From a virus (lineage: Duplodnaviria > Caudoviricetes): DNA of 56,665 nt. The translations under genes and the position numbers were made by a program. The stretch is taken from positions 1 through 56,665 of the IMG/VR virus record IMGVR_UViG_3300010370_000044, one strand, 5' to 3'. The number at the start of each line of letters is the position of its first letter. The stretch's first letter is position 1. Shown piece after piece: positions 1-56,665 of this stretch. The notes below the pieces were generated by a model. The model worked only from the letters and a program-made list of their open reading frames with translations, did not search any database and had not been told where the DNA came from.

Positions 1-3
1 AAA

Positions 4-324
4 ATGACGAATTACACTTGGACAATCAGCTCGATGGAAACTGCTCCATCTGAGGACGGACTCACAGACGTAGTGAAAACAATTCATTGGCGGTACAAAG
101 GTGTCGATGGAGACTATCAGGCAGAGGTTTACTCCTCTTATTCCTGTCCTTCTCCTTCCTCTACTGACTTTACAGCCTACGAAGATTTGACCGAAGCAGA
201 CGTAATCGGATGGCTTGAGGCAGGTATTGACGTGGACTCTATGAAGGCTAGCATCGACAGCCAGATCGAGGGCCTGAAGAATCCCCCGATTGTTACCCTC
301 CCCCTTCCTTGGGTGAGCCAGTAA
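4..324 (+). CDS. Conserved small phage protein, probably tail-fibre associated
   Basis: 106-aa ORF; YTWTI...VVKTIHWRY pattern typical of proteins next to tail fibre genes; precedes the lysis cassette. Confidence 0.55.
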   Translation: MTNYTWTISSMETAPSEDGLTDVVKTIHWRYKGVDGDYQAEVYSSYSCPSPSSTDFTAYEDLTEADVIGWLEAGIDVDSMKASIDSQIEGLKNPPIVTLPLPWVSQ

Positions 325-336
325 CCTGTGGAAATT

Positions 337-384
337 TCATGGGGCAAATCTCTCTATTTTAGAGAGATATCCATATAACTTTGC
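337..384 (+). promoter_or_regulatory. Promoter (TCA-N40-TTTGC class, -7 element TAACTTTG) overlapping palindrome ATCTCTCTA-TTT-TAGAGAGAT
   Basis: Bacteroidota -7 consensus TAnnTTTG at 376-383; perfect inverted repeat 348-368. Confidence 0.6.
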
Positions 385-397
385 TCAAAACCATTTT

Positions 398-670
398 ATG
401 CTTGATTTCAACCAACCCCTGAAGGGACTTGACGGAAAGGAAGTAGTCGATATGGATGGCAAGGCCATCACCCTCGGCAAGCTTCTCAGTACTCAGCTCG
501 CTTCAGCAAACAAAGGAGATGCACTGAAATTGTTCACGTGGGCACAAAAGTGCTTTAACGGAGAGGCCTTGGATCTGGACCCCAGTGACAAGACGACCCT
601 CAAGGACTTCATTAACAACAATGAGTCCCTGACCGTTCTGGCTAAGGCCCAACTTTTAAGCGTCTTCTAA
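398..670 (+). CDS. Hypothetical protein
   Basis: 90-aa ORF with A-rich leader directly after a promoter. Confidence 0.7.
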   Translation: MLDFNQPLKGLDGKEVVDMDGKAITLGKLLSTQLASANKGDALKLFTWAQKCFNGEALDLDPSDKTTLKDFINNNESLTVLAKAQLLSVF

Positions 671-674
671 AATC

Positions 675-938
675 ATGGCGAACAGTCTTGACAGGGTAAA
701 GGCCTACATAACCCCCCTAATTGTATCGGCATTCTGTGTTGTAATGTGGGACATGATCACCGAGATCAGGTCCGATGTTAAGATGTTGCTAAAGACATCT
801 GCTCAGAACGACGTCCGCGTCGAGGAGCTTGGTAGAAGGATGGATATTGTTGAAGGTCTTATCGCCCAGAATAGGCTGTTCGCCATTAAACCAGATGAAA
901 TTGAAGTACCTAAGCGTCCTAATCAGCAACGTAACTAA
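675..938 (+). CDS. Membrane protein with coiled coil (lysis cassette; holin/antiholin-like)
   Basis: N-terminal hydrophobic segment ITPLIVSAFCVVMW then heptad-rich region; upstream of endolysin. Confidence 0.5.
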   Translation: MANSLDRVKAYITPLIVSAFCVVMWDMITEIRSDVKMLLKTSAQNDVRVEELGRRMDIVEGLIAQNRLFAIKPDEIEVPKRPNQQRN

Positions 939-1101
939 GGGCTGGAGAACAAGCCTTATTGGACTGGCCATTATTGTGGCAGCTCTAGTTAGTGTTTTTG
1001 TCAAGGAATCAATCACTTGGACAGATGCCATCATTGCTATTAGTGTTGGAATAGGACTTTTGTTTGCTCCAGATGACGCCATCAAAAAGGCTAACCAATG
1101 A
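895..1101 (+). CDS. Putative holin (2 TM)
   Basis: Two hydrophobic segments; stop overlaps endolysin start (ATGA); ATG at 895 preferred over 829. Confidence 0.6.
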   Translation: MKLKYLSVLISNVTKGWRTSLIGLAIIVAALVSVFVKESITWTDAIIAISVGIGLLFAPDDAIKKANQ

Positions 1102-1742
1102 ACATTATTCAAGTAGACTTCCCTAAAACACAGTACCTGCAGGAAGAGGCTCCTAAAAGCCAGATCTACCTGCACCATACTGCCGGTCGGTCTAACGGCG
1201 TAAATACGTTTAAGTATTGGTCTTCCACCCCCGAGCGTGTCGCAACTTGCGTATGCATTTCTGGGCCCGGTTCGGTAGACGGCCAGATCGTGCAGGGATA
1301 CAGCTCAAAGTATTGGGCGTACCACTTGGGTATTAAGAGGTCTGTATTTGCTGCACATAGGGTTCCATTTATAAACCTAGACAAGATATCTATTGGTATC
1401 GAGATCTGCAACTGGGGTCCACTTAGTTTTAAGGACGGCAAGTTCTATAACTATGTAGGCGGTGAGGTGGCAGAAGCTGATGCGATAAAGCTTGACAAGC
1501 CATACAAGGGGTGGCAGTATTTCCACAACTACTCTGACGCCCAGATTGAGTCAACTCGCCAGCTATTGGTGCTTTGGAATCAGCGGTATAACATCCCTTT
1601 AAAGTACAATGAAGACATCTGGAACGTCACTTTAAGGGCTCTTAAGGGTGAGGCTGGCGTGTACACACACAACTCTGTACGGCGCGATAAGGTTGACATT
1701 TATCCACATCCGAAGATGATCGAAATGCTTAAGAGTTTATGA
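1098..1742 (+). CDS. Endolysin, N-acetylmuramoyl-L-alanine amidase (Amidase_2 type)
   Basis: IYLHHTAG, SIGIEI and THNSVRRDKVD zinc-amidase motifs. Confidence 0.9.
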   Translation: MNIIQVDFPKTQYLQEEAPKSQIYLHHTAGRSNGVNTFKYWSSTPERVATCVCISGPGSVDGQIVQGYSSKYWAYHLGIKRSVFAAHRVPFINLDKISIGIEICNWGPLSFKDGKFYNYVGGEVAEADAIKLDKPYKGWQYFHNYSDAQIESTRQLLVLWNQRYNIPLKYNEDIWNVTLRALKGEAGVYTHNSVRRDKVDIYPHPKMIEMLKSL

Positions 1743-2320
1743 AGCGCGACTACGTATCCATAGTATCCGTAATACTGTACGCAGTATTCATCATGCTGGC
1801 GATATTAACATTTCTATCATGCAACTCAGTTAAGAGAGTGCTGAATGATCAGGAGAAGTTCGATCAGGTTGCCAAGGAGGTTATACGTCGCGGCTACTGT
1901 GTAAACGATACTATCATTGTAACCGAGGTTAAGGACTCAATTATATATAAGGACTCTATTACTGTTATTACGGAGAAGGTCCCGTGCAAAGACTTTGACA
2001 CCACCATTGGCAGAGCCCGTATTCGGGTCAGCTCGGGGGTGTTATTTTATACCTACAAAGACTCAATCGTCTATAGAACCAAAACCATAAAGGAGACGGT
2101 ACGTGACCGGTCTCTTGAGGGAATCCTTAAGGACGACATTACCAAACTACAAGACAGCTTAAAGCAGGCGCGGTTTGAATCTAAGGAATGCGCCGCAGAT
2201 CTAAAGGCAACCAAGCGTGAGGCAAGAAATGATAGGGTAAAATTGTGGCTTATCATAGTAGCACTGGTGACATTTGCATTTAGGAAACAGATTCTCGGAC
2301 TCGTGAAAACTTTTATATAG
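1739..2320 (+). CDS. Lipoprotein with C-terminal TM, probable unimolecular spanin
   Basis: Signal peptide with lipobox-like FLSC, coiled coil, C-terminal LWLIIVALVTFAF; directly after endolysin. Confidence 0.6.
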   Translation: MKRDYVSIVSVILYAVFIMLAILTFLSCNSVKRVLNDQEKFDQVAKEVIRRGYCVNDTIIVTEVKDSIIYKDSITVITEKVPCKDFDTTIGRARIRVSSGVLFYTYKDSIVYRTKTIKETVRDRSLEGILKDDITKLQDSLKQARFESKECAADLKATKREARNDRVKLWLIIVALVTFAFRKQILGLVKTFI

Positions 2321-2321
2321 T

Positions 2322-2600
2322 ATGGCTCTCTTTAAAGTAATGGCCGCAAAGGATGGGAAGCATGCTTGGAAGGCTGAGGGCACAAACCCTAAGACTGGCC
2401 GGGAGATTACTTTGAAGGGAGGCGAGGCGAAGCACCGTGGCAAGTGGGGTACCAAGGGCGGTAAGTCTGAGGGGCAGGTGAAGAGCTTCTTCGCACGTCA
2501 CGCAAAGAACGACAGCCCTGTTGCATTTATTAACGCCCTAAACTGGAAGAGAGGTAGCCAGATCGGGAAGACTGTAAACATACCCAATAGTAAGTTCTAA
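2322..2600 (+). CDS. Small basic phage protein
   Basis: K/G-rich 92 aa with KSFFARH motif. Confidence 0.6.
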   Translation: MALFKVMAAKDGKHAWKAEGTNPKTGREITLKGGEAKHRGKWGTKGGKSEGQVKSFFARHAKNDSPVAFINALNWKRGSQIGKTVNIPNSKF

Positions 2601-3292
2601 TGGACCTTAAGGTTATACACGATACAATCCTATACTTCCTGAACAAGGAGCAGAACGGTTTCGTTACGCACGAGGAGATCGATCTGGTTCTTGATAAGGC
2701 GCAGATGGTTCTGTTCAATCAGTACCACACAAACCCAAAGACACCGGCAAATCCAGCCATGATCAATTATGGGGAGTCTCAGAGGATTGACGATGCCTTG
2801 AGTGTATTTAAGGATAAATATACATTCGGTACAGTAGACACACCCGGTGGTGTGATAACACTCCCGGCAAACTACCAGCACCTGCTTGGCCTGTTCACCA
2901 CGGTATACAATGCAACTCTTCTGAGGAACGTATACTCTGGCGTGCAGGTACTTAACGAGGAGGAGCTTATCTCCCGCTTGGAGTCTCAGGTTATCCCTGT
3001 AACTCCTGATGATCCGATCGCGATCATGAACAAGCAGAACAAGATTCAGCTGTTCCCTGAGAGTCCGGCAACAGGTGGTGTATATTACCTGCGCCGTCCA
3101 GCGGTACCTGCCTTTGTGTACACACAATCAGGTCGTACGATCACGTATAACCAAGGCGGGTCTACCCAGCTCGAGTGGAGAGATATGGACGTCATGAACG
3201 TAATTGTAATCGCTCTATCATATTACGGTCTCAACATGAGCAGCGCTGACGTTGTTCAGTTTGCTCAGGTGAAGGAGGCACAAGGACAGTAA
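2600..3292 (+). CDS. Tail ring / head-tail adaptor protein (crAss-like tail tubular type)
   Basis: LNKEQNGFVT..EIDLVLDKAQ N-terminus and YLRRPAVP; first of three similar-sized genes before the muzzle gene. Confidence 0.6.
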   Translation: MDLKVIHDTILYFLNKEQNGFVTHEEIDLVLDKAQMVLFNQYHTNPKTPANPAMINYGESQRIDDALSVFKDKYTFGTVDTPGGVITLPANYQHLLGLFTTVYNATLLRNVYSGVQVLNEEELISRLESQVIPVTPDDPIAIMNKQNKIQLFPESPATGGVYYLRRPAVPAFVYTQSGRTITYNQGGSTQLEWRDMDVMNVIVIALSYYGLNMSSADVVQFAQVKEAQGQ

Positions 3293-3293
3293 C

Positions 3294-3917
3294 ATGGCCA
3301 CTACAAAATATAAAATAAGCGAACAGATCCAGCGCATGCTCAAGGGCAATCCCGTGATCAGTGCTCGCGTTCATCAGAACGACATCAAGCTATTGATAGA
3401 ACAAGTGGCCAATCAGTTGTTGAAGGCGGAGACTCTGTCAGTTAACATGGCCGATGGAGATAGTCTTCCCCCGAACTGCATGATCTATACGTACGATAAC
3501 GTGCCAGTTAGTACGTACAAGACGACCAAAAGTAAGGCCGTTCTCCCATCCATTCCAGTGAGCTTGCCTCGCAATATGGGTGTTCTGCATGTGTCAAAGA
3601 CGGATGCGATTGACGAGCCGTTCATCCCGATCCCTGCCAGCACTTACGGGATCATCAAGCCTCAGGCGCTTCTTGGCGATCTGTCTGGTTTGATCGGATA
3701 CGAGGTGATTGGTAAGGACATCATCTTCACTCAGAACCTCCCCGGACAGAGCGTGAATAATGTGTTCATCCGTTTGGTTGGAGTTGACATGAGTGCCATT
3801 ACAGACTACGAACTGATGCCGCTGTCTTCTGACATGGAGGCCCAGATCGTGCAAACAGTTTATAATATTTTGGTTCAGGCGCCTCCTGCTGACAAGGCGC
3901 TGGCCGCAAATGACTAA
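3294..3917 (+). CDS. Tail ring / structural protein
   Basis: Position and size in the tail module. Confidence 0.5.
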   Translation: MATTKYKISEQIQRMLKGNPVISARVHQNDIKLLIEQVANQLLKAETLSVNMADGDSLPPNCMIYTYDNVPVSTYKTTKSKAVLPSIPVSLPRNMGVLHVSKTDAIDEPFIPIPASTYGIIKPQALLGDLSGLIGYEVIGKDIIFTQNLPGQSVNNVFIRLVGVDMSAITDYELMPLSSDMEAQIVQTVYNILVQAPPADKALAAND

Positions 3918-3919
3918 TA

Positions 3920-4681
3920 ATGACGCTGACTACACTTGATAAGATCGTTCGTTCAGCCCTGTCAGATCGGGGGTATACCATGCATTGGTACATCCAATTC
4001 CTTAACTATGCTGTTAATGGATTGCGTGAACTGAACTTTGATGTTCTTCAGAATATCAAGAGTGTACGTCTGCCGGTTAACTCATACAAAGCAGCCACAC
4101 TTCCTATTGACTATGTTGACTATGTGCGTGTTGGGAATGAGATTGGTCAATATATACTGCCATGGGGAGAGAAGGAAGACTCTTTCAATCGTCTAAACAA
4201 GTTTGACTCACAAGGAAACAAGATCCCCTATGGCGACGTCGAAGCAACCAATGGTATACTACCTAATAACTGGGAGGGGTTCTGGTATACAAATTACATT
4301 AATGACAAAGGAGAACATCTTGGACGTATATTCAATAATCGTCCGGGCTATAGAGAGTCCTTCGTTATCCTTAGAGAGCGCAATGAAATACAACTAGATG
4401 TAAGCTACACTGGCACAGAGATCGTCATGGACTACATATCTGACGGCATGTTGCTTACTGCTAGCAATGCAATACATCCGTACGCCATCGAGACGATCAA
4501 GGCGTACATCTTCTGGAAGCACAAGGAGAATGGTCGTCAGTATAATCTTAGTGAGCGTCAGCTTGCAAAGGATGAGTTCTATAACCAGCTCCGTGTGTTG
4601 AAGGGACGAATGAATAACATGGATACACAGGAAATTACCCGTAGCCTTCGTTCTGGATATGGTCCTGTGATAAAGAACTAA
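3920..4681 (+). CDS. Tail ring / structural protein
   Basis: GLRELNFD, LPIDYVDYVRV and YISDG motifs typical of crAss-like/Flavobacteria podophage ring proteins. Confidence 0.55.
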   Translation: MTLTTLDKIVRSALSDRGYTMHWYIQFLNYAVNGLRELNFDVLQNIKSVRLPVNSYKAATLPIDYVDYVRVGNEIGQYILPWGEKEDSFNRLNKFDSQGNKIPYGDVEATNGILPNNWEGFWYTNYINDKGEHLGRIFNNRPGYRESFVILRERNEIQLDVSYTGTEIVMDYISDGMLLTASNAIHPYAIETIKAYIFWKHKENGRQYNLSERQLAKDEFYNQLRVLKGRMNNMDTQEITRSLRSGYGPVIKN

Positions 4682-4682
4682 C

Positions 4683-7600
4683 ATGCCTGTAGTTAAAAAG
4701 ACATTTGTAGGCGGTATAAATCAGGATGACGCCGATGCACTGATTAGCCCTAAGGAGTACCTTGGGGCTCTCAATATTCGCTTTATCACAAGCGAGGAGG
4801 GAGATGTCGGTGATGTAACAAATATAGAGGGTACTGTAGAAAAGAACCAGACGAAGAACAGCTCTGGTACCACAGTATCTTGGTCACTGCCTGCTGGCAC
4901 TAACAGAACCATTGGCGCATTTGAGGATACGCCTAAGCGCAGATTGTTTTGGTTCAACTGGAACTCTAACGGCAATCACGCGATCTATTGCTATGACAAT
5001 GACGACGATATTATCTACACTGTATTCTATCAGTCAGGACTTAGTGATGTTCTGAACTTTCAGGAGGGAAGTTTCGTTCACAGTATATCAATGTCTGGCA
5101 ACATATTGTACTGGACTGATAACTACAACGAGCCTAAGCGAATCAACGTAGATGCTGCGATAAAAATGAACCATCCCACGTTCTCGACAACCGAGACTAA
5201 ATACGATGCGTTCAGCATAAAGAAAACAACAGGCGGATCTGGCTACGTGAATGGTACCTATACTAACGTACCAATCACTGGTGGTAGCGGATCTGGGGCA
5301 CTTGCAACAATGGTTGTTGTTGGAACTGTGGTAGACACTGTTACAATAACATATCACGGAACTGGCTATGCAGCTGGTGATACGCTAAGCGCATCCAACA
5401 CAAACCTAGGGGGAACAGGATCTGGACTTAATATAACAGTCACAAAGATATTTGACAAGTCTGTGGTAAGCCTAATCCGACCTCAGCCTATGCTGCCTCT
5501 TACTGTAGCAAAGGCAATCGACGGATCTTTCACAAACAATTTCATAAGCTCAGAGGCTTTCCAGTTTGCGTATAGATTCGTATATAGAGACAATGAGGTT
5601 AGCACATTCTCTCCAATGTCAAAACTAATTGACTATAATACAGAGGCTGAGATTGCGTCAGGGTACAACTCTGTTGCAATAACCGTTCAGTCTGGTCAAT
5701 GGATTGAGCAGGACGTCAAGAAGATTGAGTTTGCTGCCAAGTATCTTACTGGCGGTAAAATGTTCATTTTCAAAACACTAGAGACTGGATTCAACGCACA
5801 CAACAATGGTACCAATATTGCATTCAATTTTTATAATGATATTGTTGGTGTTGCCGTTGATGACGCAAGCTCTGTAAAACCATTTGATAGCGTACCGTTA
5901 AAGTCCAAGACACTTGAAATAGCCAAGAACAGATTGTTTCTTGGAAATAATTTAGAGGGTTATGATACTCCTACTACCACATCATTGTCGGTTGGTTCAA
6001 GTATTGTAAGTACTACGTCTGTGGTCGGTAAGTGGTATGTGTTTGTATATAATGCTGCAGGAGGTCCTTACACAAAGTATCTTTTGTTTGTTGACAACAT
6101 TACTGGTAACAATGGTTACTACGAAAAGACTACTCCATTTACGCCTCCGCCATATCCAACCACAGTAAATATAGCAGACTATACTTGGAAGGGTTACACG
6201 TTAAATGAGTTAGCAAACTCTTACGGGATACTGCAAAGCGCAATTATTGTACTTCAGTATACAACTAATAATGCAACCGTATCTGGCGCCACATTGGCTG
6301 GTCTTTCTGGTAAGGTTGTTTTTAAAAGTGAATCTTCATACAGGGGCGGTATTGTATTCTTTGATTATGCTGGGCGCAAGTCTGGTGTAGTTACTTCAGA
6401 TTCTATCAAGGCCAATATCCCTGACAGGACATATGCTGGAGATCAGTTTACTGAATTGGTTAGCTGGAGTCTTAGCAATACAAATGCTCTTAGTGAGATC
6501 CCGAGCTGGGCAACTCACTACTCTATCGTCAGAAGCAAGGCGCTACGCACAAACTTCTTTGCACAGCAGATAGCTGACTCTGTAAAATATATTACAAAGG
6601 ATTCAACAGGAGCTTATCAGACACCTACCACAACATATGCTGCCGATGCTTTTGGTCTGGCAATTCAGGTTAAGAGTTTATCAAGCATTGGTTTTGGATA
6701 CACATATCAGGAGGGTGACATAGTTAAATTGTATCTTTCGACAGGAGTTAATTATAGGCTTCGGGTAAAGGATACATACTCCGACTTTATTATTACAGAG
6801 CTTGCAAACGTAGGATCAGGACCTACTGCCATATACGAGGTATATTCTCCGTTTATACAGTCTGATACAATATACTACTACGAGGTTGGTGAAACATACA
6901 AGGTTGTCAATCCGGGTACTGGTAGCCGACAATACGGAACGGTGAGTGGGTTCTTTACTGGAGACGTTTCTTTGTTTGAGAGAACGGTTGGCGCTAATAC
7001 TAAGTGGACTGAGAACATGAGTCCAAACGATAAGTATTGGAGAAGTTGGTATACAGACATTGGACGTGTAAACATTACATTATCCGATGGTCAGACGCAA
7101 AAATCAGTTAGTGTATCATTCTCAAATACTGTAATCCCGGGAACGAAGGTTAATGGATTAAGCACATTTGATACGCTTGATCAAACAAACCTCCCAACAG
7201 AGCTGGCTGCGATAAGCCGATTAGTGTTTACTTCAAAGTCAATTACAGATGGAACAGTCATGTTGGCTGTTGGTGAGCAGGAGACCGCGAGCCTATACCT
7301 AGGCGAAACTCAGCTACTAGATAATACCGGGTCATCGTTCTTGGCCAAGAGTACTGGTGTTATTGGTAACGTGAATGTATTGAAAGGCTCATACGGAACA
7401 TTGCATCCAGAGAGTGCATTTGAGTGGCAGGGAGCTGTTACGTATTTTGACTCTAATAAGGGTTGCTGGGTTCGATATGACCTGAACGGATTGACTCCAA
7501 TATCTGACAATAAAATGTCAAAGTACTTCCGCAAGGTTGGTGTTGACATTCTCAATTATTTCAAGAGCGCCACAAGTTATAATAATCTAAACCCTAACTT

Positions 7601-8495
7601 AAGTCTTCGTGTTCTTGGAATTACAGATCCATTCCATGGTGAGTTTGTTTTCTCAATGCCTAGGATGAAGTTGGCTCCACAGAATCCGATTCTCTCTGAT
7701 ATGCAGATTGGTACTATTACCACTGCCATTTCAACAACTCCTCCTTCGAATACATACACAATAAGTGTAATACCTGATAAGGTTTATACAATATCTGCAC
7801 CTGCTGGTGTTGACGTATTCTACTGTAGCACCAAGATATTTGGAGCTGGAGCGAACAATACATTTGTTGCCACAGACTCTACAAGCTTTGTGGTTGAGTC
7901 CGCATCTCCTGTTACTGGCAATATTGTTCTGACAGAGATCCTGACAAACCTGTACGACGCGTATGATGGTGTTGGTGGCACATGGTGTTACCATCCTGCT
8001 ATCGATCGTTTCGTATCTAAATACAGCTTCCGACCTGAGTGGATGTGCGTTGTTGGAAACCGTTTGGCAAGCTTCAAAAACGGCAAGCCATTTATCCACA
8101 ACGGGACCTATAATACTTTCTACGGTCAGGCATACAACTCTTCGTTGGCTGGAATACACCACGATCAGGAAAGGGTTATCAACGTATTCAATAGTGTAGG
8201 CGTTGAGGGGGACACTCCAGATCGTATGCACTTCAGGACAGAGGTTCCAAACGTACAAAGCTCTGATCTGGTTTCTGGAGACTTCTCCGTTAGAGAGGGG
8301 GTAAGTTATTCAGACATTCTTAGGGACCGTTTAAGCCCCAATACGACAGGTTCTTTTGATGAGAAGGTCTACAAGGGTGACCGGGTTCGGGGGCACTCCT
8401 GCATGTTCCTGTATCTCCTAAACACTCCTACCACAAAGAAGTATCTGAGCTTCATCAACCTGAGCTTCACTCCTTCCACAGGACAGACGGTATAA
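4683..8495 (+). CDS. Tail muzzle / stabilization protein (P22 gp10-like, crAss-type)
   Basis: TFVGGINQDD..EYLGALNIR N-terminus, LYWTDNYNEPKRIN, FAYRFVYRDNEVSTFSP; beta-rich 1270 aa. Confidence 0.75.
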   Translation: MPVVKKTFVGGINQDDADALISPKEYLGALNIRFITSEEGDVGDVTNIEGTVEKNQTKNSSGTTVSWSLPAGTNRTIGAFEDTPKRRLFWFNWNSNGNHAIYCYDNDDDIIYTVFYQSGLSDVLNFQEGSFVHSISMSGNILYWTDNYNEPKRINVDAAIKMNHPTFSTTETKYDAFSIKKTTGGSGYVNGTYTNVPITGGSGSGALATMVVVGTVVDTVTITYHGTGYAAGDTLSASNTNLGGTGSGLNITVTKIFDKSVVSLIRPQPMLPLTVAKAIDGSFTNNFISSEAFQFAYRFVYRDNEVSTFSPMSKLIDYNTEAEIASGYNSVAITVQSGQWIEQDVKKIEFAAKYLTGGKMFIFKTLETGFNAHNNGTNIAFNFYNDIVGVAVDDASSVKPFDSVPLKSKTLEIAKNRLFLGNNLEGYDTPTTTSLSVGSSIVSTTSVVGKWYVFVYNAAGGPYTKYLLFVDNITGNNGYYEKTTPFTPPPYPTTVNIADYTWKGYTLNELANSYGILQSAIIVLQYTTNNATVSGATLAGLSGKVVFKSESSYRGGIVFFDYAGRKSGVVTSDSIKANIPDRTYAGDQFTELVSWSLSNTNALSEIPSWATHYSIVRSKALRTNFFAQQIADSVKYITKDSTGAYQTPTTTYAADAFGLAIQVKSLSSIGFGYTYQEGDIVKLYLSTGVNYRLRVKDTYSDFIITELANVGSGPTAIYEVYSPFIQSDTIYYYEVGETYKVVNPGTGSRQYGTVSGFFTGDVSLFERTVGANTKWTENMSPNDKYWRSWYTDIGRVNITLSDGQTQKSVSVSFSNTVIPGTKVNGLSTFDTLDQTNLPTELAAISRLVFTSKSITDGTVMLAVGEQETASLYLGETQLLDNTGSSFLAKSTGVIGNVNVLKGSYGTLHPESAFEWQGAVTYFDSNKGCWVRYDLNGLTPISDNKMSKYFRKVGVDILNYFKSATSYNNLNPNLSLRVLGITDPFHGEFVFSMPRMKLAPQNPILSDMQIGTITTAISTTPPSNTYTISVIPDKVYTISAPAGVDVFYCSTKIFGAGANNTFVATDSTSFVVESASPVTGNIVLTEILTNLYDAYDGVGGTWCYHPAIDRFVSKYSFRPEWMCVVGNRLASFKNGKPFIHNGTYNTFYGQAYNSSLAGIHHDQERVINVFNSVGVEGDTPDRMHFRTEVPNVQSSDLVSGDFSVREGVSYSDILRDRLSPNTTGSFDEKVYKGDRVRGHSCMFLYLLNTPTTKKYLSFINLSFTPSTGQTV

Positions 8496-8497
8496 TA

Positions 8498-8545
8498 TCA
8501 CCCCCTGTTTATCAAGGGGTTTATATATCCATATACGATTTTTGC
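8498..8545 (+). promoter_or_regulatory. Promoter, TCA-CCCCC-N35-TTTGC class
   Basis: Same spacing as six other intergenic sites; upstream of ejection-protein genes. Confidence 0.55.
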
Positions 8546-8566
8546 ACGTTACTAAATTAATTAGCA

Positions 8567-9175
8567 ATGGGTCCATTAGCAATAGCTGGAGCTGCAGCAG
8601 GTGGTCTTCAGGGACTTTTCGGAATATTTCAGGGCGCCAAGATGTTGAAGGAGGCCAAGAAGATCAATCCATTTTACACCCCATATCAGGGTAGTCAGGC
8701 GGCTCGTGAGCAGATGGGTATGGCCCAGACTCGTATGAACGCCCGTGCTCCTATGCAGGCTGCTCGCCAGCGTGGGATCTTGGGTAGTCAGGCTGGAATG
8801 ATGGCTAATGTACGTAGTGGTGCTACGGATGCTTCACAGCTTTTACAGATGGCAGGCGCTGGTCAGGCTCAGACTGATCTGGCCACAGAGAAGCTGGCCG
8901 AGCAGGACATAGCATTTGACCAGCAGGCTATGGCAAATATTATGCAGGCCCAGAACCTGATGGTTGGTGAGGATCGTATGAAGTTTCAGGACATGATGAA
9001 CAAATACCAGATGGATCTGCAGCAGAAGAACGCATTGAGGACCGCTGGTCAGCAAAATATAGCCAGTGGACTTGGACAGATTGGTGGCGCAGCACTTGGC
9101 CTTGAACAACTTCAACAAGGCCAGAAGGCTCAACAATTCTCAAATCAATTACTTCAGGCTTATCTAAAAAAATGA
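8567..9175 (+). CDS. Internal virion (ejection/pilot) protein
   Basis: A/G/Q/M-rich with glycine-zipper-like hydrophobic ends; follows the muzzle gene. Confidence 0.6.
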   Translation: MGPLAIAGAAAGGLQGLFGIFQGAKMLKEAKKINPFYTPYQGSQAAREQMGMAQTRMNARAPMQAARQRGILGSQAGMMANVRSGATDASQLLQMAGAGQAQTDLATEKLAEQDIAFDQQAMANIMQAQNLMVGEDRMKFQDMMNKYQMDLQQKNALRTAGQQNIASGLGQIGGAALGLEQLQQGQKAQQFSNQLLQAYLKK

Positions 9176-10497
9176 ACGGAATATCCCCAATACAATTTGG
9201 AGAACAGGTACAGCAAGGTTTAACAAACATTGCACTGATGAGCCAGAAAAGGGAACTGGCAAAGCAGGAGCGGTATCAGGAAGAGTTCAAGCAGAAGCTT
9301 GAGCTTATGAAGCTTATTGACCCTAAGGTATTGAATCAAAACCTAGAGACAGAGATTTCAAACGAGGCAATAAATCTAGTTCGGGAGAATGTAAAAAACT
9401 TCTTGTTAGATAAAAAGAATGAGTGGGCTTCTGCAGGGCAATTGCAATCATTTATTCAAAACGAAGTTGGTCGCATTACTCAGTGGAACAACAAGTTTAA
9501 GACAATCAAAAGCAATATTGAAGAGCAGGCCAAGAACATGCCTAATGACCCATTGATCAGCAAAGATCTGTGGGTGAAGGCTGCTAAATCAAATGCACTG
9601 TTCTCTAATGGCCGTGTTAAAACTCTTGAAGAGCTTGATGCAGACAAGACTGATTGGGTTACTCAGACTTGGGACCAAAGCGGAAATACATTCCTTAGGC
9701 TTGACGAGGTTCAGTCTGATCTGAGTAAGACTTTAAACTCTTTGCCAAAGAATAAAACCAAAGTTTCAAGAACTGTTGGAGCAACAGCCAAAAAACCCGG
9801 TCAGAAAAAGGAGTTCTATATAGACATCCCTTCAGCATTTACTTGGGATGATGTAAACAATAAGGTACTGGTAAAGCGTGGAGCAGACGGTCTAATTGAC
9901 GATCAGGTTTATACAATGTTTGTTGGCAGTCCAAATAGTGCAAAAGACAAATACTTTACCAGCATAACAATTGACCGTATTAAAAGCGATCCAGCAAACA
10001 AAATATTGGATGCAAATGGAAAGGTGATCGATCAAGCCGGATTCGATAAGTTAAAGAAAAATGTTGTCGCTGAATACGCAGAGAAGTTCTCTCCAAATGT
10101 TGAGAGTGATATAATGCAGCAAATGCCAGCCAAGAATGAAACTCGCGTAACAGTTGTTACTGGAGGAGAGAAGCCAACTGTTGGGTCTAAGTGGATGGGT
10201 TCAATGAAACGTGCATGGGAAAGCGGCGATGTCGCTAATATAAATAAAATGCTCAAATCTCTGTACTCAGGCGGAACAAAGCTTGAGACAGTTAATTATG
10301 ATGGAGCAAATATTGTGGCAAAATTCAAGTCAGGTTCGAAAGATGCTATAACCGGAGAGCCTTTGCCATCTGAGGTTAAAATACCCAGTTCAGATCCAGA
10401 TGCTCTCACAAAAATCGCTGGCCTATACCAGACTGCAAGGGGATCTGACAAAGGTATTGAGCAGTTCGTAGATAAGATAACTATAGGTGGTTTCTAA
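9172..10497 (+). CDS. Internal virion (ejection) protein
   Basis: 441 aa, helical; between pilot-like gene and giant gene. Confidence 0.55.
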   Translation: MNGISPIQFGEQVQQGLTNIALMSQKRELAKQERYQEEFKQKLELMKLIDPKVLNQNLETEISNEAINLVRENVKNFLLDKKNEWASAGQLQSFIQNEVGRITQWNNKFKTIKSNIEEQAKNMPNDPLISKDLWVKAAKSNALFSNGRVKTLEELDADKTDWVTQTWDQSGNTFLRLDEVQSDLSKTLNSLPKNKTKVSRTVGATAKKPGQKKEFYIDIPSAFTWDDVNNKVLVKRGADGLIDDQVYTMFVGSPNSAKDKYFTSITIDRIKSDPANKILDANGKVIDQAGFDKLKKNVVAEYAEKFSPNVESDIMQQMPAKNETRVTVVTGGEKPTVGSKWMGSMKRAWESGDVANINKMLKSLYSGGTKLETVNYDGANIVAKFKSGSKDAITGEPLPSEVKIPSSDPDALTKIAGLYQTARGSDKGIEQFVDKITIGGF

Positions 10498-10507
10498 AAC
10501 AACAAGC

Positions 10508-13500
10508 ATGTCTGTAAACAAAGATAAAGCAAAGCTGCTTTTTGATGCAACAAGCCAAGACTACGGTATCAACAACTTTGATTCGTTCGTTGAATCATTA
10601 AATGATGATGTAAAGCGCAAGGAGTTCTTTGAGATGGCAGGAGCAAAATACAATATTGGTAACAATATTGATGAGTTTGAAGAGAAGCTCGGTATTAAAA
10701 AAAAAATTCTGGCGGAAGAGACACTTCAGCCAAATCTGGAAAAGCCAATACTCACTCAGTTAGAACAAATAATTCCTCAGTTAGAACCAAAGGATGGTGG
10801 CGAAGAATTACCTCGTTCATCCGCAAAGCAACCAAGCTCCTCCCCATCAGAATCTCAATTACCATCTCCATCGGAAGGTAAGCCTGTTTACAATCTAGGT
10901 AATACTGCGTTAGACATAAAGGCTAATGCCAAGAAGTACGCAGATCAGTTTTATTCTACTACAAAAAAGAAGGTTGATGACGCAATGTCTGAGTATAACT
11001 CTCAGGTTGCGTGGCTTAATAATGAGATTAACGCCGGTGGAATTACACGGATGGAGGTTAACTCATTGTCAAGCGGATTTAAGCGTCAGGCTGAACGTAA
11101 GATAGAAAAGGCTAAAGAGGAATATAATAATCAGATTGCAGAAATTAATAATCAGGCTGGCTCTTTGCTTCAAAAGTTTAATGCAGCCGTACCCAATTCA
11201 TCCCCAGTTGCACCATCTCAAGCATTAAATGCTAACACAGGTGATCCATTAAAGGGTCTTCGTGGCTCCGATAAAGCAAAGGTTGCTGAGCGTGCAAATC
11301 AAATAGGGATTGATCCGGAAGCTTTATATGCTGCCGTAAATGATTTTGATGGTGATGATGAAGTGATTCTGAAAAAAGCTAAAGAGTTTGCAACCAACAG
11401 AGCTGAGTATAATAAGAGTAAGGCTGCTTACACGTGGCGCAACTTGCTAAAAACCACAATGAAAAATAGTGGCGTACCTGATGACGAGGCTAATATAAAA
11501 ATTAATTACGTGACCAAGCTCCAACAGCTTGACATAGATCCTCAGACAAATCAGAGCATACCAGCTACATATGAATCTTCTTTCAACAGAGTATCAAAAA
11601 TTGGTGATGTAATAAAGCAAAACATCACAAATGAGGGGGACCTACGTGAGGCACTTCGCGCTCTTAATGTTGACGCATATGCTGTGATGTATCAGGGAAT
11701 GAAAGATCAGAATGTGGTCAACAATTGGGCTAAAACTGGAAACGGGAATGTATTTGTTGGGGCAGGTCTTGATATGCTTCGTCTTACAGATCCAGAAAGG
11801 GCAAAGACTCTTTTAGAAAGAATACAGAATCAGTACGCAACAAACGAAGATAAGGCATTATATCAAAGGGAGCTTGAGAATATTGGTCTAAATGCAATTG
11901 CATTTGAGGTAAATAGGAATCTTAACAGAGCTACTCAATCTGAAAAATCTCCATCAGAAAGTTTCATAAGCGCTCTCAACAATTGGAAGACTCTCGCTGA
12001 AAAGACAAAGGCGTCTCAGGTAAATAGATACGGTGATGTCATCGGAGCAGACATTGACAGAACGCTGTACGATGTTACAGAGGGTCTTGAGACTTCAACT
12101 GGTGAAAAGGCAATTTATAATATTGCGACGGGTATGACAGAGTGGTTGGATAGAGGCATATCTGCCATCTGGGATTACACAACTAAAAATCAAGAACAGA
12201 GAGTTGCCGCTGACATGAAGAGGGATCACTCGAAGTATGTTACGGAAGAAATTCTAAACTACGCTGATGTTGGTTCTACGATGCGTGAGGCTGAATACAT
12301 ACCAAAGCTTGTAGACCCAGAGATCAAGAAGCGGGTTGATGAAGTGATGGCAAACACATCTCTGGACAGAGATGAAAAGTACAAGCAAATCTACCCTTTA
12401 ATTAAGAACGCATACATTAACGGCGGGATTGAATTTTTCTCCAACCCAAACAAAGGAAATATAAACCTAACGTCAAAGAATATCCTACACCTTCTTTCAA
12501 CGTCAGGAGCTAGGTCTATCGGAAACGTAATACCAGCTGTCATGACTGGCGGTGGTGCTTCAACTGCACTAATCGCTGGTCTTGATGCTGCTGCCATGAA
12601 GTATGACGAGCAGTTCAGAGAGGGTTCTAATGACCCTCTTGCAAGATCTATAAGAACTGGTTTGACCGTTGGTGCTCTTGCTGGTATCATGGACGAGGCT
12701 GCTGCACTGTCTAAGGCGTTTAAGGGAGGGAGTGCTTCACTGGTTTCTAGGCCTACGGCTATCTCCTCCGCAAAAACATTTGGCACGAACATATTAAAAG
12801 AGGAGGGGGAAGAGCTACTTACAGAGGCTTTAGATGGCGACGTGGTGAAGAACTGGAAAGAGGTTGTTCTGTCTACGGCTATTATTTCTCCGATCTTCGC
12901 TGGTCCTACAGCCATCATAGACAACAGGCGGTCTTCTGATATGTACCGGCAGTTGTGGTTTGAGGCAGGAGCTAGTCCCGAGCTGGCAAAGAATGGTCTT
13001 AACCGCATGTTAAACGAGGGCGCTATAAATACGACCCAGTTTAACGAGGCATCTAAGAGGGTTGACAGAATGGCCCAGATCGTGGCCAATATGCCAAAGA
13101 CGGATATGAATGGTAAGCCTCTTAGCGACGCACAGAAGGCTAAGTATGCAGACAACCTGATGAAGAAGTATGACGCCAAGAGCATCCCGGACACGCTTCC
13201 AACTAAGGTTGCAGAGCAGATAAAGGCTGATGCTGAAAAAGCTGATGCAGAAAACGCTTCCATACTTGAGGGACAAGCTGCTCCAGAACTCTCTACTACA
13301 GAGGATAAAACAACTGAACAAATATCCAAGCAGGATCAGATCAAGCAAAAGAACGAATTCATTACTGACGCAGACTTTGTTCAAGAGGCATTCACACCTG
13401 AAGAAGATGCTGCTGATCGTGAGGCATTGCCCGAGTCGCAGTTTAAGACAGAGGAAGAGCTTTCAGACTTCTTGGCAAATGGTCAGTATGCAATGCTAAC

Positions 13501-16500
13501 TGGACAGAACCCAGAAGCCACACCACTTTCCAAAGATGCAAACCGTAAGCTAAACGAAAAGGCTCAGCAGTGGTTGAGTTCGCGTGGACTTACAGCTATA
13601 CCAATTTTTGGTAAGTACGGCAACTCTGAGCGCTCATTCATGGTCCCTAATATGACCAAGCAGCAGGCGGTAGAATTTGCTAAAGAATTCCAGCAGGAGT
13701 CAGTGGCTCATAGCTCTGGCCTTGTATATCAGGACGGTTCATTTAATCCAAGAACAGAGGGTGTAGATATCAGCCCCAGATTTGATCAGGGTGGTGACTT
13801 CTTCTCTACCATTAATGTCGGTGGCAAGAAGGTTGACTTCTCCATTAACTACGACTTCGATACTAAGGTAGAGCCAAAGAAAGCTTTGTACGAAAGCCTG
13901 CGTAAAAGAATGTTCGGTGATGTTGGTCAGAAGGTTGCCAGTGCACAGAAAGCGCTTGAGAAAACAGGTGTTGTAATCAACATGATTCAGGACCCTGCAG
14001 AGTTTGATCGAACAGTAGCCCAGTTCGGGGGACAGAAAGGCATTGAGGGTGTATTCGTTTCCGATCAGGGACAGATATTTATCAACCAGTCTAAACTCGA
14101 TCAGGGTATTGCCGATGGCCGGGTTATCTGGCACGAGTCCTCACACCCAGTGGTTAATATTATTAGAAACACGAACCGCCAGCTTTTTGATAAGGTTGTG
14201 TCCGGTCTTAAGCAGGCATCTAAGAACAACAAAGGTGTAATGGATGCTTTGACTTGGGCTGAAACAAACTACGCTCAGGATGGTCAGGGCGTTGTTGATG
14301 ACGAGGCTGTTGTTGAAACAATAGCTGGAATAGCAGAAGGCACTATTGATATACAGGCGCTTCCTACTGGGGTAAAGCAATCTATTATAGAGTTTATTAA
14401 TCGTATTGCTAGAGCGCTTGGCTTTGATCAGGTGCTTGATGATACAGATATCGCGGCTTTTAAGAAGCTCGCCAGTGATGTAGCCAATGCACTAAGTACT
14501 GGTCAAGACATTTCAGAGATAGTAGGTGCAGAGAATGTAAAAGAGTACCTTAATACTGTTGAGGCACCCGGAATTGTAACTGGAGGCGAGCTCAATAAGG
14601 CAACACAGTCTAGGGTTACTGCAGAACCAGCTGTAAATGTATATGCATCAAAAGATGTTTCTGCACTTCCACAGAAAAGTTTAACTGAAATATACGAGCA
14701 GTTCGGTGGTAAAGCTGTTGTGATAAATTCAGACCCTACACGCGTTGGTACTCTTACCCTACCATCAGGCAAAACCATATTCATGTATGGTGGACCTGCA
14801 TACTTGTCTGTAAAAGATAACGTGGATGGTAATGTAGGATTCGCTACCACGCAGATTAGTAAGGTTAACACTTGGATGAACTATGTGAAGGAGGTGTTTG
14901 GTGATCAGCCCGGTGTTACACTTGTGGCTTCACAGGCGCCAACATCAATACTTAGTAATTCATACGCCCTACGCTATGTGATGGATGGTATATCACAGTT
15001 GCCGAAGTCTGTGCTCAAGTCATCTGATTTCAAGAACGAGTTCTTTGGAAAGGATCTAGTGTTACTGAAGGATGCTTTTGGGGAGAAGGCTTACAATGAA
15101 TTTGTAAACAAGTATAAGAAAGCTGACCTGTCTAACCCCGAGGTGATTGATGCAATGATCTCCGAGATGGCATACAAGGTTGGAGATGATAATAAGCCGG
15201 CAAGTTTTAAGGCGCGTGGTGCATTTGTTAGTAACCTGCTTGGAGGCTTAGCCGAGAAGGCGTCTCTTAAGGGTGTTGAGGGTGATAAGGGTTACGTGTC
15301 TAAGAAGCCAAACAAGTTTATTGCAAAGCAAATGATGGATCGTCTTGGCATTAATGCCGAGAAGGTGATGAGAGAGATTGGAGAGCCTTCGCTTGTTGAG
15401 CAGTACATGAACGAAGGCAACTGGGGATTTGCAGTAGCTGGGTTCGAGACAGATCCGAATATAACTGTCGAGTCTGTACAGAACGGTGGGGTTAAGCACC
15501 CACTGTTTAACGCCAAGTTCCCCGGTAAGAACCCATTCATTCTGGATGGCGCATATGACCTTGACCAGATGTTTACTCCTGTAGAAATGACTGGTCCCTC
15601 TGGCATGCCATATACAAAGACTGCCTCACAGATGCTGGCTGGTAGTATGTATGTAAAGGGTCAGCCTATCAGCGGTCAGGGATCGTTTGAATATAAGAAT
15701 GTCAGCCCTTCTGGTAGAAGAATACAGTCATCTAAAGGTAATCGTGTGACACGTGCAATGGAAAATGTGTCCAACCAAATGACTGAGGATGGTCAGGGAA
15801 ACTACGTATTCTACCACTATTCTAACAAAGATATTAAGAAGATCGATCCATCCAAGTTTGGGCGTAATCTAGCCACTGGTCGTGATGAGCGTCCGGGTGT
15901 TGGGCTGTCCATGTACTATACACGTCCCGATATTATGGAGGCAAATGTGCCTTCAGAATTTGGATATGTCGTGCGCATCCCAAAGAATAAGGTGTATCCA
16001 TTCAATGACGATCCTCTTAATCTTCTTCCTGAAGCTGAGAAGCAATTTAAAAAGCAATTCCCAGATCAGGCATTTGACTTTAATAAGCAGGTAGGTTTTG
16101 TGACCAAGGTGGCTGCAGATCGGGGGTATCCTATGACCGTTGCTGAATGGAATGTCGGTAGGAAGAAAGCTCTCAGAGCTCAGACAACCGAATCAATGAA
16201 GCCTGAGAAGTTTAAGGAAAATGTGTTTGAGGATGGCTACTTGCAGGAGAAGATTAACCCTAAGCTTGACTTTGTTCCGAACGCTAAGAAGCGTGCACAG
16301 ATGTCAAAGGGCAACCGCGACAATGAGATCCGTCAGTTTATTCGTGAGAATATCGGGCAGTATAGTCCTGATGAAATCTCTCAGGCAATCCAAGATGAGA
16401 TTGGCATTTCAAAGGCCGACGCTGATGCAATGGTTGCTGCCGAGTCTAAAGGTCAGGCGCCATTGGCTGAAGAGATTAAAACATTCCAAGAAGGACAGGG

Positions 16501-19033
16501 CGAGGAGAAGCCACGTGCAATGGCTGATCAGTTCGACAATCTTGCTCCTGAGGTAGAGTCTCAGATAGACGACGAGGCTCGTACATACTTTGCCAAAACT
16601 AATAAGCAGACCGACGAAGAGGTAGATAAGTTTATTGAGGGTAAGGACATGGCAGCTCTGGCTGACTATGTTGTTTCAAACCCCAACATCCCGGGTCGAG
16701 TTAAGATCTGGATGGCAGCCAAGGTTGCGAAGAATCTGGGCAGAGACATCGAGGCAGCTCGTGCAAATGGAGATCAAGCAGAAGTTGCAAGACTGTCTGA
16801 AAAGCAGGCCAATATTTATAACACATTTGCCCGGGAAGCTACAGAGCTTGGTCAGGCGGTGCAGGCGTTTGTGGCTTTCAATGACGATCCTAATGCTGTA
16901 AACTTCTTCCTGAATAAGATCCTGCGCCAGCTCAAAGAAAAGGGTGTGGAGTCTATTACCGATCAGCAGCGTAATGACATTATCGGATTGATGCAGGCGG
17001 TTAATAACGCCCGCCCGGGTCTTCCTAAGAACAAGGCCATCATCCAGCTATCCCACTACTTGGGTAGACTGGCGCCTGTTAATATCGGAGATGTACTGCA
17101 GTCAATCTGGTACGCACACATACTTAGCGGTGTAACTACACAGCTTAAGAACATCTACGCGAATACTACGATGTTGGCACTGGAGCTCCCGATCGGGGCG
17201 ACTTGGCAGTCGATGAAGAACAGAAGCCTGATGCCTTTTGTGTATGCGTTTAAGGGTCTTGGAGCAGGACTAGCAAAGGGTATTGTAAAGGGCGCTGACA
17301 TTCTGCGCGCAGGTGTTACAGAAAAGGATGCAAATAAATTCTTCGGCACTGAGCCTGTACTTGAATACTTCTCTTGGAAGCAGACCAAACTTGGCAAGCT
17401 CGGGGGCGGTGCTGTAGGTAAGTTATTAGACTTCCCTCTGTTTATTGGTATATCGCCTAAGACATTGAAGATGGTTGGCCGTGCTCTTGCCGGAGCGGAT
17501 GCTTTCTTCTCTACCACAGCTCAGGAGGCTATGGCAAATATGCTTGCATACAACCAAGCTGTTGCTGAGGGCAAGTCTGGTATCACGCCTAACGGATATC
17601 GCAGGGTTCAGGAACTGTTGGGTAACACCAAGCAGACCATTCAGGACTCAGAGGCTACGGCTGTATCTGAAGGATTCAAGCCCGGAACAATAGAGTACAA
17701 GCGCCGTGTGATCGAGCTTGTTACACAGACCAGAAATGAACAGAATCAGGTTGCGGCCGAGGAGTTCGGTAAGCGTGTAACGCTGACTAACGAGCCGGAA
17801 GGATTTACCCGTGGTATATACCAAGTCGCTACCGCTATACAGCAGTACATGCCTATCGCACGAGTGGTTATACCTTTTACCCGTATCGTCTCTAACATAT
17901 CTGAGATGATCATCAACTACTCTCCTGCTGGCGCATACCGTGCGTTGACTGGAATCAAGAACCCAAAGCTGTCGTTTAAGTTCAGTCCAACTGGTGACAA
18001 CAAACTAAGCGATGAAGCAAGGGGCGAGTTGTTCCTGAAATCAAGCATGGCAATTGCCGCAGTAGCTCTATTGATGGACAATGTTGGTGACGATGAAGAG
18101 GATTGGTTTGATATTACCGGAGGTGGACCTACAGACTTCCAGAAAAAGTACGAGCTGATGAAGGGTGGATGGCGCCCGTATACTATCAAATTAAAAGACG
18201 GAAGATATGTAAGCTATGCAGACTGGCCCATCGCAGGCGCTCTGTCTGGCCTTGGCACCATGCGTGACATTCAGCAGTATGAGAAGGAGGATGTAAAGAA
18301 GAATGAATCTAGACTTGGACTTGCCGCATATGGGTACCTGACTGCATTCTATGACAAGTCTTTGATCAAAGGTATATCTGACTTCGTTGACCTGTTCCGC
18401 CTTAAGGGTAAGTACGGACCAGATGCTACAAGTCTTGAAAAGTTTGAGAAGTTTATGGCCAACCAAGCCAAGGCTTTGGGCATGACGAACTTTAGCCAGC
18501 AGGTATTCAAACTTATTCAGGAGTACAACGACGATCCGATTAAGGAGGCTAAAGGATGGGAGACACTGTATCGTGATCTCCCGGTTATTAACGACGGTCT
18601 TAACCCCATAATAGATGTATTCGGAGATCCGGTTACGCCTAGTACAACAGAGCGGCTTTTGCCTTGGTTAACTGTGGCAGACGAGAAAAAGGATGCGATG
18701 ATTGAGATGCTGAACAAGAAGGGGATCTTTATTGGTATTCCGGAGGAGAAGCCTTTCGTTGAACTTGAGACTAGAACAGAGCGAGAGATGACTCGCGATG
18801 AGCTGTATCAATATCGCAAGATGGCTGGCGAATACACCAAGGCAATCCTGCTAAACAGAATTGATGACATCAGCAATGCTGCTGACAAATATGAGGGGGA
18901 GTTTAAGCAGAAGGCTTGGGAGAAGATGATTGGTAATGTCGTGGGAGTGGCAAGAAAGAGAGCATATGTAGACTTGCTGATGAACAAGAAGACAGATATC
19001 AACAAGCTGTTTGAAGATCTTAATCAGGAATAG
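10508..19033 (+). CDS. Giant internal virion / large polyvalent protein (~2840 aa)
   Basis: Uninterrupted ORF; DUF3293-like segment, HESSH zincin motif, ART-like segment and LPD38-like C-terminus; ATG at 10508 preferred. Confidence 0.7.
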   Translation: MSVNKDKAKLLFDATSQDYGINNFDSFVESLNDDVKRKEFFEMAGAKYNIGNNIDEFEEKLGIKKKILAEETLQPNLEKPILTQLEQIIPQLEPKDGGEELPRSSAKQPSSSPSESQLPSPSEGKPVYNLGNTALDIKANAKKYADQFYSTTKKKVDDAMSEYNSQVAWLNNEINAGGITRMEVNSLSSGFKRQAERKIEKAKEEYNNQIAEINNQAGSLLQKFNAAVPNSSPVAPSQALNANTGDPLKGLRGSDKAKVAERANQIGIDPEALYAAVNDFDGDDEVILKKAKEFATNRAEYNKSKAAYTWRNLLKTTMKNSGVPDDEANIKINYVTKLQQLDIDPQTNQSIPATYESSFNRVSKIGDVIKQNITNEGDLREALRALNVDAYAVMYQGMKDQNVVNNWAKTGNGNVFVGAGLDMLRLTDPERAKTLLERIQNQYATNEDKALYQRELENIGLNAIAFEVNRNLNRATQSEKSPSESFISALNNWKTLAEKTKASQVNRYGDVIGADIDRTLYDVTEGLETSTGEKAIYNIATGMTEWLDRGISAIWDYTTKNQEQRVAADMKRDHSKYVTEEILNYADVGSTMREAEYIPKLVDPEIKKRVDEVMANTSLDRDEKYKQIYPLIKNAYINGGIEFFSNPNKGNINLTSKNILHLLSTSGARSIGNVIPAVMTGGGASTALIAGLDAAAMKYDEQFREGSNDPLARSIRTGLTVGALAGIMDEAAALSKAFKGGSASLVSRPTAISSAKTFGTNILKEEGEELLTEALDGDVVKNWKEVVLSTAIISPIFAGPTAIIDNRRSSDMYRQLWFEAGASPELAKNGLNRMLNEGAINTTQFNEASKRVDRMAQIVANMPKTDMNGKPLSDAQKAKYADNLMKKYDAKSIPDTLPTKVAEQIKADAEKADAENASILEGQAAPELSTTEDKTTEQISKQDQIKQKNEFITDADFVQEAFTPEEDAADREALPESQFKTEEELSDFLANGQYAMLTGQNPEATPLSKDANRKLNEKAQQWLSSRGLTAIPIFGKYGNSERSFMVPNMTKQQAVEFAKEFQQESVAHSSGLVYQDGSFNPRTEGVDISPRFDQGGDFFSTINVGGKKVDFSINYDFDTKVEPKKALYESLRKRMFGDVGQKVASAQKALEKTGVVINMIQDPAEFDRTVAQFGGQKGIEGVFVSDQGQIFINQSKLDQGIADGRVIWHESSHPVVNIIRNTNRQLFDKVVSGLKQASKNNKGVMDALTWAETNYAQDGQGVVDDEAVVETIAGIAEGTIDIQALPTGVKQSIIEFINRIARALGFDQVLDDTDIAAFKKLASDVANALSTGQDISEIVGAENVKEYLNTVEAPGIVTGGELNKATQSRVTAEPAVNVYASKDVSALPQKSLTEIYEQFGGKAVVINSDPTRVGTLTLPSGKTIFMYGGPAYLSVKDNVDGNVGFATTQISKVNTWMNYVKEVFGDQPGVTLVASQAPTSILSNSYALRYVMDGISQLPKSVLKSSDFKNEFFGKDLVLLKDAFGEKAYNEFVNKYKKADLSNPEVIDAMISEMAYKVGDDNKPASFKARGAFVSNLLGGLAEKASLKGVEGDKGYVSKKPNKFIAKQMMDRLGINAEKVMREIGEPSLVEQYMNEGNWGFAVAGFETDPNITVESVQNGGVKHPLFNAKFPGKNPFILDGAYDLDQMFTPVEMTGPSGMPYTKTASQMLAGSMYVKGQPISGQGSFEYKNVSPSGRRIQSSKGNRVTRAMENVSNQMTEDGQGNYVFYHYSNKDIKKIDPSKFGRNLATGRDERPGVGLSMYYTRPDIMEANVPSEFGYVVRIPKNKVYPFNDDPLNLLPEAEKQFKKQFPDQAFDFNKQVGFVTKVAADRGYPMTVAEWNVGRKKALRAQTTESMKPEKFKENVFEDGYLQEKINPKLDFVPNAKKRAQMSKGNRDNEIRQFIRENIGQYSPDEISQAIQDEIGISKADADAMVAAESKGQAPLAEEIKTFQEGQGEEKPRAMADQFDNLAPEVESQIDDEARTYFAKTNKQTDEEVDKFIEGKDMAALADYVVSNPNIPGRVKIWMAAKVAKNLGRDIEAARANGDQAEVARLSEKQANIYNTFAREATELGQAVQAFVAFNDDPNAVNFFLNKILRQLKEKGVESITDQQRNDIIGLMQAVNNARPGLPKNKAIIQLSHYLGRLAPVNIGDVLQSIWYAHILSGVTTQLKNIYANTTMLALELPIGATWQSMKNRSLMPFVYAFKGLGAGLAKGIVKGADILRAGVTEKDANKFFGTEPVLEYFSWKQTKLGKLGGGAVGKLLDFPLFIGISPKTLKMVGRALAGADAFFSTTAQEAMANMLAYNQAVAEGKSGITPNGYRRVQELLGNTKQTIQDSEATAVSEGFKPGTIEYKRRVIELVTQTRNEQNQVAAEEFGKRVTLTNEPEGFTRGIYQVATAIQQYMPIARVVIPFTRIVSNISEMIINYSPAGAYRALTGIKNPKLSFKFSPTGDNKLSDEARGELFLKSSMAIAAVALLMDNVGDDEEDWFDITGGGPTDFQKKYELMKGGWRPYTIKLKDGRYVSYADWPIAGALSGLGTMRDIQQYEKEDVKKNESRLGLAAYGYLTAFYDKSLIKGISDFVDLFRLKGKYGPDATSLEKFEKFMANQAKALGMTNFSQQVFKLIQEYNDDPIKEAKGWETLYRDLPVINDGLNPIIDVFGDPVTPSTTERLLPWLTVADEKKDAMIEMLNKKGIFIGIPEEKPFVELETRTEREMTRDELYQYRKMAGEYTKAILLNRIDDISNAADKYEGEFKQKAWEKMIGNVVGVARKRAYVDLLMNKKTDINKLFEDLNQE

Positions 19034-19343
19034 ACTCTATTATAGATTTTATCTCTATCAACAGTGATGTGATTCTATAACCGGCTTGTGATAGCGTGTA
19101 GCATGCTCCAGACCTCTCTATGATTTTATTTCTTTCAAGTTCCCTTATTGACTTTGCCATCTGAGTGCTGCTTATATCTGGTAGTAGCTGCTTTATCTTA
19201 TTAAATCTTGCTGGCTTTACATACAGGATAAACAATATCATTGGCTTCCACTTACCGCCAATCTTGCGCCGCTCATAATTTATTTTATTGTGATCTAGTT
19301 TACGCACGGTACAATTTATGACCATGCTTACCATTGCTGCCAC
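19020..19343 (-). CDS. HxlR-family winged-helix transcriptional regulator
   Basis: IGGKWKPMIL...RFNKIKQLLPDIS...RELE...YTLSQAG matches the HxlR pattern; exact start uncertain. Confidence 0.75.
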   Translation of the reverse strand: MAAMVSMVINCTVRKLDHNKINYERRKIGGKWKPMILFILYVKPARFNKIKQLLPDISSTQMAKSIRELERNKIIERSGACYTLSQAGYRITSLLIEIKSIIESIPD

Positions 19344-19438
19344 CGCTCATAATAAACCGGTAATAAAAAGATTACCTGTTTGAACAACCTTTTGTATGCT
19401 ATCTATCTAAACTAGATATATTGCTTAAAACTATTGTT

Positions 19439-19753
19439 ATGCCAACATTAAAGACATTTAAAAAACCAGAGCAAAGATCCGTTACCGTTGAATCTGGTGA
19501 AGTATTTATGATCCAGAAAAACATACCAATATCTGGAACATTCAGATCTCTTGGTGCACATCTAAGGTACCCGTTTGATAAGATGCTACCGGTGGAGTCG
19601 TTTGAAGTTAAAATTAATAAGACAGACGCCAGAAGGAGGGTTGCCAACCTATCGTCAGCATGTGCCTCATACGTCAAGAGGGGTAACAAGGCGGCCAAGT
19701 TCACCGTAAGGAGGACGGCAGACACTACCGTCAGGGTTTGGAGGATAAAATAA
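19439..19753 (+). CDS. Small basic putative DNA-binding phage protein
   Basis: YPFDKM..ESFEV and KFTVRR..VRVWRIK pattern seen in many phage proteins. Confidence 0.55.
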   Translation: MPTLKTFKKPEQRSVTVESGEVFMIQKNIPISGTFRSLGAHLRYPFDKMLPVESFEVKINKTDARRRVANLSSACASYVKRGNKAAKFTVRRTADTTVRVWRIK

Positions 19754-19754
19754 A

Positions 19755-19777
19755 AGGGCCCCCAGTTCGGGGGCTCT
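19755..19777 (+). terminator. GC-rich hairpin AGGGCCCCC-AGTTC-GGGGGCTCT (possible terminator)
   Basis: Inverted repeat just after a stop codon; A-run on the left would make a U-tail on the - strand; contains the CAGTTCGGGGG motif. Confidence 0.45.
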
Positions 19778-19900
19778 GTGGTTCATGTGCGGTGTGGTAG
19801 TGCAGTATGTGCAAACCCCGTGCCCTGTCACCCGATCTGCCAATATATCATGGTGTGTTTTTAATGGGTGATAGTTTGGGCCTAGGTAGCTTTGCCTATT

Positions 19901-20872
19901 ATGGCACTGTTAGACTTATACATATCCAATCTTACTGCTACGCCGGGAGGTCAGCCTGCTGGCGCCCCAGCTTCGAATACACCTCCGCCAGAAAATGGCG
20001 AGAAGAAGCTTGTCAGAAAGTATGCAACAACTGTACTCCCGGGAGGGAAGAAGACTCTTATTGACGTATCTAAGGAGGTTGCAAAGAATCTGAATCTCGA
20101 CCCCAATATGCTTGCCAGTAGCGCTCTTGTAGAGGGCGTTAATTTGATGTTTAATCCCAAAAATAAGATGATGGGAAGCGGGCTGGACTGGGCATCTGAT
20201 GCATATTATACGGCCGGAGAGCGTGGTCAGCTTGATATTAATAAGTACCCAGTTGACGCGTTCTATTACGCCGGTCTTGACAATTTTGGTAATATGGTTG
20301 AAGGGCTCAAGAAGAAAGGGTACCTGTCAAAGGACATGGACTTTGCAGTATACCCTGCTTGGAATGAGTCTGTAGAAAGGTCCATCAACAAATATGTGAA
20401 AGATAAGAATCTGATCAAGACCGCATACGAGGGCAAAGGTGAGGAAAGATTTAAGGCCATGGATCAGATCAATGAAATACTTGCAAAGTATGGCATAAAG
20501 CCAAACCAGACTGTTGCATTTAAGAATCCTGAAGATATGATCGCTGCAAAGGGCGCTTGGCTTCGCGACATGTCTGATCAGGTTGATGCATACGCAGCCA
20601 AGAAAAAGGTGAAGCTCACTCCCGAAGAAAAGAATTATCTGATCATGTCAGGATATAACGGAGGTCCGGGCACAATGCAAGGACTGATTAATGACATGGC
20701 TGCTGGCGTAAAGAATATCACCAAGGTTGGTGGGAAGAACAGGGCCGCACATACACATGTCAAAAAGAGAATGGACTATATGGGGTATATGACAGATATG
20801 TACTCTAGCCCATTCCCACAGCAGGGATCACTTCAGCAGACTGTTGGAGGAGCTCCGATGAACAACCAGTAA
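19901..20872 (+). CDS. Lytic transglycosylase / lysozyme-like protein
   Basis: LASSALVEG (catalytic Glu-like) and SGYNGGPG (SLT YNAG-like) motifs; own promoter TAGCTTTG at 19887-19894. Confidence 0.55.
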   Translation: MALLDLYISNLTATPGGQPAGAPASNTPPPENGEKKLVRKYATTVLPGGKKTLIDVSKEVAKNLNLDPNMLASSALVEGVNLMFNPKNKMMGSGLDWASDAYYTAGERGQLDINKYPVDAFYYAGLDNFGNMVEGLKKKGYLSKDMDFAVYPAWNESVERSINKYVKDKNLIKTAYEGKGEERFKAMDQINEILAKYGIKPNQTVAFKNPEDMIAAKGAWLRDMSDQVDAYAAKKKVKLTPEEKNYLIMSGYNGGPGTMQGLINDMAAGVKNITKVGGKNRAAHTHVKKRMDYMGYMTDMYSSPFPQQGSLQQTVGGAPMNNQ

Positions 20873-21379
20873 TTATTCTCTGGCGAACCAGACGGTTGCT
20901 ACACCTTTGTATATGGAAACGCCAATTCGTTTCCATCTAGTCCATCCCCTTTCTACTATTAGATTATCATGCGCTGACGAAGACTTCCATCCGTTTAGCG
21001 CACAATTTGCATTACACGGATCGTCTTTGGGATCGTGCATGTGAGCTATCTCAAATCCGTCGGCTTTCATTCCTAGCAATTCTTTAGGCTTATCCCACAT
21101 TATGTATGCGTTATCCCTACTGTTTACACAACCGCCTGTCCAGAACTTTGACTCAGACCAGCTGTGCATGCTACAGTTAACGTCTCTGAATTTCATGTGG
21201 AAGTATATGTCCATTGAATGGATGTGTGCCACATAAGATAGGGAGTCGCAGTACGCAACTGGCGGTAGGTTTTTTGTTGCTCGGTATTTGTTAATCTCGT
21301 TGAATAGTATCGTCTCCTCCTTTGACCGTTCGTGTAGTGTGTCTGTCGCAAATATCGCAGCGATAAATAGTATTGTCAT
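20873..21379 (-). CDS. CAP/SCP (cysteine-rich secretory) domain protein with signal peptide
   Basis: INKYRATKNLPP..LSYVAHIHSMD and WKSSSAH..I..RIGVSI match the CAP pattern. Confidence 0.8.
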   Translation of the reverse strand: MTILFIAAIFATDTLHERSKEETILFNEINKYRATKNLPPVAYCDSLSYVAHIHSMDIYFHMKFRDVNCSMHSWSESKFWTGGCVNSRDNAYIMWDKPKELLGMKADGFEIAHMHDPKDDPCNANCALNGWKSSSAHDNLIVERGWTRWKRIGVSIYKGVATVWFARE

Positions 21380-21497
21380 TGATTAAGTTTTCAAGTTTAT
21401 TTAATAGTTGACCGACTACAATGCCGATCTTCAGGCTGTCTCCAGTCTCAATTGTTTGAGCAAGTGATACGTATATTTTTTTTAGCTCCTCTTTCAT
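21291..21497 (-). CDS. Hypothetical protein
   Basis: 68-aa ORF coupled to the kinase stop. Confidence 0.5.
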   Translation of the reverse strand: MKEELKKIYVSLAQTIETGDSLKIGIVVGQLLNKLENLINDNTIYRCDICDRHTTRTVKGGDDTIQRD

Positions 21498-22156
21498 ATT
21501 ATCTTTTTAAATACTACTTCTGTTGTTAATCGCAGGCATTCCAGATCTGAATTGTTCATGATCTTGTAGTCGAATTTCCAGTTATCCAGCGCCGTCTCTG
21601 ACGGGTGTCCATTGACTGGTCCAACACCGGGCCTATCAACTCTAACTATCACACCTCCCATCTCCTTTATAGCTTGTGCTTCGTTTGGAAACCGGCAGTC
21701 TGTGATCACCCAGTTCGGGTAGACTGTCTTGTTCTTTTCAAAATCATGAGTGCTAACATAATCAGACATAAGAGCATTGACCCAAGCGTTTGGGTGAAGT
21801 CCATCCCTGATGGCGTCTGTTCCCAATTTCTGCAGCATATCACGAACTGTCATCGGCTCCTCACCGTCCTCGTTGATTGTCCACCAGCATCTGGGTAGTG
21901 CACTCTTCTTTACGCTCTGGCTGTCTAGAGCATCTACCGGTATACCTGTTAACATACTGGCGAACTCCTTTAGTTTACCAGAGAAGCGTTTAATCTTCCA
22001 CTTGGACTGATACTCCATCCAACCTTGATGGTGGTAGATGTTTTCGAATATCTCATCTATAGGCATGTTGCCGGTATTGTTGCAATTAATTAGCTGGATC
22101 ATGTGTGCCACGGCGTCCTTGCCGGAACCAGCGTAACCAGATAGTGCTATGATCAT
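21494..22156 (-). CDS. Deoxynucleoside monophosphate kinase (T4 gp1-like)
   Basis: IIALSGYAGSGKD P-loop, RDMLQKLGTDAIR, VITDCRFPNE, HPSE. Confidence 0.9.
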   Translation of the reverse strand: MIIALSGYAGSGKDAVAHMIQLINCNNTGNMPIDEIFENIYHHQGWMEYQSKWKIKRFSGKLKEFASMLTGIPVDALDSQSVKKSALPRCWWTINEDGEEPMTVRDMLQKLGTDAIRDGLHPNAWVNALMSDYVSTHDFEKNKTVYPNWVITDCRFPNEAQAIKEMGGVIVRVDRPGVGPVNGHPSETALDNWKFDYKIMNNSDLECLRLTTEVVFKKII

Positions 22157-22455
22157 ATTGATTTGATGGTTTTAGTTTGACGGAATTCCATTTTCTCTTG
22201 GTAGTTTACCAGCAGTAGCGCCAGAAGTTCATCTGCTTCATGGTAAGCCATATTGAATTCGTTGTCACCATGATTGATGACGATGCCGTTACCGTCATCC
22301 TTCAGTGACGCAACTTCTTCACCGGGCGATTCCCATTCAGAACTTTCTGATCTGTACAGCGTGTATTCAACGCCGCCTTTAATATTCAAATCAATGTCAT
22401 ACTCATGTGAGTCGACGGGTCCATTGATGTTTTTGTTGATCCATACTTGTATCAT
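22153..22455 (-). CDS. Hypothetical acidic protein
   Basis: ORF coupled to kinase start. Confidence 0.55.
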   Translation of the reverse strand: MIQVWINKNINGPVDSHEYDIDLNIKGGVEYTLYRSESSEWESPGEEVASLKDDGNGIVINHGDNEFNMAYHEADELLALLLVNYQEKMEFRQTKTIKSI

Positions 22456-22456
22456 A

Positions 22457-22642
22457 TTATCTGTTTTTTGTTGGTGTACGAATTGCGGTTGCGGATACCT
22501 TCTCAACCTTGATGAGAGTTAGCTCCCCCGTGCAGGCGGGACATTTGAACTTCTTCTTGTGCAGGTCCGAGTCCCATACATATTCGGTAAGCTCGGCGCC
22601 ACACTTACACTTGTACTTGCGTGGTGATAATTTATTTGCCAT
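22457..22642 (-). CDS. Small Zn-ribbon protein
   Basis: CKC...CPAC; C-terminal IRTPTKNR. Confidence 0.55.
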   Translation of the reverse strand: MANKLSPRKYKCKCGAELTEYVWDSDLHKKKFKCPACTGELTLIKVEKVSATAIRTPTKNR

Positions 22643-22877
22643 ATGTTTCGTTGTAGTATTGTTCAAATGTCATAAAAGCTTTTTCTTCAAATCTTGGATG
22701 TGCATCATCATACAACCACGATTCAGCAATAGCTTGCTCTTGTCCTGCTGAAAAAGCATCCTTCTTCTGCTCTTCCTCCATTGCTTTGGCTTGTTGAAGA
22801 GCATCAAAAGCCGAACGTTTTATTGTCCATTCTAATGGTATTTGGTCGAATAACCATTCTACTGCTGTTTGTTTCAT
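22632..22877 (-). CDS. MKQTAVEWL-type small phage protein
   Basis: QTAVEWL...QAKAME...EQYYNETY pattern common in Bacteroidota phages. Confidence 0.7.
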   Translation of the reverse strand: MKQTAVEWLFDQIPLEWTIKRSAFDALQQAKAMEEEQKKDAFSAGQEQAIAESWLYDDAHPRFEEKAFMTFEQYYNETYGK

Positions 22878-22889
22878 AGTTTATTTGTT

Positions 22890-23063
22890 TTAATCTTCAA
22901 TTAATGTAAGTGATATTCCAACAGAGAGAATAATCCATATACAAATAAGCATAAGTCTACCTTCAAATTTCCAATTTCTAAAATCCAATTCAAGGGATAA
23001 AAAAATACCTATTAGATAAAGGAGTATAAAGAGAAGTACTGATAGTAATATTTTCTTTTTCAT
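22890..23063 (-). CDS. Small 2-TM membrane protein
   Basis: MKKKILLSVLLFILLY...; ATG 14 nt downstream of a pseudo-tRNA. Confidence 0.6.
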   Translation of the reverse strand: MKKKILLSVLLFILLYLIGIFLSLELDFRNWKFEGRLMLICIWIILSVGISLTLIED

Positions 23064-23077
23064 ATTATTTGTTTTAG

Positions 23078-23187
23078 TAGTCAGGACAGGATTCGAACCT
23101 GTATGATGTAAACTTTGCAAGCAACCTAATCTTTGATTCAAGGCATTACATCTTACACATTAGCGTCTATCATTCCGCCACCTGACT
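23078..23187 (-). ncRNA. tRNA-like element (Leu-like D arm and canonical T arm; anticodon arm replaced by ~60-nt insert)
   Basis: AGTCAGG/CCTGACT acceptor, TGGCGGAATGATAGACGC, ACAGG-TTCGAAT-CCTGT; insert contains GATGTAA/TTACATC stem; no encoded CCA. Confidence 0.75.
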
Positions 23188-23219
23188 ATTTATTTTAATT
23201 GTGGGAAGTGGTGTCATTA

Positions 23220-23483
23220 TTAAGATAGCTTCTTCAACCACTTTTTAGTAGCCTGACTTGGATCTTTTACGTACTCAGTGATAGCCGCCAGTGCATCTGC
23301 TGACGAGGCGAACGGTATCTTCTTGCACCCTATTGTAACTACGCACCCAATAGACAGCCAATTTATGTTGATGACGTGCTCCTGTAGTAGACGCTGCTTT
23401 TCCTGTTCAGGAGTTAACTCCACTGGGTCTGGACGATTAATTGTTAATGTTTTACCTGTGTTAGCGATAATCATGTTATCCAT
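23220..23483 (-). CDS. Hypothetical protein
   Basis: 87-aa ORF directly downstream of the second pseudo-tRNA. Confidence 0.6.
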   Translation of the reverse strand: MDNMIIANTGKTLTINRPDPVELTPEQEKQRLLQEHVININWLSIGCVVTIGCKKIPFASSADALAAITEYVKDPSQATKKWLKKLS

Positions 23484-23498
23484 AGTTGTTTGTTTTAG

Positions 23499-23565
23499 TA
23501 GTCAGGGCGGGTCCTGCCCCCGCACCTCACACCTCAGTGTGCGCTCTACATTGAGCTACCTGACT
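23499..23565 (-). ncRNA. Pseudo-tRNA cloverleaf with 4-nt anticodon loop
   Basis: AGTCAGG/CCTGACT, GCTC/GAGC, CACAC-TGAG-GTGTG, GCGGG-GGCAGGA-CCCGC. Confidence 0.75.
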
Positions 23566-23571
23566 GGCCGT

Positions 23572-23787
23572 TTAGAACGGCAGCTTCTCTTCAGCTGGCT
23601 GTGCTGTGAACACCTGCAGGTAAGGCTTACCTTCCTTGCTCTTGCGCAGCGTTACGTTTACCCAACCCTTCTCATTCAGGTTGTCAGTAAGCTTCTTGAT
23701 GTCGTCGGCAGTAAAGCCAATACGGGTTTCCAACTCACCGAATTTGTTCGTCGCTTCGGTAGTGCGACCTACATAGATCTTCTCCAT
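23572..23787 (-). CDS. Small SSB-like protein
   Basis: 71 aa, beta-rich, acidic tail ending EEKLPF. Confidence 0.5.
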   Translation of the reverse strand: MEKIYVGRTTEATNKFGELETRIGFTADDIKKLTDNLNEKGWVNVTLRKSKEGKPYLQVFTAQPAEEKLPF

Positions 23788-23926
23788 GTTTACTTGATTT
23801 TGATGTTAAGTGTATAAATAAAAAGTCCTAGTTCGATGTCGAGCTCTTTGAGCTTCTTGTGAAATGCAACTACTAACACTGGGAACAGGAAGTAGTCGGT
23901 GTGCTTTTCTGTGGTGGTGGTGATTG

Positions 23927-24148
23927 TCATATGGTTGGGTTTAACTTTTCTCCATTCGATGGGTTACCGTATACCTTGATGTCGTTCTGGTCTACCGTTC
24001 TCAGCAGGCCGGTGTGGTAGAACTTCACAATGAACTGTGGGTTTGAGTGGATGCTACCTGCGATCATGAACAGCGCCACACCATAGCCAAGATCTTTGAC
24101 CTCGACGTCGAAGGGATTGAGGATCTCGTGGATGGTTTGTACTATCAT
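23927..24148 (-). CDS. Hypothetical protein
   Basis: Coupled ORF in the - strand operon. Confidence 0.55.
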   Translation of the reverse strand: MIVQTIHEILNPFDVEVKDLGYGVALFMIAGSIHSNPQFIVKFYHTGLLRTVDQNDIKVYGNPSNGEKLNPTI

Positions 24149-24489
24149 AGGATCTTGTTTGAGGTTAGCATTTGAACCAGCTCTTTGAAGTCTTCAATAC
24201 TCATGGCGACAACAGTGCCTTGGCGATTACGCTTGTGGAACACGACGTTGTAGTTCTCATCCTGTGGCATTTCACTCAATACCTTGTGCATACTGCCGAG
24301 ATTCTCTACGGCTTTGCACTGTACATTGAATGGTTCGGTGAAGCACAGATCGATACCTTGATCGTCTTTGTTCTTTGACTCAGATCGGGAGCTCACGCAC
24401 TTCTCATATCCGAGCTCTCTAAAAAAGTCCCGGATCTGAAGCTCGAAGCTGTGTCCCTTCACTCTCGCTGATCGTCCTCTTGTTGCCAT
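24145..24489 (-). CDS. PD-(D/E)XK Holliday junction resolvase-like nuclease
   Basis: KGHSFELQI...GIDL...NVQCK pattern. Confidence 0.7.
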   Translation of the reverse strand: MATRGRSARVKGHSFELQIRDFFRELGYEKCVSSRSESKNKDDQGIDLCFTEPFNVQCKAVENLGSMHKVLSEMPQDENYNVVFHKRNRQGTVVAMSIEDFKELVQMLTSNKIL

Positions 24490-24772
24490 ACTTGTATAAT
24501 CTTTTAAGTCTTATCAATTCAACTATCGTATCCCATTCCATTGTGGGGTGGAAGACAGTTTTATAGAACTTGTTTGGGTGAGTCGGGCTGACCATAAGCA
24601 TCTCAATGCCGGGTGCCACATCGTCTTCTGTTGCCAGCTCGGGGGTACAGTCTTCATTGACCAACCTCCACTCCCCCTTGTATGTACCCCATACCAGCTC
24701 ATAAATTTCCGGCTTCGATGAGCTTACCGTAGTCGACCGGCTGGTGGATGAACTTCGTTTTGTCCGTGCCAT
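24419..24772 (-). CDS. Hypothetical protein (start uncertain)
   Basis: Only ORF filling the gap between helicase and resolvase; overlaps both. Confidence 0.45.
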   Translation of the reverse strand: MARTKRSSSTSRSTTVSSSKPEIYELVWGTYKGEWRLVNEDCTPELATEDDVAPGIEMLMVSPTHPNKFYKTVFHPTMEWDTIVELIRLKRLYKYGNKRTISESEGTQLRASDPGLF

Positions 24773-26417
24773 CGTTTACTTTTTGGGTTGAGAAATACCT
24801 TGACGTGCAGACATCGTATCGGAAGTAGTCGATAGACTCCTGACCAGAGAAGCGGAAGCGGATCTTCCAGAAGTGGATCTCGGTCTGGTTGGTCTCCCGG
24901 TTACGGTACACCGTGATGCCTACGTCGGGGGCGTTGTAGTAGTGGGAGCTGTCGCCTACGTCGTATCCGGTTGGGACTTCGTACACAGCCTGCTTTACCT
25001 TGGTGAGTTTCTTGGGGTGGGCTACCAGCCAGATGTGGATGCCGTGCTCGCGGGCGAATGCCCTGAGGTCCCGCATCATGTTGCCGATCTGGTTGTGCCT
25101 GTTCTCCCCAGACCCGGCGATCTGCCGCTCCACCGTGCTCATGTTATCGATCACCAGACCCCTGATCCCGTGGCGCTTGACCATCTCCTCGGCCTTGGCC
25201 ATGATGGCCTCCACCGTAGAGTCGTTCTCAGACAGCTTGTAGTACTTAAAATGCTCGTTAAGGAACGGGGTGGCTTCCTCTACCTCATCTCTGGAGATAC
25301 GGGCGCAATTGGGCGCAGAAAAGAAACTACGGCCTGTCCTGATGGATAGCAGATCTGTCATGGCGAAGGTGGCGCTGGCCTCCTCAGCCGAGTATACTAG
25401 GTATGACCATCCGTGCCGGTCCGCCAGTCTGACCAGAATGTTCTTGAGCCATGTGGTCTTACCGTGTCCGGGGATACCGGTGATCAGGGTGACCATACCG
25501 GGATGCCATTGGAAGTGCTCATCCAGATTCTCAAACCCTGTGTCGTAGCCCTGCGGATACCCCTGATCCCACAGCTGGGTCAGTTCGCTGGCCGTTACCA
25601 CGTCTATCCCGTCCACCGGGAATGGCTCTGCGTTGTGGTAGCACTCGACCAGCTTGGCCGGACCGTGCTTAAGCATGGTGTCGTTGGCGTCCTTCTCTGG
25701 TAGGTTGATGATCCAGCAGTTGGACTTGCCCAGCCTTCGGGCCAGCTCGTTTCTCAGGGCAATACCCGGTTCGTCGTTGTCTGTGCACAGGTAGATGCGC
25801 TTGCCTTCCAAGTACGGGAGCATATCCTCTAGCCATTCCAGCTTTTGGTTCCCCTTACTGGCTCCGTTCGGTACGCTGACTGCGGTCTTTACTCCAGACT
25901 CATAAAACGCAAGAGCATCGATCTCCCCTTCCGTAATAACCAACTCAGAGTCTGAATTATCGCTTGCAACGTCAATGCCGTAAAGGCTAAGCATAGCGCC
26001 AGACACAAGCTTAAACCTCTTCTGAGAATCGCGGTACTTGATGTTAACCAATTGTCCATTTAGAAAGTAATTAAAGTTTACGCATCGGGTTTCTTTGTCG
26101 CCCATGAACTCGACAGACTCTGTTATCTTATAGCGCAGTAGGGTTTGATTCGATATCCCCCGAGCTGCAAACCAGTCTATCACTGGCTGAGATAAAGTCT
26201 TGAGTTCACTGACTACAGGTGTGTACTCCTTCTTAGTCTTGACGGTGCCGGTCCAGCCGCAGTTGTGGCAGTTCCATATACCCTCCTCGACATTCACAGA
26301 CAGGCACGGGTCTGCCTTGTGCTTGCGTGTTGCGGAGCACTTGGGGCAGGTGGTCTTCACGTCTCCGTTAGAACCGGTCCTGATGTTTATGCCTAGGCGT
26401 TGGAGTTTTTGTAGCAT
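24699..26417 (-). CDS. Bifunctional primase-helicase (T7 gp4 / Twinkle-like)
   Basis: CPKC..CHNC Zn finger, TOPRIM ITEGEIDALA and DNDEPG, Walker A GIPGHGKT, LVAHPKK. Confidence 0.92.
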   Translation of the reverse strand: MLQKLQRLGINIRTGSNGDVKTTCPKCSATRKHKADPCLSVNVEEGIWNCHNCGWTGTVKTKKEYTPVVSELKTLSQPVIDWFAARGISNQTLLRYKITESVEFMGDKETRCVNFNYFLNGQLVNIKYRDSQKRFKLVSGAMLSLYGIDVASDNSDSELVITEGEIDALAFYESGVKTAVSVPNGASKGNQKLEWLEDMLPYLEGKRIYLCTDNDEPGIALRNELARRLGKSNCWIINLPEKDANDTMLKHGPAKLVECYHNAEPFPVDGIDVVTASELTQLWDQGYPQGYDTGFENLDEHFQWHPGMVTLITGIPGHGKTTWLKNILVRLADRHGWSYLVYSAEEASATFAMTDLLSIRTGRSFFSAPNCARISRDEVEEATPFLNEHFKYYKLSENDSTVEAIMAKAEEMVKRHGIRGLVIDNMSTVERQIAGSGENRHNQIGNMMRDLRAFAREHGIHIWLVAHPKKLTKVKQAVYEVPTGYDVGDSSHYYNAPDVGITVYRNRETNQTEIHFWKIRFRFSGQESIDYFRYDVCTSRYFSTQKVNDGTDKTKFIHQPVDYGKLIEAGNL

Positions 26418-26605
26418 CTTTTGATATCTTTCTGGAGTGTTTTAAGTTTCTGATCGAGTTCAAATATTTGCTTCTTGAGATTGTCGGCACGCTCGTACGC
26501 CCGTCCCAGCTTTGCAATGAGCTCCTCTCTCTGTGTCTCGAGCTTGTCCTCCTTATCGAGTAGCTCTTTCTTTTTCTCTACTGATCCAATAATTGGTGGC
26601 GTCAT
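26393..26605 (-). CDS. Coiled-coil hypothetical protein
   Basis: Heptad-rich 70 aa. Confidence 0.45.
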   Translation of the reverse strand: MTPPIIGSVEKKKELLDKEDKLETQREELIAKLGRAYERADNLKKQIFELDQKLKTLQKDIKRCYKNSNA

Positions 26606-26969
26606 CTAGGTATGTTTTAAATTTTTGAGTTGATCCGAATAATGTTGCTGGTCTGATATACTGGCGCATCTTTTCATCGTTGCCCCATGTTTCTTTTTTG
26701 TGCAGGATGACTGACTGAAACTGCTCGAACGTAGCCTGCGGGATGTGAGTGATGATGGTTCTTATCTTCAGGGTCTGGCTGTAGTGAGTACCGTTTACCT
26801 GATTGAAATAGTCCATCACTTTCTGCGCTAGGTCTACATCTTGGTATCCATCGATCTCTTCCTTGATTGAATTGTACTTAGTATCGTATTCAACCAATAG
26901 TTCGAGGGCAGTCAGTGCGTCACGCTTAGAGCTAAACTTCTTCAGAAAGGCCTTGGCTTCCGTATTCAT
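26553..26969 (-). CDS. Replication protein with conserved phage C-terminal (Phg_2220_C-like) domain
   Basis: MDYFNQVNGT..W.ND.KM.QYIRPATLFG..KF..YL. Confidence 0.7.
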   Translation of the reverse strand: MNTEAKAFLKKFSSKRDALTALELLVEYDTKYNSIKEEIDGYQDVDLAQKVMDYFNQVNGTHYSQTLKIRTIITHIPQATFEQFQSVILHKKETWGNDEKMRQYIRPATLFGSTQKFKTYLDDATNYWISREKERATR

Positions 26970-27150
26970 ACATGCTAGTTTTAATTGATTGCTCATGATA
27001 CCCAGCGGCCATTAGCAGTGCGGCGAACACATCAATGATATCATCTACATTGGTCTCATCCAACCTACCAACTGCCGTTTCTCGGCCAAGCGTCCCGTAT
27101 TCGTTCTCCCACTGGATCTTCTTTCCATAGTGGTTGATGGTAATCTTCAT
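26932..27150 (-). CDS. Hypothetical protein
   Basis: 72-aa ORF in operon. Confidence 0.5.
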   Translation of the reverse strand: MKITINHYGKKIQWENEYGTLGRETAVGRLDETNVDDIIDVFAALLMAAGYHEQSIKTSMYEYGSQGLSEEV

Positions 27151-27391
27151 AGTGCTTGAGTTTTACTTTATGAAAAAATAGATTTGGGTCTTTCCTGTTA
27201 CGCTCTGAGGTTACTTCGATATCTATCTTCAGTACCCGGCCGACTTCTGGTGCGGATCGATCGCCCCACAATTCTGCTCGGAGTACCTTTCCGTCGCCAA
27301 GCTCAAACAGGATGTGCTTGTATTTGTATACCTTGTCGTCAACCTCGAACGTCTTTTGTTCGCTGACGTCAACAACCTTTGCTTTAATCAT
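27065..27391 (-). CDS. OB-fold ssDNA-binding-like protein (DUF3127-like)
   Basis: AKVVDV...AELWGD...VG..LKIDIEV.S pattern; beside recombination genes. Confidence 0.55.
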   Translation of the reverse strand: MIKAKVVDVSEQKTFEVDDKVYKYKHILFELGDGKVLRAELWGDRSAPEVGRVLKIDIEVTSERNRKDPNLFFHKVKLKHYEDYHQPLWKEDPVGERIRDAWPRNGSW

Positions 27392-27767
27392 AGTTGTTTA
27401 GTTTATAATAGGAATCTCGTTTGTACATGAACTTGATTGCATTCAGGCACAGTTGCACCTTCAGGTAGAATCGTTTGATCTGATCATCCACCAAGTAGAT
27501 CGTGCCATCAGCCTCTCTTTTCTTTGCCTCTCGAAGTGCGTTGCGGAACTGCTGGATCTTGTTTCGATAAGAGTCGTAACTCATATCCAAGTAGTCTTGT
27601 GTTGATGCCTGAGAAAACCCATGCATGTCTGCCAGTCCGGCGAAGATCATGCGAGCGAAGTCTTTTGCTCCCTCATAAGTTTCAGATGCTGTGAGGATCT
27701 TTGATGCGCCGCGGTCCCAAATGAATTGTGGACGCATGGCTTTTTCCAACTGGTCTAGTCTTACCAT
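27384..27767 (-). CDS. Hypothetical protein, possible HTH
   Basis: 127 aa helical ORF. Confidence 0.5.
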   Translation of the reverse strand: MVRLDQLEKAMRPQFIWDRGASKILTASETYEGAKDFARMIFAGLADMHGFSQASTQDYLDMSYDSYRNKIQQFRNALREAKKREADGTIYLVDDQIKRFYLKVQLCLNAIKFMYKRDSYYKLNNYD

Positions 27768-27778
27768 TGTTTAGGTTT

Positions 27779-28780
27779 TTAAGGTTTATTAAATCGAACT
27801 TGAAATTGTTTGCGCCATGTGATCTTACCGTCGGGTAGGTGCATGATGGAGGCGTTGTTCTTTTCCATTACCTGCTTCAGTCGGTTGCCGTAGAGAAGCT
27901 TGTGATCTTCAACTTTCTTGAGCATTGCATTGTACCGGGTGTATTGAAGCGCCCAGTCTGCCAGCTCGGGGGTGGACTGCATCTCGTTCTCGTTCTCGCG
28001 GTCCTTATGTTTCTGTGAGATGAAAGCATTGAAGTCCTCAGAAGAGTCGGCGTCCGGCTCGTACTTACTTGCGATATCCAGAAGCTCGTCCTTGTCATCC
28101 GAACCAGACACCTTCATATCATCCAGAGCTGACATCACTCGGTCGTTGAATGTCTGCGCCTCCTTCAGTATGGATGACTGCAGTTCCCAATCCGCATCGA
28201 TGGTCTCCACGATCATGCTTCGTCCGTCTACACGCATGCACAGCTCAGCGTACTCGAGCTCGCACACAAGCATGTAGTGTTGAACCTGTGCGATGTACTG
28301 AGGTGGAATGCCGCCGACATATGAGTCAGCAGTCATGCCGTTGATCTTCTTGATCTCGAGGATACCCTGCTTGCGCTTGCGGACAGGATGCTTGGTGATT
28401 ACTCCGTCCACGTTGGCGAATAGTACCGGATACTTAGGGTTCTCGATGATCGCCTTGATCTTCTTGAATCGGCGGACCTTGTTCTTGGCAATCACGTTCT
28501 TTACAAACCCATCTTCGGTACCATCCCAGTACTGCCAGCACTCGGCGATGTTATCCTCTTGGAGTTTGCCCATGGCCATCTCCATGTTCATCATGGTGGG
28601 GAGGGCGCCGACACCAACGGATTGATAGTAGAGAGAGATGGGGCTCTTCCACTTGTTCCATCCGAGTAGTGTACCGGCGTCTGATCCTCCGACCATGCCT
28701 CGAGAAACAAAAGACTGGCGAAGTTTCTGCCAGTCCTGTTCTGAGAGTTTGGCTGTTGGTGTAAGATTAAGGTTTTGCAT
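27779..28780 (-). CDS. YqaJ-like (lambda exonuclease family) recombination nuclease
   Basis: VGGSDAG, ANVDG, ILEIKK, YIAQVQHYM. Confidence 0.9.
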   Translation of the reverse strand: MQNLNLTPTAKLSEQDWQKLRQSFVSRGMVGGSDAGTLLGWNKWKSPISLYYQSVGVGALPTMMNMEMAMGKLQEDNIAECWQYWDGTEDGFVKNVIAKNKVRRFKKIKAIIENPKYPVLFANVDGVITKHPVRKRKQGILEIKKINGMTADSYVGGIPPQYIAQVQHYMLVCELEYAELCMRVDGRSMIVETIDADWELQSSILKEAQTFNDRVMSALDDMKVSGSDDKDELLDIASKYEPDADSSEDFNAFISQKHKDRENENEMQSTPELADWALQYTRYNAMLKKVEDHKLLYGNRLKQVMEKNNASIMHLPDGKITWRKQFQVRFNKP

Positions 28781-29486
28781 CTTTCAATAGTTTAGTTAGT
28801 GTTGTCTTCTGTGCGAGATTCAGTTTGTACTTTGGCATGGCAGCCTCTACTTCATTAGCCTTGCCTTCTGTGATGGCCTTGACCATTGCGTCGAATTGTT
28901 TGGGTTGTAGAGCTGGTAATTCTGCTGAGGCTTTAGGCTCTTCTGCCGTGTTAGATGCAGTGATGGCTGTGGTTTTAGGTATGGTGATAGTCGCAACGGT
29001 AACAGCTGGTTCATACTTTATCTTGCGCCCGTTGATGTGCTTAGTTAGATCCCATACGCGCTGTCCCTTCTCGTCTACCACATTACCATACTGATCACAA
29101 GGAAGGGATACGATATCGAGATCATACAGGAACCGACCAATACCCCACTGAACAGCGGCGCGTTTGAATGCATCTGATGCGGCTGACTTGGCGGCCTGCT
29201 CGTACATCTGGTCCTGCTGATTATCTTCCACGCGTTGTCCTGCGTCCCACCGCCAGTATGTGTTACCTTTATCATCACGGATACCTATACCCGCAAAGAT
29301 GAAACCGGCAACGTCTTTAAATTGTGATTCCCATCCGTACTCACAATGCTGGTCCAGAACATTCATCACGTCCCGGGCATCGATGTACGCGGTACACATT
29401 GCTTTACTGCGATCCTTCGTGCGGGATTGTACCCGCCAGCTGTAGGGGATCGGGGCCTTCAGCTTTTCGACTAGTTGTTTAATCAT
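28767..29486 (-). CDS. Rad52/Rad22-family single-strand annealing protein (Sak-like)
   Basis: SWRVQS...AYIDARDVMNVLD...SDAFKRAAVQWGIGRFLY. Confidence 0.88.
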   Translation of the reverse strand: MIKQLVEKLKAPIPYSWRVQSRTKDRSKAMCTAYIDARDVMNVLDQHCEYGWESQFKDVAGFIFAGIGIRDDKGNTYWRWDAGQRVEDNQQDQMYEQAAKSAASDAFKRAAVQWGIGRFLYDLDIVSLPCDQYGNVVDEKGQRVWDLTKHINGRKIKYEPAVTVATITIPKTTAITASNTAEEPKASAELPALQPKQFDAMVKAITEGKANEVEAAMPKYKLNLAQKTTLTKLLKDAKP

Positions 29487-29707
29487 AGAGTTTTTATGTA
29501 ATCGTTTAGGAATTGATACTCTTCTGCGAGGAAGTAGATGGTCTGCCAATCGTAGTAGAACTTGGTCTTATCTCCGATGGTTAGGGCCTTAACAAAGTGC
29601 CCGCTGACCAGACGCTCGTGATTGTCTGTCAACCACTTGCGGTATGGCTTTAGCTGGTATTCTATACCATCTATAGTCATGGTGTCTTTTACAAAGTCGT
29701 AGCGCAT
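29483..29707 (-). CDS. Hypothetical protein
   Basis: First gene of the leftward recombination/replication operon. Confidence 0.55.
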   Translation of the reverse strand: MRYDFVKDTMTIDGIEYQLKPYRKWLTDNHERLVSGHFVKALTIGDKTKFYYDWQTIYFLAEEYQFLNDYIKTL

Positions 29708-29711
29708 GATG

Positions 29712-29792
29712 CCTAAAGTAGATAAACTCTATTATAGATAGTTGTTGGTAACTAACAAAGATTTGCACAGACAAAAAATCTATATTAGATTT
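29712..29792. promoter_or_regulatory. Divergent control region with three TCTA-N3-TAGA operator-like palindromes
   Basis: CCTAAAGTAGA 29712-29722, TCTATTATAGA 29728-29738, AAATCTATATTAGATTT 29776-29792. Confidence 0.6.
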
Positions 29793-29797
29793 ACGGC

Positions 29798-30124
29798 ATG
29801 AGAGTTAAACGAACTAAGAAAGATCTCGGAGACTATTCAGATATTAAAGAAAGATTCAGAGAGGTTCGACTTGATCATCGCATGACACAAGTTGAAATGG
29901 GCAAACTTGTTGGACTTACCTCTAGCGCTGTTGGAGCTATCGAACAAGGTTTATACACGCCAAACTTTGCAGTACTCAGAGCGCTAAACCACAGGCTTGG
30001 AGTCAGCTACTCGTATATCATTGACGGCATTAAAGAGAACGGGCACGAGCTGGCTAAAAGGGTAAAGGAACTGGAAGAAGAAAACGCCATGCTCAAAAAG
30101 GTGGTAGCCAAGCTGACCAAGTAG
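29798..30124 (+). CDS. XRE-family HTH repressor
   Basis: MTQVEMGKLVGLTSSAVGAIEQG..P HTH_3 pattern plus C-terminal coiled coil; divergent orientation. Confidence 0.85.
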   Translation: MRVKRTKKDLGDYSDIKERFREVRLDHRMTQVEMGKLVGLTSSAVGAIEQGLYTPNFAVLRALNHRLGVSYSYIIDGIKENGHELAKRVKELEEENAMLKKVVAKLTK

Positions 30125-30317
30125 GGTTGGCCAGTGCTATGCTCAAGTCAATCTTCCGAACATCCCACACATCCCTGTCTGGGTTCTTCTCTAGTCTGGC
30201 AAACTGTACCGGGGACAGGACCAATAAGCAGAACGCCTCGTAGTTAACAAACCCGAGGCGCTCTTCGTTATGGTATATGTGTACCCTGTCTCCGTCAAGG
30301 ACGGATCGTATTCTCAT
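30093..30317 (-). CDS. Hypothetical protein
   Basis: ORF downstream of the integrase. Confidence 0.4.
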   Translation of the reverse strand: MRIRSVLDGDRVHIYHNEERLGFVNYEAFCLLVLSPVQFARLEKNPDRDVWDVRKIDLSIALANPTWSAWLPPF

Positions 30318-30392
30318 AGTGGTTGCAATAATTTGTACACATAGAATGAAAGCATGCAGATCCAAATGATCGCGCCGATGATGATGATTAGT

Positions 30393-31691
30393 TTACGCAT
30401 TTTTAAACATGTTTTGGTAATAGCCTTTGACTTCTGATTTGTGGGTCCGCTCGATCCATCCGATGTATCTGTTGATGGCCTCGGACTTGTGGCCTGATGC
30501 AAAGCGAACGTGATCGATAGACACCCCGTTCTTGATCATCGAAGTGATAGCGGTCTTCCGTAGCATGTGCGGGTGGACCAGCTCGTAGAACTTTTGGGTG
30601 ATGGTGATCTTGTTCCCCCGAGCATCGGGCTTTCTGTACGTGATCGTCTGGTGCATCTCTGGGTAGCGCTGGAAGAACTGACGGAAGTATCTCCGGAAGT
30701 AGTTGATCGGGATGGCATTCACAGGAGTGTACACCGTGCCGTACTTGTTCAGGTTGTACGTATACTTCTCTGCAATCACAGGAGGAAGAGGGAGTGTAGT
30801 GTCTTCGCCCGTCTTGGTGTTCTCGCGCATCATGAACATCTCTCCGTCCACCCAACGGAAGTCAGACTCCCGCAGGTTGATGGCATCGCTGATGCGAAGA
30901 GAGGTGATGATCATGGTGGCGCACACCTCCCACATGAACTTGGTGTTGTTATCCATCTTATCGTATCCACTCTTGGTGATGAATTCGCGTACAAAATACT
31001 CGGGCAGTGTGATGATCGGAGTGTCGTATGATGGTAGCTTCTCTAACTTGGGTAGCTGCATGAACATGGCGTCCTCCCAATACTTGATGATGCCAGCGGT
31101 GATGGTCATGACGTCGCTTCTCGTGTTGATCTGCAGGTCCCAGTCGATCATCCACTTTACAAACTTGTCGAAGTGAGCGGCGTAGTTCTCTGCGATCTCG
31201 CGCTTCTGTCTGAGGTCCTTACCCGTCAGGTCGTACTCGTTCAGCATGATCGTCTTGTGCTTGGTGCAGAACCTGAGGTAGGTGTTGACTGCGAACTGGT
31301 AGGACTTGATGGTGGACTCTCTGAAGGCAGACTTTTGTCGCTTGCTTCGGATGATACCCTTTGATGCCCGTTCAACATATCGCTGGAGCAGTTCAGATAG
31401 AACGTACGTGTCTTCGTCCAAGTCGATCGTTGCGCGTGGCTTTGTGTACTCCGCCTTGACCTGATCGAGGTCCTGATACTTGGCGTATAGCTCGTTGAGT
31501 ATGGCTCGATGGCGGGATATCTCGGCGTTCAGCTCGGCCACCTCTGAAGTTGCTCCCTGAAACTCCTCTCGACTGAGAAGGAACTTGACGTGGTTGGGGA
31601 ACTTGATGCCGGTGGTGAGGCGGATCATGTCCTGCCTGTGATGGACACGGCAGTAGATCGTGTTGCCTCTAGAATAGAAAGAAACCTTCAT
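30393..31691 (-). CDS. int: Tyrosine recombinase / phage integrase (Bacteroidota type)
   Basis: N-terminal IYCRV..RLTTGIK arm-binding pattern; catalytic SLRISD, KT, HMLRKT, GH, RY. Confidence 0.9.
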   Translation of the reverse strand: MKVSFYSRGNTIYCRVHHRQDMIRLTTGIKFPNHVKFLLSREEFQGATSEVAELNAEISRHRAILNELYAKYQDLDQVKAEYTKPRATIDLDEDTYVLSELLQRYVERASKGIIRSKRQKSAFRESTIKSYQFAVNTYLRFCTKHKTIMLNEYDLTGKDLRQKREIAENYAAHFDKFVKWMIDWDLQINTRSDVMTITAGIIKYWEDAMFMQLPKLEKLPSYDTPIITLPEYFVREFITKSGYDKMDNNTKFMWEVCATMIITSLRISDAINLRESDFRWVDGEMFMMRENTKTGEDTTLPLPPVIAEKYTYNLNKYGTVYTPVNAIPINYFRRYFRQFFQRYPEMHQTITYRKPDARGNKITITQKFYELVHPHMLRKTAITSMIKNGVSIDHVRFASGHKSEAINRYIGWIERTHKSEVKGYYQNMFKNA

Positions 31692-31811
31692 GTGTTTAGT
31701 TTTAGAACTCTAAAATAGCGCCAGTCAGTAACCGCTTTTTAAGTAATCAACACAGGTTGGTAAGTAGTACCTTTGATGTGCCAGTTCGGGGGAAAACAAA
31801 GGCGGATCTTG

Positions 31812-32023
31812 GAACACAACAAAACACAGACCCAACACAAAACCCCCGACTAGCACAACGAAAGTGGCACAAACCGACATAACTTATTGATTATCATGTG
31901 TCAATTAACTAATTCACAGTTACGGACTTGACGCGTTGACCACCACAAGATACATACAAATCAATACACTACATAGTTATTCAACATTTTTTTCAACACG
32001 ACTGACACAGGTTCTGACACAAC
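31812..32023. other. Probable attP region
   Basis: Non-coding, next to int; repeated CACAA/GACACA on both sides; IHF-like AATCAATAAGTTA on - strand at ~31880-31892 and AATCAATACACTA at ~31958-31970. Confidence 0.45.
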
Positions 32024-32361
32024 TACTGGCCGATCATTCTGATTACTCCGACGATCTCATCGATGTCATTGATCGCCTTCTCGTCCTCATTCAACTCGGC
32101 GCACAGCGTGTCGTAGATTCGTGCGTACTCTTCGTCTGACTTGTACCTTCCTCGGTGGTAGTCTCGGTAGTAGATCAATGTGCTGTGGTCCTTGCCCATC
32201 AACCGCCCAGCCTCGACCGTGGTTAGGTTGAGGTGGGTTAGGAGGATGTTGCCGATGGCATAGCGCAGGCGGACGATCTCTATATGCCTACGCTTGGTTT
32301 TTCTGATGTCATGGTTGGTGAGTCGCACTCCTGCGTCACATAGTTTTTCAAAGACTTGCAT
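32023..32361 (-). CDS. DnaA C-terminal-like HTH protein
   Basis: KRRHIEIVRLR...GRLMGKDHSTLIY resembles DnaA domain IV (RDHTTV). Confidence 0.7.
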   Translation of the reverse strand: MQVFEKLCDAGVRLTNHDIRKTKRRHIEIVRLRYAIGNILLTHLNLTTVEAGRLMGKDHSTLIYYRDYHRGRYKSDEEYARIYDTLCAELNEDEKAINDIDEIVGVIRMIGQ

Positions 32362-32690
32362 TCGTATTTGTTTATTAGTTCAACAACTGATTCGCACAGC
32401 TCCTCATTTATCAGAAGAAGGCGTTTGACTGCCAAGCTGTTCTTGTCCTCGAGCTTTTCGAGTTCTTCGTTTATCCGCATGAATACTTTTAGTGCGGCCT
32501 GTTTTCTTGTCATAGGGCTGGGTTAAGAGGTTATAGATATACTGATACCACTCATTCTCCGGGAGTGGATGTTCCGGGTAAACGGTTCTAACTTTCATTG
32601 TTAAAGGTTTGGTTGAAGTATTGATCGGCACGAGCTGTCCCTGATCCGAGATGCGTTGCTCCGTCCCTCTGACCGGCAACGTGGGCCGAC

Positions 32691-33020
32691 TTAATTGTCT
32701 CCTCCTCCTCCTTCAGTAACTGGTTCGCTCGGCTGATCAGGTGAGAGAATATCGGGTCCATCTCCCTGATCAATTTTTGTAGTGGTGTTAGCACGATAGA
32801 TAATTTGTAGGACGCTTCCGTCCCAGTTAAAAGATATTGTTTTGGGCTTGTAGATGGCGGACTGGGCCCACCATTGTAGCAAGTATCCGATCTTACCAAA
32901 CTCCACCTTCTCCATCCTGTGGACTACGTCTCCCTCAGGTTTGTATGCGCCGACATGGAATGGGTATAGGGTGAATGGTTGGCGTGACTGGATTGCTTGC
33001 ATGACTTGGTCGAATATCAT
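32691..33020 (-). CDS. Hypothetical protein
   Basis: Coupled ORF in the - strand cluster. Confidence 0.45.
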   Translation of the reverse strand: MIFDQVMQAIQSRQPFTLYPFHVGAYKPEGDVVHRMEKVEFGKIGYLLQWWAQSAIYKPKTISFNWDGSVLQIIYRANTTTKIDQGDGPDILSPDQPSEPVTEGGGGDN

Positions 33021-33223
33021 CGGAATGTGATTTTCTTGTTTAGTTTCTTGGAGAAATGCTTGGTCTTACGTGCGACGTAGTTCTTTATGTGGCTGAGTGG
33101 TAGGCCTGTGAACTTGGCGGCATCGTTTCTCGATTCGAAAACGCCTATCAGTTCTTTTTTTTCTACGTCGTACACCTTAGTCCGAATACCCTCCGTGTGA
33201 AGTCCGATACGTTCTACTCTCAT
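33017..33223 (-). CDS. NUMOD1-like small DNA-binding protein
   Basis: KVYD....LIGVFESRNDAAKFTGL. Confidence 0.6.
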   Translation of the reverse strand: MRVERIGLHTEGIRTKVYDVEKKELIGVFESRNDAAKFTGLPLSHIKNYVARKTKHFSKKLNKKITFR

Positions 33224-33423
33224 AGGAATCTTTTGTGAGTGATGATGATCCCATCGGGCGTTCGCTCTACCACGAACCCGTTCTTCTCTAGCAACTTCAG
33301 TTCCTCCTCAAGTGGCATTGGGATGCCGTCAGTCTTAGAGAATCCTACATTGTCAGGGATCTTGCCTGACTTAGTCTTCTTCACTTTGATAGAAGACTTC
33401 TTGTTGAATGCGTTGTCGTTCAT
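33220..33423 (-). CDS. Hypothetical protein
   Basis: Coupled ORF. Confidence 0.5.
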   Translation of the reverse strand: MNDNAFNKKSSIKVKKTKSGKIPDNVGFSKTDGIPMPLEEELKLLEKNGFVVERTPDGIIITHKRFL

Positions 33424-33428
33424 AGTTT

Positions 33429-33623
33429 TTATTTTTGGTGATACATTTCGGTTACGCGTTGCTTGATTAGATCAAGCCTGTGTACGATGTGAGATAGTTC
33501 GTGCTTCATCAGTTCGTTTCTGATCTTGCGCTCACTCTCTTCCCCCCTTTGGAAATTACTAGGGTCGTCACTCATTTGATAATACCAGTCGTGTTCAGCG
33601 AGCATGGAGATAATGTCCTTCAT
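33429..33623 (-). CDS. Small phage protein (HDWYY.MSDD type)
   Basis: LAEHDWYYQMSDD..FQRG motif common in phage early genes. Confidence 0.6.
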   Translation of the reverse strand: MKDIISMLAEHDWYYQMSDDPSNFQRGEESERKIRNELMKHELSHIVHRLDLIKQRVTEMYHQK

Positions 33624-33640
33624 ATGTTTGATTGTTGATT

Positions 33641-33674
33641 AAAAAAGAAGCCCCCGTGATCCAAGTTCGGGGGC
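33641..33674 (-). terminator. Intrinsic terminator
   Basis: GCCCCCG...CGGGGGC stem followed by TTCTTTTTT on the - strand. Confidence 0.7.
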
Positions 33675-34002
33675 GTTGCACCTCAGATTATTGTCCTCGG
33701 CGCGACGGACTAAGTATATGCAACCCATTCGCAGTTGTACGTGTTCTCCTCCAACGAATCGGTCTCCCAGTAGGTGACAATCGGTGGCTCGGATGGGATG
33801 GATACGTCAACGTAGATGGTATAGCCGTTTGCCTCTATGTAGAGGGACTCAGCGGATGAAACTTTCAAGTTCATGGTAGTGTTTTTGGATTAAGAAATTG
33901 ACTTCCTTCTCCGCCTCAAGACCTGAATTCATCTTGGCAAGTAGATGCTTGGCATACTGGCGGATCACCTCGTCGGGGTGGTACTTGCTGATGTGTTTGA
34001 CT

Positions 34003-34188
34003 TTAGTCCACATTGTCTTCCGATTTAGAGATGATGCCGTATCGCAATGGCTCGGTCGCGTCCTCCTCATTTTCAAAAGTCACGACCATCGGCCAAATGC
34101 GGTCTTCGGAATAAGGGAATAGTTCGAACGAGATGTCGAGGTTCTCTAACTCCCGAACATCTGATGGGGTGTGGATGAGGTATTGCAT
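34003..34188 (-). CDS. Small acidic hypothetical protein
   Basis: 61 aa with AAACCC-type leader. Confidence 0.5.
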   Translation of the reverse strand: MQYLIHTPSDVRELENLDISFELFPYSEDRIWPMVVTFENEEDATEPLRYGIISKSEDNVD

Positions 34189-34684
34189 GGTTAAGGGTTT
34201 ACGTTAACGATGTAGTTCTTGTAGCCGGACGATAGATTTAGTTCCGCCCCAGTCTGCAATGACGCATTCATCTTTGTCCTTGTATCCAAGGAATAAGAAT
34301 GGTTTGCCATTGAATGTGACGTTCTGACCACACTTGAATCCCCAATATTTGTGGGGGTGGATCAGTCGGATGTCTTCTCTTTCTATTCGCATATTGATAA
34401 GGTTTATACAATACAAGGTCTATATCCCTTGGACTGGGATAGTCTGCCCCTTTGCTTGCAGTTCGGGGGTTCATAGCCCAATCATGCATCCCCATATCCA
34501 AGGGAGAGCGGTCTTCTTGCGAAGTCCAAGGTCTCGGGTTGTCACCTTGAAGACATTGCCCGAACTTTCGTACCGCTCCTATCATCTCCCGAACGGCGGA
34601 CTTACCATTCGGTTAAGCATGAAGGACAATTACCTTTCATTTGGCGTGCCACTGCGCTTGCCTCGGATGAAACCTGTTAAGACC

Positions 34685-34800
34685 GAAAAAGAAAGCCCCC
34701 GATGAAGGGGGCTATTAAAAATCCCCCAATGGTCGCATCAAAGGGGGAAACAGGTAAATAAAGTCTGATGTCCCCGACTTCGTATGCGACACGTCATCGG
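34685..34800 (-). ncRNA. Candidate ~115-nt sRNA with two hairpins with complementary 7-nt loops, plus terminator
   Basis: Promoter at 34806-34853; loops GTCGCAT and ATGCGAC; terminator AGCCCCC-TTCATC-GGGGGCT-TTCTTTTT. Confidence 0.55.
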
Positions 34801-34805
34801 AAGGA

Positions 34806-34853
34806 GCAAAGGTCAAAACACTACTTTAGATAGTCCAGAAAAAGAGGGGGTGA
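34806..34853 (-). promoter_or_regulatory. Promoter, TCA-CCCCC-N35-TTTGC class
   Basis: Exact spacing shared with + strand late promoters. Confidence 0.55.
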
Positions 34854-34861
34854 TATTTGGG

Positions 34862-35155
34862 CTACTTGTTGAGCCATTGTTTGTATTCGTTTATGTATCT
34901 ATCGGGAATCTTTAATCCGTCTTCGAACTGAATAGGAAGTTCGCCATTGGTTGGGTATACATATTCACCCTCAATGATGCCATCTATCGAATTCCCTTTA
35001 TACCTCCTAAGACCTACCCTTTGGTTGGTTTCGGGATTGAAATTTAAGGTGTCTGAAAAATCAACATCTACAATGTCATCATCATCGATGGTTTCAATTG
35101 TCCATTCGTAGCCGACATAATTTACTCTCATTGGATTAGGGTTTATGGTTATCAA
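34862..35155 (-). CDS. Hypothetical acidic early protein
   Basis: 97-aa ORF. Confidence 0.55.
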   Translation of the reverse strand: MITINPNPMRVNYVGYEWTIETIDDDDIVDVDFSDTLNFNPETNQRVGLRRYKGNSIDGIIEGEYVYPTNGELPIQFEDGLKIPDRYINEYKQWLNK

Positions 35156-35529
35156 TAGTCATCATCGTACCGCTCTTCCCACTCGGATCGGGGGCGGATA
35201 GACTGGCCTGCCCAGTTATAGCACTTACCACAATTGCAGTAGACGAGTCCATCACTATCGGCGTACATCTCCAACTCAAGACCACACTCGCATTCGCATA
35301 CTCGTGGATGTGTTACCAACCAACTCCAGTCCTTGACATATGGCGGTTGTGTGGTGTTTATCTCTCCAGACATACACTTTTTGTAATTCTCCACCGCCTC
35401 AGGGGGAAGGGACTCTACGTTCCCATCTTTATCGCATGGGAAAGAGTACGCTCTGCCACCTCCTATATCGAATTGAATCTCGTAAGCGGTGTGCAATTCT
35501 TGGTAGGATTCTTTGATAGTTTTAAGCAT
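35152..35529 (-). CDS. Early protein with C-terminal Zn finger
   Basis: CECG...CNCGKC; ATG 15 nt after tRNA-mimic element. Confidence 0.65.
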   Translation of the reverse strand: MLKTIKESYQELHTAYEIQFDIGGGRAYSFPCDKDGNVESLPPEAVENYKKCMSGEINTTQPPYVKDWSWLVTHPRVCECECGLELEMYADSDGLVYCNCGKCYNWAGQSIRPRSEWEERYDDDY

Positions 35530-35544
35530 GGGTGTATAGTTTAG

Positions 35545-35585
35545 GAACTGGTTGTCATCGAAGACCACGGCATATCCGCCAGTTC
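35545..35585 (-). ncRNA. tRNA-mimic element E7 (degenerate)
   Basis: GAACTGG/CCAGTTC stem, CGG-ATATG-CCG, GTC-TTCGAT-GAC. Confidence 0.6.
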
Positions 35586-35592
35586 GGGGGCG

Positions 35593-35787
35593 TTAGTCGT
35601 TATTGTATTCATCCACATACCACTCTGTAATATGAATCAGCCGATCCAGTAACTGGTCTTCTGACTCTTTAGCAAGGGCGATAAAATCATCGTGGGTGAA
35701 CTCGTCCAATTCAGCACCAGTGAATTCTACGATGGCGGAGATGAGTTTCTCTCGGAAGGTTGACGAGGGGAGTGTCTTCTTTTTCAT
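35593..35787 (-). CDS. Small acidic early protein
   Basis: MKKKTL...; flanked by elements E6 and E7. Confidence 0.65.
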   Translation of the reverse strand: MKKKTLPSSTFREKLISAIVEFTGAELDEFTHDDFIALAKESEDQLLDRLIHITEWYVDEYNND

Positions 35788-35806
35788 GGTGTTTAGGTTT
35801 GATGAG

Positions 35807-35850
35807 GAACCGAGGGCAGTATCGCTCTGCCTTAACCACTCTCTCGGTTC
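35807..35850 (-). ncRNA. tRNA-mimic element E6
   Basis: GAACCGAG/CTCGGTTC, linker AGAGTGGTTAA (D-loop-like), GGCAG-AGCGATA-CTGCC. Confidence 0.75.
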
Positions 35851-35858
35851 GGGTTGAA

Positions 35859-36056
35859 TCATAATTCAGATAGCACTTCCGATATTGCAATCTTGACCAA
35901 GTAGTTTTCACGAAGGCCATTGTCAATGAAATAGACTTTCTTAGTGTCTCTACAAACGATTGCAATGGTGCGTCCACCTTCGTTGTCGTCTTCGGTCTCC
36001 CAATAATCTACGTGAGTGTAGTTTTGTTCGTCCGTGTAGTCGGTTCTGATTTCCAT
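35859..36056 (-). CDS. Small acidic early protein
   Basis: MEIRTDY...; flanked by E5 and E6. Confidence 0.65.
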   Translation of the reverse strand: MEIRTDYTDEQNYTHVDYWETEDDNEGGRTIAIVCRDTKKVYFIDNGLRENYLVKIAISEVLSEL

Positions 36057-36076
36057 GTTGATTAGGGTTTGTTGAG

Positions 36077-36122
36077 GAACTGGCCTCGGTGTCGCTCCGA
36101 GATCGGCCGTGCCTACCAGTTC
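36077..36122 (-). ncRNA. tRNA-mimic element E5
   Basis: GAACTGGT/GCCAGTTC, CTCGG-AGCGACA-CCGAG. Confidence 0.75.
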
Positions 36123-36129
36123 GTGGGTG

Positions 36130-36390
36130 TCAGCTATTAACTCGTTCAGCAAATTCCTTTAGCGTGTAGTAGTTGTAAGAATCGGACTCGTATAAATCAG
36201 AAAGCAATTCCTCGGAGCAGTAGAACCGCTCTACTTCTTTGCCGAAATAGACACGCTTGACAAGGTCATCAAGGGTTGGGAATATAATCGCCTCACCATC
36301 CTCAATTAGGACATGGATGGCGTTTCCATTGTTGTCGTGACGGCACTCGTAGGATTCGTCTGCTTTGCGAAGATGTTCGTTGTGTAACAT
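36130..36390 (-). CDS. Small acidic early protein
   Basis: MLHNEH...; flanked by E4 and E5. Confidence 0.65.
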   Translation of the reverse strand: MLHNEHLRKADESYECRHDNNGNAIHVLIEDGEAIIFPTLDDLVKRVYFGKEVERFYCSEELLSDLYESDSYNYYTLKEFAERVNS

Positions 36391-36409
36391 AGGTTTGAGG
36401 TTTGATGAG

Positions 36410-36452
36410 GAACTGCCGAAGGAGTCGAACCTTCGTGAGACCATCGCAGTTC
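36410..36452 (-). ncRNA. tRNA-mimic element E4
   Basis: GAACTGC/GCAGTTC, linker ATGGTCTCAC, GAAGG-TTCGACT-CCTTC. Confidence 0.78.
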
Positions 36453-36529
36453 GGGGGCTTACATGAGGTTATCCGCAAGACACGATAAGAGCATGAGGAT
36501 AATCATGGCGATGATTTGGAATGCACCTT

Positions 36530-36736
36530 TCATGGTTTTGGGTTTAATTGTTTTGAGATTTCATCCTGCGCCCACTGAGGTAGTTCTGATACACTCATGA
36601 CGCTCTCGTTTCCGTAGCAGTCCTCCCAAGCATCATCGTAGTTGTCGTAGATGATGATGTCTCCATTGGGGTAGCATACTACAGACTCGTTTGCTTTGTC
36701 AACCAAGACAAAATCGGTAGGGTTAATTGCTTTCAT
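36530..36736 (-). CDS. Small acidic early protein
   Basis: 68 aa, D/E-rich. Confidence 0.6.
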   Translation of the reverse strand: MKAINPTDFVLVDKANESVVCYPNGDIIIYDNYDDAWEDCYGNESVMSVSELPQWAQDEISKQLNPKP

Positions 36737-36815
36737 GGTTTCTCGTTTAGTTGTTTAATCTCCTCGGCCAGTTGGAGGATGTCGTTGATGGCCTCTTCCC
36801 ATTCGGGAGGTAGTG

Positions 36816-37091
36816 TTACTGAGCGCATAAGTCCCAAGGTTGAAGGTTTTTGATGGAGGTTTCGTCTAGGTCGAACATCTCAAGGATGAAGGAGGCAAGG
36901 TCTTGTCTCGCCTCGTCTCCACGGAGGTCGTTTGTCCCGATCCGATCGGCTACTTGTCCCCCAGTCATTCCGAGGACTCTTCGGCAGAACTTTGCATCCT
37001 GACCGAGGTAAAGAGTGCGACCGAAGGCGGTCAATGTCCAGTCATGCCCGAATCCGTATGGACTAGGGTGGGTTTCGATGATAGGTTTCAT
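36816..37091 (-). CDS. Hypothetical early protein
   Basis: 91 aa, LYLGQDAKFCRRVLG. Confidence 0.6.
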   Translation of the reverse strand: MKPIIETHPSPYGFGHDWTLTAFGRTLYLGQDAKFCRRVLGMTGGQVADRIGTNDLRGDEARQDLASFILEMFDLDETSIKNLQPWDLCAQ

Positions 37092-37096
37092 ATTTC

Positions 37097-37369
37097 TTAG
37101 TTTTTGTTGAATAATTTCTTGAACCCTTTGTACACACCCGATTTGTAGGAGTGTGACTGATGGGCTAGGTGTCGGGCGAGGAAGATGGCGGTGATGGGTG
37201 CGTAGCGCAGTTCGACTTCCTCCATCAGGGCGGAGAAGGTCTTGCCATCCCGAAGGTGGGCGAATACCTCATCTTCCGTGGTGGCAATCGGGTCGTCGAA
37301 CTTGCCATCAATACGCGCTTGGATGTGGGCATCCGCGATGCGCTTGATTTCGGGGGTGATTCTTTTCAT
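37097..37369 (-). CDS. Hypothetical early protein
   Basis: ATG 15 nt after E3. Confidence 0.6.
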   Translation of the reverse strand: MKRITPEIKRIADAHIQARIDGKFDDPIATTEDEVFAHLRDGKTFSALMEEVELRYAPITAIFLARHLAHQSHSYKSGVYKGFKKLFNKN

Positions 37370-37384
37370 TGTGTTAGGTTTAAG

Positions 37385-37432
37385 GAACTGCCTTGGGTCA
37401 CGAACCCAGTGCCATCGGGATGGTGGCAGTTC
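37385..37432 (-). ncRNA. tRNA-mimic element E3
   Basis: GAACTGCC/GGCAGTTC, CCAT-CCCG-ATGG, TGGG-TTCGTGA-CCCA. Confidence 0.75.
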
Positions 37433-37439
37433 GGGGGTG

Positions 37440-37685
37440 TCAGATTTCGACTAGTTCTCCATCCTTCACGATATACTGAAAGTCATCCGTATCCTCCCAC
37501 TCAGTCCAGTAGTAGGCCTCATCCTCGTATGCTTCCTCAAGGGTATCGTATCCCAATTGCTGAGCATATTTGAGTGCATCGGCCTCGTACTTGGCATAGT
37601 AGCATCCATCTCCGAAGCAGTAACCTTCGTTCATTCCTTCGCCAGTGGCATCGCATTGGCGGGCATAGATTTGATTCTCTTGCAT
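37440..37685 (-). CDS. Very acidic Y/E/D-rich early protein
   Basis: YARQCDATGEGMNEGY...YYWTEWED. Confidence 0.65.
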   Translation of the reverse strand: MQENQIYARQCDATGEGMNEGYCFGDGCYYAKYEADALKYAQQLGYDTLEEAYEDEAYYWTEWEDTDDFQYIVKDGELVEI

Positions 37686-37688
37686 AGG

Positions 37689-37841
37689 TTAGTCGTTTAA
37701 TGAGTTAAGGTGGTCAATTTCTTGTTCGTCAAGGTAGATGCAGAGTCCGTTGTCTAACTTGATGTAGTTAGGGCCTACTTCGAAGACCTTCTTGCCAACT
37801 AGCCACTCTGCGGCCTCTTGTGTAATGGTTGTTTTTGTCAT
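37689..37841 (-). CDS. Small early protein
   Basis: MTKTTI...; ATG 14 nt after E2. Confidence 0.6.
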   Translation of the reverse strand: MTKTTITQEAAEWLVGKKVFEVGPNYIKLDNGLCIYLDEQEIDHLNSLND

Positions 37842-37855
37842 GGTAATAGGTTTAG

Positions 37856-37901
37856 GAACTGCGGTCGGTTTCGCTCCGACTTCGGTCACACCTCGCAGTT
37901 C
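37856..37901 (-). ncRNA. tRNA-mimic element E2
   Basis: GAACTGCG/CGCAGTTC, GGT-GTG-ACC, GTCGG-AGCGAAA-CCGAC. Confidence 0.78.
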
Positions 37902-37910
37902 GGGGGGGGG

Positions 37911-38177
37911 TCAGTAACCTTGCAGTTCCATCACCTTCTTTTCATCGGGTGCTGACACCACTTTGGACTTGACCTTGAATTCGATTTCGTAATAAGCGGC
38001 ATCCAAGAACCCTCTAATGTGTTCGTTGAATGTCTCAAGGAATTCCTTGTTTGAAAAGTCAACTCCATCTGCAACCCAATTGTCGCTGACTGAAAGGTCT
38101 AGTTGTAGTTTCCACTTTTGCATAGGTTTAGGGTTTATCGTTTGGGAATATGTTTTGGAATTCTCCAGTCTCTTCAT
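37911..38177 (-). CDS. Hypothetical early protein (true start probably the internal MQKW ATG)
   Basis: WVADGVDF...APDEKKVMELQGY; AAACCCTAAACCT leader before internal ATG. Confidence 0.6.
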   Translation of the reverse strand: MKRLENSKTYSQTINPKPMQKWKLQLDLSVSDNWVADGVDFSNKEFLETFNEHIRGFLDAAYYEIEFKVKSKVVSAPDEKKVMELQGY

Positions 38178-38364
38178 TGAGAGCGATTACAACTGGATGA
38201 ATTGTGGTATCATAGATTTCGATGCGTACTTCATAGCCCTCCTCTTCGGTAAACTTGTGTTTGAGTACGGAGGATACGGAGAACGCATCTCTTCTATATA
38301 CTATTGATTCGCCAGTATTGAATAAAAAAACTCCATTGTGGAAAACACTGATTACGTACTGCAT
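38128..38364 (-). CDS. Hypothetical early protein
   Basis: MQYVISVFHNGVFLFNT..KF.EEEGYEV; ATG 19 nt after E1. Confidence 0.65.
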   Translation of the reverse strand: MQYVISVFHNGVFLFNTGESIVYRRDAFSVSSVLKHKFTEEEGYEVRIEIYDTTIHPVVIALNEETGEFQNIFPNDKP

Positions 38365-38383
38365 AGGTCTAGGTTTTGATAAG

Positions 38384-38426
38384 GAACTGGGAGCGGAATC
38401 GAACCGCTCTACGACCATCCCAGTTC
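38384..38426 (-). ncRNA. tRNA-mimic element E1
   Basis: GAACTGGG/CCCAGTTC, linker ATGGTCGTAG, AGCGG-TTCGATT-CCGCT. Confidence 0.8.
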
Positions 38427-38635
38427 GGGGGTGCATTCAACTCAGAGACACTTGCTTACAAAAGAGTCTCCATTGCATATCACGGAAATACTCCTTAGGG
38501 TCTCGCCCTAACTCACGTAGGGCTTTCTCCATACGCTTGTGGGTAGATAACTGGGTTTGTCCGCGACGGATAATTGTGCCGTCTGCCTTGGCGGAGAAGA
38601 TGGGGGACTTGATACGCTTACGCATGGGATTAGGT

Positions 38636-38956
38636 TTAGTTTTTGAATTGAGATAAATCAATCTTGATGTCGTTTTTTGGTCTGAATGTGGGGAAGAGTT
38701 GGTATGATAACTCAACAATCTCTTCGGTAATCTCATACGTTTCATTGTAGAAGCCATAATCAAACCAAGTAAGACCGCTTGTGAACAACTCATTTTTGAT
38801 GAATTCGGTGACCGCTTTTGTAGTTACCACTCTGCCATTATTGGCTGATGATATCAAACAAATTGCTTTCTGAATCATTTCGGCATCAATTAGGTAGGAG
38901 ATTGAAATTTTCGCTACCAATTGGCAATCTGATTTGCGCTGATAATTTGCTTTCAT
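38636..38956 (-). CDS. First early gene, hypothetical protein
   Basis: ATG 12 nt after hammerhead stem III. Confidence 0.65.
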   Translation of the reverse strand: MKANYQRKSDCQLVAKISISYLIDAEMIQKAICLISSANNGRVVTTKAVTEFIKNELFTSGLTWFDYGFYNETYEITEEIVELSYQLFPTFRPKNDIKIDLSQFKN

Positions 38957-38968
38957 GTGATTAGGTTT

Positions 38969-39022
38969 AAAGTTTCGTCCTACTGGGACTCATCAGTACG
39001 GCGATTATCAGCCGTAGACTTT
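38969..39022 (-). ncRNA. Hammerhead ribozyme (type III topology)
   Basis: AAAGUC^UACGGC-UGAUAAUC-GCCGUA-CUGAUGA-GUCC-CAGUA-GGAC-GAA-ACUUU: full conserved core, three paired stems. Confidence 0.92.
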
Positions 39023-39029
39023 TTATCCA

Positions 39030-39445
39030 ACCTATCGGAGAATGGACTGACGATGCGACACCGCATCCGTTTACACCCTCGTTCCGACTCCGGAAGAGCA
39101 TTCGATAGTCAGCGTACACGCCTTGGGGTTGTCTCTCCCCGACTATCCCCCTTTAGGCAGACATCACGTCTGCTTTCAATACACCGAAGGGGTAGTGGTT
39201 TCAAAAGTTTAGAGCCATTGAGTGGGGCTGACCGAGTCGGGCCGTAGCCGTAGGTCGGTGGTCATCCGAGCATCCTGATTGGTACTGACGGAGGAGAGGG
39301 CGGTAGGTGACTACTGATGCCTTCGCTCGTTTCCCGATGCCATCGCCGTGCATTTATCGTGGTTTGGTGTTCCCGAAGGAGTGCGTTACCCTAACACGTT
39401 GTGGCGAACCTTTGAAAGAACTTCGTCTAGCCGTTTCCGTTAGAC
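39030..39445 (-). ncRNA. Candidate long structured leader / ncRNA
   Basis: No credible ORF; many inverted repeats (CCGACTC/GAGTCGG, GATAGTC/GACTATC, GCAGAC/GTCTGC, GATGCG/CGCATC). Confidence 0.45.
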
Positions 39446-39480
39446 AATGCAAGAATACGACGGCCCAAACCGATTTCGAA
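39411..39480 (-). promoter_or_regulatory. Early promoter (TTCG-N19-TATTCTTG) followed by GAAA-loop hairpin and boxA-like GTTCTTTCAAA
   Basis: Near match to Bacteroidota TTTG-N19-21-TAnnTTTG; rRNA-type boxB/boxA order. Confidence 0.45.
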
Positions 39481-39604
39481 CACTAGACCCCGACTTTTTT
39501 TAAAAAACAGGGGTATGCACTTAGAAACGGATACGTGTCTGTATTTAAATCTTAGGGATTTGTGGCAGATGTGCCTTATGAAAAGGGGGCAGTTCGGGGG
39601 ATTA

Positions 39605-39925
39605 CTAGAGCCGATAATTCCGTAGATAGGAACGCAAAGCCGAAAGGTACTCTCTCCCCATAGTGGTGATACCATACTGAACCCCATCCTTCGAAACAAG
39701 TCCGCAGTCTATCAAAGCACGGAGACTATTGGCAACGTACGATGCATCCTCAGACTTCCCATACTTGCCGACAAGGGATCGAACCTGATTGAACCGAAGA
39801 GACACACGGCGTTTCAACAGCACGAGAATTCCCAGTTCGTGGTGGCCCAAGGGATGAGTCCCATACCGAGCAGATATCTTCCGAACCGCAGTATCGAAAA
39901 CAAGGGCAAATTTGTCTAGTGTCAT
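39605..39925 (-). CDS. Winged-helix (MarR/PadR-like) DNA-binding protein
   Basis: LRALIDCGLVSK....YGITTMGREYL wing motif. Confidence 0.7.
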   Translation of the reverse strand: MTLDKFALVFDTAVRKISARYGTHPLGHHELGILVLLKRRVSLRFNQVRSLVGKYGKSEDASYVANSLRALIDCGLVSKDGVQYGITTMGREYLSALRSYLRNYRL

Positions 39926-40844
39926 TCGAGTGAAATAGGGAGGGGGGTTGTTGAGATGTTATGCACACACACAACTCGCCCCCATATTGGATAAAAAAAC
40001 GGGCCGATGTTTACTTCGCGATGGGTTTCCTCCTCGCACAATATGACACGGGTTTGCTTTCCCTTGTGTCAGTCTTCCGAGTGCAATGCGTTGGGCCATA
40101 TGGGTTTGCAAAATTGCGTACACTAATTGGGTGTTATTTGATGGGCCGAAAATCGATTCCGAAACCGCCGATTTGACCCCCACTCGGTACGCGATTCGCG
40201 GTTCGCAAACGCGCGCGCGCCCATACATTTCTACGCATTACCCCCACCCCAAACCCACATACAGCGCCCATTTCTTTACTCTTATCGCTTACTTCTAGCA
40301 CTGGCAGGAATCCACCGCTTTTTGCATGCCCCTGTGGGCCTATTACAGCCCAGTGGCAGGCATTTCTTAAAGAGGCCGGACCGTAGACACGGCCCAGCGT
40401 TATTCCCTAAGAAAGTCCAAATATAACTACTGCCCTATCTATTTTATTGTGTTACTCACAGTTGTTGGTAAGTGGCGCTTTATTATGTGGTGGTTTGGTT
40501 ATTAATTTTGGCTTCACCCTTTTCGGGAATCCGGCTCGGGGGTGTTCGTTGTTTGAGAACAGCGATCAGCGCAAGAGTGGGACAGCAGACGATGGCGCGG
40601 CCCAGATGCAAAGGGAGGAAGGGTATGTCTGCAGGCTGGCACCCAGTCTTAGAGTAGCTCCCAGACCGATCGGCGGTGTGTCCAGATCGGGACGGTTGAT
40701 GCGGAGGCCGACGGCGCTCAAGCATAAACTGAAGCAGATCGGGGGACATAGTCATGTCTCTCGGTCTCGCGAAGACCTCAAACGCTAAGCATATTATACC
40801 CTATTTTAGAGTGTAGTTATTGTTGATCAGGATAATTTGCGGGC

Positions 40845-41216
40845 ATGATTGCAAAGAAGTCAAACCCCAAGTTATGGGAAGCTGCCAAGAGGGAGGCCAA
40901 GGAGAAGATGGGCGGTAAGCATTCTGCTCGTGCGATGCAGTTAGCTGTTGCGATTTACAAGAAGAAGGGTGGTAAGTTCTCTGGAGCCAAGTCTTCTGAG
41001 AACAGTTTAGCTAGGTGGACCAAGCAGGACTGGAAGACTTCTGATGGATCTAAGTCTGATGGCAAGAAGAGGTACCTACCGGCAAAGGCTTGGGATGCCC
41101 TGAGTCCTTCAGAGAAGGCAGCGACCAACCGGGCAAAGGCTGAGGGGAACAAGAAGGGTAAGCAGTTTGTGAAGCAGCCGAAGAAGATAGCTGAGAAGAC
41201 ATCTAAATACAGATAA
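40845..41216 (+). CDS. Basic phage protein (DUF5872-like)
   Basis: HSARAMQLA..YKKKGG...SLARWTKQDWKT...RYLPAKAW. Confidence 0.7.
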   Translation: MIAKKSNPKLWEAAKREAKEKMGGKHSARAMQLAVAIYKKKGGKFSGAKSSENSLARWTKQDWKTSDGSKSDGKKRYLPAKAWDALSPSEKAATNRAKAEGNKKGKQFVKQPKKIAEKTSKYR

Positions 41217-41217
41217 T

Positions 41218-41388
41218 ATGCCGCTAAAAAAAGGAAAGGGTAAGGAAGGTATCAAGAAGGCCATCTCTGCTAACATCCGCGAGTTGATGGCCGACAACAA
41301 GAAGAAGGGCAAGGAGAAGGGTGCTGGTGGCAAGGCTCGCCCCAAGGCTCAGATCTTGGCAATTGCTATCAGAGCTGCCAAGGGATGA
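41218..41388 (+). CDS. Small basic MPLKKG-type protein (not in ORF track, 56 aa)
   Basis: MPLKKGKGKEGIKKAISANIRELM...QILAIAIRAAKG; stop overlaps HNH start. Confidence 0.7.
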   Translation: MPLKKGKGKEGIKKAISANIRELMADNKKKGKEKGAGGKARPKAQILAIAIRAAKG

Positions 41389-41633
41389 GAAAGCACACCA
41401 AGGTCTACATAGACCACTTCGGTTGGTCTGACTTCTACCCGTGTGAGGTTTGTGGTGCTAGGGCGGTAGACATCCATCACATCCACCCAAGAGGTATGGG
41501 TGGTTCCAAGAAGAAGGACGTCATAGAAAACCTGATGGCTTTGTGCAGATCCTGCCATCTGGAGTACGGTGACAAGAAGCAGTTTGTAGAGTTTTTGGAG
41601 GAGCACCACAGAAAGGCTGTGGAAAAGTCATAG
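41385..41633 (+). CDS. HNH endonuclease (packaging-associated)
   Basis: CEVC..DIHHI..GG....ENLMALCRSCH. Confidence 0.88.
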   Translation: MRKHTKVYIDHFGWSDFYPCEVCGARAVDIHHIHPRGMGGSKKKDVIENLMALCRSCHLEYGDKKQFVEFLEEHHRKAVEKS

Positions 41634-41676
41634 GATACCAACTCTCTATTTTAGATAGTTTCTCTAACTTAGGTAT

Positions 41677-42243
41677 ATGCAACCGATATACAAAATTTTC
41701 GTAAGCATAGAAAAGAGGTTTAACGACGAGGTCGTTACAGAGAGCGGTCTTAAGCTGTATAAGGATTCAAGTTTCAATCCAGAAGAAAACTCAACAACTG
41801 TTGGTGTGGTTGCTGCGATACCTGCAAAGCACGACACCAAGAACTTCTTACCGGACTTTCAGTTCAATGTTAGGGAAGGTGACAGACTCTATTTCAATTT
41901 CAATATTACAATTGATCTGGAGAACATGGTTGAGGTTGACGGGAACGAGTACTGGATGGTTGATTATTTTGATGCGATTGCTTTGGTTCGTGACGGTGAG
42001 ATACACCCGGTAGGTTCTTACCTGTTGGTTGAGCCGATGGAGGAAGAGATTGAGACAACGCTTATTGTTCCTGAGTTGGTGAACAGAGAGGGGAACAGGG
42101 GTAAGGTAGTTTCCAGTAACGATCCAGATATTCCGGTTGGATCGGAGATCGAGTACGAGGAGATTGGTAAGTTCTGGAATATTATAGAGGGGCGCCGTTT
42201 GTACTGCATGATGAATCACAATGCAATGTTTATCTATGAATAA
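41677..42243 (+). CDS. GroES-like co-chaperonin (tandem GroES-like folds)
   Basis: TESGLKLY..GVVAAIP..VREGD and PVGSYLLVEP..LIVP..GKVV. Confidence 0.65.
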   Translation: MQPIYKIFVSIEKRFNDEVVTESGLKLYKDSSFNPEENSTTVGVVAAIPAKHDTKNFLPDFQFNVREGDRLYFNFNITIDLENMVEVDGNEYWMVDYFDAIALVRDGEIHPVGSYLLVEPMEEEIETTLIVPELVNREGNRGKVVSSNDPDIPVGSEIEYEEIGKFWNIIEGRRLYCMMNHNAMFIYE

Positions 42244-42607
42244 GAAGCAGGCCAAGCATATACGAGAGATTGCGGATCGTCTTCCTGTTGTGTTGGAGCA
42301 GACTATGTCTGGTTATACTATTCAGGATGACAAGATGGTCCCTCACATCTACAATGTTGAGATAAACCACGAGCGGCGTTTACGTAAGGCTTACGAGCGG
42401 TATGGTCTTGAGGGGATCAAGTCATATCTGGAAATGATATCTAAACTTCAAAAGCAAAGAAATGAAAATTTCATGCAGCAAGGAGGTGGGGATAGTGGAC
42501 GGTCAGTTGGTGGTGATGTGGATACTACTGATCCACTGGCGATTCCTGAAGAGACTCCGAGCGATATCAATAAGCTGGACCAGACAGAAGAGTCTGTCGG
42601 AGCTTAA
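42236..42607 (+). CDS. Hypothetical protein
   Basis: Coupled ORF. Confidence 0.5.
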   Translation: MNKKQAKHIREIADRLPVVLEQTMSGYTIQDDKMVPHIYNVEINHERRLRKAYERYGLEGIKSYLEMISKLQKQRNENFMQQGGGDSGRSVGGDVDTTDPLAIPEETPSDINKLDQTEESVGA

Positions 42608-42634
42608 AAAAGAAATCGACAAAAATTACGAAGA

Positions 42635-43132
42635 GTGCTAGACTGCGAAACACCTTTGGGAAGACAGTTCATTGAAGAGCAGTACCGCGTTCAGCGAAAG
42701 CTTCAGGAGCGCGGTTATATTGTATTCAACAGTGCTGGCAAGTCTAATCACTCTGATGTGTTTTTGTGTAAGGAGGAGGATGGATGGCCTACGCTAGTTG
42801 GTATTGCGGAGATTAAATGCCGCAAGTCTGCTGCAGGTCAGCAGATCAACCGGCAGTACTTGATTGACAACGGTGGTTATTTGATCACGTACAGTAAGTT
42901 AAAGTATGGCGCCATGGTAAGTGGAATACACATGGTACCCTTTTTTGTAATAGTGAGTCTGATCGATGAGGGCGTTATTCTGGTATGGCAGATCACAAAC
43001 AGGACTGGTTCTTTTTTAGAGGAGATCATGCACAGGATAACGACTACCAGAAAGACGGTGAATGGTGGAGAGATCCAGAGGACAAATGCCTTTCTGCAGA
43101 TGGACTCTAAATTCTTGACTGTAATTGAGTAG
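42635..43132 (+). CDS. PD-(D/E)XK-like nuclease
   Basis: SDVF...IAEIKCR. Confidence 0.5.
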   Translation: MLDCETPLGRQFIEEQYRVQRKLQERGYIVFNSAGKSNHSDVFLCKEEDGWPTLVGIAEIKCRKSAAGQQINRQYLIDNGGYLITYSKLKYGAMVSGIHMVPFFVIVSLIDEGVILVWQITNRTGSFLEEIMHRITTTRKTVNGGEIQRTNAFLQMDSKFLTVIE

Positions 43133-43514
43133 AGGAATTGCTACTGAATTGTTGTTTGACCATCTGGCTATGGAGCGCGGTTTGGTGGTGTCTCGTCCTC
43201 TTCTAGATGTTAGGTATGATCGGATTGTTGACAGTGGATCTTGTCTATTCAAGGTTCAGATAAAGGAAACGAGTCGCATGGATAATGGAGGATGGTGGGT
43301 TCAGACTAGTGGCAATAAGAGGCGGATGTATGGTAGCGATATTGATGTAATGGCTGTTTATATAAAACCCGAGAAGGCTTGGTTTTTCTTCCCCGGTGAA
43401 GAGATCACCGGTGCTGCAATGAAGCTGACGCTCGGCGGAAAATACATGAACTACTTAAACAACTGGGAGGTTTTTAATGCGGAAGTCAAAAAAGATAAGG
43501 ATCAAGCTATATGA
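43125..43514 (+). CDS. PD-(D/E)XK endonuclease (PDDEXK_5-like)
   Basis: G..TELLF...VSRP....YDRIVD....KVQIK. Confidence 0.7.
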   Translation: MSRGIATELLFDHLAMERGLVVSRPLLDVRYDRIVDSGSCLFKVQIKETSRMDNGGWWVQTSGNKRRMYGSDIDVMAVYIKPEKAWFFFPGEEITGAAMKLTLGGKYMNYLNNWEVFNAEVKKDKDQAI

Positions 43515-43878
43515 GTGCTCTGTTCACTTTATCGTTTCTGATAATCTAGACAAGGAGGCCACCCGGATTTTAAAAAAGTATAATGAAACGTATGACGAGG
43601 AGTATGGTGTTTGCGAGGGTTACACCTTTAACGTGGACATGCTGGACTACTACTTCATACTATCCGACAACCACATCAGTATAAACACGATAGCTCACGA
43701 GGTGTATCACCTTGTTTGCAGCGTATTGGATCAGAGGGACATAAAGGACGAGGAAGCTGGTGCTTGGTTGTGTGGGATGTTGATGGATGAGGCGTTTAAA
43801 TTTTTTACAAAACACAAAGAAAATGGCTTTCATAGACAGGTACGTAAAGCTCAAGGTGATGCTGGAGGGGCCGGATGA
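43477..43878 (+). CDS. Zincin-like HExxH protein
   Basis: TIAHEVYH...DEEAGAW. Confidence 0.6.
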   Translation: MRKSKKIRIKLYECSVHFIVSDNLDKEATRILKKYNETYDEEYGVCEGYTFNVDMLDYYFILSDNHISINTIAHEVYHLVCSVLDQRDIKDEEAGAWLCGMLMDEAFKFFTKHKENGFHRQVRKAQGDAGGAG

Positions 43879-44071
43879 TCAGGGGCTTATAACGTACGTA
43901 TACATCAACCCAATGACCATTGACGCCTTCACAGAGGAGTTGGTGACATTTGATACATCCACATCTAATGAAAATGAGATGGAGGCTGTTCGTGTGGTTA
44001 CCAAGCACGACATCTATTTGGTGCTAATGTCAGGAGAGGAGTTTATTGATCTAATGAACTCCCGTTACTAA
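43823..44071 (+). CDS. Hypothetical protein
   Basis: ORF ending just before a promoter. Confidence 0.5.
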   Translation: MAFIDRYVKLKVMLEGPDDQGLITYVYINPMTIDAFTEELVTFDTSTSNENEMEAVRVVTKHDIYLVLMSGEEFIDLMNSRY

Positions 44072-44073
44072 TA

Positions 44074-44121
44074 TCACCCCCCGTTTTTAAGGCCTTCTAA
44101 TATAGGCGTTTATAGCTTTGC
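44074..44121 (+). promoter_or_regulatory. Promoter, TCA-CCCCC-N35-TTTGC class (TAGCTTTG -7)
   Basis: Perfect -7 consensus and conserved spacing; ahead of the GT-terminase-portal operon. Confidence 0.65.
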
Positions 44122-44127
44122 CGCGGC

Positions 44128-45120
44128 ATGAGAGTATTGTCTTATGTGAAGGGCCTAGACGGCTGTTCATATCATAGAATATACCTGCCCAACCAACAGA
44201 TCGAGGAGAACCGGGTTGTCGGACAGCTTAGCGAGGAAGACCTCCAGTGGTGCGACATTCTTCACTACAGCCGCCATACCATGGTGGCCGTGGACTTTCT
44301 GAACCAGTACCGTGATAAGTACGGGTTTAAGATTGTGGTTGACACGGATGATTGGTGGGAGGTTGGTAAGGACCATCCCAAATACGTGTGGTGGTCCAAA
44401 AGCAACGTGGCCCTACAGATCCGCCAACACCTGATGAATGCGGATGCGGTTACAACAACGCACGAGCGGCTGGCTTCTCTGATACCCAACGACAATATAT
44501 ACATCCTGCCCAATACCGTTCAGTACGGGAAGGGGCAGTTTAGGTATAGAAAACAACCAAAGAGTGAACGAGTAAGACTACTGTATGCAAGTACGGTAAT
44601 GAATTACTCAAACACGTACCTGATCGCTGGTGCCATGAAAAAGCTGGCCCATCTACCGATCGAGGTTGTGATAGCTGGGTTCGACGAGAAGAATCCGCTC
44701 TTTGACATTGTGGTTAAGAACCTGACTGCTGGGGTCATCCCATACATGACAAAGCCTTGGGCTGGTACCAAGGAATACATGTCAGCGTATGAGGGTGATA
44801 TCGGAATTCTTCCGAGTAAGCCAACAGAATTCAACAGCATGAAGAGTAATCTAAAGGTGCTTGAGTTTGCTGCGCTTAAGATGCCAGTGGTTGTTTCCAA
44901 GTGCGATCCGTATTTGGGTCTTCCGGTAAACTACTTCTCTGGAGAGAATGAGTTTGTGGATCAGGTAACCAAACTGGTAACAGATCTGGAGCTTCGGAAA
45001 AGCTCGGGGGAACAGTTATACAAGTTCTGTAAAGAGAACTATAACATGAAACCCGACGACAGAATAAAAGCATATGAGCAAATCCTTCAACGTGGTCATA
45101 GCAACCGCCGGTCGGCCTAG
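44128..45120 (+). CDS. Glycosyltransferase, GT-B fold (GT4-like)
   Basis: GCSYHRI..P, DTDDWW, ADAVTTT, FNSMKSNLKVLEFAALKMPVVVS. Confidence 0.85.
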   Translation: MRVLSYVKGLDGCSYHRIYLPNQQIEENRVVGQLSEEDLQWCDILHYSRHTMVAVDFLNQYRDKYGFKIVVDTDDWWEVGKDHPKYVWWSKSNVALQIRQHLMNADAVTTTHERLASLIPNDNIYILPNTVQYGKGQFRYRKQPKSERVRLLYASTVMNYSNTYLIAGAMKKLAHLPIEVVIAGFDEKNPLFDIVVKNLTAGVIPYMTKPWAGTKEYMSAYEGDIGILPSKPTEFNSMKSNLKVLEFAALKMPVVVSKCDPYLGLPVNYFSGENEFVDQVTKLVTDLELRKSSGEQLYKFCKENYNMKPDDRIKAYEQILQRGHSNRRSA

Positions 45121-45745
45121 CCTTCAGAGGATGGTTGACAGCATAGCACCCCAACTCAAGGAGTGTGACTATCTGACCATTATCTGGGATTGTCAACCTA
45201 TGCCTTTACAAATCGAAAGCGATTGTCAAGTTATAAGCTTACAAAACCCCGAGCCGCTCGGTTTCTGGGGTCACGGATCAAGAAACAGATGGCAGGACGA
45301 ACTTCCCGGTGACTACTTGATGAATGCAGATGATGATGACGTATATCATCCAAGCGCTATGAAATATGTGCGTGAGTACTGCAAGGATCACAAGCTATAT
45401 CTATTCCAATTCCTTCACCAAGGTGTGCGTATACCAAATGGTAACTTAGTTTCAGTTGGTAATGTTGGCACATCTTGCGGCGTTTACCCAAAGACAGTCA
45501 AGCTTCCGAAGTGGGAGTATGTCTACGGTGGCGACGGCATGTTCTATGTTGAGCTAGCAAAAATGCTTCCTGTAGAGTTTGTAAGAAAAGTTATCTACGC
45601 TGTAAATGGTAATTTCTACGGTTACATTGATGAGGATATAACAGGCAAATACTCTTGCTCATGTGGAGCTGCTATGATCAGGTACTCAGTATCTGGTGAT
45701 GAGTTTGTCGTTTGCACTAAATGTAGAAGGGAGGTTGCGCTATGA
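45074..45745 (+). CDS. Glycosyltransferase, GT-A fold (GT2-like), with C-terminal Zn ribbon
   Basis: VVIATAGR, GHGSRN, DYLMNADDDD, GGDG; CSC...CTKC. Confidence 0.8.
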   Translation: MSKSFNVVIATAGRPSLQRMVDSIAPQLKECDYLTIIWDCQPMPLQIESDCQVISLQNPEPLGFWGHGSRNRWQDELPGDYLMNADDDDVYHPSAMKYVREYCKDHKLYLFQFLHQGVRIPNGNLVSVGNVGTSCGVYPKTVKLPKWEYVYGGDGMFYVELAKMLPVEFVRKVIYAVNGNFYGYIDEDITGKYSCSCGAAMIRYSVSGDEFVVCTKCRREVAL

Positions 45746-46362
45746 TACACTACTTCCTAGACGGTAACCCGAACTACGACTACAGGGACAGCTGGCGAAA
45801 GCACATGCCCGGATCTGAGATGATTCACTGGAGGTGCGACAATCTACCTGTTGATGATTACCCTGAGCTTCAGGAGTTCATAGATAAAAAGAAGTATTCG
45901 GTTCTGTCAGACTTTGTCCGGAGATGGGCGATATATAAGTATGGTGGAGTCTATCTGGACTTTGACGTGGAGCTGATAAAGCCAATTGACCAGCTATTCG
46001 ACATATACTCATTCATATGTATAGAGGGTGATCCAATATACGCGAATGCAGCAGTAACGGGTGGTCATGCTGGCAACAGACACCATCTTGGAATGCTTAA
46101 TGACTATATGGGTGTAATTGGAAATCCAATTGATCTGAAGATTGAAATCGAGGTTGGACCAAAGTCTGCAACAAACTATCTGCTAAGAATTAAGTCATCG
46201 CCTCTTGATTCAAGTGATTTACATAACGTAAAGAATCATGACGGACTGACGACTCTTCCAAAAGAATACTTCTATCCGTTTAACTGGAATGAATCATACA
46301 CACCAGAATGCATAACCGAGAATACGCTCGGTATTCACTGGTGGAAAAAAGGTTGGGAATGA
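45742..46362 (+). CDS. Glycosyltransferase, DxD sugar-binding type (GT32/OCH1-like)
   Basis: SDFVRRWAIYKYGGVYLDFDVE, YFYP, IHWW..GW. Confidence 0.88.
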   Translation: MIHYFLDGNPNYDYRDSWRKHMPGSEMIHWRCDNLPVDDYPELQEFIDKKKYSVLSDFVRRWAIYKYGGVYLDFDVELIKPIDQLFDIYSFICIEGDPIYANAAVTGGHAGNRHHLGMLNDYMGVIGNPIDLKIEIEVGPKSATNYLLRIKSSPLDSSDLHNVKNHDGLTTLPKEYFYPFNWNESYTPECITENTLGIHWWKKGWE

Positions 46363-46961
46363 TAACAGATCGCGACTTCTCTAAAATGGAGTTTAATCCA
46401 ACTGTCAAGAAATCCTTGACAACTGCATACCCTAAGTTGAAGGGTGTGGTTGGAGATGCCAATGATAAGATGATTCGATACGTGTTATTGATGTATGACA
46501 TGAATAGCCCTCTTCGCGAGTTCTACCCAGAGCTTGATAAGAGAAAACAGTTTGCTGCATCGATGGCTGGATATGATCTGGACAAGGATGATGTGACTGC
46601 GCTGTTTGATTTTAAGATCAAAGTCGATGACGATGAGGTTGCTTATGACGAGCTCCTTAATATGATCATAAAATATCTGAAGTATCAGAACAACTACGTG
46701 TGGTCAATGATTGTCAGCAACGAGCAGGCCTTCTATGAATTCAATAAGAGGGTTATGATACCTGTCGAGGGTCAGAGAGATAAGGACATCCTTCAGGCGG
46801 TAGACATCAAGAACAAATTAATGGATGCTCAGGATGTGATTGTCCAGCGCCTACAGAAATATCTGAGAGAGTTGACCGGTGAAGATGATCAGCTTGAGCA
46901 GTCAATAACAAAAAGAAAAAGACTTCGTCCAGAGAATATAGATGTACAGTCCAATAGATAA
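46359..46961 (+). CDS. Probable terminase small subunit or packaging accessory protein
   Basis: Helical 200 aa directly upstream of and overlapping TerL. Confidence 0.45.
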   Translation: MITDRDFSKMEFNPTVKKSLTTAYPKLKGVVGDANDKMIRYVLLMYDMNSPLREFYPELDKRKQFAASMAGYDLDKDDVTALFDFKIKVDDDEVAYDELLNMIIKYLKYQNNYVWSMIVSNEQAFYEFNKRVMIPVEGQRDKDILQAVDIKNKLMDAQDVIVQRLQKYLRELTGEDDQLEQSITKRKRLRPENIDVQSNR

Positions 46962-48954
46962 GGGAACGACGGAGAACATTCAGGGTCTCGTTTGCCACAT
47001 ACCTCCTGTAGGTTATGTGTACAACGTGCTTACCGGACAGGTTGAGGAAAGGGGCGTATACTCTAGATCACCAAAGAAATCAGAACAATACTGGGAGACA
47101 ACAAAGCCGCCAAGTGACTACACCAAACTACGAGATAAAGAGATTCAGCGACAGCTGGAAGATAAAGAGTTCTTTGATCCTAAGCTTGAATCGTTCAGGC
47201 TGCAGGAGTGGGACCGAAGGTTGAATGGGTTTTGGTTTAGCAATAACGGAACGCCAACCTACGTGACCGGCCTGCATTACTTCTACCTGAACTACTGGAC
47301 GCTTGATACAGGGCTTCCAAAATACAGGGACACGGATAGGAAGTACTTCTACTTTCTTCAGTACTGTATAAATGATCCGGAGTCATTTGGGATGGTAGAG
47401 ATCACCAAGCGCCGTCAGGGTAAGACCTTCCGTGGTGGTGTATTCTTGTATGAGTATACTTCTCGTACTAAGAACACACGATCTGGCATACAGTCAAAGA
47501 CTGGTAATGATGCGAAGGAGGTGTTTAGAAAGGCGGTGGTACAGCCGTTCAAAAAGCTACCACACTTCTTTCAGCCGGTGTATGATCAAAGTAAAGGTCT
47601 GACTCCAACATCTGAGTTGCGCTTTTACAATACAGTTGTGAAGGGAAAGAAGGCTGGACAGATACTTGAAGAGGATGAGCTTGAAAGTATGATCGATTGG
47701 AAGCCATCGGAGGCGATAAGCTACGACGGACAGAAGATACACAGGATGCTGCACGACGAGGTTGGTAAGACCATGGAGGTGAATGTCTGGAACCGGTATC
47801 TGGTAACTAGGTACTGTAATCTGGATGACGAGGGGCGCATCATTGGCAAACACTTGTTGACAACAACGGTGGAAGATATGGAGCAGGGAGGTGCTGAGTT
47901 TAAAATGATTTGGCAGAGTTCTGATCATAATAACAAGCAAGGTAAGCGTACGGCCAGTGGGTTGTATAGGTACTTCTGCCCTGCTGATGAGACCCGGTAC
48001 TATGATCAGTATGGATATGCTGACAAGGATCGGGCTCTAGATGAGATTCTTGAGGAGCGAAAGCTGCTCTCTGGGGATGCCCGGGCTCTTAGTTCGGTGA
48101 TCCGCAAAGAACCGCTTAGCTGGGAGGAGGCGTTCAGGATCGATGGTAGCAAATGTCTGTACAATCCTGAAAAGTTAAACGAGAGGTTGGACAGGCTGAG
48201 CTGGAAGGAAAACTTAACCACAAGAGGAAACTTCGTCTGGGACGGAGGAGAGAGGGATACAAGAGTTGTATTCGAGCCTGCTAACAATGGCAGGTGGCAG
48301 GTAGTGAAGCTCTTTGATAAAGTTGAGGATAGCAACAAGGTTACCAAACGTGGTGATCTGTACTATCCTAATAACACTCTAAACTTCGTAATGGGTGTCG
48401 ACCCGATCGACCACTCAGCTACGGAGGATGGAAGGAGGTCTAACGGCGCTGGCATTGTACTACAGAAGTACAACGCAGCTCGTGACAATGATACCTACAA
48501 CTACGCATTTGTAGCTAGGTATCTACACAGGCCAGAAAGTGTTCAGGTCTTCTACGAGGACATGATCAAGATGGCGGTGTATTACGGATGTAGTTTGCTG
48601 TTCGAGAACAACAAAATAGGTTTGATGCACTACTTCAATGACAGGGGTTATGGACAATTTTTGATGTGGCTACCGGAGCGAAACCAGCCCGGTGTAGCTG
48701 CTAGTCCAAAGACCCATCAGCAGATAGCCGAGTTGACCGAGGACTACATCAACCAGAACATTGATCGAGTATTCTTCAAGGATCTCGTTCAGGACTGGTT
48801 AGAGTTTGATATATCTAACACCACGCGATTTGACATCGCCATGGCAGCTGGATATGCCCTGATCGCTGATCAGGCCAAGGTATTTAAAAAAGATACGACT
48901 CAGACACGAGAGGTGACTGAGTTTTTTAAACCACATAAAATATGGACAAATTAA
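46942..48954 (+). CDS. terL: Terminase large subunit
   Basis: TGLHYFYLN, KRRQGKT Walker A, LHDEVGK Walker B, GVDPID nuclease motif, FENNK. Confidence 0.92.
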   Translation: MYSPIDKGTTENIQGLVCHIPPVGYVYNVLTGQVEERGVYSRSPKKSEQYWETTKPPSDYTKLRDKEIQRQLEDKEFFDPKLESFRLQEWDRRLNGFWFSNNGTPTYVTGLHYFYLNYWTLDTGLPKYRDTDRKYFYFLQYCINDPESFGMVEITKRRQGKTFRGGVFLYEYTSRTKNTRSGIQSKTGNDAKEVFRKAVVQPFKKLPHFFQPVYDQSKGLTPTSELRFYNTVVKGKKAGQILEEDELESMIDWKPSEAISYDGQKIHRMLHDEVGKTMEVNVWNRYLVTRYCNLDDEGRIIGKHLLTTTVEDMEQGGAEFKMIWQSSDHNNKQGKRTASGLYRYFCPADETRYYDQYGYADKDRALDEILEERKLLSGDARALSSVIRKEPLSWEEAFRIDGSKCLYNPEKLNERLDRLSWKENLTTRGNFVWDGGERDTRVVFEPANNGRWQVVKLFDKVEDSNKVTKRGDLYYPNNTLNFVMGVDPIDHSATEDGRRSNGAGIVLQKYNAARDNDTYNYAFVARYLHRPESVQVFYEDMIKMAVYYGCSLLFENNKIGLMHYFNDRGYGQFLMWLPERNQPGVAASPKTHQQIAELTEDYINQNIDRVFFKDLVQDWLEFDISNTTRFDIAMAAGYALIADQAKVFKKDTTQTREVTEFFKPHKIWTN

Positions 48955-51437
48955 GCAAGGTAGACTTTCCTAGTCACCTTATTGACCCTAAGGAGAAAAA
49001 CAGAGATTGGGTTCTCCAGTATTGTAAGGCCGCATGGTCTTCATTTGAAAACGACAACCCGCGGGAGATATTCTATCACGCCCGTTACCGCTACGAGGTA
49101 ATCAAGTCGTATGCGATGGGTAACCAGTCTATCAACAAGTATCGCCCACTTATGGGTGTTGATGAAGAGGCCAATGAAAGTTGGCTGAACATCGACTGGT
49201 CTGTAATTCCAATCATTCCAAAGTTTCGCCGTATCGCTCTCGGGAAGCTAAACAAAGTTGATTACAATTTCGTAGCTACACCGATTGATTCTCTGGCGAA
49301 TGAGGAGCAAACAAACTACTTCGCAAATACAAAGGCCAAGCTGATGCTTCGTGACGCCGTCATGAAGATGGACCCAAGCCTTGCTGATCTTCCAGCTCTT
49401 CAGATGGAGCCCGGTGAGGCAAAGGATATGGAGGAGCTAGAGATGCAGATGAAGTACACCTACAAGCATCAGATGGCAATCGAGGCTGAGCAGGGTATCA
49501 AACTCGTACTTGAGCAGAACAACGCATTCGCATTGCGCGAGAAGATTCGCGAAGATATGTTCGACTATGGGGTTGCTGGCTATAAAGAGTTTATTGATTC
49601 TAATGGCGCAATCAAAATCCGCACGATCAATCCTCGTAACATTCTAATCAATCACTGTAAGAATAAGGACTTCTCCGATGCTGCATACGTCGGTGAGATT
49701 ATCGAGATGACTATCTCTGATCTGAAGCAGGCAGCTGGTAATCAGTTCTCGGATTTGGAATACGAAGAAATCGCAAAACAACATATTGGCCTACTCGGAA
49801 ATCCAAAAGAGTGGCCGTCATCATTATCTGTTTATAATAAAGGCTATGACAAATTCCGTATACGTATACTCGACCTTGAGTTCTTCTCCGTCAATCAAAT
49901 GGTTTTCGAACAGCGCGTTGACCGGCGTGGAAATAAGATATACGCTCGTGCCAAGTTTGATGACCGTAATAAGAGAAAGGATAAATTTGAGCGTGTAGCG
50001 TACAAGGTTGTATACAAGGGCAAGTGGATTATTGGAACCAATTTCATTTTTGACGCAGGTCTTGCTACAAACATGAAGCGTGCAAAGTCCAGCCTGATGG
50101 ATACAGAACTAAGCTACCACATTATTGCTCCTGAGTTCTTCGATATGAAAGCATACGGCATGATGGAGCAAATCATTCCGATTGCAGACGCCATCCAGAT
50201 TGCATGGTATCGTTTACAGAACGCAATCAATCAGGCCCGTCCTAAGGGTATCATGATTGAGATGGGTGCTCTTGAAGATATCCCTCTTGGTAAGGGCGGA
50301 AAGCAGCTCAGCCCAATGAAGGTGTTGGATCTATACAGTAAGACTGGTACACTTGTTTATCGTAAGGCAGATGCACAGGGGCGAATGACTAACTATAAGC
50401 CGATTGAAGAATTGGAAAATGGTTTGGGTCGTGATGTGATGTCCTACTGGCAGATGATTCAGAACAACATTCAGATGGTGCGTGATATCACTGGTATGAA
50501 TGAAATGACAGATGGTTCAACCCCCGATCCGCGTACACTTACTACTGTTGCAAAGCTTGCATACGAGGGAACTAACAATGCGCTCACGCATATTGTGCAT
50601 GGAGAGAAGCAGCTTCTTGAATCACTGGCGAATGCAATTATTCTACGTCTTCAGGATGTTGCTCAAGGCGGAGAGGTGAAGGGTTATATCCGTGCACTTG
50701 GCGCTAACACAATGCGATTCTTTAAGGTATCACCTGAAATCGGATTGCATGAGTTTGGAATATTCTTGGAGGATAAACCAACAGACGAACAGAAGGCAAT
50801 GCTCATGCAGCAGGTTATGGCTGGACAGGCCAATGGAATGCTTGATATAGAAGACGCCATCATAATCCAGAACACGGACAATCTAAAGGTTGCACAGCAG
50901 CTGCTGGCGTACAAGATTAGAAAGCGTAGAGAGGATGAGGAAGCTAAGGCTATGCAGATGCAGCAGATGAATGCTCAAGTACAGCAGCAAAGCGCACTGG
51001 TTGCAGAGCAGGCTAAGCAGCAAACTCTTCAGGTTGAGGGTCAGGTCAAGGGCCAGCTGATTCAAGTTGAGAAGGAGTATGAGGCCAAGCTTCTTGAGAT
51101 CAAATATCAGTTTGAACTTCAACTCGAGCAGATGCGTCAGGGCGGTAAGATGGAGACCAAGAAGATTGAGAATCGTGGCAAGAAGAGTGTAACCAAGTTG
51201 AAGATGGGACAGGTTGATGACGATAAGATGGACGACTATTCTGCCATGTTAGCTCAGATGCCTTCACTATCAGTTCCTGAAGAAGAGGAGGAGGTTAATC
51301 AAGAAACTCCAGAAATGATGCAGGGACAGATGGCAATGCAGGTTGAACAGCCGGAAGAAGTTGAAGAAGGAGAGGTTGAAGAAAACGAAATGGAGGAGGG
51401 AGAAATGGAGGAAGGAGAAGAGGAGCAGATGTCCTAA
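48942..51437 (+). CDS. Portal protein (crAss-like) with acidic tail
   Basis: WLNIDWSVIPIIPKF, IRDITG-like VRDITGMNE..DGSTPD; follows TerL. Confidence 0.88.
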   Translation: MDKLSKVDFPSHLIDPKEKNRDWVLQYCKAAWSSFENDNPREIFYHARYRYEVIKSYAMGNQSINKYRPLMGVDEEANESWLNIDWSVIPIIPKFRRIALGKLNKVDYNFVATPIDSLANEEQTNYFANTKAKLMLRDAVMKMDPSLADLPALQMEPGEAKDMEELEMQMKYTYKHQMAIEAEQGIKLVLEQNNAFALREKIREDMFDYGVAGYKEFIDSNGAIKIRTINPRNILINHCKNKDFSDAAYVGEIIEMTISDLKQAAGNQFSDLEYEEIAKQHIGLLGNPKEWPSSLSVYNKGYDKFRIRILDLEFFSVNQMVFEQRVDRRGNKIYARAKFDDRNKRKDKFERVAYKVVYKGKWIIGTNFIFDAGLATNMKRAKSSLMDTELSYHIIAPEFFDMKAYGMMEQIIPIADAIQIAWYRLQNAINQARPKGIMIEMGALEDIPLGKGGKQLSPMKVLDLYSKTGTLVYRKADAQGRMTNYKPIEELENGLGRDVMSYWQMIQNNIQMVRDITGMNEMTDGSTPDPRTLTTVAKLAYEGTNNALTHIVHGEKQLLESLANAIILRLQDVAQGGEVKGYIRALGANTMRFFKVSPEIGLHEFGIFLEDKPTDEQKAMLMQQVMAGQANGMLDIEDAIIIQNTDNLKVAQQLLAYKIRKRREDEEAKAMQMQQMNAQVQQQSALVAEQAKQQTLQVEGQVKGQLIQVEKEYEAKLLEIKYQFELQLEQMRQGGKMETKKIENRGKKSVTKLKMGQVDDDKMDDYSAMLAQMPSLSVPEEEEEVNQETPEMMQGQMAMQVEQPEEVEEGEVEENEMEEGEMEEGEEEQMS

Positions 51438-51441
51438 CATT

Positions 51442-51489
51442 TCACCCCCTGAAATCCATTGCTATTCAACATAGTGCATAAAACTTTGC
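51442..51489 (+). promoter_or_regulatory. Promoter, TCA-CCCCC-N35-TTTGC class
   Basis: Conserved spacing; upstream of scaffold and capsid genes. Confidence 0.6.
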
Positions 51490-51508
51490 AAACCCAAATA
51501 ACAACCAA

Positions 51509-52507
51509 ATGGAAAATGAACTGGACTTTAACAGCCTGTCATTACAGGATGTTTCGGTAAATGGCCAGCCTCTGGCCGAACCGGCTGCTGCAGAAAGTGC
51601 ACCGGCCGAAGATACCCAATCGGGTACAGAAACTACCACAACGGTAGAATCTACACCCGAACAGGTACAAACTCCTGATCCGGCCCCCGTTCCTATTACG
51701 GAGCAAAGTGAGCCAGCTCGGGAGTGGAAAGATGACTTCATTAAAGGAGTCGTTGAGTACTACGAGAAAACAGGTGATCTAACACCATACCTGCAAGCCA
51801 AGCTTGTAGACTTTAACGGAATGAGCGACGAGGAGGTTATGAGACGTAACCTTCGAGAGCAGTATCCGGATGTTTCTGATAAGGCGTTTGAACGTCTTTA
51901 TAAGCAACAGGTAGTCGACAAGTTCAAGATCGATGCAGACGAATGGGGAGAAGACGATGCCGAGCTGGGCAGAGAGTTGCTCAAAGCTGAAGCGTCGAAG
52001 GCTCGCCAGAAGTATGTCGATTGGCAGAATAGCTTCAAGGCTCCGGAACCGGTCCAGAGTTTGGAGGCGCAGCAGGAACAAGCGGAGATGGAAGAAGCTC
52101 TCCGTCAGTTTGAGCAGAGCGTAAAAAGTAACCAGCTCACTAGCCAGATCCTGAACGACAAGAGAATTGCCGTCAAGATTGGTGACAGTGAGTTTAATTA
52201 CGAGTTACAGGATGCCCAATCCTTGGTGGATATGACACTTGATAATAACAAGTTCTTCCAACAATTCGCTGCAGGCGAAGGCCAGTTGGACTATAGTAAA
52301 TGGTATAAGACCGTCGCCTATAGTCAAAACCCAGAGCTCTTTGAAAAGGCTCTGATTAACTACGGCAAGACGCTGGGCCGCGAAGAAGTGACGAAGGAGA
52401 TCAAAAACCCCTCGACAAATACTGTAGGGGATGTGCCGACTGAAGGTTCTACCGATTTCGCCACAGGTCTTCTACAGGCGTTTGCCACTCGGGGGGTGAG
52501 CAAATAA
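51509..52507 (+). CDS. Capsid scaffolding protein
   Basis: Acidic disordered N-terminus, helical core; between portal and MCP. Confidence 0.65.
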   Translation: MENELDFNSLSLQDVSVNGQPLAEPAAAESAPAEDTQSGTETTTTVESTPEQVQTPDPAPVPITEQSEPAREWKDDFIKGVVEYYEKTGDLTPYLQAKLVDFNGMSDEEVMRRNLREQYPDVSDKAFERLYKQQVVDKFKIDADEWGEDDAELGRELLKAEASKARQKYVDWQNSFKAPEPVQSLEAQQEQAEMEEALRQFEQSVKSNQLTSQILNDKRIAVKIGDSEFNYELQDAQSLVDMTLDNNKFFQQFAAGEGQLDYSKWYKTVAYSQNPELFEKALINYGKTLGREEVTKEIKNPSTNTVGDVPTEGSTDFATGLLQAFATRGVSK

Positions 52508-52537
52508 TCATTTTAACCCCAATTAAATTTTTTAAAC

Positions 52538-53845
52538 ATGCCCGGTACACTTGGAAACTTAACTAAGAGTTATGTTTCTTCCGTAAACTTTCTTGATCAG
52601 CGTGAAATCCTGAACAAGATTCTTGACATCACCAACGAAGAGTCTTCGTTCTTGGATGTCATGGAGCTGACTGGTCGTTCTAACCCGACCTCTGTTCCTA
52701 CTTATCATCATTTCGTAAACGAGGAGCTCTATGTTCTGGCTACTGTAACTGCAGTAACTGGTTCTGGAACTACTCAAGTTTCTGCCACCATCGACGCCGA
52801 TGCTTATGCCTACGTTAACGTAGGAGAGCTCGTTCTTGTTACCAGTGGTAAGGTTGGTATGGTTACTAGCAAGGCTGGTTCCAACACCATCGTTATCAAA
52901 AGCGTAGACGCCAGCACTCTGAGCGTAACTGCCGCTGACAAGATCAGCTTCTTCTCTAACGCCGCCGGTGAAGGTTCTTTGTCTCCTGACGCTAAGCGTT
53001 GGGGTGCTACGAAGTACTACAACCAAGTGCAGATCTTCAAAGGCAAGTTCTCGATCACTGACATTCAGAAGGCTTCTAAAGTGGAAGTTGAATTCCAAGG
53101 CAAGCCTTTCTACATGTACAAAGGTCAGCACGAAAGCCTGATGAAGTTCCGCGGTGACATCAGCTCTGCTTTGATGTTCGGCCGTATGAGCACAACCCAG
53201 TTCTCTGACGCTTCTCCTGCTCTTATCGATGCAGAAGGTAAGCCTGTTCAGACAACTGCCGGTTTGGATCAGTACGTTACCACCTATGGTATCGATCAGT
53301 CCCTGTTGACTGCTGGTACTGTTACTCTGTCTGACATCAGCACTCTGACTCAGACTTTGAACAAAGCCCGCGCTCCTCAGGAGTACTTCCTGTTCGTAGG
53401 AACTACTATGAACATTGCTCTTGACAACCTGTTCAACAACTTGGGCAACTCTGCTCTGTTGTCTCAGGGTGCTCGCTTCCAGATCGCTGGTAAGCAACTC
53501 GAGCTCGGAATCGACAGCGTAAAGATCTATGGCCGTACCTTCCACAAGAAGTATCTGCCGATCCTCGACCACAAGAACATCGTTAACTTCACTGGCGGTC
53601 CGAACTTCAAGGACAGCGCCTACGGAGCTCCTGCTACTAAGCAGAAGACTAACGATGGTCAGATGATCGATCGTCTAGGTGTTCGCTTCATGAACGGTGA
53701 TGGTACCGATCTGAAGTATCGCGAGATCCTGTTGGGTGGTTTGGCTCCTGTTCCGACAAACGAGCGTTCCGTATTGGAGATCCACTACGAGAGCGTACAA
53801 GGTTTGCAGGTTCTTGGTGCTAACCATTTCTTCAAGCTGAAGTAA
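52538..53845 (+). CDS. Major capsid protein
   Basis: 435 aa, strong codon bias, after scaffold and before a terminator; NQVQIFK, TAGL, FHKK, GANHF pattern. Confidence 0.85.
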   Translation: MPGTLGNLTKSYVSSVNFLDQREILNKILDITNEESSFLDVMELTGRSNPTSVPTYHHFVNEELYVLATVTAVTGSGTTQVSATIDADAYAYVNVGELVLVTSGKVGMVTSKAGSNTIVIKSVDASTLSVTAADKISFFSNAAGEGSLSPDAKRWGATKYYNQVQIFKGKFSITDIQKASKVEVEFQGKPFYMYKGQHESLMKFRGDISSALMFGRMSTTQFSDASPALIDAEGKPVQTTAGLDQYVTTYGIDQSLLTAGTVTLSDISTLTQTLNKARAPQEYFLFVGTTMNIALDNLFNNLGNSALLSQGARFQIAGKQLELGIDSVKIYGRTFHKKYLPILDHKNIVNFTGGPNFKDSAYGAPATKQKTNDGQMIDRLGVRFMNGDGTDLKYREILLGGLAPVPTNERSVLEIHYESVQGLQVLGANHFFKLK

Positions 53846-53864
53846 CTGATATTCAGTTCTTTAT

Positions 53865-53898
53865 AAGGGAGGGGGATAAAACCCCTTCCCTTCTTTTT
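53865..53898 (+). terminator. Intrinsic terminator after MCP
   Basis: AAGGGAGGGG-GATAAAA-CCCCTTCCCTT-CTTTTT. Confidence 0.8.
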
Positions 53899-53917
53899 AA
53901 TAACCAAATAACACACG

Positions 53918-54751
53918 ATGAAAAAAACAGAATTGTACAACCAGCTGCCAGACAAGCTGGTTAAATCCACCCTACTTAAGCCGGGTGAGCAGGTAATGTA
54001 CAGACTGCACAACATGCAGCGAAACCCAATGGAGCCAACAAAGCTCTCAATTCCTGCGGCAAAAAACGTCCCTCCTACTGATACAATTTGGGACGAATCA
54101 TCTCAAACCTATATCGATATCGCTGCTGTGCGGAACGTAAGTCCAACTGGCGATCACACATTCCACGAAATCTTTTTTTACGGCAATCAGGCCGGACACA
54201 TGATCTTGGTTGGTGGTCGTGCTCTGGATCAGGAGATTCACAGCTATCTTTCCTTATGCAACTACAATGCTTCTAACCCTAACCGTGATAATACTAAGGA
54301 GGCTATTTTCGAAAAGGTTGACGAAGAGGCAAAAGCAGAAAAGGAAAGCCGTACACGTAACATCCGTCGTGAGGCTCTGAACGCCGCTGCAGACTTGAGC
54401 CCAGAAGAGGTGAAAGACTATGCCGCATCTCTCGGAAAGGATGACACAAAACCTGTATCTGTATTGAGAAATGAGCTTGAGGAGATGGCGGATAAAACCC
54501 CTGAAGACTTCATGAAGCTTATCAACAACAAACAGGCAGTGATGAAGGCAACCATTAACCGTGCCATTAAGAAGGGCGCTATTGTCTTCAATCAGGAGCA
54601 GTCACGTTTTGAGTGGCCCAATCAGGAGGCCATCCTGACAGTGGCTCGTTCCACTGGATCTGACGCCGTAGAAGAGCTGGTTAGCTTCTGCATCAGCTCG
54701 GCAAAAGGCGAAAAGGTCTATCAGACTATTTCAAGTAAGGCCAAAAAGTGA
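53918..54751 (+). CDS. Conserved post-MCP protein (crAss-like head accessory)
   Basis: 277 aa; FEKVDEE.KA...A.K.PEDF pattern and position. Confidence 0.55.
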   Translation: MKKTELYNQLPDKLVKSTLLKPGEQVMYRLHNMQRNPMEPTKLSIPAAKNVPPTDTIWDESSQTYIDIAAVRNVSPTGDHTFHEIFFYGNQAGHMILVGGRALDQEIHSYLSLCNYNASNPNRDNTKEAIFEKVDEEAKAEKESRTRNIRREALNAAADLSPEEVKDYAASLGKDDTKPVSVLRNELEEMADKTPEDFMKLINNKQAVMKATINRAIKKGAIVFNQEQSRFEWPNQEAILTVARSTGSDAVEELVSFCISSAKGEKVYQTISSKAKK

Positions 54752-54803
54752 TGCCTTAGTCCACAACTGGACTGAGGTTCATCTCGTGTTTGGTTGTTTG
54801 GTA

Positions 54804-54834
54804 AGGCCCCTGCTATTCCTAGCGGGGGCTTTTT
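54804..54834 (+). terminator. Intrinsic terminator
   Basis: GGCCCCTGCTA-TTCC-TAGCGGGGGCT-TTTT. Confidence 0.75.
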
Positions 54835-54886
54835 CATAGGGTGTTTTTCTGGGTAATGATATAGTTGGTACTGAATTTTGCATACA

Positions 54887-56086
54887 ATGCCTACAATTCC
54901 TAACATATCTTTTTCGGTTAAGTTTAACCTTACTGGTACCCCCACTCTTGCGTTAACCGACACCACTACTACACCACCTGCAGGTCTGGTTGGTATTTTT
55001 GAAATCACTCAGCCAGATGGATATGTCCGCGTTGGGAATATTGCATCCCCCGATATCGCTGCCGCCGGGGGTACCTTTAACTATACCCTGACTCTGGACA
55101 GCTCTGGTGGCGTTCAGCGGGGTCAATATACGATCAAGTACACTGCTAATGCGCCGAGCTATTTGTCAACTGACTTTACTCGTACGTTCCAGTTCAACTA
55201 TCAACCTGTTACGCTTAACCTGCGTGAGGAGTTTGACGTGTTTACTCCACAGCTGAGGTACTATGATGACACTGTATATTCTATTGGCGGCTGGAGCAAT
55301 GGTGCTGTAACTAGGGCTTGGTCTGGAACGAGCACTCCGACAGGAACGAAGACCAGCTCGGGGGTATTCTTAGACATGATTCATACTGGAAACTATTATG
55401 ACGCCAACTATACGATCAGTCTATCGTCATCGCTATTATATACAAACACTACTTATGCTTGGTTGACCGTTCAGGAGACAGTTTCTAGGTCTGTGAATAC
55501 GTACGCTGAGACTCCTCCGACAATTGTACAGATTGTTAGTCTGATAGTATCACTTAAGAATACTCTTGAAAGCAAGATCGATACTGTCAACGAGTTTAAC
55601 CAAACTCGTCAGGACTTTGAATACGCTCAGTCTCTTTTTGAGCACATCATACAGCGAATTCAAGTAAACAATCTTTCAACTATATATAGGGATTTAAAGG
55701 ATCTGATTGCAATACTTCACAACTATCAGATACCAACATATGTCCCTCTTAATGTGCCAATACTACCATACAATCTTGGTTCAATTATTACCGGAGCAGT
55801 TTGGGGTAGTATCACAGGGACAATTACATCTCAGACTGACTTAGTAAACTACGTTGCAAGCCAGATCGGGGGCCAGACGTACAAGACTAATGTTGGAGAC
55901 GGAACAAACACATCATACACTGTAACCCACAACCTAAACTCAGAAGATCTATTTGTAGAAATTTGGGACAACGGAACAAAGGATCAGGTATTCACAGACG
56001 TAGTTTACGCTACTGTCAATACAATAACAGTAACATTTGCAACTCCTCCTACTTCTGCACAATATAAAGTAATAGTCAAGAAATGA
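54887..56086 (+). CDS. Structural protein (tail/fibre-associated)
   Basis: T/S-rich beta protein; WGSITGTITSQTDL and VTHNLN...VTF..PP motifs; promoter TCA-N40-TTTGC at 54834-54881. Confidence 0.65.
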   Translation: MPTIPNISFSVKFNLTGTPTLALTDTTTTPPAGLVGIFEITQPDGYVRVGNIASPDIAAAGGTFNYTLTLDSSGGVQRGQYTIKYTANAPSYLSTDFTRTFQFNYQPVTLNLREEFDVFTPQLRYYDDTVYSIGGWSNGAVTRAWSGTSTPTGTKTSSGVFLDMIHTGNYYDANYTISLSSSLLYTNTTYAWLTVQETVSRSVNTYAETPPTIVQIVSLIVSLKNTLESKIDTVNEFNQTRQDFEYAQSLFEHIIQRIQVNNLSTIYRDLKDLIAILHNYQIPTYVPLNVPILPYNLGSIITGAVWGSITGTITSQTDLVNYVASQIGGQTYKTNVGDGTNTSYTVTHNLNSEDLFVEIWDNGTKDQVFTDVVYATVNTITVTFATPPTSAQYKVIVKK

Positions 56087-56665
56087 GGTTCTTAAACAAC
56101 ATCTTAGCCAAGGCTGGTTTGATCGTAGATGGTACAACGCAGTTGAATACAATTGCTAATGCTACCACAGATACAGACAGATTTATCGTTAGTGATTCTG
56201 GAGTAATCAAATATCGCACTGGCGCTCAGATTCTTTCTGACATAAATGGCGTACCATCTAGTCGCCAACTGACCATCAATGGTACATCGTATGATCTATC
56301 TACTGATCGTATCTGGTCTGTTGGAACTGTTACTTCTGTTGGGATTACAATGCCTGCTGCTTTTAATGTAGCAAATAGTCCTGTAACAGGATCTGGTACA
56401 ATCGCCGTAACTGCAGCTGGTTTGGCGTCTCAATATATTAGGGGTGATGGTACTTTGGCTGACTTCCCAGAAAGCGGTAGTGGGGGTGGAGCATCTGTTT
56501 CATATTATTTAAACGGGTCTATTAGTCAGGGAACTTTTGGTGGCAATACTTATTATCAAATGAGTAAGAATGCCATTTTGGGAGTTGGAACTGATTTTAC
56601 TATAAGCACTAATGGATATATTGCACAGTTCATAACTGATGCTGGTAATCCGGGTCTTTTAAATA
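56083..56665 (+). CDS. Tail fibre protein, N-terminal part (runs off window)
   Basis: MRFLNNIL...GTVTSVGITMPAAFNVANSPVTGSGT...QYIRGDGTLA motifs; open to window end. Confidence 0.75.
   Translation, partial: MRFLNNILAKAGLIVDGTTQLNTIANATTDTDRFIVSDSGVIKYRTGAQILSDINGVPSSRQLTINGTSYDLSTDRIWSVGTVTSVGITMPAAFNVANSPVTGSGTIAVTAAGLASQYIRGDGTLADFPESGSGGGASVSYYLNGSISQGTFGGNTYYQMSKNAILGVGTDFTISTNGYIAQFITDAGNPGLLN

Follow-up and report, generated by a model that had tools for sequence, protein, structure and literature searches.

The stretch of DNA analysed here (56,665 nucleotides, hereafter the window) is from an uncultured freshwater phage that, together with its relatives, carries dozens of copies of a short word, far more than expected by chance and irrespective of reading frame. 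Exact copies of this 11-letter word, CAGNTCGGGGG, number 18 on the + strand of the window and two on the − strand (3468 and 26157), about one site per 3 kb, compared with a mean of 0.09 and a largest count of 2 in 100 dinucleotide-preserving shuffles. Allowing up to one mismatch gives 32 matches where 2.24 are expected, and the 12 one-mismatch copies (10 on +, two on −) include all five (17396, 33663, 35184, 40532, and 45000) given in a preliminary description of the window. That description had also listed all 20 exact copies, with their strands, had named 31.7–40.7 kb as the densest zone, and had estimated from a GC content of ~45% that well under one copy per strand would arise by chance. 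We confirm the over-represented word in each of these respects: 10 of the 20 copies lie in the zone named, GC is 45.8%, and the 0.09 copies expected cover both strands. Words derived from the motif are by a wide margin the most over-represented 7- to 9-mers of the window; the core is G-N-T-C-G-G-G-G-G (GNTCGGGGG), with N mostly T or C, and the leading CA is weaker.

Many of the copies lie within genes. CAGCTCGGGGG (2029–2039, +) is in the + gene 1739–2320 with its G-form on the sense strand, CAGTTCGGGGG (3468–3478, −) is within the + gene 3294–3917, and CAGATCGGGGG (3963–3973, +) is within the + gene 3920–4681; two + copies (14021–14031 and 16116–16126) fall in a 2848-aa ORF (10487–19033), and two others (55354–55364 and 55862–55872) in the + gene 54878–56086. 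In the replication-module region, a + copy (24635–24645) lies in a small − ORF (24523–24702), a − copy (26157–26167) in the primase-helicase gene (24699–26417) with the G-form on the sense strand, and a + copy (27962–27972) in the − strand gene for a YqaJ/RecE-like exonuclease (27779–28780), which together with a Rad52/Erf-like annealase (28767–29549) provides the phage with Rec functions of its own. Further + copies are immediately upstream, in the early sense, of the integrase gene (31782–31792), in the early-region − ORF 34268–34585 (34459–34469), 4 nt past the stop of a weak wHTH ORF (39605–39925, −), where the copy (39590–39600) has no hairpin partner, and at the promoter-proximal end of the − block (CAGATCGGGGG, 40735–40745). 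Two small nucleases are encoded on the + strand, an 82-aa HNH endonuclease (41385–41633) and a 129-aa PD-(D/E)XK endonuclease (PDDEXK_5; 43125–43514) that matches PDB 2OST weakly; among the small nucleases, the one conserved most (24145–24489) resembles a Holliday-junction resolvase.

About a third of the word copies, in this phage and its relatives, form the base of RNA hairpins that resemble tRNA and are located between early genes. The window has five such elements, all on the − strand: an early intercistronic hairpin (35538–35590), in which the motif copy (35580–35590) supplies a CCCCC leader and the 5′ arm; a tRNA-like minihelix (36403–36457) with a 7-bp acceptor-like stem and a T-arm with a UUCGACU loop, the motif at 36447–36457 again being leader and 5′ arm; a tRNA-like element with two inner hairpins and a fold z of −3.3 (37378–37437), built in the same way on the motif at 37427–37437; a minihelix of the AGCGAAA loop class (37849–37906, motif 37896–37906); and a tRNA-like minihelix with a UUCGAUU loop (38377–38431, motif 38421–38431). 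The early layout is stop codon, CCCCC, hairpin, leader, and ATG, with the minihelix directly past the stop codon of a small gene and about 15–20 nt ahead of the next ATG, and nearly every early intergenic junction bears a word copy. Most early-region copies have this role: read in the early sense (− strand), the C-form, CCCCC-GAACUG, provides a single-stranded leader and the 5′ strand of an invariant 6-bp basal helix (GAACUG/CAGUUC), followed by a covarying seventh pair and a covarying T-arm-like stem-loop. An upstream pairing partner is present at 37 of 180 sites, versus 1 for a downstream control. Among 28 elements aligned out of 62 pattern matches, 12 pairs are predicted, of which the six basal ones are invariant and six have compensatory double changes (1–14 sequences each) with almost no breaks; the loops are UUCGAnU or AGCGAUA. 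The form that covariation supports, a 7-bp closing stem around an inner 5-bp stem and its 7-nt loop, is that of a tRNA-like minihelix.

The preliminary description had called these five elements tRNA mimics and had noted two terminator-like hairpins and the reuse of the word in RNA elements. The hairpins are real and carry the word as leader and 5′ arm; as tRNA genes they are not recognized, ARAGORN finding none in the window and the Rfam tRNA model having no match at E≤1 within 19.0–41.5 kb. Both terminator-like hairpins are likewise present on the − strand, one (GCCCCCGAACTGGGGGC with a T-rich tail, 19758–19774) including the copy at 19763–19773 and the other (GCCCCCG...CGGGGGC with a U-run, 33650–33674) on the one-mismatch copy at 33663–33673. 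Each has a single word copy, with pairing between its C-run and a G-run close by. Relatives of the phage do have genuine tRNAs.

The proposed independence of reading frame, and the placement in + genes, − genes, and intergenic DNA, also hold: copies of CAGNTCGGGGG use all three frame offsets of + genes and likewise of − ORFs, some small-ORF calls of the early region being uncertain, and others are intergenic. The 48 genes that reach 100 aa contain 11 copies of the 11-mer, versus 0.25 ± 0.49 (largest 3) in 500 synonymous-codon shuffles in which the proteins and the codon counts per gene are unchanged, and 18 copies of the 9-mer core, versus 0.92 (largest 4). The enrichment thus outlasts a codon-usage control that had been chosen beforehand as able to overturn it, and selection of the word at the nucleic-acid level, independently of reading frame and codon usage, is supported.

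The word had further been taken for a polar signal running through the whole genome. The 18:2 bias stands in the window but is not uniform in relatives: across 14 genomes, forward and reverse 11-mers number 61:14 in structural and middle genes, 62:3 in the region of small early genes, and 8:16 for the replication module, these genomes being related to each other so that the counts are non-independent events. Background words with two mismatches have forward-to-reverse ratios of 1.74 (structural), 0.97 (early), and 0.57 (replication), and after correction for composition the 10-mer still favors the forward orientation about 1.7-fold in both long-gene regions, which is not explained by an orientation-neutral duplex site. 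The G-form is on the sense strand in 77 of 99 copies in long genes (77:22), the opposite of the early-region orientation relative to transcription, and this preference outside the early operon is partly compositional. Opposite-sense copies, between roughly one-fifth and one-third of those in coding DNA, are also far above chance; exact 11-mers on the reverse strand make up 28 of 156 in 13 genomes and 2 of 20 in the window, with ~0.05 per strand per genome expected (estimated from the 0.09 above). The GC skew of the phage tracks the coding strand and not a replichore. The 18:2 bias is a composite of the sense-strand preference in + genes, early elements in one orientation, and a few replication-gene copies, not one polar track.

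Of 30 related viral records, 23 carry the motif (0–1 for the reversed control); it is the top 8-mer in 10 of 10 relatives tested and is the same word in relatives of 34–52% GC. Relatives sharing only structural genes (G020 and G025–G030) lack it. Where found, it is accompanied by the replication/recombination module, the exonuclease being encoded in all 12 motif-bearing genomes compared and the annealase in 11 of them, and by the two nucleases; the HNH protein is encoded in these 12 genomes and in G441, G448, and G432, and the PDDEXK_5 protein is conserved in the 12. Between orthologous pairs, the motif is retained in 30–40%, and identity in motif columns (0.74) scarcely exceeds that in the flanks (0.70); it is the density of the word, not its position, that is maintained.

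Over-representation with replichore polarity in Bacteroidota hosts had been put forward as a further check, and we found no comparable enrichment, density, or replichore-like polarity among 401 genomes drawn evenly from a single phylum, the Bacteroidota. The largest 11-mer count is 73 copies in 5.5 Mb (G366), in mixed orientation, with sites alternating strand along contigs of 2.7 Mb and 1.7 Mb; the 9-mer core reaches at most about four times its reversed control, and G228 has only a weak contig-level skew. A KOPS or other FtsK- or SpoIIIE-orienting sequence (a G-rich octamer) finds no support, since no sampled genome has host-wide switching at origin and terminus and the phage GC skew follows the coding strand, nor does a DNA uptake sequence (DUS/USS; ~10–12 nt, ~1 per kb in both orientations, often in terminator pairs), the word not being enriched in sampled genomes and the terminator-like hairpins not being inverted word pairs of the DUS/USS kind. 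Of the earlier proposal of a polar, host-derived DNA signal co-opted into RNA, selection, conservation, and reuse in RNA are supported, polarity is so in part, and a host Chi or KOPS is not supported by the genomes sampled.

We tentatively favor, with a probability of roughly 0.4, a reading in which the word is a lineage-specific, positively selected recognition word with two populations, the early RNA elements and dispersed duplex-DNA sites, and not a host-wide signal. In the early operon, the minihelices would serve as RNA punctuation elements of a polycistronic early transcript, perhaps cut at the C5/G junction by an RNase P-type or a dedicated endoribonuclease. Elsewhere, the copies within coding DNA, which use every frame and either orientation, would provide duplex-DNA sites for a sequence-specific protein that binds and possibly nicks them, and that may be co-inherited with the clade's early/replication module. 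The HNH and PDDEXK_5 proteins are candidate readers by co-occurrence only, and profiling does not discriminate between candidates because the whole module co-occurs. Awkward for a reader private to the clade is an unrelated, HIP1-rich provirus of siphovirus type (G443; 55 HIP1 palindromes per strand) with nearly the same word: AGTTCGGGGGG is its second most over-represented word (18 copies, 9:9, versus about 0.4 expected), mostly inside ORFs, and phmmer finds no protein shared with the window at E<0.01.

Known Chi sites have 5–8 bases, whereas 9–10 are specified in this word, and it seems unlikely that the phage has accumulated a host Chi-like site of an AddAB/RecBCD-type helicase-nuclease to protect or recombine its DNA ends. 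The anatomy is nonetheless that of the class, a G-rich most frequent k-mer at 18:2 and ~1 per 3 kb, in any frame and clustered toward one part of the map, and Chi-rich phage LLS has 23 sites at 20:3 (PMC12315714). Were packaging to begin near the terminase genes, the early cluster, densest and most uniformly oriented, would be found at an end of the packaged DNA, and the Chi sequence of Bacteroides AddAB is given as unknown in a 2010 account (PMC2887965). Against this stand the 401 genomes, with mixed orientation in G366 and weak skew in G228, the 9:9 ratio in the provirus, one identical word over phages of 34–52% GC, and a replication module with no or reversed bias (8:16) where a single predominant orientation would be looked for; the phage also has its YqaJ exonuclease and Rad52/Erf annealase, whereas the Chi-rich phages described in PMC12315714 are characteristically without a Rec module. 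We consider improbable, too, that these are localized nick sites of the T5/tf/phiKMV type, at which a phage nickase would cut one strand per copy in packaged DNA. The known sets described in PMC3517423 are on one strand only, whereas the reverse-strand copies in the window and the 13 genomes are far above chance and the replication module is at 8:16. In Pseudomonas phage tf, whose 46-kb genome has two convergent transcription units, a 9-bp asymmetric consensus occurs 14 times, always on the same strand; its relatives conserve these sites, which have been proven to be nicks (PMC3517423). The word resembles these sites in density, length, and clade specificity, its consensus is conserved throughout the lineage (10 of 10 and 23 of 30, as above), sampled hosts are not enriched, and the two conserved small nucleases would be candidates for the enzyme.

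A purely RNA-level word, with C-form fragments of early RNA pairing with G-form replication and late mRNAs or an RNase targeting those messages, would bring three regions under one rule (C-form in the early sense, 62:3; G-form on the sense strand, 61:14 in structural and 16:8 in replication genes). The early elements are clearly structured RNA, and metatranscriptome contigs match only 36.5–39.4 kb out of 20 kb compared, which is weak evidence because contigs cannot show transcription. We nevertheless find this quite doubtful: the variable base is mismatched (T in 61 of 71 early copies versus C 43, T 29, A 14, and G 7 in structural ones), the opposite-sense copies are too numerous for chance, composition accounts for much of the sense bias, and within the elements the GAACUG part is tied up in a helix. 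Dispersed operator or "stoperator"-like sites, bound by a repressor or global DNA-binding regulator of a temperate phage, are very unlikely in our estimate. Mycobacteriophage L5 stoperators (gp71) and P1 C1 operators are mainly intergenic or promoter-proximal, whereas most non-early copies here are within ORFs and not at gene boundaries, and the early orientation (62:3) is opposite to that of long genes (77:22). The phage does have an integrase, about 20–40 asymmetric 11-bp sites per genome that are clade-specific and not enriched in sampled hosts, a long-gene orientation that correlates with transcription, the word at nearly every early junction, and the weak wHTH ORF at the start of the early block; but no integrated copy was found, the genomes sampled have no prophage relative, and the integrase lies amid homologues of the window's phage genes in all 22 loci of at least 6 kb examined, from 45 metagenome loci found. 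Little credence goes to a broadly conserved bacterial factor reading the word, which would account for the presence of the word in phages that are unrelated and whose hosts belong to different phyla, and for the enrichment of AGTTCGGGGGG in a provirus without detectable protein relationship to the window. That provirus is one contig from a search that selects for the word, the Bacteroidota sample has no enrichment, and we know of no universal factor with such specificity.

The lineage-specific recognition word that we favor shares features with several known systems. Shared with the Chi-rich phages (E. coli LLS and P1, and Pseudomonas MD8; Zheng et al. 2025, PMC12315714) are a short G-rich word that outnumbers every other k-mer, at ~1 site per 2–3 kb in any frame, a roughly 7:1 orientation bias, and regional clustering; in the phages described there, the word is the host's Chi and there is no Rec module, whereas here no sampled host is enriched and Rec genes are present. 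The word here is also longer, and one module has no or reversed bias. The interruption sites of T5, tf/LUZ24-like, and phiKMV-like phages (PMC3517423) similarly have an asymmetric consensus of at least 9 bp that occurs 4 to 14 or more times per genome whatever the direction of transcription, conserved in the lineage, and specified by the phage and not by the host; they lie on one strand, at similar positions among the LUZ24-group phages compared in that source. The word here, by contrast, is enriched on both strands, and its sites turn over. L5 stoperators and P1 C1 operators are likewise dozens of dispersed, asymmetric, lineage-specific sites (13–17 bp) with orientation linked to transcription, whereas the word described here is mostly inside genes and is oppositely oriented in the early region. 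The tRNA punctuation of mitochondrial transcripts and the T4-type PeSL (promoter-early stem-loop) cassettes place structured elements between genes, and the early elements resemble them in recurring at nearly every small-early-gene junction. They differ in having tRNA-like acceptor and T-arm features without D and anticodon arms, and in that their invariant basal helix and C5 leader are identical to a word of which coding DNA has scattered copies as well.

The 20 exact copies of the 11-mer that a preliminary description had counted by eye are all where it placed them, 18 on the + strand and two on the − strand, against an expectation of 0.09. Twelve more copies differ by one mismatch (10 on +, two on −), including the five already named, and motif-derived words lead every k-mer ranking of the window. 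Copies fall in each of the three reading frames, both in + genes and in − ORFs, as well as in intergenic DNA. When each protein and the per-gene codon counts were held fixed in the 48 genes of at least 100 aa, 500 shuffles gave 0.25 ± 0.49 copies (maximum 3) versus the 11 observed, and 0.92 copies of the 9-mer core versus 18; leaving aside the five hairpin copies, 15 remain in the window. Neither the RNA elements nor codon or dipeptide usage therefore accounts for the enrichment. A literature text search with substrings of the word returned no description of it as a motif among the matches listed, and we discarded a match to GTTCGGGGG in PMC2175346, which is a synthetic I-MsoI oligonucleotide with artificial G flanks.

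The 549 TCGGGG sites of 13 oriented genomes are informative at two positions, a G at −2 (86%) and a fifth G (81%), and the leading bases are weak, with C at −4 in only 51% and A at −3 in only 58%; the core is therefore G-N-T-C-G-G-G-G-G. Commonly tolerated variants have G for A at the second position, or GGGAG for GGGGG. We rejected the idea of a primase start site at the CTG that ends the reverse-complement (C-form) word, these bases being the least conserved (51–58%).

Exact 11-mers are present in 23 of 30 related viral records (0–1 for a reversed-pattern control), and de novo analysis of 10 relatives put the same core at the top of the 8-mers in every one. The seven motif-less records (G020 and G025–G030) have only structural genes in common with the window, and a hairpin pattern identified further motif-bearing members of the clade, among them G441 (34% GC) and G449 (52% GC). 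Individual sites turn over across the clade: forward sites are retained in 59 of 198, 137 of 347, 16 of 27, and 2 of 3 cases in orthologous pairs of rising identity, retention of reverse sites is similar in alignable orthologous segments, and identity in orthologous segments is ~0.74 in motif columns and ~0.70 in their flanks. A role at recombination boundaries was rejected, as, of 588 homology-block ends across the clade, 13 are no more than 10 nt from a site and shifted controls give 0–14 (mean 5.3); in the related strain X3, there is a change of homology at 35569–35577, beside the element at 35580. Another relative, G447, is a 52-kb contig in which the last 12.5 kb (~42% GC) are homologous to the replication/early module of the window and carry all of the motif copies, and the first 39 kb (~32% GC) are motif-free, with genes for DNA ligase, a PD-(D/E)XK nuclease, and sugar enzymes. 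Because of these genes the low-GC part is not clearly host, and we set aside a host–prophage junction; that part may be from another phage, and G447 as a whole may be a recombinant larger phage or a chimeric assembly.

The window record, which is 56,665 bp long, classed as linear, and 83% complete as estimated by CheckV, is transcribed in three blocks. Virion genes, among them one for a crAss-muzzle-like protein and an internal-virion-type ORF of 2,848 aa, fill 1–20.8 kb (+); replication and recombination genes followed by ~30 small early ORFs fill 20.9–40.7 kb (−), coding for a dNMP kinase, a primase-helicase, a replication-initiator-like protein, a YqaJ exonuclease, a Rad52/Erf annealase, and a tyrosine integrase; and 40.8–56.7 kb (+) carries genes for an HNH endonuclease, a GroES-like protein, a PD-(D/E)XK endonuclease, two glycosyltransferases, terminase, portal, and capsid. 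The 1,270-aa protein at 4683–8495 (+) has crAss-phage muzzle domains and the 2,848-aa ORF at 10487–19033 (+) has a DUF3293 segment and matches an internal-virion-protein PHROG, which suggests a crAss-like podovirus tail/ejection apparatus in a freshwater lineage. Among isolated phages, the closest have Flavobacterium, Cellulophaga, Tenacibaculum, and Riemerella as hosts, with ~28–35% protein identity, and the runs containing the window sequence are freshwater or aquatic metagenomes. A Shine-Dalgarno-like tetramer precedes only 8 of 79 window genes and leaders are A-rich, which we take to be consistent with a Bacteroidota host. The segment at 22668–23334 (small ORFs 22632–22877 and 22890–23141) has a summed contig depth 5–50x that of its flanks in three DNA runs, with many alternative joints and loose ends among contigs, and this ~0.7 kb looks like a hypervariable cassette, or one common to many other genomes.

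Once genomes are oriented on the terminase gene, the forward orientation predominates in every one, with forward:reverse counts of 72:10 in + genes and 56:18 in − genes for the 11-mer in 13 genomes. The polarity is nonetheless a composite of regions, so that the genome-wide polarity initially proposed holds for forward dominance overall and for a one-way early region, but not for the replication module. In a three-region split of 14 genomes (G017 and G432 left out for a missing marker gene; G447 and G449 not in the set), the 11-mer counts are 62:3 in the early small-gene region (30 copies in detected hairpins), 61:14 in structural and middle genes, and 8:16 in the replication/recombination module. 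The corresponding forward/reverse ratios for the exact 10-mer are 17.75, 3.03, and 1.00, against two-mismatch backgrounds of 0.97, 1.74, and 0.57. The sense-strand preference in long genes is therefore largely compositional, with a modest residual forward excess of ~1.7-fold that is absent for the strict 11-mer in the replication module. The minority orientation is far above chance in every region, and in replication and late genes the G-form (as on the + strand) lies on the sense strand in 77 of 99 copies. GC and AT skews track the coding strand (+0.10 for structural genes, −0.06 for the replication module, and near 0 for the early region), so there is no replichore-like asymmetry, and we rule out strand asymmetry of a replication type.

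In the early region, the word forms the foot of a recurrent hairpin element, present five times in the window. Read in the early sense (−), the order is a stop codon (often TAA plus 1–2 nt), CCCCC, GAACTGn, one or more inner hairpins, nCAGT(T/C)C, C, an A/C-rich leader of ~15–20 nt, and ATG. Across 13 genomes, 37 of 180 CAGNTCGGGG sites have a complementary hexamer upstream (downstream control, 1), and several early copies that seemed to lack a partner belong to this element too, their 3′ arm being GGCAGTCC. A pattern search gave 62 distinct matches, ~55 of which we judged to be genuine. We aligned 28 sequences drawn from the two most frequent size classes. All 28 keep the six basal pairs GAACUG/CAGUUC unchanged, the seventh pair varies (CG 15, GC 6, AU 6, UG 1), and five inner-stem pairs show compensatory double changes in 1–14 sequences each, never with more than one break; the loop reads UUCGAnU or AGCGAUA, and single-sequence folds agree with the alignment. 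Of 71 early copies, 61 have T as the variable base N; the structural-block copies are divided among C (43), T (29), A (14), and G (7). ARAGORN and Rfam made no tRNA call for the elements; relatives have genuine tRNA genes in this region, and none of the five inspected has the CCCCC-GAACTG foot. We infer from these sequence features that the elements probably punctuate the early polycistron as RNA: their resemblance to tRNA suggests that an RNase P-type activity cuts at the C5/G junction, and a basal helix that stays fixed while other pairs covary suggests that a sequence-specific reader is at work as well. A promoter function was rejected, as the A/T block ahead of the C-run is mostly the stop codon of the upstream gene and sigma-70-like matches number 31 versus a shuffled expectation of 31.0.

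A third terminator-like hairpin, at 34694–34713 (−), is built on a bare TCGGGGG core copy (AGCCCCC...GGGGGCT plus a T-run), and G5/C5 runs have been recruited repeatedly into terminators on the early-sense strand. A type III hammerhead match at 38967–39024 (−), in the early-operon sense, scores 44.3 bits (E = 7e-7) against an Rfam gathering cut-off of 48.5; strain X3 is missing the 331 nt from 38638 to 38968 that adjoin it, and the match may therefore bound a gene cassette. No tRNA genes were found in the window. Those of relatives are for Trp, Gly, Leu, Ala, Met, and Thr, and include one whose CUA anticodon could decode amber codons (loci L197:6179-6257; L201:3477-3569 and 8736-8807; L173:19268-19354; L205:709-781; L296:12482-12573; L300:12475-12548 and 18234-18304).

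Phylogenetic profiling cannot single out a reader, because the word co-occurs with the whole replication/early module, which travels with it. The most conserved small nuclease (24145–24489) has an E...D...QxK pattern and a PHROG label of Holliday-junction resolvase; searches with the single sequence and with an alignment recovered clade members only, and no PDB sequence match. The PDDEXK_5 protein at 43125–43514, which weakly matches PDB 2OST (E = 0.012), and the HNH protein at 41385–41633 are candidates by association only. The element pattern search also yielded G443, an unrelated siphovirus-type provirus that encodes a tape-measure protein and a T4-type terminase and is bordered by a ComM-like gene and an IS605 TnpB; at E<0.01, phmmer found no protein that it has in common with the window. 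Each strand of G443 carries 55 copies of the palindrome GCGATCGC, the cyanobacterial HIP1 word, compared with 0–1 copies in the clade. Its next most over-represented word is AGTTCGGGGGG, with 18 copies, nine per strand, versus ~0.4 expected; their flanks are unconserved and 14 lie inside ORFs, in either sense. The search selects for the word and coincidence is possible, yet this case weakens the notion of a clade-private reader.

The preliminary description had also proposed, among other polar signals, a host Chi-like site or a translocase-orienting (KOPS-like) site. In 401 evenly drawn Bacteroidota genomes, a sample of a single phylum, the highest 11-mer count is 73, in the 5.5 Mb of G366 (control 10), whose sites alternate between strands along megabase contigs. 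The top raw densities of the 9-mer core occur only in genomes where the reversed control is high too. The best ratio, ~4, is in G228 (219 versus 54, about one per 15 kb), where contig-level one-sidedness is ~70 of 100 versus ~64 by chance in a hand count of 100 of the 219 places; in the window, the core occurs about once per 2 kb.

A terminase scan of genome contigs for the host gave only three distant matches (30–32% identity), and in a six-frame terminase search of the 401 Bacteroidota genomes the seed MAG was the sole match. A single-integrase scan of metagenome contigs gave no match; an integrase-alignment scan gave 45 loci, 22 of them at least 6 kb long. In all 22 (L324–L358), the counterpart of the tyrosine integrase at 30393–31691 (−) lies amid homologues of window phage genes; wherever a locus has both flanks, early genes lie to one side and recombination genes to the other. 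We found no integrated copy or prophage relative in these loci or in the genomes searched, and the enzyme may serve either integration or dimer resolution. A C-form copy lies ~250 nt into the integrase gene, at the same position in at least three loci (L339, L341, L344).

The observation in the preliminary description is confirmed, and its interpretation is supported in part. We favor, with a probability of roughly 0.4, a lineage-specific recognition word with one population in duplex DNA and another in the RNA elements. A far more speculative reading, which we consider very improbable, is that the word is a phage 'self' code at two levels, an RNA antisense timer and a possible DNA mark. The tRNA-like punctuation elements would be cut out of the early transcript at the C5/G junction, and the freed C-rich ends or leaders would pair with the complementary sense-strand G-form copies in replication and late genes; planted there by selection, these copies would make up a built-in multi-target antisense timer, and the duplex word may also tag phage DNA for a sequence-specific protein. 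If so, recurrence in an unrelated, apparently cyanobacterial provirus would point to a reader, or a principle, common to phage lineages. Were the reader found, it would establish either a novel sequence-specific transaction on the DNA of Bacteroidota-type phages or a novel route of RNA processing, and the word is usable as an in-silico marker of this freshwater phage clade.

Dispersed, strongly selected short words are rare among phage genomes, and the understood cases (Chi, nick sites, and stoperators) show how phages handle host nucleases, packaging, and silencing. The window word fits none of them cleanly: it has no detectable host derivation, lies on both strands, and is fused to an invariant helix under tRNA-like elements, in an early operon that also carries a hammerhead-like ribozyme and in a lineage whose hosts use Shine-Dalgarno-independent translation. 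Stoperator-type sites, the third known kind with similar anatomy, are mainly intergenic. Chi-rich phages (PMC12315714) resemble the window in density, orientation bias, and frame independence, but they carry a host-derived word and no Rec module. The window phage has its own Rec module, and this, the Bacteroidota counts, with no comparable host density among the 401 genomes, and the constancy of the word across a clade GC range of 34% to 52% argue against Chi or KOPS, so that we regard a host Chi word as unlikely. The tf/T5 nick sites match the word in length, density, and lineage specificity; the known sets (PMC3517423) are on one strand only, whereas window copies are on both, and we doubt that the word marks nicks. 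As at least one defining feature of each kind is absent here, we set the word apart as a variant of the dispersed, selected, asymmetric phage words, with the added feature that it doubles as the foot of tRNA-like RNA elements.
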